From assembly GCA_024679065.1 (NCBI GenBank), contig JAGIQG010000019.1, positions 36,890,001-36,954,000 of the forward strand: DNA of 64,000 nt. Reading direction: 5' to 3'. The position numbers and the translations under genes are program-made. This document shows positions 1 to 64,000 of the stretch, in pieces. Numbering within the stretch: position 1 is the first letter of the stretch; every line of letters begins with the position of its first letter. The DNA is from Sphyrna mokarran (Eukaryota). Under the pieces are notes generated by a model. That model was not told the origin of the DNA. It was given only the letters and a program-made list of their open reading frames with translations, and made no database searches.

Positions 1-249
1 ATCCAGGTGGTGGATATGTGGCTTTGTGATATCTTTCCTCTAGGATAGAGGTGTATCAAACCTGGAATGAGCATGGCAACGACCGAACTGAATTGTGGTG
101 GAGTTTGACCACTGTTCAAATTGCAATGTGCCACACAGTTCTCCCCAGTGTAATTGAACCAATTCATGTCGATGGGACTGCTCAATCTCCTTGTGCATCA
201 TTCAATTGCCCCTCCTTTTTTTCTACAATATGCCCTTTGAGCCTGCTGC

Positions 250-900
250 ATAATTTAATAAGATCATAGCTGATTATCCCCTCACCAAATATCTATCCAC
301 CTCTGCCTTAAAAATATTTAAAGACTCTGCTCCTATCATCTTTTCAGGAAGAGAGTTTCGATGGTTCATAATCCTGAATGAAAATAATTTGACTCATCAA
401 TGTTTCGGATGGGCAACCTCTTACTTTTAAACAGTAAACCCCAGTTCTAGATCCTCCCACAAGAGGAAACATCCTCTCCACATCCACCCTGCCAAAAAAC
501 CCTCAGGATCTTGTGTTTCAATCAAGTTGCCTCTTAGTTTTCTAAACTCCAGTGGATACTATCTTAGTCTGTTCTACCTTTTCTCATAAAACAATATGTC
601 TATTCCTGATATTGGCTTCTCTAGATCTCTCAAACACATATGCATCATTCCTTAAATGAGGTGATCAATACTATACATGTTACTCCAAATATAGTCTCAT
701 TAGTGTCCTGTCCAACTGAAGCATAGTTTCCCTACTTTTCTACTCAATTCCCTTTGCAATAAATGATAATACCACTTGCTGTGCTTGCCTATTACCTTTT
801 TATGATTCAAGCACTAAGACACACATATTCTTCTGCATCATGGAGCTTTACAATCTGTCACTATTTAGATAATATTCTTTGGTACTCTTGTCTTCTGTCC
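250..900 (-). mobile_element. Degenerate CR1 LINE 3' fragment
   Basis: Resembles the reverse complement of the CR1 RT C-terminus/3' end seen in better-preserved copies in this window; boundaries approximate. Confidence 0.6.
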
Positions 901-1489
901 ACATTAGCACAGAGAATGGTGAGTAATTACCCTGACCACAGAGAATTGTTAAGCAGCTCAATGTTCTTTGGGTAGATTTGCACCAAACTAAGTAATTAAT
1001 CTGTACTGAATTGCAACTCATCTGGAACATTTGGTTAGCCAACTTTGCCTTCTTATGGCTGTTTATTCAGTGACATTAAGAAAATGCACATTTCCCCACA
1101 ATATACACCATTTGCTGGATCTTTGTCCACTCACTTTACCTATCTCTATCTCTTTGTGGCTTCCTTATGGCCTCTTCACAACTTGCTAATGTATGAATAG
1201 CAATATTGAACTGCATGAACATTGTCATTACACTCTGGATAGAAGTGTGATCTCCATGCAATCATCTCCTGGTTCCTCAAGTAAATGTAGCATGTACATG
1301 TATGGTCCTTCCACCAGTCCCATTCTTCTTTAGATGTCTATCCACTGGATGGTCTGAAACCTGCTCTGGCTGACTGTCTCTATCTTTCTGCCCATGGAAT
1401 CCTTTTTTTTAAACTTTCTTTTCACACCAAAGTTCATTTAAACCCATTTTAACTCAGTCATCTCCTAATTATCATTTAAAAAGATTGCT

Positions 1490-2705
1490 CAGTGATGCTC
1501 ACTTTGGGTTTTGCCAGGATCATTAAGTTCCTGACCTCATTACAGCCTTCATTCAAACATGGACAAAGGATCTGAATCCAAGAGGTGAGGTGAGAGTAAC
1601 AACCCTTGACATCATGTGTGACATCAAGGAGCTCTGGAATCAATGGGTATCAGGGGGCAAATTCTCCACTGGTTGGAATTATGCCTGATACATAGGAAGA
1701 TAGTTGAGACTATGGAGGGTCAGTTATCTTAGCTTTAGGACATCTCTGCAGGCTTCCCTCAAGATAGTGTCCTGGGCCCAACCAGCTTCAGCTGCTTTCC
1801 TCCATCATAAAGTTAAAAGTGAGTATGAGCAATCATCGGTGAACAATGTTCAGCACGATTCACAACTCCTCAGATACTGAAACAGTTCAAGTTCAAATGC
1901 AACAAGATCTGGACAATATCTCAGCTTGGGCTGACAAGTGGCAAGTAACATTCATGCCACACAAATGCCAGACCATCACCATTAAGAGACATTCTAACCA
2001 TTGCCCCTTGACATGCAATAGTGTAATTATCATTGAATTCCCCACTGTCTATATTCTTGGGGTTACCATTGACCAGAAACTCAAATGGACTCACCACATA
2101 AACACAATAGCTACAAGAGCAGGTCAGAGGCTAAGAATACTGTGGCGAGTAACTCACCTCCTGACTCCCCAAAGCCTGACCATCGTCTACAAGGCATAAG
2201 TCAGGAGTGTGATAGAATATTCCCCATTTGCCTGGATTGGCAGCTACAACACTCAAGAAGTTTGACGCCGTCCAGGACAAAGCAGCCCACTTGATTGGCA
2301 CCACATCCACAAACATCCACTCACTCCACTGATGCTCAGTAGCAGCAGTGTGTATTATCTACAAGGTATACTGCAGCACAATTCACCAAAAGTCCATAGG
2401 CAACACCTTCCAAACCTATGACCACTTCCACCTAAAAGAACAAGGGCAGCAGATAAACGGGAACACCAGCACCTGCAGGTTCCTCATCAAGTCACTCACC
2501 AAGCTAATTTTGAGGTATATCACCACTTCTTTGCAATTATTGAGTCAAAATCCTGGAACTCTCTCCCTAAAGGCATTGTTGTTCAATGTATAGCGCATGG
2601 ACTGCAGCATTTCAAGAAGGCAGGTCACCACCACCTTCTGAAGAGCAACTAGGGATGGGCAATAACTGTTGCCAGCCAGCAACACCTATGTCCCACAAAT
2701 GAATT
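1490..2705 (+). mobile_element. LINE (CR1/L2-clade) RT C-terminal fragment and 3' end
   Basis: ORF 1846-2199: QQDLDNISAWADKWQVTF..ILGVTIDQKLKWTHHINTIATRAGQRL. Confidence 0.8.
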
Positions 2706-3309
2706 TAAAAAATTACAAAAGATGTCATTGAACCATTTAAGCTCAAGCTAGATCAATCTCAAGATATTGGGTTTTGAACACTCTGATACCTATCAGCTTG
2801 TAAACATGCCAATTGTGTCTAAGCTTTAGTAGTATCTGGGTTTCTGGAGATACTGGAGATCTGGAGATACTGAACTTTCAGACTTTACTGCTGAAGTTTA
2901 CATTTTGATCATTTGATCCTTTTAGGCCAATAAAGCTCGGTCAATGAAGGCACTCAAACCAGATTTCCAACATGTCACCTCTCAGCTGCTTTTACTGAGA
3001 ACATATCATAAAAAAGTAAGATTCAGTATAACAATTAAATTAAAGTAGTACAAGAAGTATCAGATAAGATGTCCCAGAGTGAATACTGAAGGTTGCTCTA
3101 AGATGGACACCAGCAGGAAAACATAAATGGGGTAGACCAAAACAACACAGCGTAGAACTGTGGTAACTAAACTGAAAGAGATGGAACCTACATAGGGCAA
3201 AGCACAAACCACAGCACAAGACAGGGTCAAATGGAGGAACATTGTTGTGGCCTTTTGTTCTGCCTAGACTAGGACAATAACTAATGGACAGAAAAGCATA
3301 GTATTTTTA

Positions 3310-4400
3310 ATTTTGTTTTCTCTTGCTAATTAATGAAAACTATGTAGGAATGTTCCAAGGCCCTTAAAAAGTGCATGATGCAAATCATGTGAATTCTGCA
3401 ATCAAGAACCAGGCCAAATGCAATAAACCGAGAAAGGAAGTGGAGAGAAAAATAATAGTCATAGAGAGGTGATGAAAATAGGATGACAGTTAACATATAA
3501 GGGAACTCAAAAATCTTTGACCAGTATATAAATAGCAAACAGGAGAAGGAGGTGCGTTGTTACTATTGGGAATAAAAGGGTGATGTATGCATTGAAGTGC
3601 AAGGCAAGGCTCGAATACCAAATGAATATTTTAAATCAGTGTTTACTAAGAAAGAGATGTTGACCAAAATATCAATAGAAGCAGAGATGGTGGAAGTAAT
3701 GGATGGGGTGAAAATTTGGAAACAGAATGTACTGGAAAGGCTGGCTATCCTTTGACTGGATAAAGTCCAAATGGCTTGTGTTCCAAATTGCTAAAGAAAA
3801 ATAAGGGATGGATTTGCCACATAATCTTCCGATCTTCCCTAGATATGCAGGATGTGCTGAAAGATTGGAGAGTAACAAATATGACAACTTTATTCAAAAC
3901 AGAGTATAAAAACAATTTTAGTAACTACAGACTTAATGTTTTAGAAACCATCATCAGGAAATTAAATCAACATATACGTGAAGAGGTTTGAGTTCATTAA
4001 GTATAGCCAGCACCAACTTGTAAATGGCCGATCATGCTTGACTCATCTAATTGAATTTTTGTTGAACTAAAACAGAGAAGGTTGATGAAGGAAACACTGT
4101 GGATGGCCTTGTTCATCCCAATACTGTAAAATCCCGCCCGAGATAGAGGGATAATTCCATTCTTTGCCCTTCGCCCACTCTGATTCCGTTGCAGTTAAAG
4201 TTGGCCATATGTTCATATGGATTTTGAAAATAAAACATTTGACAATGTTAGCAAAATCAAGACTCATGGAATAGGAGGATTTTGTTTTAAATGATTTTTG
4301 CCTTAAAACAATGAGTTATGATAAAAAGTTGTTTATTTCAAATTGGAGTAAAGTAGACAAGGTTTCTTGCTAGGACCATTATTTTTATGAGCTTTGATAG
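3310..4400 (+). mobile_element. Degenerate CR1 ORF2 fragments
   Basis: DWRVTNMTTLFK..NYR, and SQH.LV.GRSCLT-like motifs, broken by stops and frameshifts. Confidence 0.7.
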
Positions 4401-4437
4401 AGGTATACAAAATTATGATAAGCTTAATTATCATAAT

Positions 4438-4648
4438 GGGAGTTTGCGCGTTCTCCCCATGGTTGCGTGGGTTTTCTCCGGGTGCTCCGGTTTCCTCCCA
4501 CATCCCAAAAATGTGCTCTTAGGCTGATTGGGTAACAAATTGTCCCTATATTGGTCTCTATATGTCATTAAGACGTTAGGACGGCAGCGCGGGCTCGTTG
4601 GGCCGAAGGGCCTGTTTCCCGTGCTGTGTTGTTCTTTGTTCTTTGTTA
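4438..4648 (+). mobile_element. HE1-like SINE 3' part with (ttctttg)n tail
   Basis: gggttttctccgggtgctccggtttcctcccaca core; same family as 7920-8389 and 51626-52123. Confidence 0.8.
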
Positions 4649-4840
4649 AATAAAGGGCTCCTGGCCAACTATGTGTGAACAGCAGCAAACAAAAAATAAA
4701 ATAAAGCTAATGGAAAGAAGTTGAGAAATACATTCAATATGCTGCTAAGAATATTCCAAGTGAATTATTTCAATTCTCCTCTATCAATATTGTTGGCCAT
4801 TGCTGCTATTTATTTGAATGGGTGGATGAATCAATGATAT

Positions 4841-4923
4841 AGAGATGCTGGCATTGGACTGGAGTAAACACAGGAGGAAGCCTGACAACACTAGTACTTA
4901 AACCTGGTGTTGTCAGACTTCCC
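4841..4923 (-). mobile_element. Penelope-like terminal fragment with a short hairpin
   Basis: Reverse complement of the ..ccagtccaa..gcatctct terminus; ctgacaacac/gtgttgtcag inverted pair. Confidence 0.6.
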
Positions 4924-5778
4924 ACTGGATGAATCAAGACAATAACTTGGGTGCAATGTGGTGTACAGATTAGCACTGTGACTGAATGCTTTTTTTTAAA
5001 TGGGTGGAAGGATGAATTGGCATTTCAATGGCTTAAATGCTGGAGAGATTGTATATGTGAGAAAATGGACAATGTGTAATTCAAAACACAAATTGGTTAG
5101 CATAAAGCCCAAGATCCACAATATTAAATTATTATGTTTTAACTATTTATATTTAAACAAGCTGCAAACAAAAATGTGGCTGCTATTATGCTATCTGCTC
5201 AAAAAACATGCTTAGCTACACTATACTAAAAGCACCTTTAGAAGGCTCAATCTCTGTGTTTATAAGAATGATCAAAATCCAAAGCAGTGACAAATTGATT
5301 TTGTGTTTAATCTTAACACCAAGCATCAGATCAAGCTCAGGATGGGTGCAATACCTTACCCTGTCAGCTTGGGTCTTGTTTGTCTCTCTTGTGGGGATCA
5401 TAAATTGGATTCAATTAGAACTTGAATTTGATTTTAGGACCAAGCAAGGAATGGCTTTGGGTCTGCCTGGTTCACTTTGAGTATTGGCACTGTAATTAAG
5501 AATGGAGTGGAAAAAAAACAGAAATCTCACATACCTAACTCTTCTTACAATCATAGCAACATATAAACCATTAGTGCACCTATTACACCCTGCCACCAAG
5601 TGTTTTGTCCATGTACTGTCACTCATTGCTCCATATGCTTTTGCACTTAAGACAGCAGGTTATCTCATGATTTACAAGAAGTAAGTTGGCCTAGGTTGGG
5701 GAGGGTTGTTGAGGTTTTCACAGGATGCAGTCAGTGCAGCTGATGAGTTCTGACTAGTAACTTTACCTAAGTAACATC

Positions 5779-5824
5779 ATGGTATTATTTTGCCTTTCCC
5801 TGCAGTTGCTGATAATTCTTGGAG
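5779..5824 (+). CDS. Gene 1 exon 1: signal peptide MVLFCLSLQLLIILG
   Basis: ATG at 5779, 15 mostly hydrophobic codons, donor G|gtaggt at 5825 in phase 1, matching the phase-1 V exon. Confidence 0.75.
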
Positions 5825-5957
5825 GTAGGTGACCTAAGAATGGTATTTTTAGTTTGAAAATTAAAATTGAAGTTAGATGTTAAATAACCATAGAATGTGG
5901 CACCTGTATAGTGAATGATTAAAATAAAAAGTAAAGTTTACTTTAGTTACAAGAGAG

Positions 5958-6205
5958 GCTTACATTAACATTGCAATGAAGTTACTGTAAAATTCCTCCA
6001 GTCCCCCATTCCTGCACCTGTTTGGGTCACTACACCTAACCAGCACTTCTTTCAAAATGTGGGATGAAACCAGAGCACCTGAAGGGAATCTACAACAGAG
6101 GAGAAGGTAGACTCCGCATAGATGGTGACCCAAGCCTCGAATCGAACGCAGGTCCCTGAGGCAGGAACTCTGAGGCAGCAGTGCTAACCACTGTGTCACT
6201 GCCGC
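5958..6205 (-). mobile_element. tRNA-derived HE1-like SINE
   Basis: Reverse complement of cagtggttagcactgctgcctca..gttcgattc head and aacttcattgcaatgttaatgtaagcc tail. Confidence 0.8.
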
Positions 6206-7168
6206 TAAATTACAAATAATGATATTAATAAATTGTCTTTAATTTAATGAGAATATTTTACATAGATTTGAGTTCGACATGACTTATGACTACAAAAACT
6301 ACTGAGTTTTTGGAATTAGATTTTTTAAAACTAGGAGTATTCAATTTGATCTAAACGGATGGTATCTAAATGTATTTCTATATACTTTACGTCAAATTTT
6401 AATTTAATTCTGTAGCATGCCGAAACTTTTCACTGTGTCTCTACTATAAATGTAACTAAAATCTGCAGAGAACTGATGTAGACTTTTTAAAATAAGCATT
6501 GTACGTGCTAGAAATTTGTTGTTTTATACAAAATAAAGTATTCAATTTACAGATACTTAAATCTTTTGTTGCGTGTGCCCTTCGTGAGCTAGCCATCCAT
6601 GTTCCCAAATTTTGCTAACATTGACTATCATTCCGTACTATGTATATCCTCATATAATACTTGCTGTTCGTACAGTGCGCTTTTAGTAAAATACCATAAT
6701 ATTCTCAGTTATCAAGCTGGGTACTGATAATAAGTTTTCATTCTATGCTGCCTTGCATTATTATAACGCGTTACGGCTATGTTGTAAAAACTGATTATTT
6801 GACGCATAACGACTATATTTTGAGCCCGGTGTTGTACTTATTTCGCACACAATCGGGTAATTTGTGACAATCCCCGTTCCTTCAATACTGCTTAATACAT
6901 AATACTAAATTCCTCTCTCTATGTTTAACACCTGGAAGAATGTCTTTAAAATTATACGCCAATAAGATTGAAAATACAAAATGTAGAGGAACAGACACAG
7001 CGAGCACATTGTGAACCATAAAATATTTCATTTTGTATTTGAACAAAGAAATGAAGCGTTAACGCTCCAATGAAAATAGGAGAGGCGTTTCACATATTCA
7101 CTTTCATTGCTAATAATGCACAGTGGGATTTTGACTCTCTGACATTACGTTGTATTACTCTTTTCAAG

Positions 7169-7516
7169 CTGGACAAAGTTTACAGCAGCCTAAAAATCTT
7201 TCTATCACAAAAGGAGACTGGATCGTGTTAAATTGTTTCTACTCGGCACCTCGTCTGCAAAGATTTGAAGCATGGTGGGTTTTCCAAAACGACCACCGAT
7301 GTCCTCTCAAGACCATTGCAAATTTATCCTCCAATAGACCCCAAGAGATTCATTCTCGATATTCTGCAATACACAACTCCAGTCAGAAAGCATTCACTTT
7401 AAGGATAATTGATGTTCAAGTCAACGACACTGGAGTCTATCGCTGTGAAATGTTTAAGATCTCACCTCCACCAACTGGTAAAGTAATAGGAAAAGGAACG
7501 GCGCTGCAAGTAATTG
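7169..7516 (+). CDS. Gene 1 exon 2: VJ-type IgV domain, CD28/CTLA-4/NKp30/SIRP-like
   Basis: Acceptor ttttcaag|, donor g|gtaact. Encodes QQP..GDWIVLNC..AWW..FTLRI..DTGVYRC-EMFKISPPPTGKVIGKGTALQVI, with canonical V-set C/W/DxGxYxC and a J-like GxGT in the same exon. Confidence 0.93.
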
Positions 7517-7919
7517 GTAACTATATCACTATATAACTTTATAAATTAGATTTCGTACTATGTTGTTTTACACATTTGTATAAACTTCAACTGAAGTAAA
7601 TTTTGTACACTTTTTTGTCAGTCATAGAGATGTGAGTGCTCAGGTTTGATAGTCCGTGGCGAATTGCCCCTATCAAGACGTTAGCGGTGCTATAATTGAT
7701 CTCAGTGTCCCAAGGCTTGAGAGGTTCCTACCCTTGATCTTTATCAAGTTTTCCAGATGGACGTGCATATAAATTATATTGGTGGAAGACAGAATCCGGG
7801 TCTCCATAGCAGAACAACTTCGTGATTTCCTAGGTTCGCGCATGAGGAATATTCACAGGTGAGATGTTGGAGGGAACCTTTGGAGTAGTACCCCAGCAAA
7901 CAGTCAGTTTCCAGAGTTA

Positions 7920-8389
7920 CAAAGAACAAAACAGCGCGGGAAACTGGCCCTTCAGCCCAACGAGTCCTTGCCCCCACCCCGATGTTCCCACCTCTACCCG
8001 TGATCCCTGTCCATGTTTATAGATCTATGGATTAAAAACCAAATTTGAGACAATTTAGGAGAATTTGTTTTGCCAATTAGCCTAAGAGCACATCTTTGGG
8101 ATGTGGGAGGAAACCGGAGCACTGGCAAATGCGCAAACTCCCACAGACACAGGCCCAAATCCATGTATCTGCACAGCACAGTGATAGTCACTGAGCTGTC
8201 ATGTTGCCCATCAAATGGTCCAGGTCAAGCGTACACTAACGACGTGAAGCACTAGGATACTCTCGAAAAAAAATCTAAGAGCAGCCCTCTCACGACCCAT
8301 CGCGTGTATGCCCCTTGTTAGACAACAAGGTGGACCAAAGCACCTGTAGGATAAAAACAAGTACATCAATATCATCTATTTACACACTT
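7920..8389 (-). mobile_element. SINE-related composite repeat, near-identical to 51626-52123 in the opposite orientation
   Basis: Shared translation MPISLRAHLWDVGGNRST..CPSNGPGQAYTNDVKH in the ORF track; this copy has a 24-nt internal deletion. Confidence 0.85.
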
Positions 8390-8722
8390 GTGAAAGGAAA
8401 GAAAATGGGTGGGAAAAGGGGCAAGAAAGAAAGGGAAAAAAGTCATTGTGATAGTCACATCAAGGATATAAACTAGAAAAGCACGACCAATACTTGAGAT
8501 AACAATGCTGGAACACTGACAGTCCAGTATCAGCATCAAAGCATAATATATATTAAAATTCCCTTCATCTTACCCTAAAACTGGATTGTACATTTGTCAA
8601 TGTGCTAACTTTAACAAAGCTAATATAAATGAAGCTGTAAAGAAAACACAGATACCGCAAGACTACGTTTACCATTACTAACCAAAGTGCATAATTTGTC
8701 TCCCATGCTTAAAATATTGGAG

Positions 8723-8836
8723 CAGCAGCGCTCTGAAAGCTAGTAGTGCTACCAAATAAACCTATTGGGCTTTAACCTGGTGTTGTGAGACTTCTTACTG
8801 TGTTCACCCCAGTCCAACGTCAGCATCTCCACATCA
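8723..8836 (+). mobile_element. Short Penelope-like end fragment with a 13-bp flanking duplication
   Basis: gcagcgctctgaaagctag..aataaacc..cctggtgttgtgagacttcttactg..ccccagtccaacg; taaaatattggag at 8710-8722 and 8837-8849. Confidence 0.75.
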
Positions 8837-10045
8837 TAAAATATTGGAGTTATTGGAGCAAAGGTTACTTGATTTCTTAAGGGTTATTCTGCATTCAAAT
8901 AGAATTTCTCAATTTGGGCCAATAAAATAAGTTTGGTTATTTTAAACATCAATTGTAATAATACTAGTCTTTTCTCGACTCTTGCTTTGATAAAGGCAGA
9001 CATGAAGTATTATTTACATGCTGTTGCTATTTTTTGATCATCGAAATGATTAAAAAAAGGTTCAACATCACTTTTAACAATTTTCTGTGTATTACTATAA
9101 TTGTAAAATACTTCAGTCTCTTTTTTAATGAGTTTTGAAATAGTTTTCTTATAATTCCTCTTAGCATATTGTAAGTATTTACTTTCAAGAATTAAATTAC
9201 TTGACATATTAGTTGACCCCAACAACTTTCTAGACTCAGAAAATACTAGAAACACTAAGTAGATCAGAAATAGCATCTGTCTATGAAGTGAGTGACAAGT
9301 TAAAGTTTAAAGCCTAACTCTTTATCAAATGTCCTGCATCTGCAGACTTCTTGCTCTTCTGAAGTTAGTTTGGCATGCCCTTAAAAAAAATTCATTCCTT
9401 TTGAGAACATTGAAAAGAGGACATATGGCATTAATTTTCCCGAATGATCTAGTTTATTAAAATGATTCATGGAATTTCATGATCATTCACAATAATGAAA
9501 TATGTGCAGAGAACTGTGCACATAGTTCCTTATCAGTATTCTTAGTAGTTGTGTTCATTCTTCATTAAACAAAATGGTCAGTAAAATAACAAGTATTAAT
9601 CATAGATCCAAATACATAGCACTGTTTAACAATAAACTTCCCCCTACCCCACTAAAATATTTTTTTAAAACCAGGAATATCAGTTTACTCAGCAGAACAA
9701 TAAATAATGCTACATTGGGGAAAAATGATGGTTGTGTATTGTGTTACCTATTGAATTATTGGTTTTTAAACTGTGGTATATTCTTGAAAAGAAAAATCAT
9801 TGGATACAAAATTTATTATGAATAAATGACTAACTGCTAGAAAGTACTTTTTTAAACAATAATGGAATTTTTACTGTTACTTAGCTTTTTTAAAAACACC
9901 ATTATACTATATACAATTAATTATTTGCCTCTGTATCCACTTTGAGTCTGATATGAATAAGAAAATCCAATCGTAAAAATTAATTTGACAAACGGACATT
10001 TTTTCAAACAAAATACAGCAGAGAATGAGAATTCTCAGCAAGTCT

Positions 10046-10500
10046 TAGAGTCATAGAGATTTACAGCATGGAAACAAGCTTTACGGCTCAACTTGTCCAT
10101 GCTGCCCTTTTTGTAAAAGCCCCTAAGCTAATCCCGATTGCCTGCAATTGACACATAACCCTTTATATCCATTATACCCGTGTAACTATCTAAATGCTTT
10201 TTAAAAGATAAAATTGTACCCACCTCTACTAGTACCTCTGGCAGCTTGTTTCAGACACTCACCACCCTCTGTGTGAAAAAATTGCCACTCTGGACACTTT
10301 TGTATCTCTCCCCTCTCACCTTAAACCTATGCCCTCTAGTTTTTACACTCCCCCACTTTTGGGAAAAGATATTGAATAGCTGATCTGTGCCTCTCATTAT
10401 TTTATAGAATTCTATAAGCACTGCTCAGCCTCCTACACTCCAGAGGAAAAAGTCTCAGTCTATCCAGCCTCTTCTTATACTTCAATCCATCAAGTCCCAG
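10046..10500 (-). mobile_element. CR1 LINE 3' fragment
   Basis: Reverse complement of the CR1 C-terminus and 3' UTR. Confidence 0.7.
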
Positions 10501-11544
10501 TAGTACACTTGCACCCATTAAAATTGGATTGAAATTCCTGCAAGTTCTTTCCATTTCATCTGAGTTTAACCAATCACTTAAAAAAAATTGGAGTCAACCT
10601 TCTTCCCTGAAGAAATTTGCAAGTTTTGGGACCATATGCGGGTACCAACCTTGATGGTGTTCCAGTCCTGCCACCTGCACAATTTTCCCAGAGATGCCAA
10701 TCAAAGAGGCTGCCCACGGGAACCATGTCCAATTAGAGATATGGTTGACATGATCCATTTGTTTTTGGCGGTGTTGTTGGTGTATTTGAGATTGGTTACT
10801 CACTTGTTTGTGGCCACATGAGAAAGAACAAATTATGAAAAGGTTGACAGACTTAAGAGAAAAAGAGATGCTAGATATGGTTATGGGTAGCACAGAGTCA
10901 ATGGAACAGAGGCAAGAGAGTCTGCAAACACAGAAGCCAGATGGAGCATGTGGGTTCCTTAGGCAGCACTTTCCAAATCCATGACCACTAACATCTCGAA
11001 AGACAAGAGCTGCAAGTACCTGGGAACACCATTATATCTTTATCTGGAAGTTTCCCTCTAAGTCACTCACCAGCCAGTTTTGGGGATGTATTGCCATTCC
11101 TTCACAGTTCACATTGCAGTGTGAATGTAAGCCCACATGTGACTAATTCCCTCCCTAACAGCATTGTGGATGTACCTATACCTCAAGAATTGCATTGGCT
11201 CAAGAAGGCAGCTTGCTACCACCTTCTTAAGGACAACCATTGTTGGTAATAAATGCTAGTCCAGTCAACAACACCCACATCTCGTAAAAGGAATTTTAAA
11301 AACATAACTGGTTGAGCAAATGGAAAATTGAGCAAATGACAGCAGATACAGAGTGGAGAGTCTGATGTCTAAGAGGAAAACAAAATCAGGAATGAGGAAG
11401 TGATTATATTTAAAGTATCAAAGTGACTCACAGATTAGTAAAAGACTACATAAATCAGACTAGTGAAAATGAAAATTTGTAAATATTTGGTCCTATTTTA
11501 AACTGATCATTATTGACTATTAGAACCCTATTCTTAAATTTCAG

Positions 11545-11585
<41 letters not shown>
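11545..11585. repeat. (TG)n(TA)n microsatellite
   Basis: Directly visible. Confidence 0.9.
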
Positions 11586-11712
11586 CACATCAGTATTAGT
11601 ATATAGATAATCTTTTAGTAGCTTTGAAATTTGAATGGTTCAATTGTACATTGGTATCATACCAGTCTAGTTCCACTATTAATCCAATTTCTGTCCTCTA
11701 TTTCATAACCAG

Positions 11713-12024
11713 TTCAACCATCTCTTTGGCTATTTGCATCGTCTGATGAAGCAGCATATTCACCTTCACTTATTGTCACATGCTCAGCATATAGATTCTA
11801 TCCAAATGTTATCACAATGATGTTCCAGACAACCTGTGTTATCAATCAATTCACCAATGAAAGCTCACTCAACCTCGATGGAACCTACAACCATACAGCA
11901 ATGATTAACATCTCGACCAAAGCCTGCACAAACTCAGCCAAATTCACTTGTGTTATTCAACATCCAGCATCACAATCCAAGATACAGCATACTATCAGCA
12001 TTGATGCACACAAAAGAGATGAAG
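11713..12024 (+). CDS. Gene 1 exon 3: Ig C1-set domain
   Basis: Acceptor ataaccag|, donor g|gtaaga, phase 1-1. Encodes VQPSLWLF..VTCSAYRFYP..NLDGTY..FTCVIQHPAS, with C1 hallmarks CxAxxFYP, NxDGTY, FTCxxxH. Confidence 0.92.
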
Positions 12025-13699
12025 GTAAGATAAAACATTGTCAGCTTCTTCAGTGTAATTTCAGAGTATTTATTTGCAACAGTAAAATTTCCTTTTGACA
12101 TTGGTGGAAGAATTGTTTTAATTGCTATGGGTGAGGTGGATACAGATAACATAAATCAATCAATCCATTCACAGAGAAAATGCTAGCCCATATCCCCACA
12201 TCTTGTCATCAAATTTTTTAATTGATTCAAAGATTTTTTTGTCTTCCATGTTCTATCCAAGGTCCATATCATTCTAGATGAAGAACTTCCGACATTAGTA
12301 ATAAATTTTTCTTATATGTTTTAATTTGTGCCTGATGTCTCAGTTGAGGTAGTGTTCAGAATGGATTTGTTATATTTGTCCAATGTTGCATATATAAAAC
12401 AGAGAAGGTCTCCATAATTGATTTTATGATCTTGTTACAAGGATTGAGCAGAATAATTGCTTTCCCCTTCTAGCAGAATAGGTCTTTCTAAATAAACTTT
12501 TGTGAAGCTCTAAATTATTTAGCGAGCTTTTGTAATTAGCTTTTAATCACTACATCCCAAATTCTTCCCCTCCTTGCTGTCTTCCTTTCTCTTGCTTTTT
12601 CTTCCCACCTGTTCATTTCCCCATGTTCTCTTTCCTGCCTTAGCCTTTCTTCCATCATCTCTCTTTTCCCCCACTCCACCTTTCTTTCCCACACCTCCCC
12701 ATCTCTCTTTTCCCTCCACCTCTGTTGATTGGAAATTATATTTTACAGGTTGTATAATATATCTCACACTCTCAAAATAGACATTGTTGCTAATTGTCAT
12801 ACAAAAAATTTCCATTTCCGTCCATAGCTGAAGTAGAAACTGAAGCCATGTTTCCTGTGGTTTCTCTGCAATAGCATTTTGAGCTGAACAGATTGCACTT
12901 TAGCTCATTTGACATCAGACTTATTGGTCTTACCAAAGGTGGAAGCAATGGAATGTGGCTGATGATGACAGCCCTATGAAGGATGGTATACTCTTCCTTC
13001 TTAGTGACTGCCTCAACTTTGGTCCTCCAGATGGCTGGAGGGTGCCATCTGTTTTGACAGAACTGACATTCATTCCAAATATCACTGCCACTGACTGGTG
13101 AAGGCTACTTACTACAGCCTGCATTCTTTGAATGGCAATATACAGTTGCTCCATGTGCTCTGTGTGCTTCTGTATGTATCTCTCCGTGAAGCTGGCCACC
13201 GTCCATACTGAAAAACTTATGCACTCCAAGCCCTGAAACATGATATTGTACAAGAGCTGAATGGACTTCTTCATTCCCACTCCATGACCTCACTGAACTC
13301 TGACATCAAAGACTACACATGTTGTTGCTGGTTTAAATGGAGCATCCTTTGCTTTGACTCCCAAGACTCTGCATCTGTGCCAGCTGAATAGGGCTATGTC
13401 TATCCTCCATTTTCTCGGGGGACTATCCACAGCTTGCTCTGCCTGTCCTGCATGCCCATGACATGCTTTTCACCAAGTGCCACCTTGAATTTATATGTGG
13501 GAAAATTCACTGAGGTGACTGTAACTGGTGAGGTTGTGATTGTACAGCATGGTGGTGCTTGCTGTGCTCTAGCAACATAATCTAACGATGGGTACAGGAA
13601 CTGGTTTCCGAGTCTCAATGAAAGAACCTGACATGAGAAGAGATTATGAAAACTAGCCTTTGAGAGCAGAAACCTCTTCATGTTGAGGTTTCCTAACGC

Positions 13700-13990
13700 A
13701 GTTGAGTCTTCACATCCTGTCTGATGAGTCGGACTTGGGTTTGATTCCTGGCTTGGATCACTGTCAGTGCAGAGTCTGCACATTCTCCCCACGGCTGTAT
13801 GGGTTGCCTCCGGGTGTTCCGGTTTCTTACCACAGTCCAAATGATGTGCTGATTACGTGCATTGGCCATGCTAAATTCTCCATCAGTGTACCCGAACAGG
13901 CACCGGAGTGTGGTGACTAGAGAATCTTCACAGTAACTTCATTGCTTTGTTATTGTAAGCTTAGTTGTGACACTAATAAATAAATTAAAC
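13700..13990 (+). mobile_element. HE1-like SINE
   Basis: cacattctccc..ctccgggtgttccggtttc core and gtgacactaataaataaa tail. Confidence 0.8.
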
Positions 13991-14199
13991 TAAATCATAT
14001 AAAGGTTGGATAACGTTGTGACCTATTTTCCTGCAATGACAAAAGGGACAAAGATAAAGCCCTGCTGGCCTCTGTTCAAAGCCAATAATTAATATTTCTA
14101 AAAGGCTGCATGTACGAGTGTTAGAAAGACCTCAACAATGCTATGACTCAGAGTCTTGCTAAAGAATTAGTAAATATCCTGTCATGTATTCCTTCTGTG

Positions 14200-14975
14200 T
14201 TCAGGAGAAACATGTGCCATCAGGCTGCTCAGCAAGTACACCTATACCCATAGGCCTTTTCTGAGGGCTCGATGTTACACTCATCTTGCCTGGGTAAATA
14301 AAGTCACTGAGCTTCTTCCTGCATTGCATCAGTTCCTGCTGACCACACACATCTGCTAATGATCTCTGTCGCCTTGTTCTATGCCAGCATGATTTGTAAG
14401 GGTGGCCTTCCCCTGCTTCACCCAGAAAGAAAACCTCCTCCTCTCCCTCTTTGCCATAAGGAAGGCCTCTAGGATGGCAAAAACAAAGCAAGGACAGCCC
14501 TGCCCCAAGTCCCAGTCTTTCTCACTTCAAGTGCAATACTATAAGTAAACCCCAATTCAGCAGCCATAGTACAAGTAAGTTTAAATTGGGCAAGCTCTCC
14601 TCCAAACTTATCTCCCTTCTTCCCACTCCCTCTACATAATGGACAATAATAGACAACATGTGCTACAGCCTCCAGCCAATCAACAGTCCACTGTCAAAAT
14701 TGTGGACTATGACTTCTCCCTCCTCACCCAGACCCACCCTGCTGGCAGGATCAGTCTTGTTGCCCATTTCCCAACTCTGGGAAGAAAATCAGACCTCAAG
14801 AGTAATGAATTCATGTGACTTTATGGATTTGGTTGTTAAAAAAACACAAAGACCAGAAATCTACCACCTTGCCCGCCACCGAATTGGTGTATGTGAGGGT
14901 TCAACAACAGAAGTCTCCGTTGGCCTCAGGCGGGAATTTCCAGTCTGGCCCCGAGTGAGACCATAAAATCCTGTC
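14200..14975 (-). mobile_element. Harbinger-type remnant (Myb/SANT-like ORF fragment)
   Basis: ORF 14201-14491 contains W..LADV..QCRKKLSDF, resembling the Myb/SANT protein of PIF/Harbinger elements. Confidence 0.5.
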
Positions 14976-15939
14976 CAAAAGGTCTACAGTATAACATGCA
15001 ATCTGCAATCATAGATTTGAACCATTTAGATGAGCTAAAGCAAGCAAAATAAATAATAATAATAGATTACAATGAGACAATTAGTATTACATAGAAAATT
15101 GAGATTAAAGATTAAATCATCACATTAAATTCATTATTAAATAAAAATAGTGGCACTGGTATAATGCGTAATCTATACAGACAGGACAGATGGATTCCTT
15201 TTTTAATTGTGGTAACTTTTGACATACACAACAAAACATGAAAGCAGACTTACCAAAAAATAAATATGGCTGCACAAATTAAAGCCTCTTCTAGCAGACA
15301 TCTAGGGTAAAGTTTGGACTGTAATTTTGGCTGGAATCACGTTTTCTGGAAAGATCTTACGCAGACAGATCCTTTTCTGGCTCAACAAAGAGATGGGCTA
15401 ACCCTGGGGTCTATTTTGCTTGGGACACAGCATAGTATTGGTGCAAGTATATCCAATTTTCATTAAACACAACTAAGCAAAGATTGCTTATCTAGATTCC
15501 TGAGGAGAAGATTCAACTTCACTTAGAAGTACAAAACTTGAAAATTGCTGAAGAAGATAAACATGCACTCACCAGAATAAATGCAAGAATGTCAAATTTC
15601 AAAAGTTTGCAGTAATTTATACTACAGGAGAAAAGAGTGCTGATTGGTTGACAAGTGGACACAAGTGGAACGTGCCACAATGAATTTTCAGGGCCTATAA
15701 TTTTACCTCAAATAAATTTCTATAAAATATTAATCTTGTTTCCTTGTCCCTGAGGGCTTTGTATACATTTTTCAGATTAATGAAATGAGCTTATATGGCT
15801 TAATACTATTTGTAATCATACCACAACTTTTGTGGCACCCAAATAGGTGCGAATGCTTCTCAGAATGATATTACACCACTAGCCAAAAGTTAGCTTAGTT
15901 GACAACTTAAATATGAATTATATGGAACTTCATGCATTG

Positions 15940-16225
15940 GGATGGCATAGTGGCAAGCACTGCTGCCTCACAGCTCCAGGAACCTGTGTTTGATTCTTGA
16001 CTTGGGTCACTGTCTGTATGGAGTTTGCACATTCTCCCCATGTTTGCGTGGGTATCCTCCAGGTGCCTTCCACAGTCCAAAGATGTGCTAACTTAGTCCT
16101 TAATGTTCCAGGATGTGATAGGTTAGAGGGATTAGCAGGGTAACTAAGTGAGGATAGGGCCTGGGTGGGATTGTTGTCAGTGAAAGTTCAATGGGCCTCC
16201 TTCAGTACCATAGGGTTTCTATGAT
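15940..16225 (+). mobile_element. HE1-like SINE
   Basis: ggcatagtggcaagcactgctgcctcacag head; ggagtttgcacattctcccc core. Confidence 0.8.
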
Positions 16226-16437
16226 ATTATGATGCAACATTAGATATTCCATTCTGCAATGACCCATTGATGGAGATGAAAAGAAAGATGGAGCTGTGAA
16301 AAAAATTGCTGCAGAAAGAAGCTACTTGTATAAAGTATATACTTGTGTAATATACAAGTATTTACACTTGTATAAATGTGTAAAATTTGAGTCTTAGCAG
16401 GTTGGCATATGTTGATTACAAAATTCATATTTTACAG

Positions 16438-16545
16438 GTCATAATGGACATCTCAGGGTGTCAACACTCATTTTACTTTCCATATGTAGCGGAACAGCTT
16501 GCATTATTCTTCTTGCGCTCTTCTTTCTCAAAAAATGTGCATGTG
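16438..16545 (+). CDS. Gene 1 exon 4: stalk + transmembrane (GHNGHLRVSTLILLSICSGTACIILLALFFLKKCAC)
   Basis: Acceptor tttacag|, donor g|gtaagt, phase 1-1; hydrophobic stretch followed by KK stop-transfer; no charged residue in the TM. Confidence 0.88.
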
Positions 16546-17449
16546 GTAAGTGGATCCCAAGCAAACAAAGTTCACTCCATAAAGGGCAAAGCCTATTTCC
16601 AAACTTGATGGCTCGAAACCACAATCCTTATTCCTCCTCCCCTCAGAATCAGCAATCTGCAAATCTGCAACTGATATAAATTTGCATCTTAAATACCAAT
16701 AATATGTTCTAAGTTTTACATTTCCCTGGCTTAGAACAGCTCAACATTAGTGCCTTTCTACAATCACTTTATTCATTTACTTTCTTTGTTCAAAGTCTTG
16801 GATTGTGCCGTTTCCTCAGGACATGACACCTGTCTTCTTTACAAAAAAGCAGATTTAGTTTTATAAACTCTCTTCACTAATCCAATACTTAAATCTGTTT
16901 GTAATTCCCTTTTTGTGAAGCCTGGGTCACTGCTTTAAATCCAATCATAAAGGATGTCTCCATGCATGAGTGTTTCATCGCTGCAGCATTGATTTAAGAA
17001 TGTAAAAACCTTGCTTTATTGACAGTGCAGTATTGCATGTTATTTAAAAAATCTTTTTGTAATATTCCATATTCAATATTTATCAATGATTATGTTTTTT
17101 TAATAATGGGCTGCTTTCAGTTTGAACAATGGTAGTCCAAATGACACACCGCTATCATCAACTAGTCAGGCTCTGAATGTTAGAATCCAAAAAGTAATAT
17201 TATATTTATTATTTGTGCATGATGTGAAAGAAATATACTGAAGAAAGTTAATTTCCCATGATATAAAGGGAGTCTATACCAGCTGTCCGTTAATGGGAAT
17301 GCACAATTATAATTATAAACCTGAATTTCCCACTGTTGAGCACACAAAATTCAGTGGGGCTGCAAGTAAATGTGGAGCCCATTCCTGGACAAAATTGCAT
17401 TGTCAATGTATCTTCACACTGGGTAGCCAATTAAGCATATAATGCATTC

Positions 17450-17890
17450 TTGGGAAGGCTGGAAGAAGCAGGTAGATGCGCGAATGAATGGGGCACCAGT
17501 TTGATTGGGGATTTCGCAGGCAGCATCCTGAAGGCTGCCAGGGGCTCTGGGAAAATCACTGTTCTTCACAGGATCAAAGAAAAGCTATCTGCAGCACCTA
17601 ATGACTTCAGCATTCAGTCTACACAGGAGGTGGGAGGGCAAGTCTGGTGGACACTCTGCACACTGTTTCACAGATGAGTGCCTGATCATCCTCAGGATAG
17701 GAGCTCAGTGCCAGGTATCATGTCCTGATGCCCAAGAATGGGAAGAGAAGGCCATCGCATGTCACAACAAAGTCATGAACAGAGATGGCAACCCAAATCA
17801 GTGTCTATGATGTTGGGCACTGTATGTGGAAGAAATGCTGCAAAATTTTCAACAATCTTCTGTGTTTGGCAAGGGTGAGTACAGAGATAG
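17450..17890 (+). mobile_element. Harbinger Myb/SANT-like remnant
   Basis: WKKCCKIFNNLLCLARVS motif in ORF 17785-17973. Confidence 0.45.
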
Positions 17891-18539
17891 CATGGAACTA
17901 TGGGGAGATATGTACTTGGGTGATCATTACTCATCACCTTCAGGTAAAAGAGTGTGTGCCCAACTTGCATTGAAGCCTTTTGCTAGCCAGGGTTGAAGGG
18001 GTAAATGTGCCATTGTGCCACAACCTGGTTTTTGGGGCAACAGTCCAGGCTGGAATGGTACTGCAGGGAGAAGAAGCATTACTGATGGAATCAGTTCTTC
18101 CCTTTCAAGAGAAGAAAAGCATAATGTGGTGGAGTGGCAAAGAATGGGAAGCTGTGGTAGCATAGCATCTATGAGTGGGCTTTGTGGCAATTGATTGCAA
18201 GTTCAAGAACAGTGGAGGAATGCAGGGTCAAAAGTATGCTGTGGAAGTTGAACGTGAGTCCAAACTCACATTCTGTAGAGGTGATGCATGAGTCCAAGCT
18301 CATGTTGCAGCGATTAAAGGGCAGAGGTTGGAGGTCAGCAGTTGAAGTCTGATAGTTGACCCCCAGAATTGAAGAATATGGAAGTCTTTGTTGTCCTACT
18401 TTGAATATAATTTTCTTTGAATAAATAATTTGATTACTTTCACCAGCTCACAGAATCCATGACAGGTAAAGTCTGCCTATTATAAAAAAGTTTCTGCAGC
18501 AAGTAAGTAAAGAAAAGTAAAAAAAAATAAATCCTTTTG

Positions 18540-19485
18540 AGTCAGAGGCTGACCATTCTGTTCAATATATTGAAAGACTCTGTTATTTATTTGCCACTAA
18601 TGAAATTACATGGGAAGTTGAGAGAAAAGTCATTCTGCTTATGGTATGTGGACCTCAGACAAAAAAACTTATTAAAAATTTAATACCACCAGGAATCTAG
18701 ATAATAAATCTTTTGATCAACTCGTAAATTTATTATTATAACCCTAGAACATCAATCGTCATGCAGTATTTAAGTTTAACTCTGCTGTAAAGGATCCATT
18801 TATGTCAATTGCGTTATAAGTGGCAAGATGAAAAATTTAGCTGAACCATTTGAATTTGGACTTAGCTCCGGAAAATAGCTCCGGCAAGTGCAGAGAAAGT
18901 TGCAGTGCGTGTATAAAGGCAAGGCGAACGAGCAATGACACAAAACTTTTTTGGCAAGTTGGGAAGACATAGTTTAGAGTACAGAAGAGATAGAGCAGAA
19001 ACTCAATGTGCAAGGCAGGGAACAGAAGAAAAAGAAAACAGGTCAGCCAGACAGAAATTCTGATGAATGTTTTAGATGCAAGGAAGATCAACCCACAGAA
19101 GAATTTCCAGGATTCTATTTGTCTGTTTTGGCCACAATCAGAGAGCTCACATCTGAATCAAGCACCAAGTCAAACAGAATATACCTAGTTTAAACAAAAA
19201 ACTCCAGTGCACAATTTAAAATATGTTTGAGAAGAGGAATTTGAATTGAATAATGTAAAAATGAGTAAATCAGATCTGATAGTAATAATAACACTGGTAA
19301 GCAGGTGGCCACTATCCAATGCTTCTGTTATCATTGTAGGGCAGCAGGCATTTAAGTACCTTTGAGGCAGTGTTCAACCCCTAAAGTTAAATAATCTAAT
19401 AGAATTGGTTGAGGATTCAAGATGATTTGTAATGATTATCACCCACAAGGGTTTATTTCAGTATACCAGGTTACTTTTGGGTGAC
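18540..19485 (+). mobile_element. Degenerate Gypsy LTR retrotransposon internal fragments (gag, RT)
   Basis: YLFATNEI..RKVILLMVCGPQTKKLIKNL (gag-like, ~18580-18690); ITHKGLFQYTRLLFG-like RT motif at ~19438-19482. Confidence 0.65.
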
Positions 19486-19738
19486 CTAAGTCCTTAATTG
19501 AGTTATGTTTCATTTATGCTCAAGTCATTTTGTTACAAATGATAAACACAAATCACACACATTTATTTACGTAGTTCCTTTTCTCTCATTAGTCTTTGTT
19601 CTTTCAGTTTGTAACTAACTTCATGTTATAATATTAAGCAAATATCAGAAAATGATACGAAATATATTGTTATATATCTTGCAGTTCACTGCTTACAAAA
19701 TATTTTGCTACAATACATTATTCTAATATTTTATATAG

Positions 19739-19812
19739 AAAGAAAAGGAACTCAAGAACAAAAACGAACTCAAGCTAATCATGGAAGATTGTACCATAGG
19801 CAAGATGACACG
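19739..19812 (+). CDS. Gene 1 exon 5: cytoplasmic (ERKGTQEQKRTQANHGRLYHRQDDT)
   Basis: Acceptor ttttatatag|, donor acg|gtaacc; open in phase 1 and exits in phase 0, bridging exon 4 to exon 6. Confidence 0.7.
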
Positions 19813-21106
19813 GTAACCTTAATTTGTAGAATATGAATATGTAAATGGAGACCTAGCATCTGTTATGGGTTCAAAGCAGGTGACAAGCCTGACCCTATTC
19901 AGGATTATTCTGCAGCCATCAGTAAAATGTATTAAATCAAAGCTCTTCATATCCAATTAGGTGTATGAAGCAGACTGGCCTGGTCTGAGAGGATATGGGC
20001 AGGCAGACTTTTGATGAGTTCAAATTTATGAAGAGTGGAAGATGGGACTCTGGACAGAATACCATAGGAATAATCAAATTTAAAGAAGAGATGGGGTGTA
20101 GAGATATTATCATTGGACCAATAATTCAGACAACCAGAGGAGTGTTCTGGAGACCAAGGTTCGATTCCTACCATGATTGATGGTAAAATTTGAATTCAAT
20201 AAAAATCTGGAATTAAAATCCAATAATGACCATGAAACTATTGTTGATTGTCGTAAAAACCCATAATAATGCCCTTTAAGGAAGTAAATTTGTCGTTCTT
20301 ACCTGGTCTGGCTTACATGTGATTCTGGCCCAACAATTAGGGGTGGAAATACATGCTGGCACAGCCAACGACATGCACATCTCATGATTGAACTTAATAA
20401 AGGTTTCAGCAGGTGGCCAGAAAGAACTGACACCAGGGGTTTGCCAGTGGGAGCTGACGCTGAAAGAATAGAAGATGCTCTTGGATTCATTTTCTACTGA
20501 CAATTAGTAGTTTCACTGGAAAAATCTGAAGAATAAACCATTCAATAATAGAAAATGATGGAATAATGTGAGTGGAAAAATAATAAAATTATATTCATAT
20601 CAGTTTCAGAACATTTCTCTTTGCAATGACTGAGGAATTGAGAGCTGAAGCTATGATAGAAGTCCAAACACAGATTGTTTTGATTGATTGCCGTAAAATG
20701 TTTAATATATGCCATCAACTCACTCAAATTGGTATGTGAAACCATTGTCAAAACAAAAAAATGAATAAATTAGTATTACTCTGCTCTCTGCTCTTTGCTT
20801 ATCTCAGTTGAAGAGCAAATGTGTTGTTTATCTGTTGAAAATTTCTGGTGAAGGGCATAAGAACAGCAAATGTGTAAAGAACAAGTCAGCAAAAATGAGA
20901 TAAAACAAGTGCCAAATTTATAATTTGAAATATGTAGGTTGTACAAGTGAATGGGCTGAGGAAGATAAGTGTAGGAAAAGCAAATATATTTGTATGTTTT
21001 TCCCATTTTAATAGTAACTTTGCAGATTTTCATAGTAACTTCATTGCAATGTTAATGTAAGCCTACTTGTGACACTCAAATAAATTTAAACTTAAAATTT
21101 TTGCAG

Positions 21107-21229
21107 GATGAGAACAATGGAAATAATATCTACTATGCAGAACTGGAATTAGGAAACTTGCAGAAACTAAGAAGAAAGGAAGAGGAGGTTGTCTACAGCA
21201 CAGTGTTTTTTTCAAAATCTGGTGAATAG
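21107..21229 (+). CDS. Gene 1 exon 6: terminal exon with two ITIMs (DENNGNNIYYAELELGNLQKLRRKEEEVVYSTVFFSKSGE*)
   Basis: Acceptor tttttgcag|, phase 0; IYYAEL (21128-21145) and VVYSTV (21188-21205) fit [IVLS]xYxx[LV]; stop TAG 21227-21229. Confidence 0.87.
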   Translation, partial: DENNGNNIYYAELELGNLQKLRRKEEEVVYSTVFFSKSGE

Positions 21230-21249
21230 GAAGAAAACCCAACAAATAC

Positions 21250-21950
21250 TAACAAAGAACAAAGAACAGTACAGCTTAGGAAACAGGCCCTTCAGCTCTC
21301 CAAGCCTGCACCACTCATTGGTCCAACTAGACTACTTGTTTATATCCCTCCATTCCCAGTCTGTTCATGTGACTATCCAGGTATGTCTTAAATGATCCCA
21401 GGGTGTCCGCTCCACCACCCTACTTGGCAGTGCATTCCAGGCCCCTGAGTTAAAAAGGTCCCTCTGATAGCTGAGTTAAACATTGCTCCTCTCACTTTGA
21501 GCCTGTGACCCCTCATGATCATCACCTCCGACCTGGGAAAAAGCTTCCCATTGTTCATCCTATCTATGCCCTTCATAATTTTGTTCAATTCTATTAGGTC
21601 TCCCCTCCATTCTCCATCCTTCCAGGGAGAACAACCCCAGTTTACCCAATCTTTCCTCATAGCTAAGACCCTCCACACCAGGCAACATCCTGGTAAACTT
21701 CCTCTGCACTCTCTCCAAAGCCTCCACGTCCTTCTGGTGGTGTGTGGTGACCAGAACTGGACACAGTACTCCAAATGTGGCCTAACCAACGTTCTATACA
21801 GCTGCAACATCAGACTCCAGTTTTTATACTCTATACCCTGTCCTGTAAAGGCAAGCATGCCATTTGTCTTCTTCACCATCTTCTCACCTGTGCTGCCACC
21901 TTCAAGGATATGTGGACTTGCACACCTAGCTTCCTCTGTGTTTCTCTACT
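21250..21950 (-). mobile_element. CR1 LINE 3' fragment, just downstream of the gene 1 stop codon
   Basis: ORF 21388-21879: LQLYRTLVRPHLEYCVQFWSPH; (aacaaag)n tail at ~21250. Confidence 0.9.
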
Positions 21951-23134
21951 GTCGATGGTTCTCTGTGTTTCTACACTCTTGATGGTTCTGGCTTGAAACC
22001 TCTTACCATGTTTACCATGCTTACCATGTTCAAGTTAAACTAGTCACAACAGCAGTCAACTGGAATTTAAAAAAAGCCAAAGCAAGTATTTTGCCATGGG
22101 CATGTCCTACTGAAATGAAGCAAAACCTTTAACCTTCTGAGTACCATATTCATTTGAAACTTATTTGTTAATTAACAGTTAAAAATAAACAAGAATCATC
22201 TGGAAAAAAATCTTAAATCAAACTGCTACATCTAAATTCTTCTTTGTAATCATTCTCACAGCTTTTCCACTTCCATTTTCTTGGAATTGGATAGTTAGCT
22301 GTGTGTTGTAATTAGACTTTAACTTATATGTGCTTTTGTACTCTGATTATACATGTTTGTATATTTTTTTTCTACATGTGTACCTGGTGCCTGAGTGCTC
22401 CATTTGTCTCTGTGCAGTCTTTGTGTACTGCATATGGTCTAGCTGGGTTTTCACACTATGTATGTGATCTCTGCAAGTGTTATTTTTGTCCATGCAATGG
22501 TTTGCAGTGCGGTGTGGGATTTAAATACATATTTAAATGCTGCAACTAGAATTTAATCAAAATTGTTACATAACGACTCAGGTGAAGATTTTTACATGAT
22601 AAGGGCACAGGAAGTGAAGTAGACAAGGAACGTAATTTCATCCTGCTGCTCCTTTGCCAGTGCCATGCCATCCCCAGGCCATTTTCAGGAAGTTGTTGGG
22701 TATAGAATAGCTGCTTGCAGCAAGTAGTGGTGGCATGTTAAGTCAATTAACAAGCCATTTAAAGCTTGTACCAGAGAGCACTGGGATTTTCCAGTTGGGC
22801 TGTAAGCTCCTTGTGGCGTCAGAATAAGTAATTTGCCTGCCTGCAGAGGGCCTGAATTCTGGGGTGATTTTTGAGTCCCGTTCATCCACCTTTTCACAGC
22901 CAAGACAGCAAACTACTTGTCCAGCAACTATGGCTATTTTTTTCCTTTCAAATGTTTTATAAGTGCTGGGAAGGTGCCTAAGTGGAGGGACTCTCTTTCT
23001 CCCTTCTGTCAATAGCCATATTATGATGGCCACTGGATATTGTCAATAGATCTCCCCATGGGCCTCCTCGAATACAAGCTCCCTATTAAGCAAGTGGAGG
23101 CTCGCCAATAAAGAGGGAGCATTGGTGGGGGTGT

Positions 23135-24490
23135 AAGAACATAAGAAAAAAGAGCAGGAGTGGGCCATCCAGCCCCTTAAGCCTGCCCGCCATTCAGTAA
23201 GATCATGACTGATCTGTAGTAGTTCAGTACCACTTTCCCGCTTTCTCTCTGTATCCCTTAATTCCCTTGTCAATCAAAAACTTATCCACTCTTGACTTGA
23301 ACATATTTAGTGAGGAAGCTTCCACCACTTCATCAGGCAGAGAATTCCAAAGATTCACCACCCTTTGCATGAAGAAATTCCTCCTCAACTCTGATCTGAA
23401 CCGCCCCCCCCTCCCCCAATCTTAAGGCTGTGCCTTCTAGTCCTGCTATCTTTGCTAAGCAGGAAGAGTCTCTCAACCTCTACCCTATCCATCCCCTTCA
23501 TTATCTTATACATCTCTATAAGATCCCCTCTCAGCCTTCTAAACTCCAAAGAGTACAAACCTAGCCTATTCAGTCTCTCCTCATAATCCAATGCCCTCAT
23601 TTCCGGTATCAGCCTAGTAACCTTCTCTGTACCCCCTCCAAGGCCAATATATCCTCCCTCGAATGCGGCGACCAAAACTACACACAGTACTCCAGCTGCA
23701 GCCTCACCAGTACCTAGACAGCTGCAAAAGTACCTCCCTACTTTTATATTCTACCCCCCTAGCTATAAGGGCCAACATTGTATTCACCTTCTTAATCACC
23801 TGCTGCACCTGCAGACTGTGTTTTTGCGATTCGTGCACAAGGACCCCCAGGTCCCTCTGCACTGTAGTATGCTGCAGCTTTTCATCATTTAAATAGTAAT
23901 CCTTCCTACCATTAGTCTTACCAAAGTGGATAACCTCACACTTGCTAACATTATACTCCATCTGCCAGGTCCTCGCCCATTCATTCAACCTATCCAGATC
24001 CCTCTGCAGGCTTTCCACACCCTCCACGCAATTTGCTTTTCCACTCACCTTCGTGTCATCAGCAAATTTCATCACCCTGCACTCAGCCCCTTCCTCCAGA
24101 TCATTTATGTAAATGGTAAATATTTGAGGCCCCAGCACTGAACCCTAGGGCACTCCACTAGTCACCAGCTGCCAATCAGAATAGCACCCATTAATACCTA
24201 CTCTCTGCTTCCTATTAGACAACCAATTCTCTATCCAGTCTAACACCCTATCCCAACTCCCTGCACCCTAATCTTCTGCAGCAATCTTTTGTGAGGCACC
24301 TTATCAAATGCCTTTTGGAAATCCAAAAACACCACATCCACCGGCTCCCCTCTAGTCACTTCCTCATAGAACTCCAATAAATTCGTCAAGCACGACTTCC
24401 CTTTAACAAATCCATGCTGCGTCTGCCTGATCAAACAGATCGTATCCAGGTGCCTCGTTATTTCTGCTTTGACGACAGATTCAAGCATTT
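23135..24490 (-). mobile_element. CR1 LINE RT fragment
   Basis: QHGFVKGKSCLTNLLEF, DFQKAFDKVPH, KFADDTK in the ORF track; frameshifted. Confidence 0.92.
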
Positions 24491-25004
24491 TTCTGGGTGG
24501 ATTCAAATCAGCCAGGTGCACTCAGGCTGGCAGTCAAAAGACTTTGGGACTGATCTATACTCTGTGGCCACTGAGCAGCACTTTGAGTATATTGTCAATG
24601 AAGGGTGATGGTGACAGAGTACTGGCCTTGATAAGATTGTTAGAGGCAGGCTACAGCTTCTTTAGTACTGGGCAGCTTTCTATTGGCTCTCCCACTTCAA
24701 GTGCCTGCCTGCATGCCAACCTTAATTGGAAGGCAAGTGTGCCCTCTGGTTGCTATTTGGCAGTTCAGCAAAATTCAATTTTGGGTTGCTGCTCTTTACA
24801 GCGTTGAGTCAACCCTGCACTTGATACCAATGTCAGGCTCTTGACTGTAAGTAGAAAATCCCTCTTTTGGAATAGTTTTTAACATATAAGAAAGTATTAT
24901 ATTATCAATTAATCTATTAGCTTTCTTTCACATTTTAATTTGTTCTGCGGGCCTAATTTGAATATTACTGCACATGGCTTAATGCTTTTACTTTGTGGTT
25001 GAGC

Positions 25005-25522
25005 TGAATGCTTAAGAACATTAACATACAGAGGGATCTGAGCATGCAGGTCCACAATTCCCTAGAAGTGGCAACACGGATGGTCAAGGTGATTAAGAAA
25101 GCAAATGTTATGCTTGCCTTCATCAACCAGGCACCGAGTACAAGAGTTGGAAAATCATCTTGCAGTTATATAAAACCTTGGTTAAGCCGCATCTGGACTA
25201 CTGCGTGCAGTTCTGATAGCCACACTACCAGCAGGACGTAGAAGTTTTGGAGAGAGTGCAAAGAAGGTTCTCCAGGATGTTGCCTGGTCTTGAGGATGTT
25301 GGCTATGAGGAGAGATTGAATAAACCAGGGATGTTTTCACTGGAAAGATGAAGGTTGAGGGGAGACCTGAAAGAGGTCTATAAAATTATGAGAGGTACAG
25401 ACAGGATGGATAGTCAGAGGCTTTTTCCCAGGGTGGAAGTGTCAATTACAACAGGGCACAGGTTCAAGGTGAGAGGAGGAAAGTTTAAGTAAGAAGTGCT
25501 GGAGAAGATTTTCACTCAGAGA
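25005..25522 (+). mobile_element. CR1 LINE 3' RT fragment
   Basis: QRDLSMQVHNSLEVA..KKANVMLAFI. Confidence 0.85.
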
Positions 25523-26616
25523 TTGTTAAGATTATTTTTATTTTTAAAAGGCCACAGTTATCTGGCTAACATCCTGTAGGGGTAACCCCTTCAGGATATA
25601 GATAGTGGCCACAGACATGGTCCAGCAGCTCTTAAGAGTCGGGCCCGATGGTTAACATAATTGGCCTGAGGGGTGGCTGACCAATCCGACCAAAAATTAC
25701 CCTGATAGAAAATGGTCCAGGTCAGAATGGTGGCAGGAACCAGCATGGAAACCAGCACTGTGAAACTTGTCTGCCCCGAATATTGACCCTAACCAATTTG
25801 AAAACGTGACCCATGATTACAATGTGACCAAGATTGGGAACTAAATATTCCAGGTACTTATCATTTTGAAAAGATGGGAACAACAGAAAGAAGGTGAGAG
25901 GAGTGGGAGAAATGGTGAGACTAATGGCTTTCTTCTTGATATTGGTGGGAAGTGGAAGGGTGGTCCGCTAGCAATCTGCCCGAGATCAGTGGGAAGGAAG
26001 GGAGGTCTGCTGCCATTCTGCCTGTGATCCTGTTACTAAAGAATAGCATAAGGACATTGCTGGGAAGGGATGGAGATTCTAATGATCATCAAGCAAAATT
26101 GATATGGGTATAGGCAAGTAGTTTACAGACCCACTAACACTGCCTTTTCAGTTCGATGAAGCATGAATCTGTAAATAGTACATGTTTATAAGCAAAATAA
26201 TACAATAACCATGGGGACTTTATCTTTAAGATTGAGATTGAAAGAACTGAAATTAAAGAGATAATCTGGAGCATGAGATCAGTAGGGGGAAAGTGTGTCA
26301 GGGGCTGTGATATAATTACTAAAATGATATATTGAGGAACCAAGAGATAGCACTAATTTAGATCCTGTATTTTATAATGAAATAGAACCAATTAGTAATC
26401 TCTTAATAAATTATCCTATGGGCAGTGTAATTATAATATCATAGAATTTCACATTCAATCTGAAAGTGAGAAAATTAAATCCAAAACACGGGAGTTAAAC
26501 TTCAAAGAAGTCAACCATGTATGTATGTAATTATAGTTAGTAATCGATATTTGTTTAGCAAGTTGGCTAAAATTGATTGGAAAAATAGACTAAAAATTTT
26601 GAAAATAGATATGCCG

Positions 26617-27517
26617 GGCCCTATTTTACCATATTGATTCTAAATGCTGGTCAGACTTGAAACGGGAGTGTTTCAGATCTGACTTTTAGATCTGTTTTCA
26701 GGTGCTCCCATACCTACTCTGCCTGCAAAAAAATTCTGAAGCGTGCTGCAGAAACCTGAGGGCAGAGCTTAACATGCCCAAAATCCTGCAGCTCTGATCA
26801 GTATCTCTAAGTGCACACGCATAGAAAAAAAAATGATAGAATATAGCTCCCCTATAACAACCCTCCTGGGCCAGACAATGTCTTCCCACCCCCCCCGGCT
26901 CTCACAGACAATGCCCCATCCCCAAAACATTACTGACCCCCTTATCCCTACAGGCCTTCCACCACCCAAACCAATTGCGGGCCCTTGCCTCCCCTTCCCC
27001 CCCTCCAATGATCTCAGGCAGAGTGGCAGTGGGCCCCCCCTTCCCTGTCACTGACTCAGGCAGCGTAGCAATGGACCTTCCCTTTCTCCTCACTGATCTC
27101 AAGCGGACTGGTAGCAGACCCCCCACTCCCTCACTGATCTCAGGAAGAGAAGCAGCGAACCCTCTTTCCTATTCACTGATCTCAGGCAGAATGGCAGCAG
27201 ACCCCCCTTCCACCCGCCACCGATCTCAAGAAAGGAGCCAATTGACACTGCCACCGCGCACTCCCCCCCCCCGGCACACGATCTCAGGCAGAGAGTTGTC
27301 AGATGCTCGGCACTTATCTCCTTATTAACTTGAACACCCAAATCGAACTTTTGTAAAGCATGTCGCCGAAATGCATGCAATTTTTTTTTAAGCATTTAAA
27401 TGGCCATCACACCCAGTTTCGGGTCTTAGAAAAGGGGGAACTGGCACAAAGGTGGGTCAGATCACGATACTCACTTCATGTCTGACTCCCCCAAGTTTAC
27501 ACACCTAAAATCGGGCC
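26617..27517. mobile_element. Non-autonomous TIR element (Harbinger-like) with an internal ~42-bp tandem repeat
   Basis: TIR ggccctatttta (26617) / taaaatcgggcc (27506-27517), 11/12 match; about 7 copies of actgatctcaggcagagtggcagc.. at 27007-27300. Confidence 0.65.
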
Positions 27518-28346
27518 TGTTCTCTCCAACGTTTGAAGAAATTATCTAAAATTCAGAGGAAAAGTAATCCACCTCTGGTTTACTGAAAGAAGTTAAGGGT
27601 TGTTTGAAATAGTAAAGTAGTAAACTAGATTTAGAAACCAGCAAAGGACAAACAAATTATGGAAAAAGTAGAAGATGAGAATTAACTAGTACATAATATA
27701 AAAATAGATTGTAAGAACTTCTACAAGTATATAAAAAAAGGAAATAGTGAAATTAAAAGCCACGATTTCTATCCCTTAGCCAGGACAATGGAAACCGAGA
27801 TGGGATATAATGAAATGTTAAACAAATAGTTTGCAACCAACTTGAGGTCAGGTGAATTAGTCATGATAAATAGTGCTGTTATGGGAATAGGGTGGGAAAG
27901 GGGACCTGGGTAAGATACTCTATCAGAGATCAGAGCAGACCTGATGGGCTAAATGGTCTCTTTCTGCACTGTGGGGATTCTATGATTCATCGTAGCGTCC
28001 ACTAAATAAAAATCAAAAACAATGTTAATATCTGTGGAGGAAAAATACTTGAGAAACTAATGACACTAAAAGCCACTAAACCTCTTGAACTGATGAATAA
28101 TATTCAAAGAGATGACTGCAAAGACAATTACTGCTATTTTACAACCTCGCTCAGATGAAGTTCATAAAATCCTGCTTGAGGCCAAGGGAGAATTCTGTTC
28201 TAAATTTACCTGTTAAAATCCCTGTCAATAAGCAGAATTTTCTAATTTTGAGGCTGTAACAGTAGTGGGCCTTTAATAAATGTGTTTGTGTCATGTTTCT
28301 TGTTCAGGATCTGTTGAATCAGTTTGTTTTATTCTCAATATCATTT

Positions 28347-29067
28347 TGTAACCGGCAGCATCTGTTGTTACTGCAGTAGCAAAATTGATCTTAATTGCTA
28401 CAATGTTTGTTTTCATCTGGCCTAATACTGTTGATTTTTTTTTGTTCCCCTGGGATTTTGTAGGCCAGAGGTTGTTTAGATTGATTCATGGGTGAGGTCA
28501 TATGACTGGGAATTAGGCTTACACAGAGAACTTGAGTTCAGTCTGGTTTTGGGATCTTTAGAGAGAGGTTGCTTTCTCTATCTCTTTTTTTTCTCTGGAT
28601 TTGGAGACAAGAATCTGCCAGGAAATAGTCTCTTTCTCTGAGATTCTGCTATTTCAAGTGGATCTTTCTCTGGAAGTTACTGTATGAGAATTAGAAGACA
28701 GGTATCTGTCTGGGCTCTGTCCAGAGGTGGTAGAAGGCTGAAAATCTAGTGCAGACTGGTTCTGAAGAAGGGATTTATGTCTATGGGCTACTGCTTAAAT
28801 TGGAACAATAAAGAGAAATAGCGATTAAGAACTACACTTTGTCATGTTTAAGTATTTTAATTGGTAAAAGCTATGCTAATCCTTTTTGTTATATTCTAAA
28901 TGCATTCTTAAATAAAGTTTGTTTTGTTAAAAGGCTTCGTAGTGGTCATTTGAATCACATCTGTTGTGAAATACTTTGTGCTCAACCTAATGCCAAAATC
29001 AAAAAGAAAAGTTAGGGTCCAGGCTAATTTCATAATATTCATTGGAGTTTCTGATCCAATCCTAACA
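28347..29067 (+). mobile_element. Possible solo LTR
   Basis: Starts tgtaac, ends cctaaca, internal aataaag polyA-like signal; no TSD found. Confidence 0.35.
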
Positions 29068-29184
29068 GAGACCAAATGTAGTGGTGGATGGATACTGCAT
29101 GGTAGGAAATCGTGCTCAATTTTGCACTCATTTGCTCATTAATTATGGATAGATGAGCTTCTCGGGTCAGGAATTGATTTGCCT

Positions 29185-29465
29185 GCCCTGACGTCACAGT
29201 GGTTAGCACTGTTGCCTCATACCATCAGGGATCCGGATTCAATTCCCGGGTTAGATCACTGTCTGTGCAGACTCTGCACATTCTCCCCTGTATGGGTTTC
29301 CTCCCATAGTCCAAAAGATGTGCTGGTTAGGTGCGTTGGCCATGCAAAATTCTCCCTTAGTATACCTGAATAGGCGCCAGACTGTGGCAACGAGCAGATT
29401 TTCACAGTGACTTCATTGCCGTGTTAATATAAGCCTACTTGTGGCACGAATAAATAAACTTTAAA
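29185..29465 (+). mobile_element. HE1-like SINE
   Basis: cagtggttagcactgttgcctca head, ggattcaattcc B-box-like, aataaataaact tail. Confidence 0.8.
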
Positions 29466-29939
29466 CTAATGGGCATTAAGGCCCAGCACCATACCTAAAT
29501 GCCAACTTTACTGTCTTCAGTTCAGTTCTCAGAAGATGTGCAGAGATAGTAGTGGCAAAGAAGAAAGCTGCTCGCGGTTCTGCAATGACCCCTAGAAATT
29601 CAGATAGGTGATGCACATCAATTTAAGGACACCTCTACCTAAGGATGGTTCTAGGATGCCCCTAGCGTCACTGTGCTCGCATAGGAGGCCATTATGAGTA
29701 CATGGAGCAACCTAGTGCAATCTAGTGCAAGAAGAGATGCATGATCCCATCTGCTCCTCTAGGGTAGATCAACCTTCTCTTCACTCCAATATCATACTAT
29801 CATAATGGCATCATGCATTCAAAGGGTCACACTGTTTAGCAATCTTATACAATATTAGCAGGGGATACATCACCACTGATTGTGTCACGTGAACTTTAGC
29901 ATCACCAGCATCTTGTCTATCATCCTGCATAAATATCAA

Positions 29940-30365
29940 GACGCACAAAATGACAAAGGTTGTGAACGAAGCTCGAGCCATCACGCAAACAAGCCTCCCA
30001 TCCATTGATTCTGTTTACACTTACCGCTGCCTTCAAAAAGCAGCCAGCATAATTGCAGACCCCTCCCACCCTGGACATATTCTCTTCCAAGTTCTTCTGT
30101 CAGAAAAGATACAAAAGTTTGAGATCACATACCAACCAACTCAACTGACTTCTTCCATACTGCCATAAGACTTTTGAATGGATCTATCATTTATTAAACT
30201 GATCCTTCTCTATATCTTATCTATGACTGCAACACTATATTCTGCATCCTCTCCTTTCCTTCTCCCCGATGAACTCAATGAACGGTATGTTTTGTCTGTA
30301 TAGGGCACAAGAAACAATATTTTTCACTGTATCTCAATAATGTGACAATAATACTCAAAATCAAA
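29940..30365 (+). mobile_element. Rex1/Babar LINE 3' fragment
   Basis: KVVNEARAITQTSLPSIDSVYTYRCLQKAASIIADPSHPGH. Confidence 0.8.
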
Positions 30366-30561
30366 TCCTCAGCAGTTACTGTGGAGGACTCGGCACATAA
30401 AGGAGGCATGAATACTTCCCAATCTTTCCTTCATTTCTTCTCAACATATTCCATATACTGTTGTCATCCAGCTCAAGTTTGCACACAAGAGGGAGAGGTC
30501 CCTAACTGGAAGAGAGAGGGCCAACTAAATTTATTGATGATGTGCTGAGTTAGCAAAAGAG

Positions 30562-31022
30562 CTCAGTAAGAATTTAGCAACACCAATTTTAAATCCAACC
30601 GATTTATTTGATAGTAAATTTGCGAGCTTTCAACACTCTGTGTCTTTGTCAGGCAAATGCAGTGTTCTGGTCTGCAATAGCACACATCAGCACAGACAGT
30701 CACAGATTGCTGATGTGAATGCGAATCCTTACATCTAACCTGCTATTCAAGTATTAGAGTGCCTATTTAGTTTAAAGTATAGCCACTTTAACACTTGAAT
30801 AGCAGGTTAGATGTAAGGATTCGCATTCTAATCAGCAATCTGTGACTGTCTGTGCTGATGTGTGCTATTGCAGACCAGAACACTGCATTTGCCTGACAAA
30901 GACACAGAGTGTTGAAAGCTCGCAAATTTACTATCAAATAAATCGGTTGGATTTAAAATTGGTGTTGCTAAATTCTTACTGAGTTCTTACTACCCCAGTC
31001 CAACGCCGACATCTCTACATCA
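30562..31022. mobile_element. Penelope-like foldback element (~200-bp inverted arms, 30562-30983)
   Basis: Near-perfect palindrome plus ccccagtccaacgcc..catctctacatc tail; imperfect TSD ttagca(a/g)aagag at 30550-30561 and 31023-31034. Confidence 0.85.
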
Positions 31023-32719
31023 TTAGCAGAAGAGGACAGGAACCACTCCTGTGAAAAAAGCAAAATTGGTCTCTCCCAGTGAGTCCCCCATGAGTTCTTC
31101 ACATACAGACATTCACAACAAGTGACATGCAATTTTGTATTCAATCTGTTCATGAATTAAATATATATTTTCTCTTACAGGCATTAACATGCCTGATGCA
31201 TCTCCAGAAACAACTGTCACACATGCAAGAAATGCAACAATAGGAAACAGAAACTCGGGCAAAGGTGCAAGAGGCAGTGAGCAAACTGGAGTGAATGTTG
31301 GAGGATGTTGTGACTCCAGCATACAAGCACCTCAAGGTCACCATGGGAAGAATGGTGACTGTCTTAGAGACTTTGATCCAGCAGATCTTACTGGATTTGT
31401 GGACAGACCTGCACTCCATCAGTTTGGCATTGGTGGAATCCATCAGTGGTTAGGTGAAAGGGGATGTGGCACCTTGACCTCCTTCCATGTGCTCCTTCTC
31501 CTCAGTGTGTCACGAAGGGGCCTGCTGGCACTCACAGTGAGGAGAACGAGCAAATGCCCACCCTAGAGCCATCCATCCAGGTGACTGCAACAGTGTCCAG
31601 CAAAATCCCAATTCCCTCTGCTATGGCCCCATCACTTCCAAACAAACAGGCCAATGCAGGTGCACCTGTCCCACAGCAGGACACCCATAGATGCTAGGGG
31701 CCTCCAGCTCCCAACCTCTAGAGAATGGTGCCAAAGGCATCAAAGACAACAGAGTGTACCAGTCAGCAGGTTGCCTCCTCTGCTGTAGGGTATCAGGAAT
31801 GCAGAAGACATAGCAGTAGGGTTAGGAAAATAGAGAAGCTTTGATTTCACTTCTGGATCATGGGTGTTTAATCATTGTAAATATCTTTGTTAATACATTT
31901 GTTGTTCATGAAATTGGTGTATTTATTTGAAAGCATCGTGTATATGCATCTACATACCTTTTTATTGTGAGGATGATCTATGCATCCACTCAGTGTTTAC
32001 CTCCTTTTATGAGCCTCACATTTATGTGATGTGTAGCTAACTTGTGTTATTTATTTTACCCTCAAGTCATGTCAGGAAAACTTTTTGCAAAGACTCTGCA
32101 AAATACGTTGACAACTTACAAAGCAGAATGGAATTAGATAGCCTCCTGAAGTTTGGAGGTATAGCTATAATTATCTCTCCAATGAAGAAGGCTGCCCTCA
32201 TTGTTAATGCCAAAGTGCAAGACCTACAGTCATGAAACTGTCCAACCATGAATGCATCATTGTCCACACAAACCTTCCAAGAATGATTGCCACCACTGCA
32301 GCAAAGCTTTTAATGCAGTGACTATCACATTCCAGAATGCACCAATGGATTATTCCCTGTTGACCTTTCCAATGAATGGGGTTGTGAGATTTGAAGGTTC
32401 AAGGCTGAATGCTGAGATTGCTCTCACTGTCACTATTATAAACACTTTTCAATCCATTGGTATGGCACAAAGGGATGGAAGGTATGTCTCATTACCTCCT
32501 CCTAGAATCTTGTGGCAGTGTGTCGCAGGCACAATTTCCATGTCCTGTTTCAACAAGTCCAAAGATGTGAAGGTTAGATGAATTGGCTATGCTAAATTGT
32601 CCCTTAATGTCAGGGGATTAGCTATGGTAATGCACAGGGCCTGGGTAGGATTGTAATCACTGCAGACTCAATGGGCCAAATGGTCTCCTTTTGAACTATA
32701 GGATTCTATAATTCTTTGA

Positions 32720-33300
32720 AGGGCATTGAGCTGACCCTCATCTCCCTCTTCAGATTCCTGCTCTTCGTTGCCCAAGGAGTTCTCCACTAACTTCCCCTCT
32801 GACAAGGGAGTTGTGAAGCACACATCAAAACATGATGATGTGAGTCAACTGCTCTGGAGTACCAAAGAGTCCAATGTGAACAGTCCAAGCATTAGAAGCA
32901 CATCTTCAGGATGCCAATGGTTTGCCCAATGATGTTTTGTGTTGCCTTATGCACCTCAGAGGATGAGGCATTTGTGTCAGGAGCTTTTTTTGATCAGGTA
33001 CCCCTTTTCCTAAGCAGCCAACTCTGTATTTACAGAGGCCCTTTGACTATGTGAGGTATCTGGGAATGACTCAGGATGCACGAGTCATGGTAGTTCCCAG
33101 AGTACCTGACATAAACTTACATGATATGCTTCTGATGATCACAAAGCAGACTGATGGAGTGCTACCTGCAAGTACCTGCAAATTCCTGGAATCCAAAGTG
33201 GCTAGCTTCAGAGTGTGAAGTTCACATAATGATGAGTGTAATGGTAGAGAGTGCCTTTCACCTCTTTGATGAATATACATGCTGAGGACTGTCAGACACT
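32720..33300 (-). mobile_element. Harbinger transposase remnant
   Basis: Minus-strand PEQLTHIIMF*CVLHN, matching the HARBI1/DDE_Tnp_4 C-terminus. Confidence 0.55.
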
Positions 33301-36039
33301 ACATATATCTTCCATACATCCCTGGAACAATCTGCATGCAAACAAATTGAGTCTGACAGTGATCTTCAGGGCCAATGGCAGAGGATATCCTTCAAGTCCA
33401 CAGGGAATTAGATCCTCCTATATATTGTAATAGCTTGGCACTTCTGACATCATCAAGAGATATCAAGCTTTGTTAGGCACAAGGGGTATTTATTGGTACA
33501 AGAGGGAACTAGGTACAAGAGTTTTCAGTTCTAGGCTGCCCTGGAGTTAAATGTTAACTACATGACTACTAAAGGATACTGCCTGAGAGAGGACTCCAAC
33601 CTCTGGGGTAATCACTCGGTCTCAATTCCCCTTGATCCCTCAACTCAGGTGACTCACTTCCTCTGTGCTGTCTTAAAGAGATGGACACCACATACACAAT
33701 AAATAGGATCCACCAGTTCTCTTGACAAATGCAGACATACATAGCATTTTTTGTTGCTCACTCCAGATCGGAGAGTCTTCTACGGTAGATCCTTAGTCAT
33801 GCAAGTCACCTTCTTGGGATGGTCTAACCTCCTCATCCTCTGATTGTTGCTAGCCTTCCCTGGACCATGGATTTCAGCCCAAACTCTTCTGCAGACCAAT
33901 CATAACCAATACTAAGGCAGTATTGAATGCAGGCTTTTTTATTTAATCTTCTTCTCCCTGAGGAACGATAGATGTAAGGCATTAATGAACATTGGACAGA
34001 CATAATAGATCTCCCACTCACATATAGAAAGACAATGTACTGCCCCAGAGCTGGGTCTGTGTTAATACAGCTGAGATGCACATTTATATACCTAGGTGCC
34101 CACAAGGCCAACCCTGACACTTTATATTTCAATCCCATAGAATCTGAGAGAGCTTTGGACAAATTGTGAAATATGTGACCTTACCAAAGGAACTCCTGCA
34201 ATCAACTGTCATGTATACTGTTCAACCTTAGCTTACCCTTCAACAATGACTCAATTTCCTTTGACTCATTATCCATGTCAGTTGGATGAAGCTTAGAGGT
34301 TTTCATTGAAGAGGTGGCACATGTCCAGCAGCTGTGTTTCTTAGACACTTTCCACACTAACATTCTCACATTCCAATCAGACCAGCATTCTAACTTTTTC
34401 AGGGTCTTCAGGGAAGCAGGTGATCCTCACGCCAAGTCCTGGACTCCAAGCCTGAGAACAGGATAGATAAGGAAACCACAGATACTGACATTGTTACATT
34501 GTCACAGCATTCACCCATGCCTGCCAGTAATGTAGAGATACACACTTTGGTGGGACTTTGTTCCACAGGGTCACAATCTAGTCAGAACATCATACAGTCT
34601 GATCCACACCAGGGTGCTGGCATTCAGAGGATTGCTGGAGGCCAGGAATCTGCTGAATCAGATGTCTAGCCTCTAGACTTGACCATGCCTTAGTTGTTGG
34701 ACCCGTAAAGACAAACTCGGAAACATCAGGAAGGGATGTCTACTGCACCCATCAGATTGCAAGGCTGATCAAGGAGTCCATTTACCTTCAGAATGAGGTG
34801 ATTGCACCAACAGGCCAATGCATTAAGATAAATATTGATAGGTGGTGGCCACTATGGAGACTTTGCTCCAGGACATCTATCCTGCACTGCTGCGGAAGCT
34901 GCACTTCGTAGTTGTCAATGCCAGAGGTGAGGCTGGGCATCTCAAGCTCACTCCAGCTGCCCTATCTTCTCAAGGAGGCAACCAAAGGCTCTCAGGTATC
35001 CTTAGAAGGAGGGGGATCAGCAGATGTACACCCTTGAACCAGATGACTCTGGGAGAGAACAGTTCATCCAAATGCATTCTTCCTGCAATCCCTTCAGTTC
35101 CAACTCCACAGGCTGAGGATTGTGCCACTCAACCGGACTCAAAAGCAAACCAGGCTCTCCAGAGCTTGGCTCTTCACAGGAAGCCCGCCAAAGTCATCAC
35201 AGACACAGATAGTATTCAGTAGGCTGCCTCCACTGTCACTGTGGATGTTAAGGATACACAAGATATAGTAGCAGAACTAGAAGAGTCACAAGGTTATAGT
35301 TGCACAGTGTGAGCACAGATGTAAATCACTTGTACATAATGTTAAATATTGTAAATAAACTCCCAGCAATGTTACCCTGTCGATGGCTTCTTGTTATGAT
35401 AAACAGTATTCATGTACGTCCAAAGTGAAAGCTTAGTTCTTGCACAGATAAAGGCAAGTGTCTCTGTCCAGGGCTTCCTCCTGTTCTGTCTGCAGTTTCC
35501 CAGCACAATGATGGTGCACTTTCATAATTACTGGATACATCAGTCACATGTACATCTTGACAAGACTTATCATTGCTGCCAGAATGTTCTCAGCTGGTGT
35601 CATAGTGTTCTTTCATTTTCATTGCGTGCTCTTAGAATCTTAGAGGTGTGGTTGGGCCCCATCTCATCAGCTTCTACCTCTAATGACATGTGGTCCTGAA
35701 GAGATCAGCTTACAAAGAATGTTATAGGATTAAGAGAAGTTAAAGTTTCCCTACTGCATCTCCATGATATGACTCTGCTCGTTAAGAGCAAGCAAGCTGC
35801 TATCAGCCATGCAGGAGCCCGATAGTCACATAATCTCTGAGAGGATTTATGGACTGTCCCCACTGCAAGTCAAAGGAATGTGAGCACTATGGGCATCTGC
35901 TGAGTCTCCAAATCAGAAGCTTTCTAACAGAGGGTGTGTGTGCTGCCAGATGTGAGTGTAATGCTTACAGATGCAATGTGGGGATAGATGGATTGTCTTC
36001 ATTGCATGTTATCATTCATCCTCCATGAATCTAGTGACT

Positions 36040-36760
36040 ATGAGGACATGCCAAGTCTACTTGCCTCATCTGGACATCCCTATAGCCTCGTAGCCATCAT
36101 ATACGCCTTTGAGGGCCTTCTCATTCTCATCCCCATCTATGTCCTCTTCATCAGAGAGGATGTGCAGCTCCTTCATCACCTCCTCAGGCAGTATCTCCCC
36201 TTTCTTGTGCAGGATGCAACAAGTGAAAATGATGCATGACACGCTTTGGGGACTATATTGCAGGGCTCCACAGACCAGTCCAGGCTCCAGAATTTCATTT
36301 TCAGCATCCCAATGCTTTGCTCCACCAAAGTGTGAGTTGCAGCATTGTACCTTTCCTCTGCGGGAATCTGAGGCTTCCATCAGCCACATCCTCAATGGAC
36401 ATTGCTTGAACCCAAAGAGCCAACCAGTCAGCCTCTGGGGACCCTGAAAAATGTCAGGGATCTGAGACAAATGTAGGAATGCATGGACACTCCTTGGGAA
36501 TCATCCACTGACCTAGAAGATGCATTTGCTACATTCATAAACCATTTGAACATTCAGCGAGTGGAAACCTTTGTGATTGATATAATTAACTACTTGTTGA
36601 CATGGAGATCTTGAGTGCCACATGAATGCTGTTAGTTCATAGCATTCTGTATCTGTGGAAATCCAAAGATCTGTGCAAATCCCAGCACTTTTGCTTCCTA
36701 GCTTACCTGATCCTGGTGGAAATGCACAAAGTTGTGGACCTTCACGAAGATTGCTACAGG
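36040..36760 (-). mobile_element. Harbinger (HARBI1-like DDE) transposase remnant
   Basis: ORF 36066-36470: GWLFG..PLRMWLM..GALQYSPQSVSCIIFTCCILH plus acidic tail; NHKGFHSLNVQMV-like motif upstream. Confidence 0.8.
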
Positions 36761-39019
36761 TATAGAGCAGGGAAATGGACTGACTGCATTACTTTACAGA
36801 GCTGACATGGATTCAAAGCACCAAATGGCCTCTATCTGTGCTGTAATGACTCAATAGGTGGAATTTACTCAGGACAACAAGGCTCAAAACTGCCCCAAAA
36901 CTAATCAATCCCAAGATAAAACATACCCCAAGACAAGATGCCTCATGAAGAATACATGGCAAAACAGTGCACACTCTCATTTGCAAGATACTAGAGAGAG
37001 AGCCACGTAACTTACATTCCAAAATTTTCAAAGTAGCTCCTGCCATTGTGTATTCAGCAAAGGGGAAATATTGGATATTGATACAGGTGTAGAAAAAGCA
37101 GATCAGCCGAAGATTTTCACACCTTGCTTAGGTGCATACTAAAGTGTACTTTCCCATTTCCAGTTATATAGTGATACCATTGATAGAAAACAATGTCTTT
37201 TCCCCCAAAACATATGCTCTGTCTGCATCTTTAGAGGAGTCTGACAGAGATTCTTTGACCCCAAATTAAACAAAATACAGAAACAAACTACCCGAAGTGA
37301 ATAGTTCTAAGGCAGCATACGGGGGGGGAAGGGGAGATTTTCTCACAAGCGCATTGGATTATGTCCCGCAACAGTTGCACCAAACCACCCACCCACTTCC
37401 CCGCAGTGGTGCTACTCACATTAGCCACGACAAGAGTAAAAGATACCACAGAGTACATATGACCATTATGAAAAGAAAAACAGATGAATATAGCACAGCC
37501 CTAGTATCATACAATCTATCCAATGCACTGTCTGACAGGTTGTTAAACTATTTGCATTCAATTTTTTCACAGACCAGAAGAAATGCAGGTAGTTCCCCCT
37601 GTGCTACCTTGCATTCTGGCATAATGAGGATATAGTACGATCAAATCTGTGTCTTAAGCTTAGAATAAGGAGCATGCTGAGGGATGCATTCCATTATAAA
37701 TAAATGGATTTCCCTAGTTTTCAATGGATGTCAGACAAAATTTGCCTCAATGCTCTTAAAATAGATTACCCTCATCAACATGATAAGTAACATTACAAAA
37801 TCAAAAAAGGAGTGTAATGATAAGGGATAAAGTCCAGGATTAGTAATGAACTAAACCAATGTTGAATTTTTTCAGTTCTTCTTTAAACGTACAAATGTTT
37901 TGAAAAGATCAAATTGATTCCTGCCAATCTTCTTCATGACTTCAGACTTATCTTTATATTTTGAGAAAAAAAACTTTTTCATTGCTGTACAAGTACATTT
38001 AACTCACTTGAGGTCAAACCTGAAAACTTTGCTTTTACAAAGACTTGATGGCATTTCTAATATATAGCACACATTCAGTTGGGTAAGAGAAAAGGATGGG
38101 GTTGGGGTCAGAATGCTGGTTTTGGAGAAGTCAGAGTAGACCATCATGAATGACTGATAATTTCCATTATCAACAGTGTGGACTTTTAATCTTGCACTAC
38201 CTTTTGCATGGTTCTGTCATTACCTCATGTTCCCAATACAGTTGACTGCACAGAAGGCTTGATGCCAACTATCATTTTCCTTTTGCAACTTATCTATCTG
38301 TTCCCTAAAATCCTTGTACTTTTTGTAAAGTATGTGTACTGTAGGCCAACTCTTTCTGAACTTTCTTCAACCTAATTTTGTCTTTCTGAAATTCTTTATG
38401 AAAAATATGCTAGTAATCTCTTTCTCACCTTCCAGAATAATTCTCCTTCCAGATGCACTGTTTGATTCTCTATTTGTGATGACTGCTGGTTGCAATTAAT
38501 AAATACTCTACATGGGTTGACAGTTTACTCAATGTGCTTATCTCAATAGCTTATGATGACAGCATTTTGCTCTCAGCTGAAGTATTCAGAAACTCTTCCC
38601 CTGGTCTTCCTCTATCTTCTTTGGCCCACCTTCCATCTAAAGAAGTTGGCTGCACTCCAAGCAGCTGACAGTTTCGCCATGTCAATTGCTTGTTTGAAAA
38701 CTTCAAACCCATTAATGCAGAAAAGAAACCTAAGATGTCAGGAAAACCAACTCCCCATCCACCGCCACACCCTCCCCTAATCCATTACTTAGTTAAAGGT
38801 CATTCTTTTAGTGTACTGCATGCTGAGGATCTGTTGCTAACTCTTCCCAGATACTTGTCTGAATAAAAGGATAGACAAGGCACTAAAAGGCTCACTGCTA
38901 TCAGTTCTGGAATGCGTATACCTTTGTTTTGTCTTAGTGTTGGCTGCTAGGAATATTTTTTTCTGAAGAGAGACAGAAACAGAAAGCATATAACCTATAC
39001 AGTACAATTCCTGCTAATT

Positions 39020-41060
39020 ATATAATATTCTAGAAGGTGAGATGACAATATCCATTAAAGATAACATGCAGTGCTAAAGAGAAAGGGTGCCTTTGACAGG
39101 AATCAATCCAATTGACTTGAGCTAAGAAACAAAAAAAGATGCTATTATATTGTTCAGTGCATACTATAGGTACCTACCAGTGAGAAAGGTGTAGATTAAC
39201 ACATTTGCAAAAAAATTATTGAAAGGTGCAAGAATAATAGAGTACAAGGATAATGGGATACTTTAATTTCCACATATAGACTTGGTTAGTAGGTTAGAGA
39301 TCAGAACAAAAAAGAATTCCTAGAATGTAGTCAGAAAAACTTTCCACAGCAATCCATTTTCAGTCTAACAAGAAAAAAGGCACTTCTAGGTCTGATTCTT
39401 GGAAATGGATCAAGTGTCAATAATTGAATCTTGTTGAATAGTGATCACGATATCATAAAGTTTAGGTTGGCTATGAAAAAGAACAAGGTACATAGAACAT
39501 AGAACATAGAACAATACAGCACAGAACAGGCCCTTCGGCCTTCGATGTTGTGCCGACCAAAATAAAAAGCAATGCCCCTCCTAACTAAACCATTCCCTTC
39601 TCATCCATATACTTATCAACTAACCTCTTAAACGCCACCAAACTTGGCGCATCTACAACAGCTGCAGGCAGGGCATTCCACTCCCTAATCACTCTTTGAG
39701 TAAAGAACCTACCTCTGATATCCGTCCTATAACTCATACCCCTTAATTTAAAGCTGTGTCCCCTCGTGCTAGCTTTCTCCATCCTAGGAAAAAGGCTATC
39801 ACTGTCCACCCTATCTAAACCTCTAATCATCTTATATGCTTCAATAAGATCCCCTCTTAGCCGCCTCCTTTCTAACGAAAACAACCTCAAATCCTTCAAC
39901 CTCTCTTCATAGGACCTGCCCTCCATACCAGGCAACATCCTGGTAAACCTCCTCTGTACCCTCTCCAATGCCTCCACATCTTTCTTATAATGTGGCGACC
40001 AGAACTGCACACAATACTCCAAGTGCGGCCGCACTAGAGTTTTGTACAGTTGCAACATGATGCTGCGGCTCCTAAATTCAATCCCCCTACCAATAAAAGC
40101 TAAGACTCCATATGCCTTCTTAACAACTTTATCCACTTGACTGCCTACTTTCAGGGATCTATTGACACATACACCAAGATCCTTCTGTTCCTCAACACTA
40201 TTAAGAGCCCTACCATTAGCCCTATACTCTACACATTTATTGTTCCTGCCAAAGTGCATTACCTCACACTTTTCCACATTAAACTCCATTTGCCACCTCT
40301 CGGCCCAGCTCTGCAACTTGTCCAAGTCACTCTGTAAACTAAAACACCCCTCTTCACTATCTACCACACCACCAACTTTAGTATCATCTGCAAATTTACT
40401 GATCCATCCCTCAATACCCTCATCCAGATCATTTATAAAAATTACAAACAGCAGGGGCCCCAAAACAGACCCCTGAGGCACACCACTCGTCACCGAACTC
40501 CACGATGAATATCTCCCATCAACCACCACCCTCTGTCTTCTATCTGCCAGCCAATTCCTAATCCAATTAGCTAAATCACCCTCTATTCCACACATCTGCA
40601 TTTTCTGTAGAAGTCTTCCATGGGCCACCTTATCAAAAGCCTTACTAAAGTCCATATATACTACATCAACCGCCTTACCCCCATCCACCTCTCTGGTCAC
40701 TTTCTCAAAAAACTCAATGAGGTTAGTAAGGCATGACCTACCCTTCACGAAACCATGCTGACTATCCCCAATCAATTCATTTCTCTCTAAATAACTATAA
40801 ATCCTATCCCTAATAATTCTCTCCAATACCTTGCCCACCACAGAAGTAAGACTCACTGGCCTATAATTCCCAGGAAGGTCTCTCTTCCCCTTCTTAAACA
40901 AAGGGACCACATTCGCCATCCTCCAGTCCTCCGGAACCACACCCGTAACCAACGAGGACCTGAAGATCAGAGCCAGAGGTACAATCCAGAATAAAAATAA
41001 TTAACTAGGGAAAGCCCACCTCAATGGGGTGAGAATGGATATGATTCAGATTAATTAGAA
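39020..41060 (+). mobile_element. Old CR1 endonuclease-region fragment, split by the younger CR1 below
   Basis: DHDIIKFRLAMKKNKVQ|SRIKIIN*GKA continues across the insertion. Confidence 0.7.
39493..40976 (-). mobile_element. Young 5'-truncated CR1 LINE with an uninterrupted RT ORF
   Basis: 455-aa ORF 39585-40952 (NYRPVSLTS, QHGF, DFSKAFDKV, GVPQGSVLGP, FADD); (catagaa)n tail; 7-bp TSD aggtaca at 39486-39492 and 40977-40983. Confidence 0.97.
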
Positions 41061-41572
41061 TCGAAGGCTGGCCGATTATTGGTAGGGAGTAGACCTTGAT
41101 GAATATTACTCCTAAAGAGAGCTGGTGCAAATATGATGGGCTGAGTGGCCTCCTCCTGTGCTGATTCAATACTTTGGCGGATAGACAAGGGTATGGTGGC
41201 GGGGGAAGTAGCAGGTAACTGTAAAATTCCAATTCTCGACAAAAGCTCTGTGATCTTTAAACGCCTTTAACTATCTGTCACTTGTGGGTGGGTAGCCCTG
41301 CTCTACTTCTTCCCGGCCATTTTGCTCCTGGGAAAATAGCTCTGGGGAAAGATGCGGTCGGCAAAACGAATTTTCGCAGCCGTCTCTGCATTCAACTCCC
41401 ACAATCCTGCCCAGTTGGAAAATCTCGTCTTTTCAATATCTTTAATTTTTATTTACTGCTCAGCCGGGGTCCAAAAGCTAGTAGCTGACGAGCAGATATC
41501 TGCAATTTTATAGATACGAATTATTTACAATAGCCGCTTCCGGGAGTTTGGGGGTGACGGTTATTCATGTTT

Positions 41573-41859
41573 AGTTTCGATTTTGAATCTCAATACAGGG
41601 AGCTTGGTTAAACTGAGGCAGCTTCTGCAATCGCCAGAGCAGAGAATGAATTCTGTAGAGGAGCTAATAACGTCCTTGTAGGAAAGGGAATCAACAGAAC
41701 CTGCAATTCAGAGCTCTGTGTGTTTTTATATTTGCAGCAATGTACAGTTCAAACTTCGTTTCACTCTGACACTGTGACCACTTCCTCTCACGTTCTGATA
41801 AATCGAAACCAAGAAACTGAAAATAAACAACGCAATTCGTTAATGGAGAAGTGAAGAAG
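41573..41859 (+). promoter_or_regulatory. Candidate promoter and non-coding first exon of gene 2, with an IRF/ISRE cluster
   Basis: GAAACTGAAA 41813-41822, CTTCGTTTCACT 41754-41765, AGTTTCGATTTT 41573-41584; CpG-richer flanks (~41280-42360); donor aag|gtaaat at 41860; the gene 2 ATG exon has an acceptor, so an upstream exon is required. Confidence 0.5.
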
Positions 41860-42431
41860 GTAAATTTATGAAATTAAATTGCCCAAAATCATAGATTTTG
41901 CAACATTTAGAGAAGTTTTATAAGTAAATGTATTTTTTTAATCGATGGTTCATGTTAAATATTTATCTTGAAGTTTTACAAGTTAGTTTCATTTTTGCAA
42001 TGTTCACCCCAACAACGACGACGATGGTTCTGAATGTAGGGCTGAAAGCGACTCCGGGATACTGACCTGAATTTCCTGCTCCCTGGGACTGGAGGACAAC
42101 GGACCTCACACTGATTTTATGCTGAGGCCATGAACCTCGGCACGAAGTCCGCCCTTCCCCCCAAGTGAGGCTCTTAACCTGCCAATTAGTGGCCACTTTC
42201 GAGCCTCAAATTTTAGGCAAAAGGGCGGATGGAAGCTCTGTGGAAAATCCAGAACTAAAAGCTGGAATTCCTCAGTCTCATACGCACCAACGACAACGGA
42301 GAAAGGCCAAATTTCCATTCGCGGCAGTGGGATCTGATTATCAAAGCTATAGATGAGGCCGGACATCTATAGCTTTCAGATATAAAAGCTATATCTGAAC
42401 AAAGATATAGGAACAAAGGACAAAGGAAATG

Positions 42432-42634
42432 CAGTAAGAATTCTCACAACACTAGGTTAAAATCCTGTTTGGAATCATGAGCTTTCAGAGTGCTGCTCTT
42501 TCATTAGATGACACCTGATGAAAGAGCAGCGCTCCAAACACTTGTGATTCCAAATAAACCCGTTGGACTATAACCTGATATTGTGAGACTTCTTACTGAG
42601 CCCACCCCAGTCTCAACGCTGGCATTTCCACATT
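42432..42634. mobile_element. Short Penelope-like foldback (~80-bp arms) with a hammerhead-like core
   Basis: cagtaagaa..cacaaca / ttgtgagacttcttactg inverted; ctgatga-aagagcagcgctcc-aaac from 42515. Confidence 0.7.
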
Positions 42635-42865
42635 AAAGAAGTTCAACTTTGGGTGGGAACTCATCAACAGAAGCCCACTTCCGAGGTATGATAGTGCTGT
42701 TTGGAAGGGTTTAAAGTAGTGTGGCAGGGGGTGGGAGTCAGAACAGGAGACCAGTAAGTGTAGGGACTGAAGAAGAAAATGAGACTAAGATAAACATAAT
42801 TCAAAGTAAAAGCTGGCTGAGGAAAGTTGCAGGGCTCTTCACGGATATTTTCATATCCACTTTGA

Positions 42866-44100
42866 CTTGATTTGATATATTATTGTCACATATATTATCA
42901 TACAGTGCAAAGTGTTGTTTCTTGCATGCAGTACAGACAAAACATATCATTCATAGGGAAGGAAATGAGAGAGTGCAGTATTACAGTCATAACTAGGGTC
43001 TAGAGAAAAATCAACTTAATGCAAGATAAGTCTATTCAAAAGTCTGACGGCAGCAGGAAAGAAGCTAGTCTTGAGTCGGTTGGTACGTGATGTCAGACTT
43101 TTGTATCTTTTTCCAGAAGGAAGAAGGTGAAAGAGAAGAGTGCAAGAGGTCCTTAATTATGCTGGCTGCTTTGCCAAGGCAGCAGGAAGTATAGACAGAG
43201 TCAATGGATGGGAGGCTAATCTACGTGATTGATTGGGCTATATTCACAACCTTTTGTAGATCCTTGCAGTGTTGGGCAGAGCAGAGCTCTGCCAAGCTGT
43301 GATATAAATAGAAAGAATGCTTTCTATGGTGCATCTGTAAAAGTTGGTGAGAGTTGTAGCTGACATGCCCAATTTCCTTAGTCTTCTGAGAAGGTAGAAG
43401 TGTTGGTGAGCTTTCGTAACTATAGTGTCGGCATGGAAGGACCAGGACAAATTGGTGATCTTACTGATCAGATCACCCATATTTTCCTCCAGATCATTTA
43501 TATATATATTACAAATAACAGATCCCAGCACTGATCCCTGTGGAACACCATTAGCTATCTCGATCCTTTCTACTTTGTTCCCATTGATGTAGACAGGAGC
43601 ATATTTTCCTTTCCTGAAGTTGATGACAACATCCTTTGTTTAGGTGACATTGAGGGAGAGATTATTGTTGCCACTCTCATCACATTTTCTGTCTCATTCT
43701 TGAGGTCTATCTCATTGAAATCCGACCCAGTACAATGGTGTCGTCAGCAAATTTGAAAATCAAATTGGAGGGGAATTTGGTCACACAGACATAGGCGTAT
43801 AAGGAGTATGTATTGTAGGGGGCTTATGGGGCACTAGTATTGAGGATGATCGTGGGAAAAGTGTTGTTGACTATCCTTACTGATTATGATCTGTGAGTTA
43901 GGAAGTTCAGGATCCACTCACAGAGGGAGTGCCGAGACCCAGGCTACGGAGTTTGGAGATAAGTTTTGTGAAAATAATAGTGTTGAAGGCTCAACTGTAT
44001 TCAACGAATACAAGTCTGACACAGGTGACCTTGTTATCTAGATGTTCTAGGGTTGAGGGTGGGGCTAGGGAAATAGAATCTGCTATGGACCTGTTGTGGC
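42866..44100 (-). mobile_element. Rex1/Babar LINE fragments, with a short CR1 piece at ~43460-43555
   Basis: KAHQHFYLLRRLRKLGMSATTLTNFYRCTIESILS; FKFADDT on the minus strand. Confidence 0.85.
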
Positions 44101-44104
44101 AGTA

Positions 44105-44555
44105 CGACAGGCAAGATTCTACAGGACTGGAGAATAGCCAATGTTGTTCCCTTCTTTAAGAAAACAAGCAGGAATGATTCAGCAAATTGTAGGCTAGTGA
44201 GCCTAATGTCAGTGGTGCAAAAGCTTTTGGAGAAGATACTGAGATACGGGATATGTGCACATTTGGAAGAAAATGAACTAATTAGTGCCAGACAGCATGG
44301 TTTTGTATGGAGAATGTCATGTCTCACCAACTTGATTAAGTTTTTTGAAGAGATAACAAAAGTAATTGATGAGGGAAGGGTTGTGAATGTTGTTTATTTG
44401 AACTTTAATAAGTTTTGACATGGTCCCATGTGGCAGACAGATACAAAAACTAAAATCACATCGGATTCGGGGCTGGTTAAATGGATACAGAACTGGCTTG
44501 GTAATAAAAGACAGAAAGTAGTGGTGAAAGAGTGTTTTTCAGAGTGGAGATTTGC
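44105..44555 (+). mobile_element. CR1 RT fragment
   Basis: RQHGFVWRMSCLTNLIKFFEE; WIQNWL. Confidence 0.85.
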
Positions 44556-47076
44556 AGCAAATCACACCATGCTGCCACTGCCGGCAAGAGCGGAAAACTT
44601 AGTGTTCAGCCAAATTTCCATTCAATGCAGCAGGACGTATGTGTTCCCCACTGACTCCAACTGAATGGTGAAGCCAACCTCCCATCTCTGGAAACATGTC
44701 TCCCTGGGACCCATCCTCCAGGAGATTTTCTCCAGGATCATTTTCCAGAAGTTTTCTCCAGGACGCATCCTCCAGGCACTTTTCTCTGGGACTCAGTTAT
44801 TTTCACAAGTGTACATGGATTTTAACGATACACAAGTTACACAATATACCTTGTGCCATAATGATCTCAACAAACATGCACTTCCTGTAACCCAACAGGC
44901 TACTGTGATCAGACAACATCCATTCCAAATGGCAGATGCCACTCAATTGAACTGTGGATTTCTCCCAAGTTCCACACATCAACACAACCACCCCCCCCCT
45001 CCCCCGCCAACATGTTGGATTATTGTCACACAAGTCCACTCTCAAAAAGACATGCTTTAAAATCTTCTTTTACACAATCGCTTCCTCAGTTGAGCTGTTT
45101 TCATCAAAGATCTGCTTCCAGATTTTCCTTTCAGTATTCCTCTGTCTTGAATTGCCACAACAATGAAATTTCTACAAAAATACTCAGGTACTCAGTCCCC
45201 AACAGACAATTAATGTCGACACATTAACCAACTGGACATAATTTTCTGACACATTTAACTCTTGGTTTAAGCTTTTTTAAACCATTAGCAATTTGCCAAG
45301 TGACAGCAACCAAGGAAGCCACAGACTATCATTATTCTGGGACAATCCAAGATTGTCAGCAGAGTTCCCTCAGAGGTATTCTTGAGAGTGAGTAAATAAG
45401 GCAAGTGAAGAGCAAATAAATTCTTTATTTAACAAAAGTGGTCTACTGGAGAGCCCAGATATAAGTGACTAGTTAATAGTCAGTTTTTTTACAACTGAAA
45501 AGTGTAGAAGCTAAGAGCCAGATTTGTGATTTTAAAAGAGCAATTTTCTCTATCTCTTAGCTAGGAAATTGTAACTCTCTATTACTTACTAACTTAGTAG
45601 TTAAAACTAGATAAACCAACTAATTAATGGAACAGAAACAATCTATTTAATTAAAAAATCAATCAAATAAGTAAACTACAGGCAATGGATGTATTAGGGA
45701 AGATAATGTATTATAACTGCCACATGTTGGAGTTTGTGGACGTTTATCTGTGAGAAGTATCAGCAGATCAAGTACAATTCAGCTCAGAATTGTTAAGCTG
45801 CAGTCTGGGCTGCAAATGTTGCAGAGTTGGAGTGGGTGGATCCATGAAAGGATGAACTAAAAGCAATGTGGGAAATGTCAAGGCTCTGGAACAGAATAAT
45901 ATTTTGGATAAAACTAAGCAGAGTGTGTCGAGAAAGGACAAATAGTTAAGGGGCAGTGGTAGCAATGGGGGGGTTTGGAGAGGGGGAGGCGTTGGAGCCT
46001 CAGCTCGCCTTGTGAAGCCAGCTGAGATCATGGGACGCCATTACATAGGCACCCTGATCTCACCACCCTTGCAGAGTTCAACTTACTCTCCCCGATCGTC
46101 GCTCCCACTGATGAACCCCCCTACCCTTCCCTCTCAGGCACTGCCCTTGAGGCCCTACCTCCTTGGCACTGCTAAGATTCTCAGTGGGCAAGCCCAGGGT
46201 GCCTGGCTGGCACTGTCCCACTAGCACTGCCCAGCCCTGCCCCTCAGTACTGGGGGGCATCAGTGGTCTCCGGTGCCACTGGCAAGACCATCACATCAGA
46301 TTTTCATTGGTGGGGACTGTCTATGATTCTTGCCAGTGAGAACCTCGACTGACAAAGGGATTGAAGCAAGTGAGCCAATATGGCAGCATCCAGGACTCAT
46401 TAATGACATGTAAATCGTCTCATTAATATTGAAATCAGCTTCACCTTCTTTCTGAGCACAAAGCTGATTTTGCTGGCAGACGGTGTCGTAAGAGACCAGA
46501 AACTGGGCACAAACCTGATTTTCACCTCTAATCCTATCTTTCTGGCTTGCCACGCCGATCAATTAATAAGATCACACCCAAGAAGTTTATAGGATATGAA
46601 CAACTAAGATGATGTCAGACAAAATTAGAACAAAGCTAAAGGCACAGTATCTGAATGCACAAAAGCTTTGCAACAAATTAATGAAAGAGAGCGAATTAAT
46701 AGGTTTGATGTCATAGCAATTACAAAAACATGATTGCAAAGAGATCAAGACTAGGAAGTAAGCATTCCAGGATACTTCACTTTTAGAAGGTAAATTGAAA
46801 ATCGATGACACAAAAGTTTGGGAAAAGACAGTAGAGAGAAAGACTGTTAGCTCAAATAATACAAAAAAGGATCAGTTTGGGTGAAGCAAGAAACAGAAGA
46901 GAGAAGTAAACCCTTCAACTTACAGCAGAGAAACTTGATAATGTGAAATGCTTTTCTGCTGCTTTGTTTATTGTCAGTCTCTCTGGATATATATATTAGC
47001 CACAAATCTTGAATAGGTGCTTGGAAAAACAATGAAATTACTCATTCTTATTTAATGGGTTTTTATTTTTCAGGCC

Positions 47077-47137
47077 ATGGCGAATCCACTGTGCATCATG
47101 CTGTTGTCACTTCTCTTCCTCCAGCAGTTTCTTTTCG
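47077..47137 (+). CDS. Gene 2 leader exon: MANPLCIMLLSLLFLQQFLF
   Basis: Strong acceptor ttttttatttttcag| (exon starts 47074), Kozak gccATGg, hydrophobic core, donor g|gtaagg in phase 1 matching the V exon. Confidence 0.75.
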
Positions 47138-47278
47138 GTAAGGTCCCCCTCCTCTGCAAGGACATTCTCCTGGTACATCTCTTCCTCCTGGATGTCTCCC
47201 CGTTGCTGTGCCAGGTTGTAGAGTGCACACTAGACCATGATGATGTGAGAGAGTCTCTGGGGACAGTATTGGAGAGTT

Positions 47279-48018
47279 CAGTAAGAAGTCTGACAACATC
47301 AGGTTTAAATCCAACCGATTTATTTGATAGTAAACTCACAAGCTTTCAACCCTCTGGTCTTCGTCAGGTAAATGAGGTATTCTGGTCTCAAACAGCACAC
47401 ATGACAGCACAGACTGTTTATAGATTACTGATTAGAATGAGAATTTTTACACCTAACCTGCTATTCAAGTCTTAAAGTGGCTAACGATGTGAGTGGAAAA
47501 AGCACTGAACACAGGTTAAAGAGATGTGTATTGTCTCCAGACAGCACAGTAAGTGAGGTTTTTTGCTAATTCAGGCAAGTCATGGGGGTTACAGATAGTG
47601 TGACATAAAGCCAAGATTCCTGTTAAGACCGTCCTCATCTGTGGGAACTTGGCTTTATGTCACACTATCTGTAACCCCCATAACTTGCCTGAATTAGCAA
47701 AAACCTCACTTACTGTGCTGTCTGGAGACAATGCACATCTCTTTAACCTGTGTTCAGTGCTCCTTCCGCTCACATCGTTAGCCACTTTAAGACTTGAATA
47801 GCAGGTTAGGTGTAAAGATTCGCATTCTAATCAGTAATCTGTAAACAGTCTGTGCTGTTATGTATGCTGTTTGAGACCAGAACACCTCATCCACCTGACA
47901 AAGACCAGAGGGTCGAAAGCTTGTGAGTTTACTATCAAATAAATCGGTTGGATTTAAACCTGGTGTTGTCAGTCTTCTTACTGTGTTTACCCCAGTCCAA
48001 CACCGGCATCTCTACATC
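47279..48018. mobile_element. Penelope-like foldback element (~337-bp inverted arms, ~32-nt spacer)
   Basis: Arms 47279-47615 and 47648-47983; terminal ccccagtccaacaccggcatctctacatc; TSD ttggagagttcag at 47269-47281 and 48019-48031. Confidence 0.9.
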
Positions 48019-50106
48019 TTGGAGAGTTCAGGCAGCAAAATCACAGCTTCAGAAGCTCGACACTCAAAGGTGGACCAGCATGGGCCTCATTATCATGGAT
48101 CTCTGCCTCAGTCTCAGGCCTCCACTCTGGGTGTTATCAGCCAGGACCACAGTGGGAGTCTTAATCCTCCACAAGCCATCCCAGCAGCCTGAGGTGATCC
48201 TCAAAGACCCCAGGGATATCTGAGCTGTACAAGATGTAGCAATTGTGCACACTGCCTGGATGGCATGCACACATGTGCATGACATCACAAACTGTCTGAC
48301 CATTCAGAGAGTGGAACCCCTTTCTGTTAATAAAGGGCACTCCCTGATTCCATGGGGCCTGTAAGGCGAGGTGCATGCCATCCGTAGCCTCCACTACATA
48401 GGGTATCCTAGTGATGGCAGAAAAGCCTGCAGCCGAGGCTTCCTGTTGGGCCTGGCACATGTCAAAGTGGATTTAGTGGGCTGCCTGGCGTACAAGGCAT
48501 CTGTGTCAATGCCTGCGAGGTATTGCAGACGTCTCTGCTTGAGCCCTGGAAAGATCCATGCGCGTAAATGTTTACGGCCATCGTTATCTTCATGGCTATC
48601 AGGAGCAGGTGTCTTCTTGCCGCATGAAATGCTAGGTCTGCAAGGACGTGACATGGGTACTTCACAGTTTTCCTGCTGAGACATAGTCTGCAGTGGCACA
48701 TGGTGTCCAGCAGCTAATTGAAGACCGTTTGTTCTATAGAGGTAGAGTCTCTGTCTTCATAATCCCCTGCATGCCCTCATCCTCCTCCTTCCCCACCATC
48801 TCAAGTCCACAGGTTTCCAGATCCTGGTCTCTATCAGTGGCCCCTGACATTGTGCTGCAGCCTGAAGACTGGGTTGGCCTTGTTCATTACAGCAGCAACA
48901 AGTACGATTTCCAAAATAGTTGGGGGGGGGGGGGGGGGGGGAGGTATATGTGTGCTAGGGACATGTTAAGGAGAGAAAGAGAAGGATAATCCATAAGGTG
49001 ATCCATCCTGGGCCCGTCAATCTCTCCCAGTAACTTATATCCCATAACTCTGGACTCTGCCAACAAGACACCATCTCCAGTGCCATGTCCCAGCATGATT
49101 GGTTGCTGACTGTTGCCACGTCATTGTCATGGCAACCATCGACACTGCCCATGTCCCCTTGTGATCACCAATGGCCCGCCACACAGCTATATCCTTACTT
49201 CACATGATCATTCTGCATCCATACTGCAATTACATAGTCACTGGTGTGCATCATGAGCCTGTCCCTCCAGATAGCCAGTCCCCCAGGTATATGTTCCCGA
49301 GACCACAGACCATTGTCTGCAGCATGTGACAGGCAATTGCCAGCAGCATGTACAGCATTCACATAAAGTTTAAGGGTGGCTATGAGGTGTTCCCCATTGG
49401 AAACCCTTGAAGCGTAGACTTGCGTGCACCCACCTCGACACTGGCGCACTATCTTCTGGGAATGGCTTGCATTGTAGACAGATGGAGGAGAAGCACCCTC
49501 GTGACTATCATGTGATGGAAAATCTTGCAGTCTAAGATGCAGTGTGAACACTGCTAACTCCCTTGATTGGAGCAACAGCTGCCAGACCTGGTACTTGATG
49601 CTGTTAGTGGGGCTTGGAATGGAATGTCCACAATCAGCCACAGAGCCTGTTAGTAGGGTTAGCACTCAATCTCATATGAAATCCTTGAGGGACATTCAGC
49701 ATCCAGGGGAAATGTGTGAAACACAAGTCCTAAGTCAGAGGCCACCCTCCCCTCCCAACCTGTGACCCTCTGAACATGTCTGAGCCCCTCAATGCCCTGT
49801 ACCTATGCAAGCCCTTCACGCATCCCACACCATGGCAGCAACTGACCCTCACCCTGCACTGCAAGGGTTCGTGCTCAGCAGTATTCACTCCCTCAATCTC
49901 GTTCACTACTGTTGCTCCTTGACTACACTTTTAAAGACGTGTACTAATTGGGGGCAGTATGACATCATACCGGAGAAGTGGGAAACCTCTAGGAGTGTGT
50001 GCTGAACTTGCAAATTATATGGAAATCCAGTCAATTTAATGCTAAGCTGGTGCCTCCATGTTTCTCATTAAGATTATGTTTTTTTTACATCCTATATTTT
50101 TATTAG

Positions 50107-50454
50107 GTGAGGGATCTTTCTCTCGGGTTAATGGAGTCTCAGGTAAAGACATATTGCTGCCCTGCACTTTTCCTGTTGCAGTCAACTTCAGTCTGAAGGA
50201 TCTTGTCATTACCTGGCAGCAAACACTCAGTCTAATCGTGGTTCACAGCTTCTACAGTGTGAAAAATCATCCAGAATATCAAGACTCAGCGTTCAGGGGA
50301 CGGACTGAGCTGTTTCCCCAAGAATTCCACATTGGGAATGCTGCCCTGAGACTGAAAGGAGCAACTATGTCAGACCAGGGCAACTACACATGCTTCGTAA
50401 TTCAACAGGATGGGAAAGGCTACTTTGAGAGTGTGGTGGAACTGGAATTATATG
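50107..50454 (+). CDS. Gene 2: B7-family IgV domain (CD276/HHLA2/VTCN1-like)
   Basis: Acceptor ttttttattag|, donor g|gtgagc. Encodes GKDILLPCTF..LVITWQ..VVHSFY..YQDSAFRGRTELF..GNAALRL..DQGNYTCFV, the characteristic B7/butyrophilin V signature. Confidence 0.93.
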
Positions 50455-51009
50455 GTGAGCACTTAGATATCTCCCAGTAGTAAATGAAAGAACTTTGAAA
50501 ATGTTATTGAGTGAATTGTGTTTGGGTAAAGACTCATGATTGTCTGGAAAGTGTTGCACAGTTTTGATATATTTAGAATTGACTGTTCTTGAGGGAGATT
50601 CATAAGAATGGAGCCTGTTAGGTATGTAGGACAAATTAAGCAACCTTTGTACTTTGCAGAGGATGAATTTCTCTTCAGTCTGAGTAAAACATCCATTTAT
50701 CAATTATTCTCTCCACTTGAACCACTTGACTCAGGCTGTTATTGTATTTGAATTGAGGTACATTCCACTAAACTTGACTTGAAACTGCCCATCGTTATTA
50801 ACCACACTCTGAAAGGTCCCCAGGCATAAACCTGACATTTAACAACTAATGGCAGCCCAGATCTATTGGTCTGAGAGGCATATAGTAGACCATCAAATCC
50901 AAAATCATTTGGCTGCTTTCCACACCAGTCTGAAAGACCTCCGCCTCTGATCATGGGTGTGAGGGATGGTGGTGAGGGGTCAGTGAAAAGAGATTTGCTC
51001 TGTTGACCT

Positions 51010-51600
51010 GGGGGTGCAGGTGCACAAGTCTCTGAAGGTGGCAGAGCAAGTGGAGAAGGTTGTGAAGAAAGCATATGGTATGCTAGCCTTTATAGGAAGG
51101 GGTATAGAGTACAAGAGCTGGCCTTTAATGTTGCAGTTGTATAAAACAATGGTTAGTCCTCATTTGGAATACTGCGTCCAGTTCTGGTCACCTTACTACT
51201 GGAAGGACGTGGAGACTCTGGATGCTGCCTGGTATGGAAGGTCTGAATTATGAGGAGAGGTTAGGCAAATTGGTACTGTTTTCCTTAGAAAGACATAGAC
51301 TTAGAGGAGATCTAATAAAGGTGTACAAGATTATGAGGGGTATAGATAGAGTAAACAGGGTTAAGCTTTTTCCTAGGATGGACTCGAATAGCATGATGGC
51401 TCACGGGCTTAGGGTGAGGGGAGTAAGTTATAATCTGGATGCTAGAGGGAGTTTTTTCACACAGAGGGTGGTGGGGATATGGAATGCGCTGCCAAGTAAA
51501 GTGGTGGAAGCAGGCATTCTGGAGTTATTTAAGAAATACTTAGATGGGCACATGAACAGAATGGGGATGGAGGGGTATAGAAAACTGATTTAAAATAGGG
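51010..51600 (+). mobile_element. CR1 LINE 3' fragment
   Basis: KKAYGMLAFIGRGIEYKS..HLEYCVQFWSP; FFTQRVVGIWNALP. Confidence 0.9.
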
Positions 51601-51625
51601 ATCATGAGCCTTGGGAGTCCCTGGG

Positions 51626-52123
51626 AAGTGTGTAAATAGATGATGATATTGATGTGCTTGTTTTTATCCTACAGGTGCTTTGGTCCACCTTGTTGTCTAA
51701 CAAGGGGCATACACGCGATGGGTCGTGAGAGGGCTGCTCTTGGATTTTTTTCGAGAGTATCCTAGTGCTTCACGTCGTTAGTGTACGCTTGACCTGGACC
51801 ATTTGATGGGCAACACGACAGCTCAATGACTATCGCTGTGCTGTGCAGATACATGGATTTGGGCCTGTGTCTGTGGGAGTTTGCGCATTCTCCCCGTGCT
51901 TGCGTGGGTTTTCTCCGGGTGCTCCGGTTTCCTCCCACATCCCAAAGATGTGCTCTTAGGCTAATTGGCAAAACAAATTCTCCCTAAATTGGCTCAAATT
52001 TGGTTTTTAATCCATAGATCTGTAAACATAGACAAGGATCACGGGTAGAGGTGGGAACATTGGAGTGGCGGCGCGGCCTCATTGGGCCAAAGGGCCTGAA
52101 TCACATGCTGTTTTGTTCTTTGT
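51626..52123 (+). mobile_element. SINE-related composite repeat (partner of 7920-8389)
   Basis: Near-identical reverse complement of 7920-8389. Confidence 0.85.
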
Positions 52124-54235
52124 TCTATCCAGTCTGTCACTCTCCAATCAGAGAAAAGGTGCAAGGTGTGAGGCACATTTCTTTTAGGTATCCCTACAAA
52201 GAGGATGCCCACCTGATTATGTTAGAAAATGAGATGGGATTGCTGGTTATTTGCCCACCCATCTCATCAACGTGTCCTGAGGTGCAGGAACCACCCCACC
52301 CCCGCATTTTAGGTGACGGAAATCCTGACAATCCCGAGCAGTATAATAGTGGGTAAAGACCCAGCATTGCCTACTTCTTATCCACTTTATCCCCATTCTT
52401 TCATCTGGTAACCAAGTTTAAAAGAGGCAAGTCAGATCCTGTACTTACCTGCTAACTCTCTGACATTTTATCCTCCTGTTGGTTGCTCAGTGAATCTTCG
52501 AGCTGATGACCAGATGTTGGTCAATACTTTCCTAATAATTAAGTTCCCATCCCATTTCCTATAATGTTTTCCTCCATTCTCACTGGCCATCATATCCTTT
52601 CCAAGGGAGAGCAACAAAAGTGATTCTCGATGTCAGAAATCTATAAGGAAATATTATGGATACCACATTAGATATGGAGAGTTTAAGCTGTCTGTTATAA
52701 TTTGAAGTCTTGTGATAACAGGCATGTAAAATTATTTAAATAGAATAAAAGAATAGCATTATTTAAAGCTTTGAAATATTGCAGACGAATAATTCCAGTA
52801 AACATGACTTGAAACTGCCCATGATTATTAACCAGACTCTTTAGATTTGACTTTTTGTTAAAACACGGCAGACAGGCACACAGGTCTACAGCAATGCCAG
52901 GATGAAAGAATGAAATGTTAATTGCTGAATGGAGTGCAGGGAAATGTGGGAAGAAGTTTCTTTAACAATAAATATCTGAAGAGAAAGATGGGCCATAATT
53001 TGCTTGCAGTGGCATTTGGCATCAAATTGCCACTCCATACCCATTTACCTGCACTAAATTCCTTCAGTGCCGGTCTCATCTAACCTTCCTTACTCAGGCC
53101 GGATGAGATTCAGGTAGTGCAGCAGATCATCAGATTCAGAGTTCACAGCAAAGGAGACACATCCTTTTTTTAACAGTAAAGTAGTTTAAAGGTCCCATTG
53201 TAAATAACAAACCAGGGAGAAAGTAAATGTGTAAGGTAAACTGATGGGATTTGAGCTGTGAGTAATTAACCAAGAAGTTGCAATCCACAAAGTATTGAAA
53301 CAACAATACCATGACAAGTATAAGCATATTATTATCCAGAGTGTAACAGCGCTAAATGATATGCAAGCTGAATAATCATGGCTGAGTTAATTTTTACTGA
53401 TCATTAAGTACTTATCATATTGCTGCTTATTGAAGCATGCTATGGACTACCACATTCCCTACATTAAAGTGTGCCAACACATCACAAACATCTCATTGGT
53501 TGTAGAGTGCTTTGGGATGTCCTGTGGCCATGAAAAATGCTACTTAAATACAAGTATTTTATTTATCTATTCTATCTTATTGATCCCATGACTATTTGGA
53601 ACTGAACTGGATATCATGTAATTTGCATCGATCTCCAGATGTCCTTTTCCAAGACTGACCGAAGGAACACTTCGTAAAATAGAGCCAGGTGATATCACTA
53701 TGCTTATTCCCAGGAAATGAATACAGATCAACATTGATGATCAGATTAATTTAATTGACAATTAGTAATTATCCATTGTTTTCAAACCGTCTTAATGTGA
53801 TGAAAACTTGCCTTGGCAATCTAGTTTTAAAATCATCACTTCCAAATTGTCTTTCCCAATAATTATTATCTGCCGTCTTTACCTGATGTGGTTTATATAT
53901 ATTACACCAGATGCCCAGTGTGTGGCTGATTCTTAAATGACCTCTAAAATGGATTAGTAAACCACTTAGCTGTATGCAAGAAGACTCACACCACCTGAAT
54001 GTATAGCAGGAGGAGTCATTCAGCTCACTGAAATTGTGCTAGCTCTGCATGGCACAATATAGTCACCCCATTCATCTGCTCTACCTCCATAAATTTATTT
54101 CCTTGAAATGCCAATATGCTTGTTCCCACATTCTCTCTTTCCCAAAAACATCCATCTATGTAGCCCCAGCCCATAAACCATCAATTAATAGCAATGATTT
54201 CTCCATTTGTCTACTTTATTTAAACATGTCTTGTG

Positions 54236-54545
54236 GGTGGCACACTGGCACAGTGGTTAGCACTGCTGCCTGACAGTGCCAGAGTCCCAGGTTCATTCTA
54301 GTCTCAGGTCACTGTGTGGAGTTTGCACATTCTTCCCAGGTCTGCACAGGTTTCCTCTGGATGCTGTGGTTTCCTCCCACAGTTCAAAGATGTGCAGGTT
54401 GGGCAGATTGGCCATGCTAAATTGACCCTAGTGTAATGGGGGTCAGCAGGGTAAACGTCTGAATTTGTGGGAATGGGCCTTGGGTAGGATTGTGGTCAGT
54501 GCAGACTTGAGGGGCCGAAAGGCCTCTTCTATATTATAGGGGTTC
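54236..54545 (+). mobile_element. HE1-like SINE
   Basis: ggcacagtggttagcactgctgcc head; ggagtttgcacattct core. Confidence 0.82.
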
Positions 54546-56634
54546 AATGTCATAATTTTGTACATATCTATCTTAACTTCCCTAGTCTCCTTTTCTTGTT
54601 TACAGGATTATTGATCGGTTACAGTACTGGAGGCCATTCAGTCTGTTTTGTCTGTGTTGGATCTCTGAAAGAGCAACTCACCTAATATCATTCCTCTGCC
54701 TTCTCCCTATAGCCTTGCAAATTATTCCTCTTCAGATAATAATCCAATTCTTTTTTGAAAGCTGCCACACTCAAAGGCAGTTCATTGCATTAAAAAAAGT
54801 TCTCATGTCACTGTTGCTTCTTTTGCCAATTGCTTTAAATCTATTTGGTCTAGTTCTCACTTCTTCCACCAAAGGGAACAGTTTCACCCCATCAATGTTA
54901 ATGAAGTTCTTTATTCCTGACTGCATCCTTATGAATCTTTTCTGCATGCTCATGTCCTTCACATATTTCCTGAAAGGTTCCCAGACTGAATATTGAGGCT
55001 GAACCAGTGTTTTAAACAGTTTAATTAGACCTGTTGTCCCTTTGTACTCAATGCTCCTATTTGTAAAACCCAGGATGCTGTAATGGTTTATTAACAATAT
55101 CCCCCTCCCATTTCACAATATGTCCAGTTCTGTATCATTTACAAATTTTGAAATTGGGCCCTCTATACTCAAGTCTGTGTCATTAATGTACAACAAGAAA
55201 AACAGGATCCTAACAGTGATCCCTGGAGAACCCCATCACAAACTTTCCTCCAGTTCAAATAACAACCAGTGTTTCTGTTCACCAGCAAATTTTATATTTT
55301 CAAGAGCAGTTAGGGATGAGCAAGAAATGCTGTTCTTGCCAAAGAAACCCATTGTGTTTATCAATGAATAAAAAGATCTTAGATAACTGCCATTGGTTTC
55401 AATAAGCAGGTATTATCATAATCCCTCAAGATACAATATTCAATTTTTACCCTAATATCATTGCCTAATATTATTATCATCAATAGATCTTAAACTGGTA
55501 TTTTGTACTTCTTAATGATCCTGTATCTCAATTCTAACCAATAGTCATTGGAGAACTTAGAGCTGTCATTTTAGTCAAAAGGTAAAAACAGGAGCTCAGT
55601 ATGCGCTGCGTTAATAAGACACAACTTTGAAATTTGGATTAACACACATTTTTGCTCCTAATTGCTGAGCACCATAATTTTGCTTACATGGAGATGCTAA
55701 CTCAGTTTCCTGCAAGTTTGACAGTGAAGTGCTGAGTACATACATTTTTGGTGGAGTAGTTTTTGAGGGCTGCTTGCACCACTTCTACAGAATGCGTGGA
55801 GTATTCTGGTTGTCACCGCACAACATACCACAAGCAGGTTCAGAATCTGAAGAAGAGGATGCACAACTTTTCACAAAGCATTTAAGATGCTCGTGGAGGA
55901 GGTTTAGAACAGGAGAAATGTTCTGTATCCACAGAGAAAAAACATCACCTTTCCCTTCTATCCCTCTACTCATACAGCAGCTGCTCAGATATAGTCTGTG
56001 TCCTTCTCCTAATCCTTGTCCAGAACAAAGGAGAATCTCGAACCAGATTATCATGACAAAATACTCCCTTTCTGCTACTGACCCTTAGGAAGTCTATTAG
56101 CAAAGAACATTTTTTTGGGACAAACCCTCAGAGACTATTTGGATTAAATATTGCTAAGAGTGTTGGTGAAGAATGAACAGTGTCCAAGGAACTCTTGCCA
56201 CATGTTTCAGAGACTCTCTTCACAACTGCAGTGGCATATAAACCAGAAATGATGAGTATCCCTTTAATTAGCACTTCAAATCCACATCAACACCTTGTTT
56301 ACCCTAAATAACTAGTTCTGTTACGAAAGGCCACTGAGATGCCATGCAGCTTCCTTGATAAATTCTGCAGGCAGGTAGAATATAATTTGAAGTAGTGAAC
56401 TTTCAGGTTCCTTATCCTTACTTCAGTTCCTTTAAAAAGGTGACATTTTGCTCTAAACACCAGCAGATTTGGTATTTCAGCTCAAAACTCCACTCTGGTC
56501 ACATCAGGAGATCGTTAGTGCCGAGATGCACTGCTAAACATAGTTAATTTCACAGGAAGATTAAGTGATTATTTCATCTCAGTTCTTAATAGAATCATTT
56601 AACCATAATGTCCTGCTTATTCCATCTATCCTAG

Positions 56635-56793
56635 ATGAACCTCTGATTCCTGGAATTGATGACAAAAATCCAGCTTTGGAAAGAAAAAAATTAGCATTAC
56701 CACTGGGGCTCTCAACTGGAACTCTGATTATTTTTATTGCAGTCGGATTTGGAATTCATAAAAAGCAAAACAAGAAGCAACAAAATCCTGAGA
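56635..56793 (+). CDS. Gene 2: stalk + transmembrane + juxtamembrane exon
   Basis: Acceptor tctatcctag|, donor a|gtgagt, phase 1-1; DEPLIPGIDDKNPALERKK-LALPLGLSTGTLIIFIAVGFGI-HKKQNKKQQNPE. Confidence 0.85.
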
Positions 56794-56999
56794 GTGAGTA
56801 AAATGTTTAGAAATTTTAGGCATTCACTGATTGATTTGCATACATATAAATACAAATCTGTTACAAATCTATTACAAAATTACAGAACAAATTTCTTGAA
56901 TATCTAAAGTAATGGGTTCTTTATATGGAAATGAATTTACTGCTTTTAATCTCACTTCCAAATTGGTTATATTTAAAACCGATGATGATGTGTATTACT

Positions 57000-58015
57000 T
57001 TGATTTGATTTATTATTGTCAATATATATTAACATACAGTGAAAAGTAATGTTTTCTGAGCGCTATACAAATAAAGCATACCATTCATAGAGAAGTAAAG
57101 AATAGAGTGCAGAATGTAGTGTTACAGCCATAGCTAAGGTGTAGAGAAAGATCGACTTAATTCAAGATAGGTCCATTCAAAGGTCTGATGGCAGCAGGAA
57201 AGAAGCTGTTTTTGAGTCGGTTGGTACACATCCTGAGATTTTTACATCTTTTTCCTGACTGAAGAAGGTGGAAGAGAGTATGACCAGGGTTCATGAGGTC
57301 TTTAATTATGTTGGTTGCTTTTTCAAGGCAGTGGGAAGTGTAGACAGAATCAATGGGTGGGATGCTGGTTTGAGTGATGGATTGGGTTACATTCACAACC
57401 TTTCATAGTTTCTTGTGGTCTTGGACAGAGCAGGAGCCATACCAAGCTGCGGTACAATCAGAAAGAATACATTCTATGGTGCATCTGTAAAAGATAGTAA
57501 GAGTCATGGCGGACATGCCAGATTTCTTTAGTCTTCTGAGAAAGTAGAGACAAGGCTTTGGTGGTCTTTCTTAACTATAATGTTGGCATGGGGGCATAAG
57601 GACAGGTTGTTGATGCTCTGGGCACCTAAAAAGTTGAAGCTGTTGACCATTTCTACTTCATCCCCATTGATGTTGACAGGGCTATTTTCTCCTTTACGCT
57701 TTCTGAAGTCGATGACAATCTCCTTCATTTTGTTGACATTGGAGGAGACATTATTGTTGCTGCATCAATTCACCAAATTCTGAATCTCTTTACTGTACTC
57801 CATCTCGTCATTGTTTGAGATCTGACCCACAACAATGGTGTCATCAGCAAACTTGAAAATTGAGTTGGAGGAGAATTTGGCCACATAGTCATAGGTGTAT
57901 AGTAAGGGGTTGAGGACACAGCCATGTAGGGCATTGGTGTTGAGGATGATCGTGAAGGAGGTGTTGTTGCCTATCCTTACTGATTGCAATCTGTGAGTTG
58001 GGAAGTTCAGGATCC
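57000..58015 (-). mobile_element. Rex1/Babar LINE 3' part
   Basis: HGCVLNPLLY..FKFADDTIVVG; KEIVIDFRK; RLKNSFFPAAIR. Confidence 0.88.
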
Positions 58016-59359
58016 AATCACTGGATCTACTGTAGACTGACAGATTTATTGATATAAATGATTATTGGTGCAAAATGTGTGACATAATTGAGTTCTATAG
58101 ATGTATGCTGTAAAAACATTCTGAAAGATGTGCTGGTTAGGTGTATTGACCCAAGCAAGTGCCGGACTGTGGCGGCTAGGGGAATTTTACAGAACTCCAT
58201 TGCAATATTAATGTTAAAGCCTTACTTATGACTAATAAATAAATAATAATAAATTGTATGATGTGATTGTTAACTTATACTAAAGATAAAAATAGTGAAG
58301 TCTTGCTAAAGCTAAAAAAGGCACTAGTTAGACACTCCTAACATACTGTGAACAGTTTTAATCCCCTTATCTGAGGAAAGATACAATGGCATTGGAGGCA
58401 TTAAGAAATTGTGAGGTTAGATTTTCAAATTTTCATTTCAAGCATTGAATTCTCAGCATTAGGACAGCAAATTTTTAAAATCTTCTCCAAGTGTTAAGTC
58501 AAAAGTCAAGGATTAACTCTGTTGAAGATTGACAATCTCTTCTCCAGGGAAGTTTCACTGTGGGTTCAAGTTAGCTCTGAACACCAGAGCTGCAATACAC
58601 CTTAATATCAGTGAAAAATGAGCTACTTGACACTGATACTCAATTTGTATGTAAATAGAGCCTGAAACTGAACTCAGAGTCACTAAGCAAAGAACTGTTA
58701 CACAATAAGGATCACAGAAACAGATTCCTTGTATTCTCAATTATTGACTGTGACTTGTGGAAATTCTTTGTTGTAATTTACTTTAATCCAATATTCTGTC
58801 AGGATTATATTTTAGAAATGGTGACTTGAATTTTGAATCCCCAATAGAGTTGAGCACTGAAGCAGATGGGTATGACCACAGCCAATAAGCCGGTTTCCCA
58901 GCACCATTCTACCACCCAGCAGTTACTCAGCAGGTCAGCATTCCAGGCAGGCTTAGAGACCTTCCCTGTCTAACTTGCTTCAGCAAGACAGCACAGGTTG
59001 TCCCTTAGTGGTTCCATGTCACATCCTACAGCAATGACCTGGCTGCTATAGGTTCTTAATACTATAAACTGTAACACATGTCAAAAGCACATCCACTGTG
59101 GGACCCTTTCCTCTTCCATCTCTTCCCCTCCACCCTCCTTCCCTCAATCTACTCCTCACTGATCAGAAAGGTCAGATGGCTGCTTCCTGCATGTTTGAGG
59201 ATCTTGTATTGTCCCGTCAGCTTTGGCAGCATACCATGCATCTTTAATTGGATGGTGAGCCCATCGTCTGGCCTTTAAGTGGCCAGGGAAGATCATACCT
59301 ACTTGACTGTTTCTCAGATACTGCTGGCTGCTGACCTCTGACTGCTGGATCCCAAAGCC

Positions 59360-60480
59360 CTATGCTTAATGTGCATTTGGATTTTCAGAAGGCTTTCAAT
59401 AAGGTTCCATACTGGAGGTTAGTAAGCAAAATTAGAGCACATGGGTTTGAGCTATTATACTGGCATAGATTGAGAATTGGCTATTGCACAGAAAGCAGAG
59501 AATAGAATAAACAAGTCATTCTCAGGTTGGCAGATTGTGACTAATGAGTCACCATAAGGATCAGTGTCTTCTGGCCCCTGCTATTTACAAACTGTATTAA
59601 TGATTTGGATGCAGAGACCAAATACAATATTTCCAAGTTTGCTGATGACTCAAAACTAGATAGGAATACAAGTTGTGAGGAGGATTGAAGGAGATTTAGA
59701 CCAGCTAAGTGGATGGGAAAGAACGTGGCAAATGAAATATAATTTGAAAAAAATGTTAAATTACCCACTTCCATATGGAAGATAGAAATGCAGAGTATTT
59801 CTTAAACAGTGAGAGATTGGGAAGTGTTGATGTCCAAAGGACCTGGGTGTCCTTGTTCATCAGTCACTGTAAGCTAACATGCCAGTATAGCAAGCAATTA
59901 GGAAAGCAAATGATATGATGGCCTTTGTTGTAAGAGGATTTGAATACAGAAGTAAATAAGAGTTGCTGTAATTCCCTTTGATGACACTGTACCTGATGCA
60001 TTGTATACAGTTTTAGTCTTGTTACCTTAGGTAGTATATGCTTGCTATAGAGATAGTACAATAAAGGTTCACCAGACTCATGCCTAGAATAGTGGGATTG
60101 TCTTGGTAGGGGAGATTGAGCAGGTATGTTCTCAAGAGTTTTGAAAAATGAGAGGTGGTATCATTGAAGCATACATGGCTCAATAGTGTAGTTGCAGGAA
60201 GAATGATTCCTCTTGGGTTCTAAAGCCAGGAGACACAATTTCAGAATGAGAGGTAGACCATTTAGGACTAAGAAGGAATTCCTCAGAGGGTGGTGAATTT
60301 TTGAAATTCTACACCTCAGTCAGCTGTGGTTATTTAGTCATTGAATATATTCAGGGCAGACGTAAACAGATTTCTCGATGTACAAGTATCAAGAGATACA
60401 GGAATAGTGCAGGAAAAAAAGCACTGAAATAGAAGATCAGCATGATCTAGTTGAATGGAGCAAGCTTGAGGAGCTGAATG
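59360..60480 (+). mobile_element. Degenerate CR1 LINE 3' part
   Basis: DFQKAFNKVP and SKFADDSK-like motifs with stops. Confidence 0.8.
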
Positions 60481-60557
60481 ATTCCTATGATACCAGCAGT
60501 AAATAAAACCATCTATTAAGAGGCAGAAACTAACTCAAGCTTATTTTGTTTTTTCAG

Positions 60558-60587
60558 AAATGCCTTTACTGATAGACGCCGTGGAAG
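60558..60587 (+). CDS. Gene 2: 30-nt cytoplasmic micro-exon (KMPLLIDAVE)
   Basis: Strong acceptor ttattttgttttttcag|, donor gaag|gtaatg, phase 1-1, frame-preserving. Confidence 0.65.
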
Positions 60588-61464
60588 GTAATGTTCTGTT
60601 TTGTGTTCGTCTTAGATTCTAGAATTTACAATGCTACTGCAACTGCCCACGATAACAAAATTCGTTTTGAATCCAATTTTCCAAAAAGAATCTCACTCAC
60701 TGCTGAATGAACAATGGTGACATGTTTGATTTTGTAATTTAGCCAGGCAAAAATAGAATTCTTACCATTAAGTAACTTGAACTTGGACTCCATATATTAA
60801 AGGAGATTAAAAACTATAGACATACGTCAGTTTTAAGCTATGTATATTGAGAACACATTAATAAAATGGACTTACCAAGTTTACTCCTTTCAGAACACAT
60901 GAACAGTCTAATAGATAATTGCAGTTCAATTTTCTCCCAAAAGCATCTGTCAACATTCATGGACAAATAGGAAGAGAGGTTTCCTTTAAGACATTGATAA
61001 TGTCATCTGGATGTCCTACCCCACACCGTACATTGATGAGAAATCTGACTTAGTTTTCATGCTTCTTTAGTTCTTCCAAATAATTCTTTGGAATGCTCTT
61101 CTACAACCTAGTCTCTTGGAGAGTAACCACATTCCATTGAACTCTGCTCTGAGTATTTCAGCTTTGATCACTTAATCCTGCAGCATTTTATACATCTATA
61201 AATTAGACATAAATTAGGATTCAACTACAGGTTCAAATCAGATAATCTTTTCTCACATGTTCCATTTGACAGTCTGGTTATGAAATTGAGATTGTCCTTT
61301 TGTGTTGAATAACAAGGTCATGTGATCTTTTGAACGTAGGACTTAGAAGCAGGATTAGGCCATGTGATCTTTTCAGCCCGCTCCACCATTCAATAAGATC
61401 CTAGCTGGTTTTGTGTTTAAATTTTTTTTCTTTCCTGTCTGGCCATCATGACCCTTGACTCATT

Positions 61465-61591
61465 GGGTGGAATTTTCCTGTCCTGTCCACCACAGGAATT
61501 GTGGCAAGCGGGACACAGACCATGCAAAGATCCGTTGACCTTGGGCAGGATTTTCCAGCCTTGGGATAAGCGCAGCCGTAAAATCCCACCC
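61465..61591. mobile_element. MITE (127 bp)
   Basis: TIR gggtggaatttt / aaaatcccaccc, 11/12 match. Confidence 0.55.
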
Positions 61592-63739
61592 TATATCTAT
61601 CAAATCTCTAACTCTCCCTTCAATAAATCCAGTGACCAGGACTTCACTGCTTTCTGGGAAAAAATTTCTACGTACTTAAGACCATCAGAAAAACATTTTT
61701 TCCTCATCTGTCTTGAAGGAAAGGCCCCTCGTTCTTAAACTGGGGTTCTCATTCCAGCCTCCACCACATTTTCCCAATCCAGTTTCCTTAGAGTCTTGTA
61801 TGTTTCAGTAATATTACCTCTCATTTTTCTAAATTGCAGTGGGTGTGGGCCAAATCTATACAATAAGTCCTTCATTGTAGGAAAAAGTTGAATGAATCTT
61901 CTCTAAACTGTTTCAAAAACAATAAGATGAGATTCTCCTGAATCGGAACACCAAAGTGTTTCTCATTAGCACATCTTGGAATTCTCCCATCTGATGAATG
62001 CAAATATGTGCATCCAGAGCAACCCACCAGCCAAACAGGCTTCTCAAAGGGGCGGCACTCCTCCCCCACCAAAATGGAAATAGTGACACCCCCCCCCTCC
62101 TCTCAAATTGACCAGGGGTGCATCATCACTGCCTCAGCAAAGACAAGCATCCACCCACAAATAATGTATAGCCTTCCCCCTCATTCAGGCCATGCACCTT
62201 GGCAGTGTCAGTGGTGTATTGCCCCATGGCACTAACATACTGACCTGGAACTTAGGGCCCCAGGGGGGATTAGGGAGATAGGTCCAGTAGTCATGTGCCC
62301 CTCTGCCACTGCCAGACTACAGAAAGATGGTTCCCCAAGGCTCCTGGAGTTGAGTGGATTTGAACTGGGGGCAAAAAGTTGATCTCAACACTTTCTCCCA
62401 ATTTGGGGGTGTCATGGCGGGTCTGCCCCTAATGGCTGACTTGAAGATAACCGTTGCATAGTGATTTCTGACAACTCTGTGATTAACATTTTCATTCCTG
62501 TCAGTTATAAAATTTCGAAATGGCCTAGTCACTTTAACTTCCTTGCCCCCTGGACAGTTGGTAGACTTCTAAATTATTGCAGCACCATTCTGCAGCAGGT
62601 ACTCCCTTTCTGTCAGAAGCGGTAGGTGTGAATGAGTCCTTTGAAGTCCTATGGAAGAGAGGAGATGTCAGTTTCACCAAGGGGATGGGGGGGTGATGGC
62701 TGGGAAAACAGCAGGTGCCACTTTGAAATCGTTTCCTGAGACATTCTCACTGTCAAGTACATTTCCCAGGGATGGACTGAAAAATTCATGTTTGCAAACT
62801 GAATGGAACCGGGCAGTATGTTGTCTTCTGCTCGCAGCCTTTGGAAGCTACCAGTTCCTCAGGGAATGACCCCCTTCTATTCAACTAGTCATTGGAAACA
62901 GAGGCTCCATTACTGGAGGGGATCACTAGCAGCAATGGCCATAACCATGGACAAAATCCTGCCATGAGGGGTTATTCCTTTGCTTCAAGAAGCCTGCCTG
63001 TGATACCCTCTGAAATTTATATTTAAATTTATGCCTTTGAGAATACTTCCATTTTGAAATTCTTGGAGCTGCCAAGACTCTGGAGCTTTTGGCCCTCTGA
63101 CTGAGTTGGTAGATTGCTTTATTCATTTGAACAGTGAGCACAGAAATGGCCAAGTAGGAGGCCACCTTTGGGAAAAGAGCTCACTGGTCAGACTTTAAGA
63201 AATGCAAGCTTAGAACACACAATTGGTCTGGATGTTGGGGGTCAAAATTCTTTCCCTTGAATTTAGTGATCCATTATCCATACTTGATAAGAGACTGGAA
63301 ATGTTTTTCATCTCATGCTGAGATCATTTTAATTTATTTTTCTCAGGATATTTATATTCCATCCATTTGCCCATGTCCCTAAGCTCGAGGGTGAATCCAG
63401 ATACTAAATGGAAGACAGTTCCACAGTTTGTCCTGAAACACGTACTTAGAAGAATCCAAATTCTAAACAGATAATACGGATTGGAAATGAGGGATTCTTT
63501 CGTCTCAGTTCCTGCCCTCATTTCACCATCAAAATTCTGCCCCATTTATCAAATACTGAGAATGAACTAGTAAATATTATAACATTTTAGAATCTAAAAG
63601 GAAATATGCATTTATTAAAAGCTGGCTATGTAACTAATTGAATATCTGCTGCCTCTTTTGGAATTTCATTTCTCCCATGTTTTGTTCATCCATTGTAACT
63701 AACACAAACTCGTTGAGAAATTCAACCATTCCCTTTCAG

Positions 63740-64000
63740 ATGCCATTCAAAGTTTCAAGGAATACACTTTGAGAAACACAGATTGCTTCGACAAGATGTC
63801 ACATGGGACACTCAAAAACTATAGCTCACTTGCCAGAACTGTGAAAGTCATCTCTCCAAAGCAGCAAGACATATTGGACAATATTGTGGGGGCAGGTGCT
63901 TCAGATATTGAGAAAGAAGTGAAAGCTGCGCATCTCCTGTCATTGCCCCAGGAAGGAAACTGCTCTTCAAAGCGAGTCCTGCTAGTAGGTGATGCAGGAG
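63740..64000 (+). CDS. Gene 2 (probable): start of an exon encoding a pre-NACHT region and a partial Walker A of a NACHT/P-loop NTPase; truncated by the window end
   Basis: Acceptor ccctttcag|, phase 1, open to the window end: DAIQSFKEYTLRNTDCFDKMSHGTLKNYSSLARTVKVISPKQQDILDNIVGAGASDIEKEVKAAHLLSLPQEGNCSSKRVLLVGDAG. Absent from the ORF track because it has no stop in the window. Confidence 0.72.

Follow-up and report, generated by a model that had tools for sequence, protein, structure and literature searches.

The window, the 64,000-nucleotide stretch of Sphyrna mokarran DNA analysed here, contains two intact genes, referred to as A and B, which both lie on the plus strand and are separated by 25,847 bp between the stop of A and the start of B (Table 1). 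The same-strand tandem with a spacing of about 26 kb that a preliminary description had reported is thus borne out. Gene A (5779-21229) has six coding exons, joined across GT-AG introns into a single open frame of 336 residues, and specifies a leader, a V domain, a C1 domain, a transmembrane (TM) segment and two ITIMs, in this order. Gene B runs from its ATG through five coding exons in phase 1 to the end of the window, giving 286 codons without a stop, and is cut there inside its Walker A motif. Each gene is single-copy within the window, where a profile search returned no extra copies of the V or C1 domain of A or of the V or NACHT-LRR regions of B.

Table 1. Features of genes A and B and of the interval between them.
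Feature	Position	Strand	Supporting details
Gene A exon 1, ATG and split leader	5779..5824	+	GT donor, phase 1; N-termini of orthologues match
Gene A V exon	7169..7516	+	Pfam V-set 2.7e-14; V and J-like G strand together; PPP then GxG in CDR3 loop
Gene A C1-set exon	11713..12024	+	Pfam C1-set 5.2e-7, exceeding cut-off
Gene A transmembrane exon	16438..16545	+	19-residue hydropathy 2.6; kept in orthologues
Gene A first cytoplasmic exon	19739..19812	+	In frame, AG/GT; tblastn with orthologues
Gene A last coding exon	21107..21229	+	Two ITIMs, then stop
Gap	21230..47076	.	LINE fragments and other repeats; AATAAA motifs at positions 22184 and 23107
Candidate promoter and non-coding first exon of gene B	41000..42400	+	Inferred; CpG-rich, with a GT donor at 41860
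Gene B ATG and split leader	47077..47137	+	GT donor, phase 1; N-terminus of closest orthologue matches
Gene B V exon, B7-H4/B7-H3-like	50107..50454	+	Pfam V-set 5e-11
Gene B stalk, predicted TM helix, basic stop-transfer stretch	56635..56793	+	Hydropathy 2.0; 85% identity to closest orthologue
Gene B juxtamembrane exon (30 nt)	60558..60587	+	AG/GT, phase 1; needed for a colinear match to orthologues
Gene B NACHT exon, start	63740..64000	+	87% identity to closest orthologue over 90 aa

Family placement of gene A

Gene A had been introduced as a CD28-like receptor with ITIMs, a label that is supported in part. Two ITIM-type motifs are found in the tails of all nine sequences, and the CDR3 pattern YxCx6PPPx4/5GxG, described for CD28X and CTLA4 (PMC11599192), is present in seven of the eight sequences with a full V domain, its YxCx6PPP portion being common to all eight. 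The CD28 family, however, is defined by a single extracellular IgV domain followed by a TM segment and a tail (PMC11599192), whereas A carries a C1-set exon between V and TM and, by this definition, stands outside the family. A also lacks the YxxxxT dimer motif of CD28, CTLA4 and some CD28X proteins, having no tyrosine in its TM segment, and neither YxxM nor EYEDM was found in the nine tails. While its PPP and GxG loop with CD28X/CTLA4 spacing and its paired ITIM-type tail, which is reminiscent of PD-1 and CD28HL3, are points of likeness, none of the described CD28-family members unites its features (PMC11599192).

The C1 exon was overlooked or not weighed in the preliminary description. Its best solved match is a shark IgNAR chain. 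At the level of the whole profile, UrIg2 is the top hit among solved structures (1.3e-23) and SIRP alpha ranks fifth. The predicted model of an A orthologue is poor overall (mean pLDDT 53) and reaches about 80 in its V region, whose predicted fold most resembles TCR V domains. The fold searches are led by V domains of TCRs and antibodies, and CD28, CTLA4 and PD-1 chains do not appear among the matches listed, which does not by itself exclude them. The nearest solved relatives of A are shark UrIg2, antibody chains and SIRP. A single germline exon of A holds both V and J; it comes after a split leader and precedes a C1-set domain, the arrangement of non-rearranging VJ-C1 receptors such as UrIg/UrIg2 and SIRP. 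The SIRP family has a V-C1-C1 ectodomain, with two C1 domains in SIRP alpha, whereas A has one C1 domain both in the window and in its orthologues. UrIg2, in turn, has nine C1 domains (PMC12227049), whereas A combines its single C1 domain with a TM segment and two ITIMs.

A search for orthologues at E 1e-15 yielded nine matches, all from sharks, among the 8000 candidates scored, a sample in which a diverged A gene of bony vertebrates would be missed. No description of A was found in the part of the literature searched, and four A accessions were not found in the supplements of PMC11599192.

Gene B and its relatives

Gene B encodes a leader, one V domain similar to B7-H4 and B7-H3, a predicted TM segment and a NACHT domain, which is followed by LRRs in the orthologues of nine shark species. 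Per domain, the V region matches VTCN1 (B7-H4) with 70 bits (E 1.2e-18), CD276 (B7-H3) with 51-55 bits (E 4.4e-14) and BTN/MOG with 40-44 bits, and ICOSL and PD-L1 reach E-values of about 1e-8. The V domain therefore justifies the previous designation of B as B7-like, yet in the B7 family an IgC domain follows V, and B departs from the canonical B7 layout in having no C domain, V joining the stalk and TM directly in the window and in orthologues. It shares with B7-H4 and B7-H3, the closest solved relatives of its V domain, a split leader and a predicted type I layout, but ends in an NLR tail of about 800 residues instead of a short one.

The NACHT-like domain noted earlier proved to be genuine. 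Only its start lies inside the window; it is complete in orthologues (Pfam NACHT 2e-23 in one of 91% identity), and shark orthologues retain intact Walker A, Walker B and sensor-1 motifs. HD2 and C-terminal LRRs, present in the orthologues, lie beyond the window. The NLR part, whose best solved matches are 5irl (NOD2; E 2e-66) and NLRP3 (1.6e-58), resembles NOD2, NLRC3 and NLRP proteins in its NACHT, winged helix, HD2 and RI-like LRRs. It differs from them in that a leader, V and TM take the place of a CARD or PYD, giving a predicted membrane protein with a NACHT domain that forms a separate clade. No CARD, PYD, BIR or acidic effector domain was detected at E 0.001 in the four family members scanned (P0001, P0005, P0043 and P0045).

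This architecture recurs well beyond the window. All seven matches of the B V domain among longer proteins carry both V-set and NACHT domains, V is separated from NACHT by a hydrophobic segment (hydropathy of at least 1.9) in the window sequence as well as in 12 of 14 shark proteins, and two cysteines and the N-x-T sequon of V are invariant in nine sharks. Of 149 distant representatives, 12 place a single B-type V domain ahead of NACHT, and in 11 of these a TM segment is present; named members come from gar, two frogs, a newt and alligator. Two quick trees that left out V united the NACHT domains of sharks, gar and amphibians in one clade (SH-aLRT 100), a statement limited to the members placed in them. 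Ig-plus-NACHT proteins from Narcine, Cololabis and Metynnis, as well as P0158, fell outside this clade and were left out of the family. B has paralogues in a frog. The ATPase motifs of gar and several amphibian members deviate from the strict patterns used, suggesting that some of these proteins may be inactive.

It is highly improbable that B represents two neighbouring genes, one for V-TM and one for an NLR, that were erroneously joined by gene prediction. Such a merger would fit five proteins of 145-214 residues from assembled reads that stop just past TM without a NACHT domain, and one representative (P0051) in which NACHT-LRR precedes V-TM, an order that points to merged tandem copies. 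The exons of B, however, join in frame without a stop, and nine sharks conserve the linker together with its 30-nt exon. The NACHT exon is preceded by an acceptor and contributes no separate effector domain, and the V-TM-NACHT order recurs in gar and amphibians inside one clade. Together with a Stegostoma isoform that skips the TM exon (P0006), the short V-TM proteins indicate that non-fused forms exist. We consider it very likely that B-type genes constitute a family of vertebrate membrane NLRs, with a V-TM-NACHT fusion that is supported by gene models and conservation.

No vertebrate NLR with Ig and TM segments was found described in the literature searched. The closest counterparts of B in layout are sea cucumber proteins. 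AjNLRC4 is reported to have Ig domains outside, NACHT inside and no CARD (PMC8699970), and the membrane NLR AjNLR-new to show the inverted topology (PMC13133943). B likewise consists of a single chain with Ig, TM and NACHT and without a CARD, but the echinoderm proteins have two TM segments and AjNLRC4 lacks LRRs (PMC8699970, PMC13133943), whereas B, a protein of jawed vertebrates, has one B7-type V domain, one TM segment, a full NACHT-HD2-LRR module and a conserved tail. Since AjNLRC4 is reported to bind bacteria through its Ig domains and to promote phagocytosis (PMC8699970), and since echinoderm proteins with V-set plus NACHT make up the two top-ranking ESM Atlas clusters for B (0.92 and 0.90), B could conceivably be a pattern receptor whose V domain binds microbes and whose cytoplasmic part drives uptake, with A being unrelated. 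We regard this role as improbable, given that AjNLRC4 contains two Ig domains, two TM segments and no LRRs (PMC8699970), and that among five sharks the V domain of B is conserved like NACHT (identities of 0.74 and 0.72), which would fit a host ligand better.

The LRRs are the best-conserved part of B in the same five sharks (0.81). Their full retention, the absence of a death-fold effector and the additional V-domain matches to BTN3A and MOG would suit an inside-out sensor, for which the butyrophilin BTN3A1 sets a precedent: LRR-NACHT would sense a cytosolic signal and alter the display of V to a lymphocyte receptor, either A or another one. This arrangement is unlikely, albeit less so than a role in microbial uptake, considering that the BTN/MOG matches score below those to B7-H4 and B7-H3, that B has no B30.2 domain and that no ligand is known.

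The interval and the linkage of A and B

The interval had been said to hold only transposon debris. A Pfam scan of its 126 stop-to-stop frames of at least 60 residues, which exons of fewer than 60 codons would escape, assigned five frames to reverse transcriptase and three to other families below cut-offs and left 118 without a match. Thus, no protein gene other than A and B was detected between positions 21230 and 47076, and the unrelated gene that would have spoken against a paired module did not emerge. However, the CpG-rich patch (CpG o/e 0.6-0.86) with its GT donor is probably a non-coding first exon or promoter of B, whose ATG is preceded by an AG acceptor, so that the interval is not transposon debris alone. 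Repeat masking from the window itself covered only 28% of it. An ISRE-like word lies at 41813; with ten such words in the window against 5.0 expected, it is no evidence by itself.

A profile comparison of A with B gave a generic V-strand match only (probability 21), indicating that the two genes are not recent duplicates. In other sharks, linkage was read by proxy from the lengths of contigs and the order of accessions: A and B lie on the same chromosome in five of six species and have near-consecutive RefSeq numbers in four, so that linkage appears to be kept in several sharks. The proposed co-evolution of alleles finds no support at the between-species level, because the correlation of V-domain distances between A and B (0.94) does not exceed that of control pairs (0.99 and 0.95) and both V domains diverge about as fast as neighbouring domains. 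A partial correlation of 0.72 remains after removal of NACHT and C1 distances, which is weak evidence, as it comes from 10 non-independent pairs of 5 species. Most likely, the adjacency reflects an old immune-gene neighbourhood that was retained by slow rearrangement of shark genomes.

These data bear on the notion of a two-way checkpoint, in which A on one cell would bind the V domain of B on another, pairing an ITIM off signal with a NACHT signal, and linkage would preserve the pair. It draws on the CD28X/CTLA4 loop of A with its invariant PPP (PMC11599192), the B7-type V domain of B, the linkage in sharks and, weakly, the partial correlation. Several receptor-ligand pairs are indeed linked, including CD200/CD200R, CD48/2B4 and NKR-P1/Clr. 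Conversely, A has a C1 domain and is nearer to UrIg2, antibody chains, SIRP and TCR V domains than to CD28-family proteins, B persists and multiplies in bony vertebrates in which no A orthologue was found, and the raw correlation is not above the controls. Typical self-recognition loci are multi-copy and fast-evolving, whereas A and B are single-copy in the window and their V domains do not evolve fast between species. Such a checkpoint is therefore doubtful, and A and B form a putative receptor-ligand pair at best tentatively.

Proposed mode of action and implications

We slightly favour a model in which B is a surface receptor whose clustering turns on its NLR ATPase, with A as a predicted inhibitory neighbour and at most a possible partner. 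As a protein of presumed type I topology, B would be clustered by its ligand, which may relieve autoinhibition by the LRRs and allow the NACHT domains to oligomerise at the membrane. Given the lack of a CARD or PYD, its output would run via the conserved helical tail that follows the LRRs or via cytoskeletal partners, as is reported for the sea cucumber receptor. The ITIMs of A, once phosphorylated, would be expected to recruit SHP-1 or SHP-2. It is tempting, if rather speculative, to extend this model to a membrane NLR with a B7-ligand ectodomain that dates to the origin of jawed vertebrates and was kept from shark to alligator, with A as its counter-receptor in sharks, so that one contact would silence one cell and fire or prime the NLR in the other.

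Vertebrate NLRs are generally regarded as cytosolic sensors that carry death-fold or BIR effectors. If conserved as a family, NLRs with a leader, a B7-type V domain and a TM helix would act at the cell surface and connect the co-signalling ligand fold known from adaptive immunity with an ATPase switch of innate immunity, which is testable in frogs, newts and gar. A, a membrane-bound, non-rearranging VJ-C1 receptor that combines ITIMs with a CTLA4-type loop, bears on the relation of CD28-family receptors to the antigen-receptor precursor. If A and B bind each other, they would form a bidirectional checkpoint with a new layout.

Tandem genes and the interval between them

Gene A, a predicted inhibitory receptor gene, and gene B, which encodes an Ig V-set domain, a predicted transmembrane segment (TM) and the ATPase domain of NLRs (NACHT), are arranged in tandem on the same strand, as the preliminary description had proposed; the stop codon of gene A and the start of gene B are 25,847 bp apart. 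Its further claim that only transposon debris separates them needs qualifying, given the probable first exon described below, but our Pfam scan detected no unrelated gene among 126 frames of at least 60 aa, a floor that short exons would escape: five matched reverse transcriptase, three matched other families below cut-off and 118 gave no match. Repeat masking was possible for only 28% of the gap. No second copy of the domains of either gene was found in the 64-kb window. Two broken frames resemble pieces of Harbinger/PIF transposases, the first of them without a Pfam match.

A CpG-rich patch containing a GT donor, directly downstream of a LINE reverse-transcriptase frame, probably constitutes the non-coding first exon of gene B and is a candidate promoter, possibly an interferon-responsive one. 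It includes an ISRE-like and an ETS-like word; the ISRE word by itself is common across the window. A second such patch, lying within intron 1 of gene A and over its V exon, is a possible alternative promoter or enhancer.

Features of the two genes and their surroundings
Feature	Position	Strand	Details
Gene A	5779-21229	+	six coding exons, all GT-AG; 336 aa
CpG-rich patch, gene A	6250-7500		o/e up to 1.09
TM exon, gene A	16438-16545		
Broken frame	36069-36788	-	
LINE reverse-transcriptase frame	39588-41000	-	uninterrupted, 471 aa; 5'-truncated
CpG-rich patch, gene B	~41000-42400		GT donor at 41860
ETS-like word	near 41780		
ISRE-like word	41813-41822		
Gene B	ATG at 47077 to window end	+	five exons, in frame; window ends inside Walker A motif
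Inverted repeat	47279-47983		intron 1 of gene B, just past leader exon; two-part arms of ~340 nt, with complementarity of 94-95%
Broken frame	48164-48756	-	

Identity of gene A

Gene A comprises a leader, V-set and C1-set domains that both exceed the Pfam cut-off, a TM and two inhibitory tail motifs (ITIMs). Among 8000 scored candidates, nine matches from seven shark species were recovered at E 1e-15 and none from outside the sharks, and the ITIM-type motif pair (consensus from a portion of PMC12151841) is kept in all nine. The initial label 'CD28-like' has a real basis, because seven of the eight sequences with a full V domain contain YxCx6PPPx4/5GxG, which Quiniou et al. 2024 describe as the signature of CD28X/CTLA4 (part of PMC11599192). 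However, the same portion of that source limits CD28 family membership to IgV-TM-tail proteins, whereas gene A contains a C1 domain and its TM lacks tyrosine. Compared with solved structures, its profile placed shark UrIg2 at the top (1.3e-23), followed by antibody chains and SIRP alpha. The predicted V fold was nearest to TCR V domains (Z 13.6, rmsd 1.9, 106 aligned), in a near-tie with other V domains, and the look-alikes in the ESM Atlas were SIRP and other V-C1 clusters. The description that suits gene A best is a non-rearranging VJ-C1 inhibitory receptor whose loop is of the CTLA4 type; the shark genes described for this type are UrIg and UrIg2 (portions of PMC10751288 and PMC12227049). 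All orthologues have two to five cysteines in and around the TM, where disulfide dimerization or palmitoylation is possible.

A proposed family of surface NLR-like proteins

The window sequence comes from a shark, and in every search Mustelus asterias was its closest named relative, with 91% identity over the 286 in-window codons of gene B. The suggested B7-like nature of the gene B V domain is supported by its best matches, B7-H4 at 70 bits and B7-H3 at 51-55 bits for each domain, followed by MOG, BTN3A, ICOSL and PD-L1; a BTN3A-like mode, in which gene B would sense inside and display outside, appears quite unlikely. Similarly, the postulated NACHT-like domain is present in all seven longer proteins matching this V domain at E 1e-15 (106 candidates), and the combined design is common to nine shark species, cluster members included. 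Pfam identified V-set, NACHT, HD2 and LRR domains in the four family members scanned, and neither CARD nor PYD in these four. The stretch between V and NACHT has a 19-residue hydropathy of at least 1.9 both in the window sequence and in 12 of the 14 shark proteins; the remaining two are a Stegostoma isoform that lacks the TM-carrying exon and a whale shark fragment that lacks V. All nine aligned sharks retain the V cysteines and one N-x-T sequon, as well as the Walker A, Walker B and sensor-1 motifs. The V-TM-NACHT fusion, predicted from gene models and sequence comparison, is likely, and a prediction artefact is highly improbable. In P0001, a Mustelus protein, the later LRRs and tail (residues ~770-969) are strongly divergent relative to every other shark orthologue, a hint of duplicated LRR exons or of a tandem paralogue lying downstream of the window.

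Searching 1.8 billion representatives returned 149 further rows, 17 of which combine a B-type V with NACHT: 12 have a single V before NACHT as in gene B (11 with a TM), in one the order is reversed, and four bear other ectodomains. Ten looked-up rows include Discoglossus (two), Hyperolius, Pleurodeles, Lepisosteus with Atractosteus, a 480-aa Alligator protein, Narcine, Cololabis and Metynnis. Two trees of the NLR part alone were built by a quick method with SH-aLRT only and midpoint rooting, one of 67 rows, leaving out proteins >1600 aa, short matches and near-duplicates, the other of 37 hand-picked rows; outgroup rows mostly lack species names, and the alligator is in neither. In both, shark, gar and amphibian members form one clade (SH-aLRT 100), with Narcine and teleost Ig-NLRs outside it. 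This grouping suggests that the fusion probably originated among early jawed vertebrates, although five proteins of 145-214 aa end just past the TM, and gar and several amphibian members do not fit strict ATPase patterns. Four vertebrate Ig-plus-NACHT models with other ectodomains and NACHT clades (P0095, Narcine; P0122, Cololabis; P0142, Metynnis; P0158) represent either fusions that arose independently or gene models that were merged. In P0051, V-TM follows NACHT-LRR-tail within one gene model, suggesting tandem copies of gene B family members in that species.

Linkage, co-divergence and possible function

NCBI holds records of gene A and gene B alike for six species, and in five of them these lie on contigs of identical length; the exception is the whale shark, with gene B on a 25-kb scaffold. 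Accession order served as a proxy for adjacency; any numbers skipped may stand for isoforms or for other genes. The closest RefSeq numbers of the two genes are 5 apart in Scyliorhinus torazame, 8 in Heptranchias, 2 in Chiloscyllium plagiosum and 6 in Mustelus. By this proxy, the conserved adjacency expected of a linked checkpoint pair appears to span distant shark orders; however, the difference is 488 in S. canicula, and among the named matches neither gene has an orthologue from a ray or a chimaera. Heterodontus yielded gene A only, and Stegostoma, Hemiscyllium and C. punctatum gene B only. Since synteny in sharks is generally well kept, the adjacency is weak evidence of partnership. Across five species, mean identities are 0.65 (A V), 0.69 (A C1), 0.74 (B V), 0.72 (NACHT) and 0.81 (LRR), and neither these nor the distances point to V domains that diversify quickly. 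Between the two V domains, distances correlate at 0.94 (partial correlation 0.72, from 10 non-independent pairs), compared with control values of 0.95 for A-C1/B-V, 0.99 for A-C1/NACHT and 0.76-0.89 for three other pairs. That gene A is the counter-receptor of gene B seems unlikely to us.

We lean towards gene B being a type I surface NLR that acts separately from gene A. A partner would engage its V domain outside the cell, and the resulting clustering would let the cytoplasmic NACHT domain oligomerise, with the signal leaving through the conserved tail past the LRRs or through cytoskeletal partners. Gene A would be a separate, SHP-recruiting inhibitory receptor from the same old gene neighbourhood.

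Ig-TM-NACHT receptors have been described in sea cucumber (portions of PMC8699970 and PMC13133943). One of them, AjNLRC4, binds bacteria on its outer side and actin within the cell (PMC8699970, in part); for the V domain of gene B, microbial binding is very improbable. According to the same portions, AjNLRC4 lacks LRRs, unlike the gene B family members scanned, and AjNLR-new has the reverse topology (PMC13133943). In the Atlas, the best clusters for gene B consist of echinoderm V-set/NACHT proteins. NLRs are treated as intracellular in the whale shark genome paper, with no mention of an Ig-bearing NLR in portions of its text (PMC8455134); 'immunoglobulin' and 'transmembrane' give no match in a vertebrate inflammasome survey (PMC11258412), and the literature searched, with most subscription journals outside its coverage, contained no description of a vertebrate Ig/TM NLR. 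Gene B family proteins are already in databases under automatic names such as NLRC3-like. Pairing of gene A and gene B as receptor and ligand is a testable lead. The main interest lies with the vertebrate family of gene B, whose general layout is already known from sea cucumber.

Follow-up and report, generated by a model that had tools for sequence, protein, structure and literature searches.

Positions 47077-64000 of the window, the 64,000-nucleotide stretch of Sphyrna mokarran DNA analysed here, form the 5' part of one expressed gene, a reading to which we assign a probability of about 0.88 when architecture, expression and family are taken jointly. Its product would be a type I membrane protein that begins with a signal peptide and a B7-H3/B7-H4-like IgV domain, followed by a short stalk, a transmembrane (TM) helix and a basic stop-transfer stretch. 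After the stop-transfer would come an acidic dileucine motif carried into a 30-nt mini-exon, a linker of ~75 residues before NACHT, and then, as in orthologues, NACHT, winged helix and HD2, with a short RI-type LRR and a helical tail of ~90 residues at the C-terminus. In the predicted topology, the IgV would be exposed outside the cell or in the endosome lumen, and NACHT and LRR would be on the cytosolic side. That a signal peptide, a B7-type IgV and a TM segment are joined to an intracellular NACHT in one gene had been proposed from the letters of the window, and the proposal is borne out by junctions in assembled contigs and by the same joins in an orthologue.

The gene model is given in Table 1. 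On inspection of the sequence, the five plus-strand exons have the borders that the sequence-only reading had given them; all are open in frame, every join is in phase 1 with GT-AG signals, and the window contains no N. The frame that runs unspliced past the end of exon 3 stops at 56799-56801, after two codons. The translation of exon 5 ends, as had been reported, in ...KRVLLVGDAG. The end of the window at 64000 falls inside Walker A, and GK[ST] and everything from Walker B onward are seen only in orthologues. The intron sequence is rich in LINE debris.

Table 1. Exons of the gene within the window
Feature	Positions	Strand	Length	Splice signals	Content
Exon 1	47077 (ATG)..47137	+	61 nt	donor gtaagg	start codon and signal peptide; product MANPLCIMLLSLLFLQQFLF plus first base of a split Gly codon
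Exon 2	50107..50454	+	348 nt	acceptor ...tattag; donor gtgagc	single IgV
Exon 3	56635..56793	+	159 nt	acceptor ...cctag; donor gtgagt	stalk, TM and stop-transfer
Exon 4	60558..60587	+	30 nt	acceptor ...ttttcag; donor gtaatg	mini-exon
Exon 5	63740..64000 (cut by window end)	+		acceptor ...ctttcag	pre-NACHT linker, first NACHT strand, start of Walker A (VLLVGDAG...)

Spliced forms across the two downstream junctions of the proposed model, 56793/60558 and 60587/63740, are both found among the assembled contigs of X1, a public sequencing run of this organism which is presumed, as a guess, to be RNA. The joint appears there as 60585 to 63738, which, when the cut is moved by +2, is 60587/63740 with GT..AG. 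Its depth is 66.9, compared with 5.78 for a contig that reads from 60558 on into the unspliced intron, and most intron bins have depths of 3-6. An X1 contig has 160 letters 5' of 60558, the final 30 of which match window positions 56764-56793 exactly and match nothing else in the window; in this contig exon 3 is thus joined straight to 60558. Letters 1-263 of another contig (1752 nt, depth 99.1) correspond to 63738-64000, and this contig extends 1489 nt past the window. Minor isoforms could have been lost in the contig assembly, as could an alternative promoter that feeds exon 4, and it is formally conceivable that a processed (intronless) DNA copy in X1 is the source of the joined forms. The junctions 47137/50107 and 50454/56635 rest on orthologue models.

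The five exons are colinear with P0003, a Mustelus asterias model of 969 aa, at 88-95% identity. When searched singly, they match its residues 1-20 (95% identity), 22-136 (91.3%), 138-189 (88.5%), 191-199 and 201-286 (89.5%), and the one-residue gaps between these matches coincide exactly with the split codons. Where the match to exon 5 ends, P0003 reads VGKSW; it has the same five joins, followed by VLLVGDAGVGKSW, and leads into Pfam NACHT (E 2.1e-23), NOD2_WH, NLRC4_HD2 and LRR. Because the exons hit consecutive stretches of P0003, and because two of the four junctions are present in X1 contigs, the five-exon pattern is more than chance.

The same data bear on two other accounts of the locus. 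One is that it holds two neighbours, a short-tailed B7-like gene with its stop at 56801 and an independent NLR gene whose start is the ATG at 60560, so that the fusion is an artefact of frame. The early stop in the unspliced frame and the presence of the ATG, from which a separate NTPase gene had earlier been entertained, agree with this account, as do the low-depth unspliced contig and the minor isoforms for which contig data leave room. However, the X1 contigs connect exon 3 to exon 4 and, at much greater depth than the unspliced form, exon 4 to exon 5; Met occupies the column of the 60560 ATG in only 3 of 20 aligned relatives, and each of the 12 long proteins that match over the N-terminal 290 residues contains NACHT. 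Furthermore, the whole fusion is encoded on intronless contigs of other organisms and has been retained across the distance between sharks and amphibians, and the account with two genes is by now largely refuted and very improbable. It is also improbable that a real transcript comes from a decaying or non-functional copy in Sphyrna mokarran, that is, from a pseudogene or a read-through chimera without protein. The LINE debris in the introns and the unread sequence past 64000 could accommodate such a copy, but the splice signals of the five open exons are intact, the high identity to Mustelus holds in each exon, signal peptide included, the exon depth in X1 is 99 against ~5 in introns, and the transcript contig goes on past the window for about the length of one NACHT exon.

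Exon 2 alone is a Pfam V-set (E 4.8e-11), with the Cys pair, the WQ and DxGxYxC motifs and the sequons NFS and NYT; P0003 has two N-x-S/T sequons (N98 and N113) inside its IgV, residues 22-136. The best solved relatives of the IgV are CD276 (B7-H3, 9.9e-30) and VTCN1 (B7-H4, 1.2e-18), and after these come MOG, BTN3A, ICOSL and PD-L1. No IgC exon was found here, and C1-set and C2-set are absent from the 15 Pfam families reported across 21 relatives; further Ig-type matches (Ig_3, Ig_2) occur in two of the 21, including Pleurodeles P0021 with a second copy of the IgV. Exon 3 encodes a single transmembrane helix, LGLSTGTLIIFIAVGFGI, and then the basic stop-transfer stretch HKKQNKKQQ. The predicted topology is based on a hydropathy scan and sequence rules: one hydrophobic segment lies between IgV and Walker A, at the same place, in 19/21 relatives, and in most rows K/R are more numerous after this segment than before it. 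A Stegostoma isoform (P0006) is without the TM exon. The terminal Glu of exon 3 and exon 4 together give E-K-M-P-L-L, an acidic dileucine motif of the form [DE]xxxL[LI], which 23 of 30 family models have at the corresponding juxtamembrane site of the alignment, both Leu columns being at least 90% conserved. This motif would route the protein via AP-adaptor-dependent endocytic or endolysosomal traffic.

The P-loop at the window end was read from the sequence as NACHT, with Roc, Rab-like or AIG1 named as alternatives. Since the window shows VLLVGDAG only, and exon 5 alone has no Pfam match, another class of NTPase (Roc, Rab-like, AIG1/GIMAP) might seem to fit as well. Against this stand the continuation of the orthologue, 89.5% identical over exon 5, into NACHT, NOD2_WH and NLRC4_HD2, and the best solved relatives of the NLR part, which are NOD2 (5irl, 2.2e-26), NLRP3, NLRP6 and NLRP5. 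Pfam reports no small-GTPase family in the 21 relatives, but NACHT and NLRC4_HD2 in 21/21, V-set in 19/21, LRR_6 in 17/21 and NOD2_WH in 11/21. The assignment to NACHT is thereby upheld, and any other NTPase class can be regarded as already refuted and ruled out, unless the gene's own downstream sequence departs from all orthologues. Walker A (G-x4-GKS), Walker B (DGLD), the sensor-1 Thr and the winged-helix His are invariant columns among the relatives, and the S and R after the sensor-1 Thr are at least 90% conserved. No CARD, PYD, death-fold or SPRY family was found in the 21 relatives (Pfam, E<=0.001), nor was an effector domain found in the C-terminal tail or any recognisable signalling domain; the helical tail in which orthologues end is conserved and belongs to no known family.

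A search for V-set, TM and NACHT in chondrichthyan proteins, which the sequence-only reading had suggested, finds the architecture: models of 17 named species of cartilaginous fish combine V-set, one TM, NACHT and LRR, and so do models of five amphibians. Most of these relatives are automatic gene models. Full open reading frames of 982-1008 aa also lie on intronless Logan contigs of 3.3-4.4 kb (P0009; P0018 and four cluster mates), and the intronless contigs that encode the whole fusion come from skate-like and newt-like organisms. All 24 V-set-TM-NLR rows fall inside one clade of 30 rows (SH-aLRT 100), which divides into sarcopterygian and chondrichthyan parts and mirrors the species tree. 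Its sister consists of three models with a CARD-like N-terminus and no TM, from two frogs and a lizard, and the clade is not nested in the reptile/bird NLRC3 or fish NLRP-like groups. Judged by the models seen, each species has one or a few copies. Sharks, rays, chimaera and amphibians have retained the family, as has coelacanth, there with truncated models only; it was not found in teleosts or amniotes. Between chondrichthyans and newts the identity is 41.8% in IgV, 39.2% in NACHT, 45.3% in LRR, 30.6% in HD2 and 31.8% in the C-terminal tail, while it is 12-22% in the stalk-TM, juxtamembrane, pre-NACHT and HD1-WH segments. This is one old orthologous family, older than the split between cartilaginous and bony vertebrates. 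The automatic names of its members (NLRC3-like, NLRP5-like, NOD1-like) contradict each other.

The sequence-only reading knew this architecture from no characterised vertebrate protein, and in agreement with this no vertebrate description of a B7-IgV-TM-NLR design was found in the literature searched; uncharacterised, misnamed models of it are already in public databases. The closest described protein is AjNLRC4 of the sea cucumber, which, like AjNLR-new, is presented in the available excerpts of the reports as a membrane protein with Ig domains, transmembrane segments and NACHT (PMC8699970, PMC13133943). According to the excerpt on AjNLRC4, Ig is outside the cell and NACHT inside, there is no CARD, and the protein is reported to bind microbes and to drive actin-dependent phagocytosis (PMC8699970). 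As described there, this echinoderm protein lacks an LRR and differs from the shark protein in having two TM segments against one, and two Ig-type domains, neither of them B7-like, against a single B7-type IgV; the shark family has the full NACHT-WH-HD2-LRR. The resemblance, compared by description and not by sequence, is most likely convergent. Transmembrane segments have also been predicted in NACHT proteins of sponges and cnidarians, but these invertebrate membrane-bound NLRs are, in the excerpt available, predicted only and without a B7-type ectodomain (PMC12909245). The teleost NLR-B30.2 proteins (NLR-C) are likewise a lineage-restricted vertebrate NLR fused to a domain of the B7/butyrophilin world, although there, as far as the excerpted account goes, B30.2 is C-terminal, the protein is cytosolic and the family is hugely expanded (PMC4852459).

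The batoid models P0098-P0102 (V-set, C1-set, TM, CARD and NACHT, ~1300 aa) are, like the B7-NLR family, predicted type I Ig-TM-NLR proteins of cartilaginous fish, but they combine IgV with IgC and have a CARD ahead of NACHT. In the tree they group in a clade of their own (SH-aLRT 100), to which the B7-NLR family is not sister, and this suggests either an independent fusion or a very ancient divergence. B7-H3 (CD276) and B7-H4 (VTCN1) share with the shark protein the type I arrangement, the signal peptide and the single TM; in classical B7 proteins both IgV and IgC are present and the tail is short, whereas the shark family has IgV and an intracellular NLR tail of ~780 residues. Butyrophilins such as BTN3A1 resemble the family in combining a B7-related ectodomain and a TM with a large intracellular sensor domain, but this domain is B30.2/SPRY and not NACHT-LRR, IgC is also present, and SPRY is not among the Pfam families of the 21 relatives. 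NOD2, NLRP3 and NLRC3 have the core of NACHT, winged helix, HD2 and RI-type LRR in common with the B7-NLR family, in which their Walker A and B, sensor-1 and WH His are conserved, but these NLRs are soluble, with a CARD or PYD effector at the N-terminus.

Most likely, the single TM helix would link nucleotide-driven oligomerisation of NACHT on the cytosolic face mechanically to the clustering of B7-like ectodomains. The signal may then run outside-in: a ligand would cluster the IgV and thereby seed the NACHT oligomer, in the way reported for AjNLRC4, and to this direction we tentatively give slightly more credence than to any other. Almost as likely, though also less than even, is an inside-out course, where the LRR-NACHT part would sense a cytosolic cue and the oligomerised NACHT would array the IgV as a multivalent ligand for a conserved lymphocyte receptor. 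The IgV sits at the N-terminal site that the effector domain has in canonical NLRs, no effector domain was found in any of the 21 relatives, and the nearest solved relatives B7-H3, B7-H4, BTN3A, ICOSL and PD-L1 are lymphocyte-directed ligands. Moreover, the IgV is about as conserved as NACHT between chondrichthyans and newts, and this agrees better with a host partner that is itself conserved than with microbial ligands that change fast. A comparable inside-out precedent is BTN3A1, which reports intracellular phosphoantigen through its ectodomain. On the other hand, there is no known counter-receptor, the LRR is equally conserved without sign of diversification, the conserved dileucine motif fits a receptor that internalises its ligand at least equally well, and AjNLRC4, the sole studied Ig-TM-NACHT protein, is reported in the available excerpt to work outside-in (PMC8699970). 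Some other mode of action, for example as a membrane-tethered NLRC3-like regulator, is less likely than either direction. Whichever way the signal runs, the gene represents an old design of vertebrate immune receptor, apparently undescribed, that is common to sharks, rays, chimaeras and amphibians.

In Sphyrna mokarran, the exons that encode a B7-type IgV domain and a TM segment are spliced to those of a predicted NACHT-LRR part, and this join is no gene-prediction accident. The sequence-only reading had proposed five plus-strand segments with GT-AG signals, all joining in phase 1, and the proposal was borne out when the sequence was read over 46900-50600, 56400-57000, 60400-60750 and 63300-64000 and the borders were checked by script. 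The four joins are in phase 1, the frame that they require is open in all five exons, and the window holds no N. Each of the five exons was translated and searched singly, and the full-length analyses were made with public orthologue proteins. Exon 1, with the translation MANPLCIMLLSLLFLQQFLF, resembles the start of a signal peptide. Exon 2 on its own is a Pfam V-set (E 4.8e-11), and exon 3 has the hydrophobic stretch LGLSTGTLIIFIAVGFGI, followed by HKKQNKKQQ. The last residues of exon 5 in the window are KRVLLVGDAG, so that GK[ST] falls beyond 64000. Since exon 5 alone has no usable match in Pfam (best E 0.2), the NACHT class is not settled from the window alone. Between exons 2 and 3 (50454-56635), inspection by eye of the ORFs of at least 50 aa found no Ig-like exon, only retroelement-like ORFs; such a list could overlook a short or split IgC exon, and the orthologues are also without IgC.

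Features in the window, with the corresponding residues of P0003, the nearest public orthologue (Mustelus asterias), and the identity to them
Feature	Position	Strand	Description	P0003 residues	Identity
Exon 1	47077-47137	+	61 nt, starts at ATG; donor gtaagg	1-20	95%
Exon 2	50107-50454	+	348 nt; acceptor tattag, donor gtgagc	22-136	91.3%
Exon 3	56635-56793	+	159 nt; acceptor cctag, donor gtgagt	138-189	88.5%
Exon 4	60558-60587	+	30 nt; acceptor ttttcag, donor gtaatg	191-199	8/9 identical
Exon 5	63740 to window end	+	261 nt seen; acceptor ctttcag	201-286	89.5%
V-domain exon	7150-7536 (within 5779-21229)	same as B7-NLR gene	open; J-like end GKGTALQV, i.e. germline-joined VJ
ORF, 455 aa	39585-40952	minus	LINE reverse transcriptase-like, by reading of the translation

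When exon 5 was searched by phmmer in a set of 1.84 billion cluster representatives, a single match came up, P0001 (XP_038668161.1, Scyliorhinus canicula, 993 aa, labelled NOD1-like), with 67% identity over its residues 233-319. By Pfam, P0001 contains V-set (24-131), NACHT (311-472), NOD2_WH, NLRC4_HD2 and LRR. When P0001 in turn was used as query, 85 proteins were retained from 8000 scored candidates, and precomputed Pfam assignments place V-set and NACHT together in 18 of these 85. The protein nearest to the window is P0003 (XP_078091874.1, 969 aa, labelled NLRP5-like); no identical protein from Sphyrna mokarran was returned in the protein searches. When the exons are laid on P0003, the single residues missing between them are exactly the split codons. 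From this it follows that the P0003 model uses the same five joins as the sequence-only reading. Past exon 5, P0003 continues with VGKSW and then with NACHT (E 2.1e-23), NOD2_WH, NLRC4_HD2 and LRR.

Splicing in the organism itself was followed in X1, the single public sequencing run that a run search returned; it is available as Logan contigs, which drop rare variants, and we guess it to be RNA. The contigs were aligned at 90% likeness to 58001-64000, a stretch that spans junctions 3/4 and 4/5, with junctions 1/2 and 2/3 lying outside it. One joint, 60585 to 63738, equals 60587/63740 when a two-letter ambiguity is taken into account; its skipped part begins with GT and ends with AG, and its depth is 66.9. 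In another contig, 160 unaligned letters stand in front of 60558; the final 30 are window positions 56764-56793, i.e., the end of exon 3, a sequence unique in the window. Spliced sequence across 56793/60558 and 60587/63740, proposed beforehand as a check, is accordingly present for both junctions. In a contig of 1752 letters with depth 99.1, letters 1-263 lie on 63738-64000, which means that the RNA runs at least 1489 bases beyond the window; a NACHT exon of vertebrates has about this length. Contigs that match the intron have depths of 3-6, and one unspliced contig from 60558 has a depth of 5.78, a pattern that fits RNA plus some pre-mRNA. Four more joints in intron 3 (59529/60063, 59644/59818, 59649/59840 and 59649/59889) have no GT..AG and sides of 21-28 letters, and were rejected as repeat-derived rather than due to splicing.

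The earlier caveat that the NTPase exon could be a gene of its own, starting from the ATG at 60560, is rejected on these and other grounds. X1 splices the end of exon 3 to 60558. The exon 4 Met is shared with 3 of 20 relatives only, so that there is no conserved start codon at this position. Finally, residues 1-290 of P0003 used as query gave 12 proteins, and NACHT is present in all 12 of these N-terminal matches.

The architecture is shared by the closest relatives. In an hmmscan of the 21 closest proteins, NACHT and NLRC4_HD2 were found in 21 of 21, V-set in 19, LRR_6 in 17 and NOD2_WH in 11; V-set is absent from an N-truncated coelacanth model and from a Pristiophorus paralogue model. None of the 21 has CARD, PYD, BIR, a death-fold domain or SPRY/PRY at E<=0.001. 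By a hydropathy scan, 19 of the 21 have one TM-like segment between IgV and Walker A; the other two are the truncated coelacanth model and a Stegostoma isoform without the TM exon. In most rows there are more K/R after the segment than before it. The claim that an IgV and a TM segment are joined to a NACHT domain holds for P0003, with its identical joins, and NACHT is present in every one of the 21 relatives. Chondrichthyan proteins with V-set, TM and NACHT, the architecture that was to be searched for, were found in, e.g., the Mustelus asterias and Scyliorhinus canicula models.

The NTPase part has NOD2 (5irl, 2.2e-26), NLRP3, NLRP6 and NLRP5 as its best solved relatives. A P-loop of another class (Roc, Rab-like or AIG1/GIMAP), which the sequence-only reading had allowed for, is rejected, since the orthologues are NACHT proteins by both Pfam and solved relatives, with GTPase families in none of the 21. 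Invariant among the orthologues are the Walker A motif G-x4-GKS, the Walker B motif DGLD, the sensor-1 Thr and the winged-helix His, and the S and R after the sensor-1 Thr are at least 90% conserved. The same level of at least 90% is reached in the IgV by the Cys pair, the Trp and D-x-G-x-Y-x-C. Matches to ribonuclease inhibitor and LRRC34 among the solved relatives fall on residues 744-880 of P0003.

The family reaches beyond the sharks. With the newt protein P0019 as query, 37 proteins were found at E<=1e-20, by which the frogs Ascaphus, Bombina and Hyperolius, a second coelacanth fragment, extra Pleurodeles copies and truncated Lissotriton and Ambystoma models were added; cluster look-ups added Amblyraja radiata and Leucoraja erinacea. 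P0009 (982 aa) and P0018 with four cluster mates (995-1008 aa) are encoded on Logan contigs of 3.3-4.4 kb from skate-like and newt-like organisms. These contigs must be intronless, because the first five exons alone cover 17 kb in the window, and they are most simply taken as transcripts. Members from teleosts, amniotes or Xenopus were not found in protein searches that score only those candidates sharing the most words with the query, a result that is provisional.

Some public models deviate locally. In P0006 (Stegostoma tigrinum isoform X2) the TM exon is left out and the mini-exon comes directly after the IgV. Were this real, the protein would have a signal peptide but no anchor, and its NLR part would lie in the secretory lumen; P0006 may be a by-product of annotation or splicing. 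P0001 has a 33-residue insert after the mini-exon, at about residues 199-232, which begins with G-N and creates a spurious second hydrophobic segment. Reading the window through the exon 4 donor (gtaat) also gives G-N, and the insert is probably due to a mis-chosen donor in the automatic model.

By its sequence relations, the IgV is of B7 type and nearest to B7-H3 and B7-H4, in agreement with the earlier claim. Its best solved relative is CD276/B7-H3 (9.9e-30 with the four-Ig form, over two stretches, and 4.2e-14 with the two-Ig form), followed by VTCN1/B7-H4 (1.2e-18) and then by MOG, BTN3A, ICOSL and PD-L1. To see how firmly the parts are held, consider the identities between 13 chondrichthyan and two newt members. 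These are 41.8% for the IgV, 39.2% for NACHT and 45.3% for the LRR, and 12.1% for stalk plus TM, 14.2% for the pre-NACHT linker and 22.1% for HD1-WH. As judged from these values, the ectodomain is as tightly held as the ATPase; this speaks for a conserved partner rather than for a pathogen-binding surface that diversifies fast. The tail of about 90 residues that follows the LRR has 50.9% identity among the 13 chondrichthyans and 31.8% to the newts; when the C-terminal tails of P0003, P0019 and the further relative P0004 were compared with Pfam at E<=10, only sub-threshold and mutually inconsistent matches appeared.

The terminal Glu of exon 3 and exon 4 together read E-K-M-P-L-L. At the aligned position, [DE]xxxL[LI] occurs in 23 of 30 family models. 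Of the seven that do not have it, five are truncated or divergent, one is a paralogue with F-L and one is the isoform that lacks the TM exon. In an alignment of 21 rows the acidic column is E or D in 19 and each Leu column is L in 19, with an F and an I among the remaining residues. Motifs of the acidic dileucine type are bound by AP adaptor complexes and steer proteins into endocytosis or endolysosomal sorting. Through this putative motif, B7-NLR would be trafficked in an adaptor-dependent way.

The phylogeny was built from the NACHT-to-HD2 core of 105 of the 109 stored proteins, with a quick IQ-TREE run and SH-aLRT support only; P0075, P0079, P0080 and P0084 were omitted because they had no Walker A match or because of their length. 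All 24 V-set-TM-NLR rows, together with six truncated models, form one clade with support 100 and a long stem. The clade is split into coelacanth plus amphibians (99) and chimaera plus elasmobranchs (100), which matches the species tree. Its sister group consists of three models, from two frogs and a lizard, without TM and with CARD-like N-termini, and the reptile/bird NLRC3 and fish NLRP-like groups are placed elsewhere; a long-branch warning applies to the outgroups, of which the result within the family is independent. The B7-NLR fusion has been kept since before the split between cartilaginous and bony vertebrates. A second predicted type of membrane NLR is seen in the batoids Pristis, Mobula, Hemitrygon and Narcine (P0098-P0102, about 1300 aa), with the order signal peptide, V-set, C1-set, TM, CARD, NACHT, LRR; these proteins form a clade of their own, separate from the B7-NLR family (support 100).

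The surroundings of the gene are rich in repeats. Apart from the minus-strand ORF in the table, many shorter LINE-related fragments occur across the window and in the B7-NLR introns. In intron 1 (about 47290-47990) an arm at about 47300-47560 is, by eye, the reverse complement of an arm at about 47620-47980, and this looks like a hairpin-forming transposon remnant right after the signal-peptide exon. The X1 depth rises to 1334 at 58001-58200 and to 80 at 61401-61600, compared with 3-6 in the adjoining intron; these peaks are probably expressed or high-copy repeats. Upstream of the B7-NLR gene, at a distance of 26 kb, there is a VJ-type receptor gene. Among solved structures, its V domain is closest to V domains of Ig light chains and TCR-alpha (E about 1e-14 to 1e-8) and not to the CD28 family, so that a role as CD28-type partner is not supported.

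How does this protein compare with known systems? The orthologues contain the complete NLR core, i.e., Walker A, Walker B, sensor-1, winged-helix His, HD2 and LRR, of which the window reaches only into Walker A. NLRC, NLRP and NAIP proteins carry an N-terminal CARD, PYD or BIR on a soluble protein, whereas B7-NLR has a signal peptide, an IgV and a TM segment instead. With the B7 family it shares an N-terminal B7-type IgV on a predicted type I protein, but B7 proteins have a membrane-proximal IgC and a short tail, whereas in the B7-NLR orthologues the IgV runs directly into stalk and TM and the tail is an NLR. Butyrophilins have an intracellular B30.2/SPRY, which is found in none of the 21 B7-NLR relatives. 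The most similar proteins described so far include the echinoderm Ig-TM-NACHT receptors of the AjNLRC4 type (PMC8699970) and the TM-bearing NLRs predicted in sponges (PMC12909245). By its published description, as far as available here, AjNLRC4 has two TM segments and no LRR, whereas the B7-NLR family has one TM and has kept the LRR. A whale shark NLR survey (PMC8455134) makes no mention of Ig or TM in its accessible text, and its tables could list members unremarked. A search of open PMC and bioRxiv full texts, with subscription journals and supplements outside its scope, found no description of a vertebrate Ig-TM-NACHT protein. B7-NLR is a real, conserved, expressed and membrane-anchored family that seems unrecognised as such, although its models are public.

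We infer a type I topology, with the IgV outside the cell or luminal and the NACHT-LRR part in the cytosol. Oligomerisation of NACHT would then be coupled to clustering of the ectodomain via the single TM helix, and the coupling could be used in either direction. If the signal ran from outside to inside, the IgV end would drive NACHT. This corresponds to ordinary receptor logic, has a precedent in the sea cucumber protein AjNLRC4 as far as described (PMC8699970), and is given a probability of about 40%. If the signal ran from inside to outside, the LRR-NACHT part would be the sensor and the B7-like IgV the effector, a tentative reading which we rank just below the first. It follows the domain order of NLRs, with an effector at the N-terminus and the LRR as sensor; no other effector domain was found in the relatives, and the B7-like surface is conserved. 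Butyrophilins are a precedent for inside-out signalling.

A more specific version is slightly more doubtful. Here, LRR-NACHT would sense infection or damage inside the cell and, by oligomerising, array the B7-H3/B7-H4-like ectodomain on the cell surface into a multivalent ligand that is bound by a lymphocyte receptor, in a system dating from the first jawed vertebrates and lost in teleosts and amniotes. Other roles, such as that of a membrane-tethered regulatory NLR, are less likely and rank below the readings in which a signal is passed either inward or outward. If inside-out signalling were true, cytosolic innate sensing would be wired straight to B7-type co-signalling in one polypeptide.

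The automatic names of the members are contradictory (NLRC3-like, NLRP5-like, NOD1-like) and mask a distinct family, which could be retrieved in NLR surveys that work from lists of domains. By the textbook view, vertebrate NLRs are soluble sensors of the cytosol equipped with CARD or PYD effectors, and B7 proteins are ligands with short tails; the B7-NLR gene unites both in a single, predicted type I membrane protein. The family is a testable candidate for a direct coupling, in either direction, between extracellular or luminal Ig contact and a STAND-type ATPase switch, and it bears on how innate sensors were linked with B7/butyrophilin co-signalling as adaptive immunity arose.
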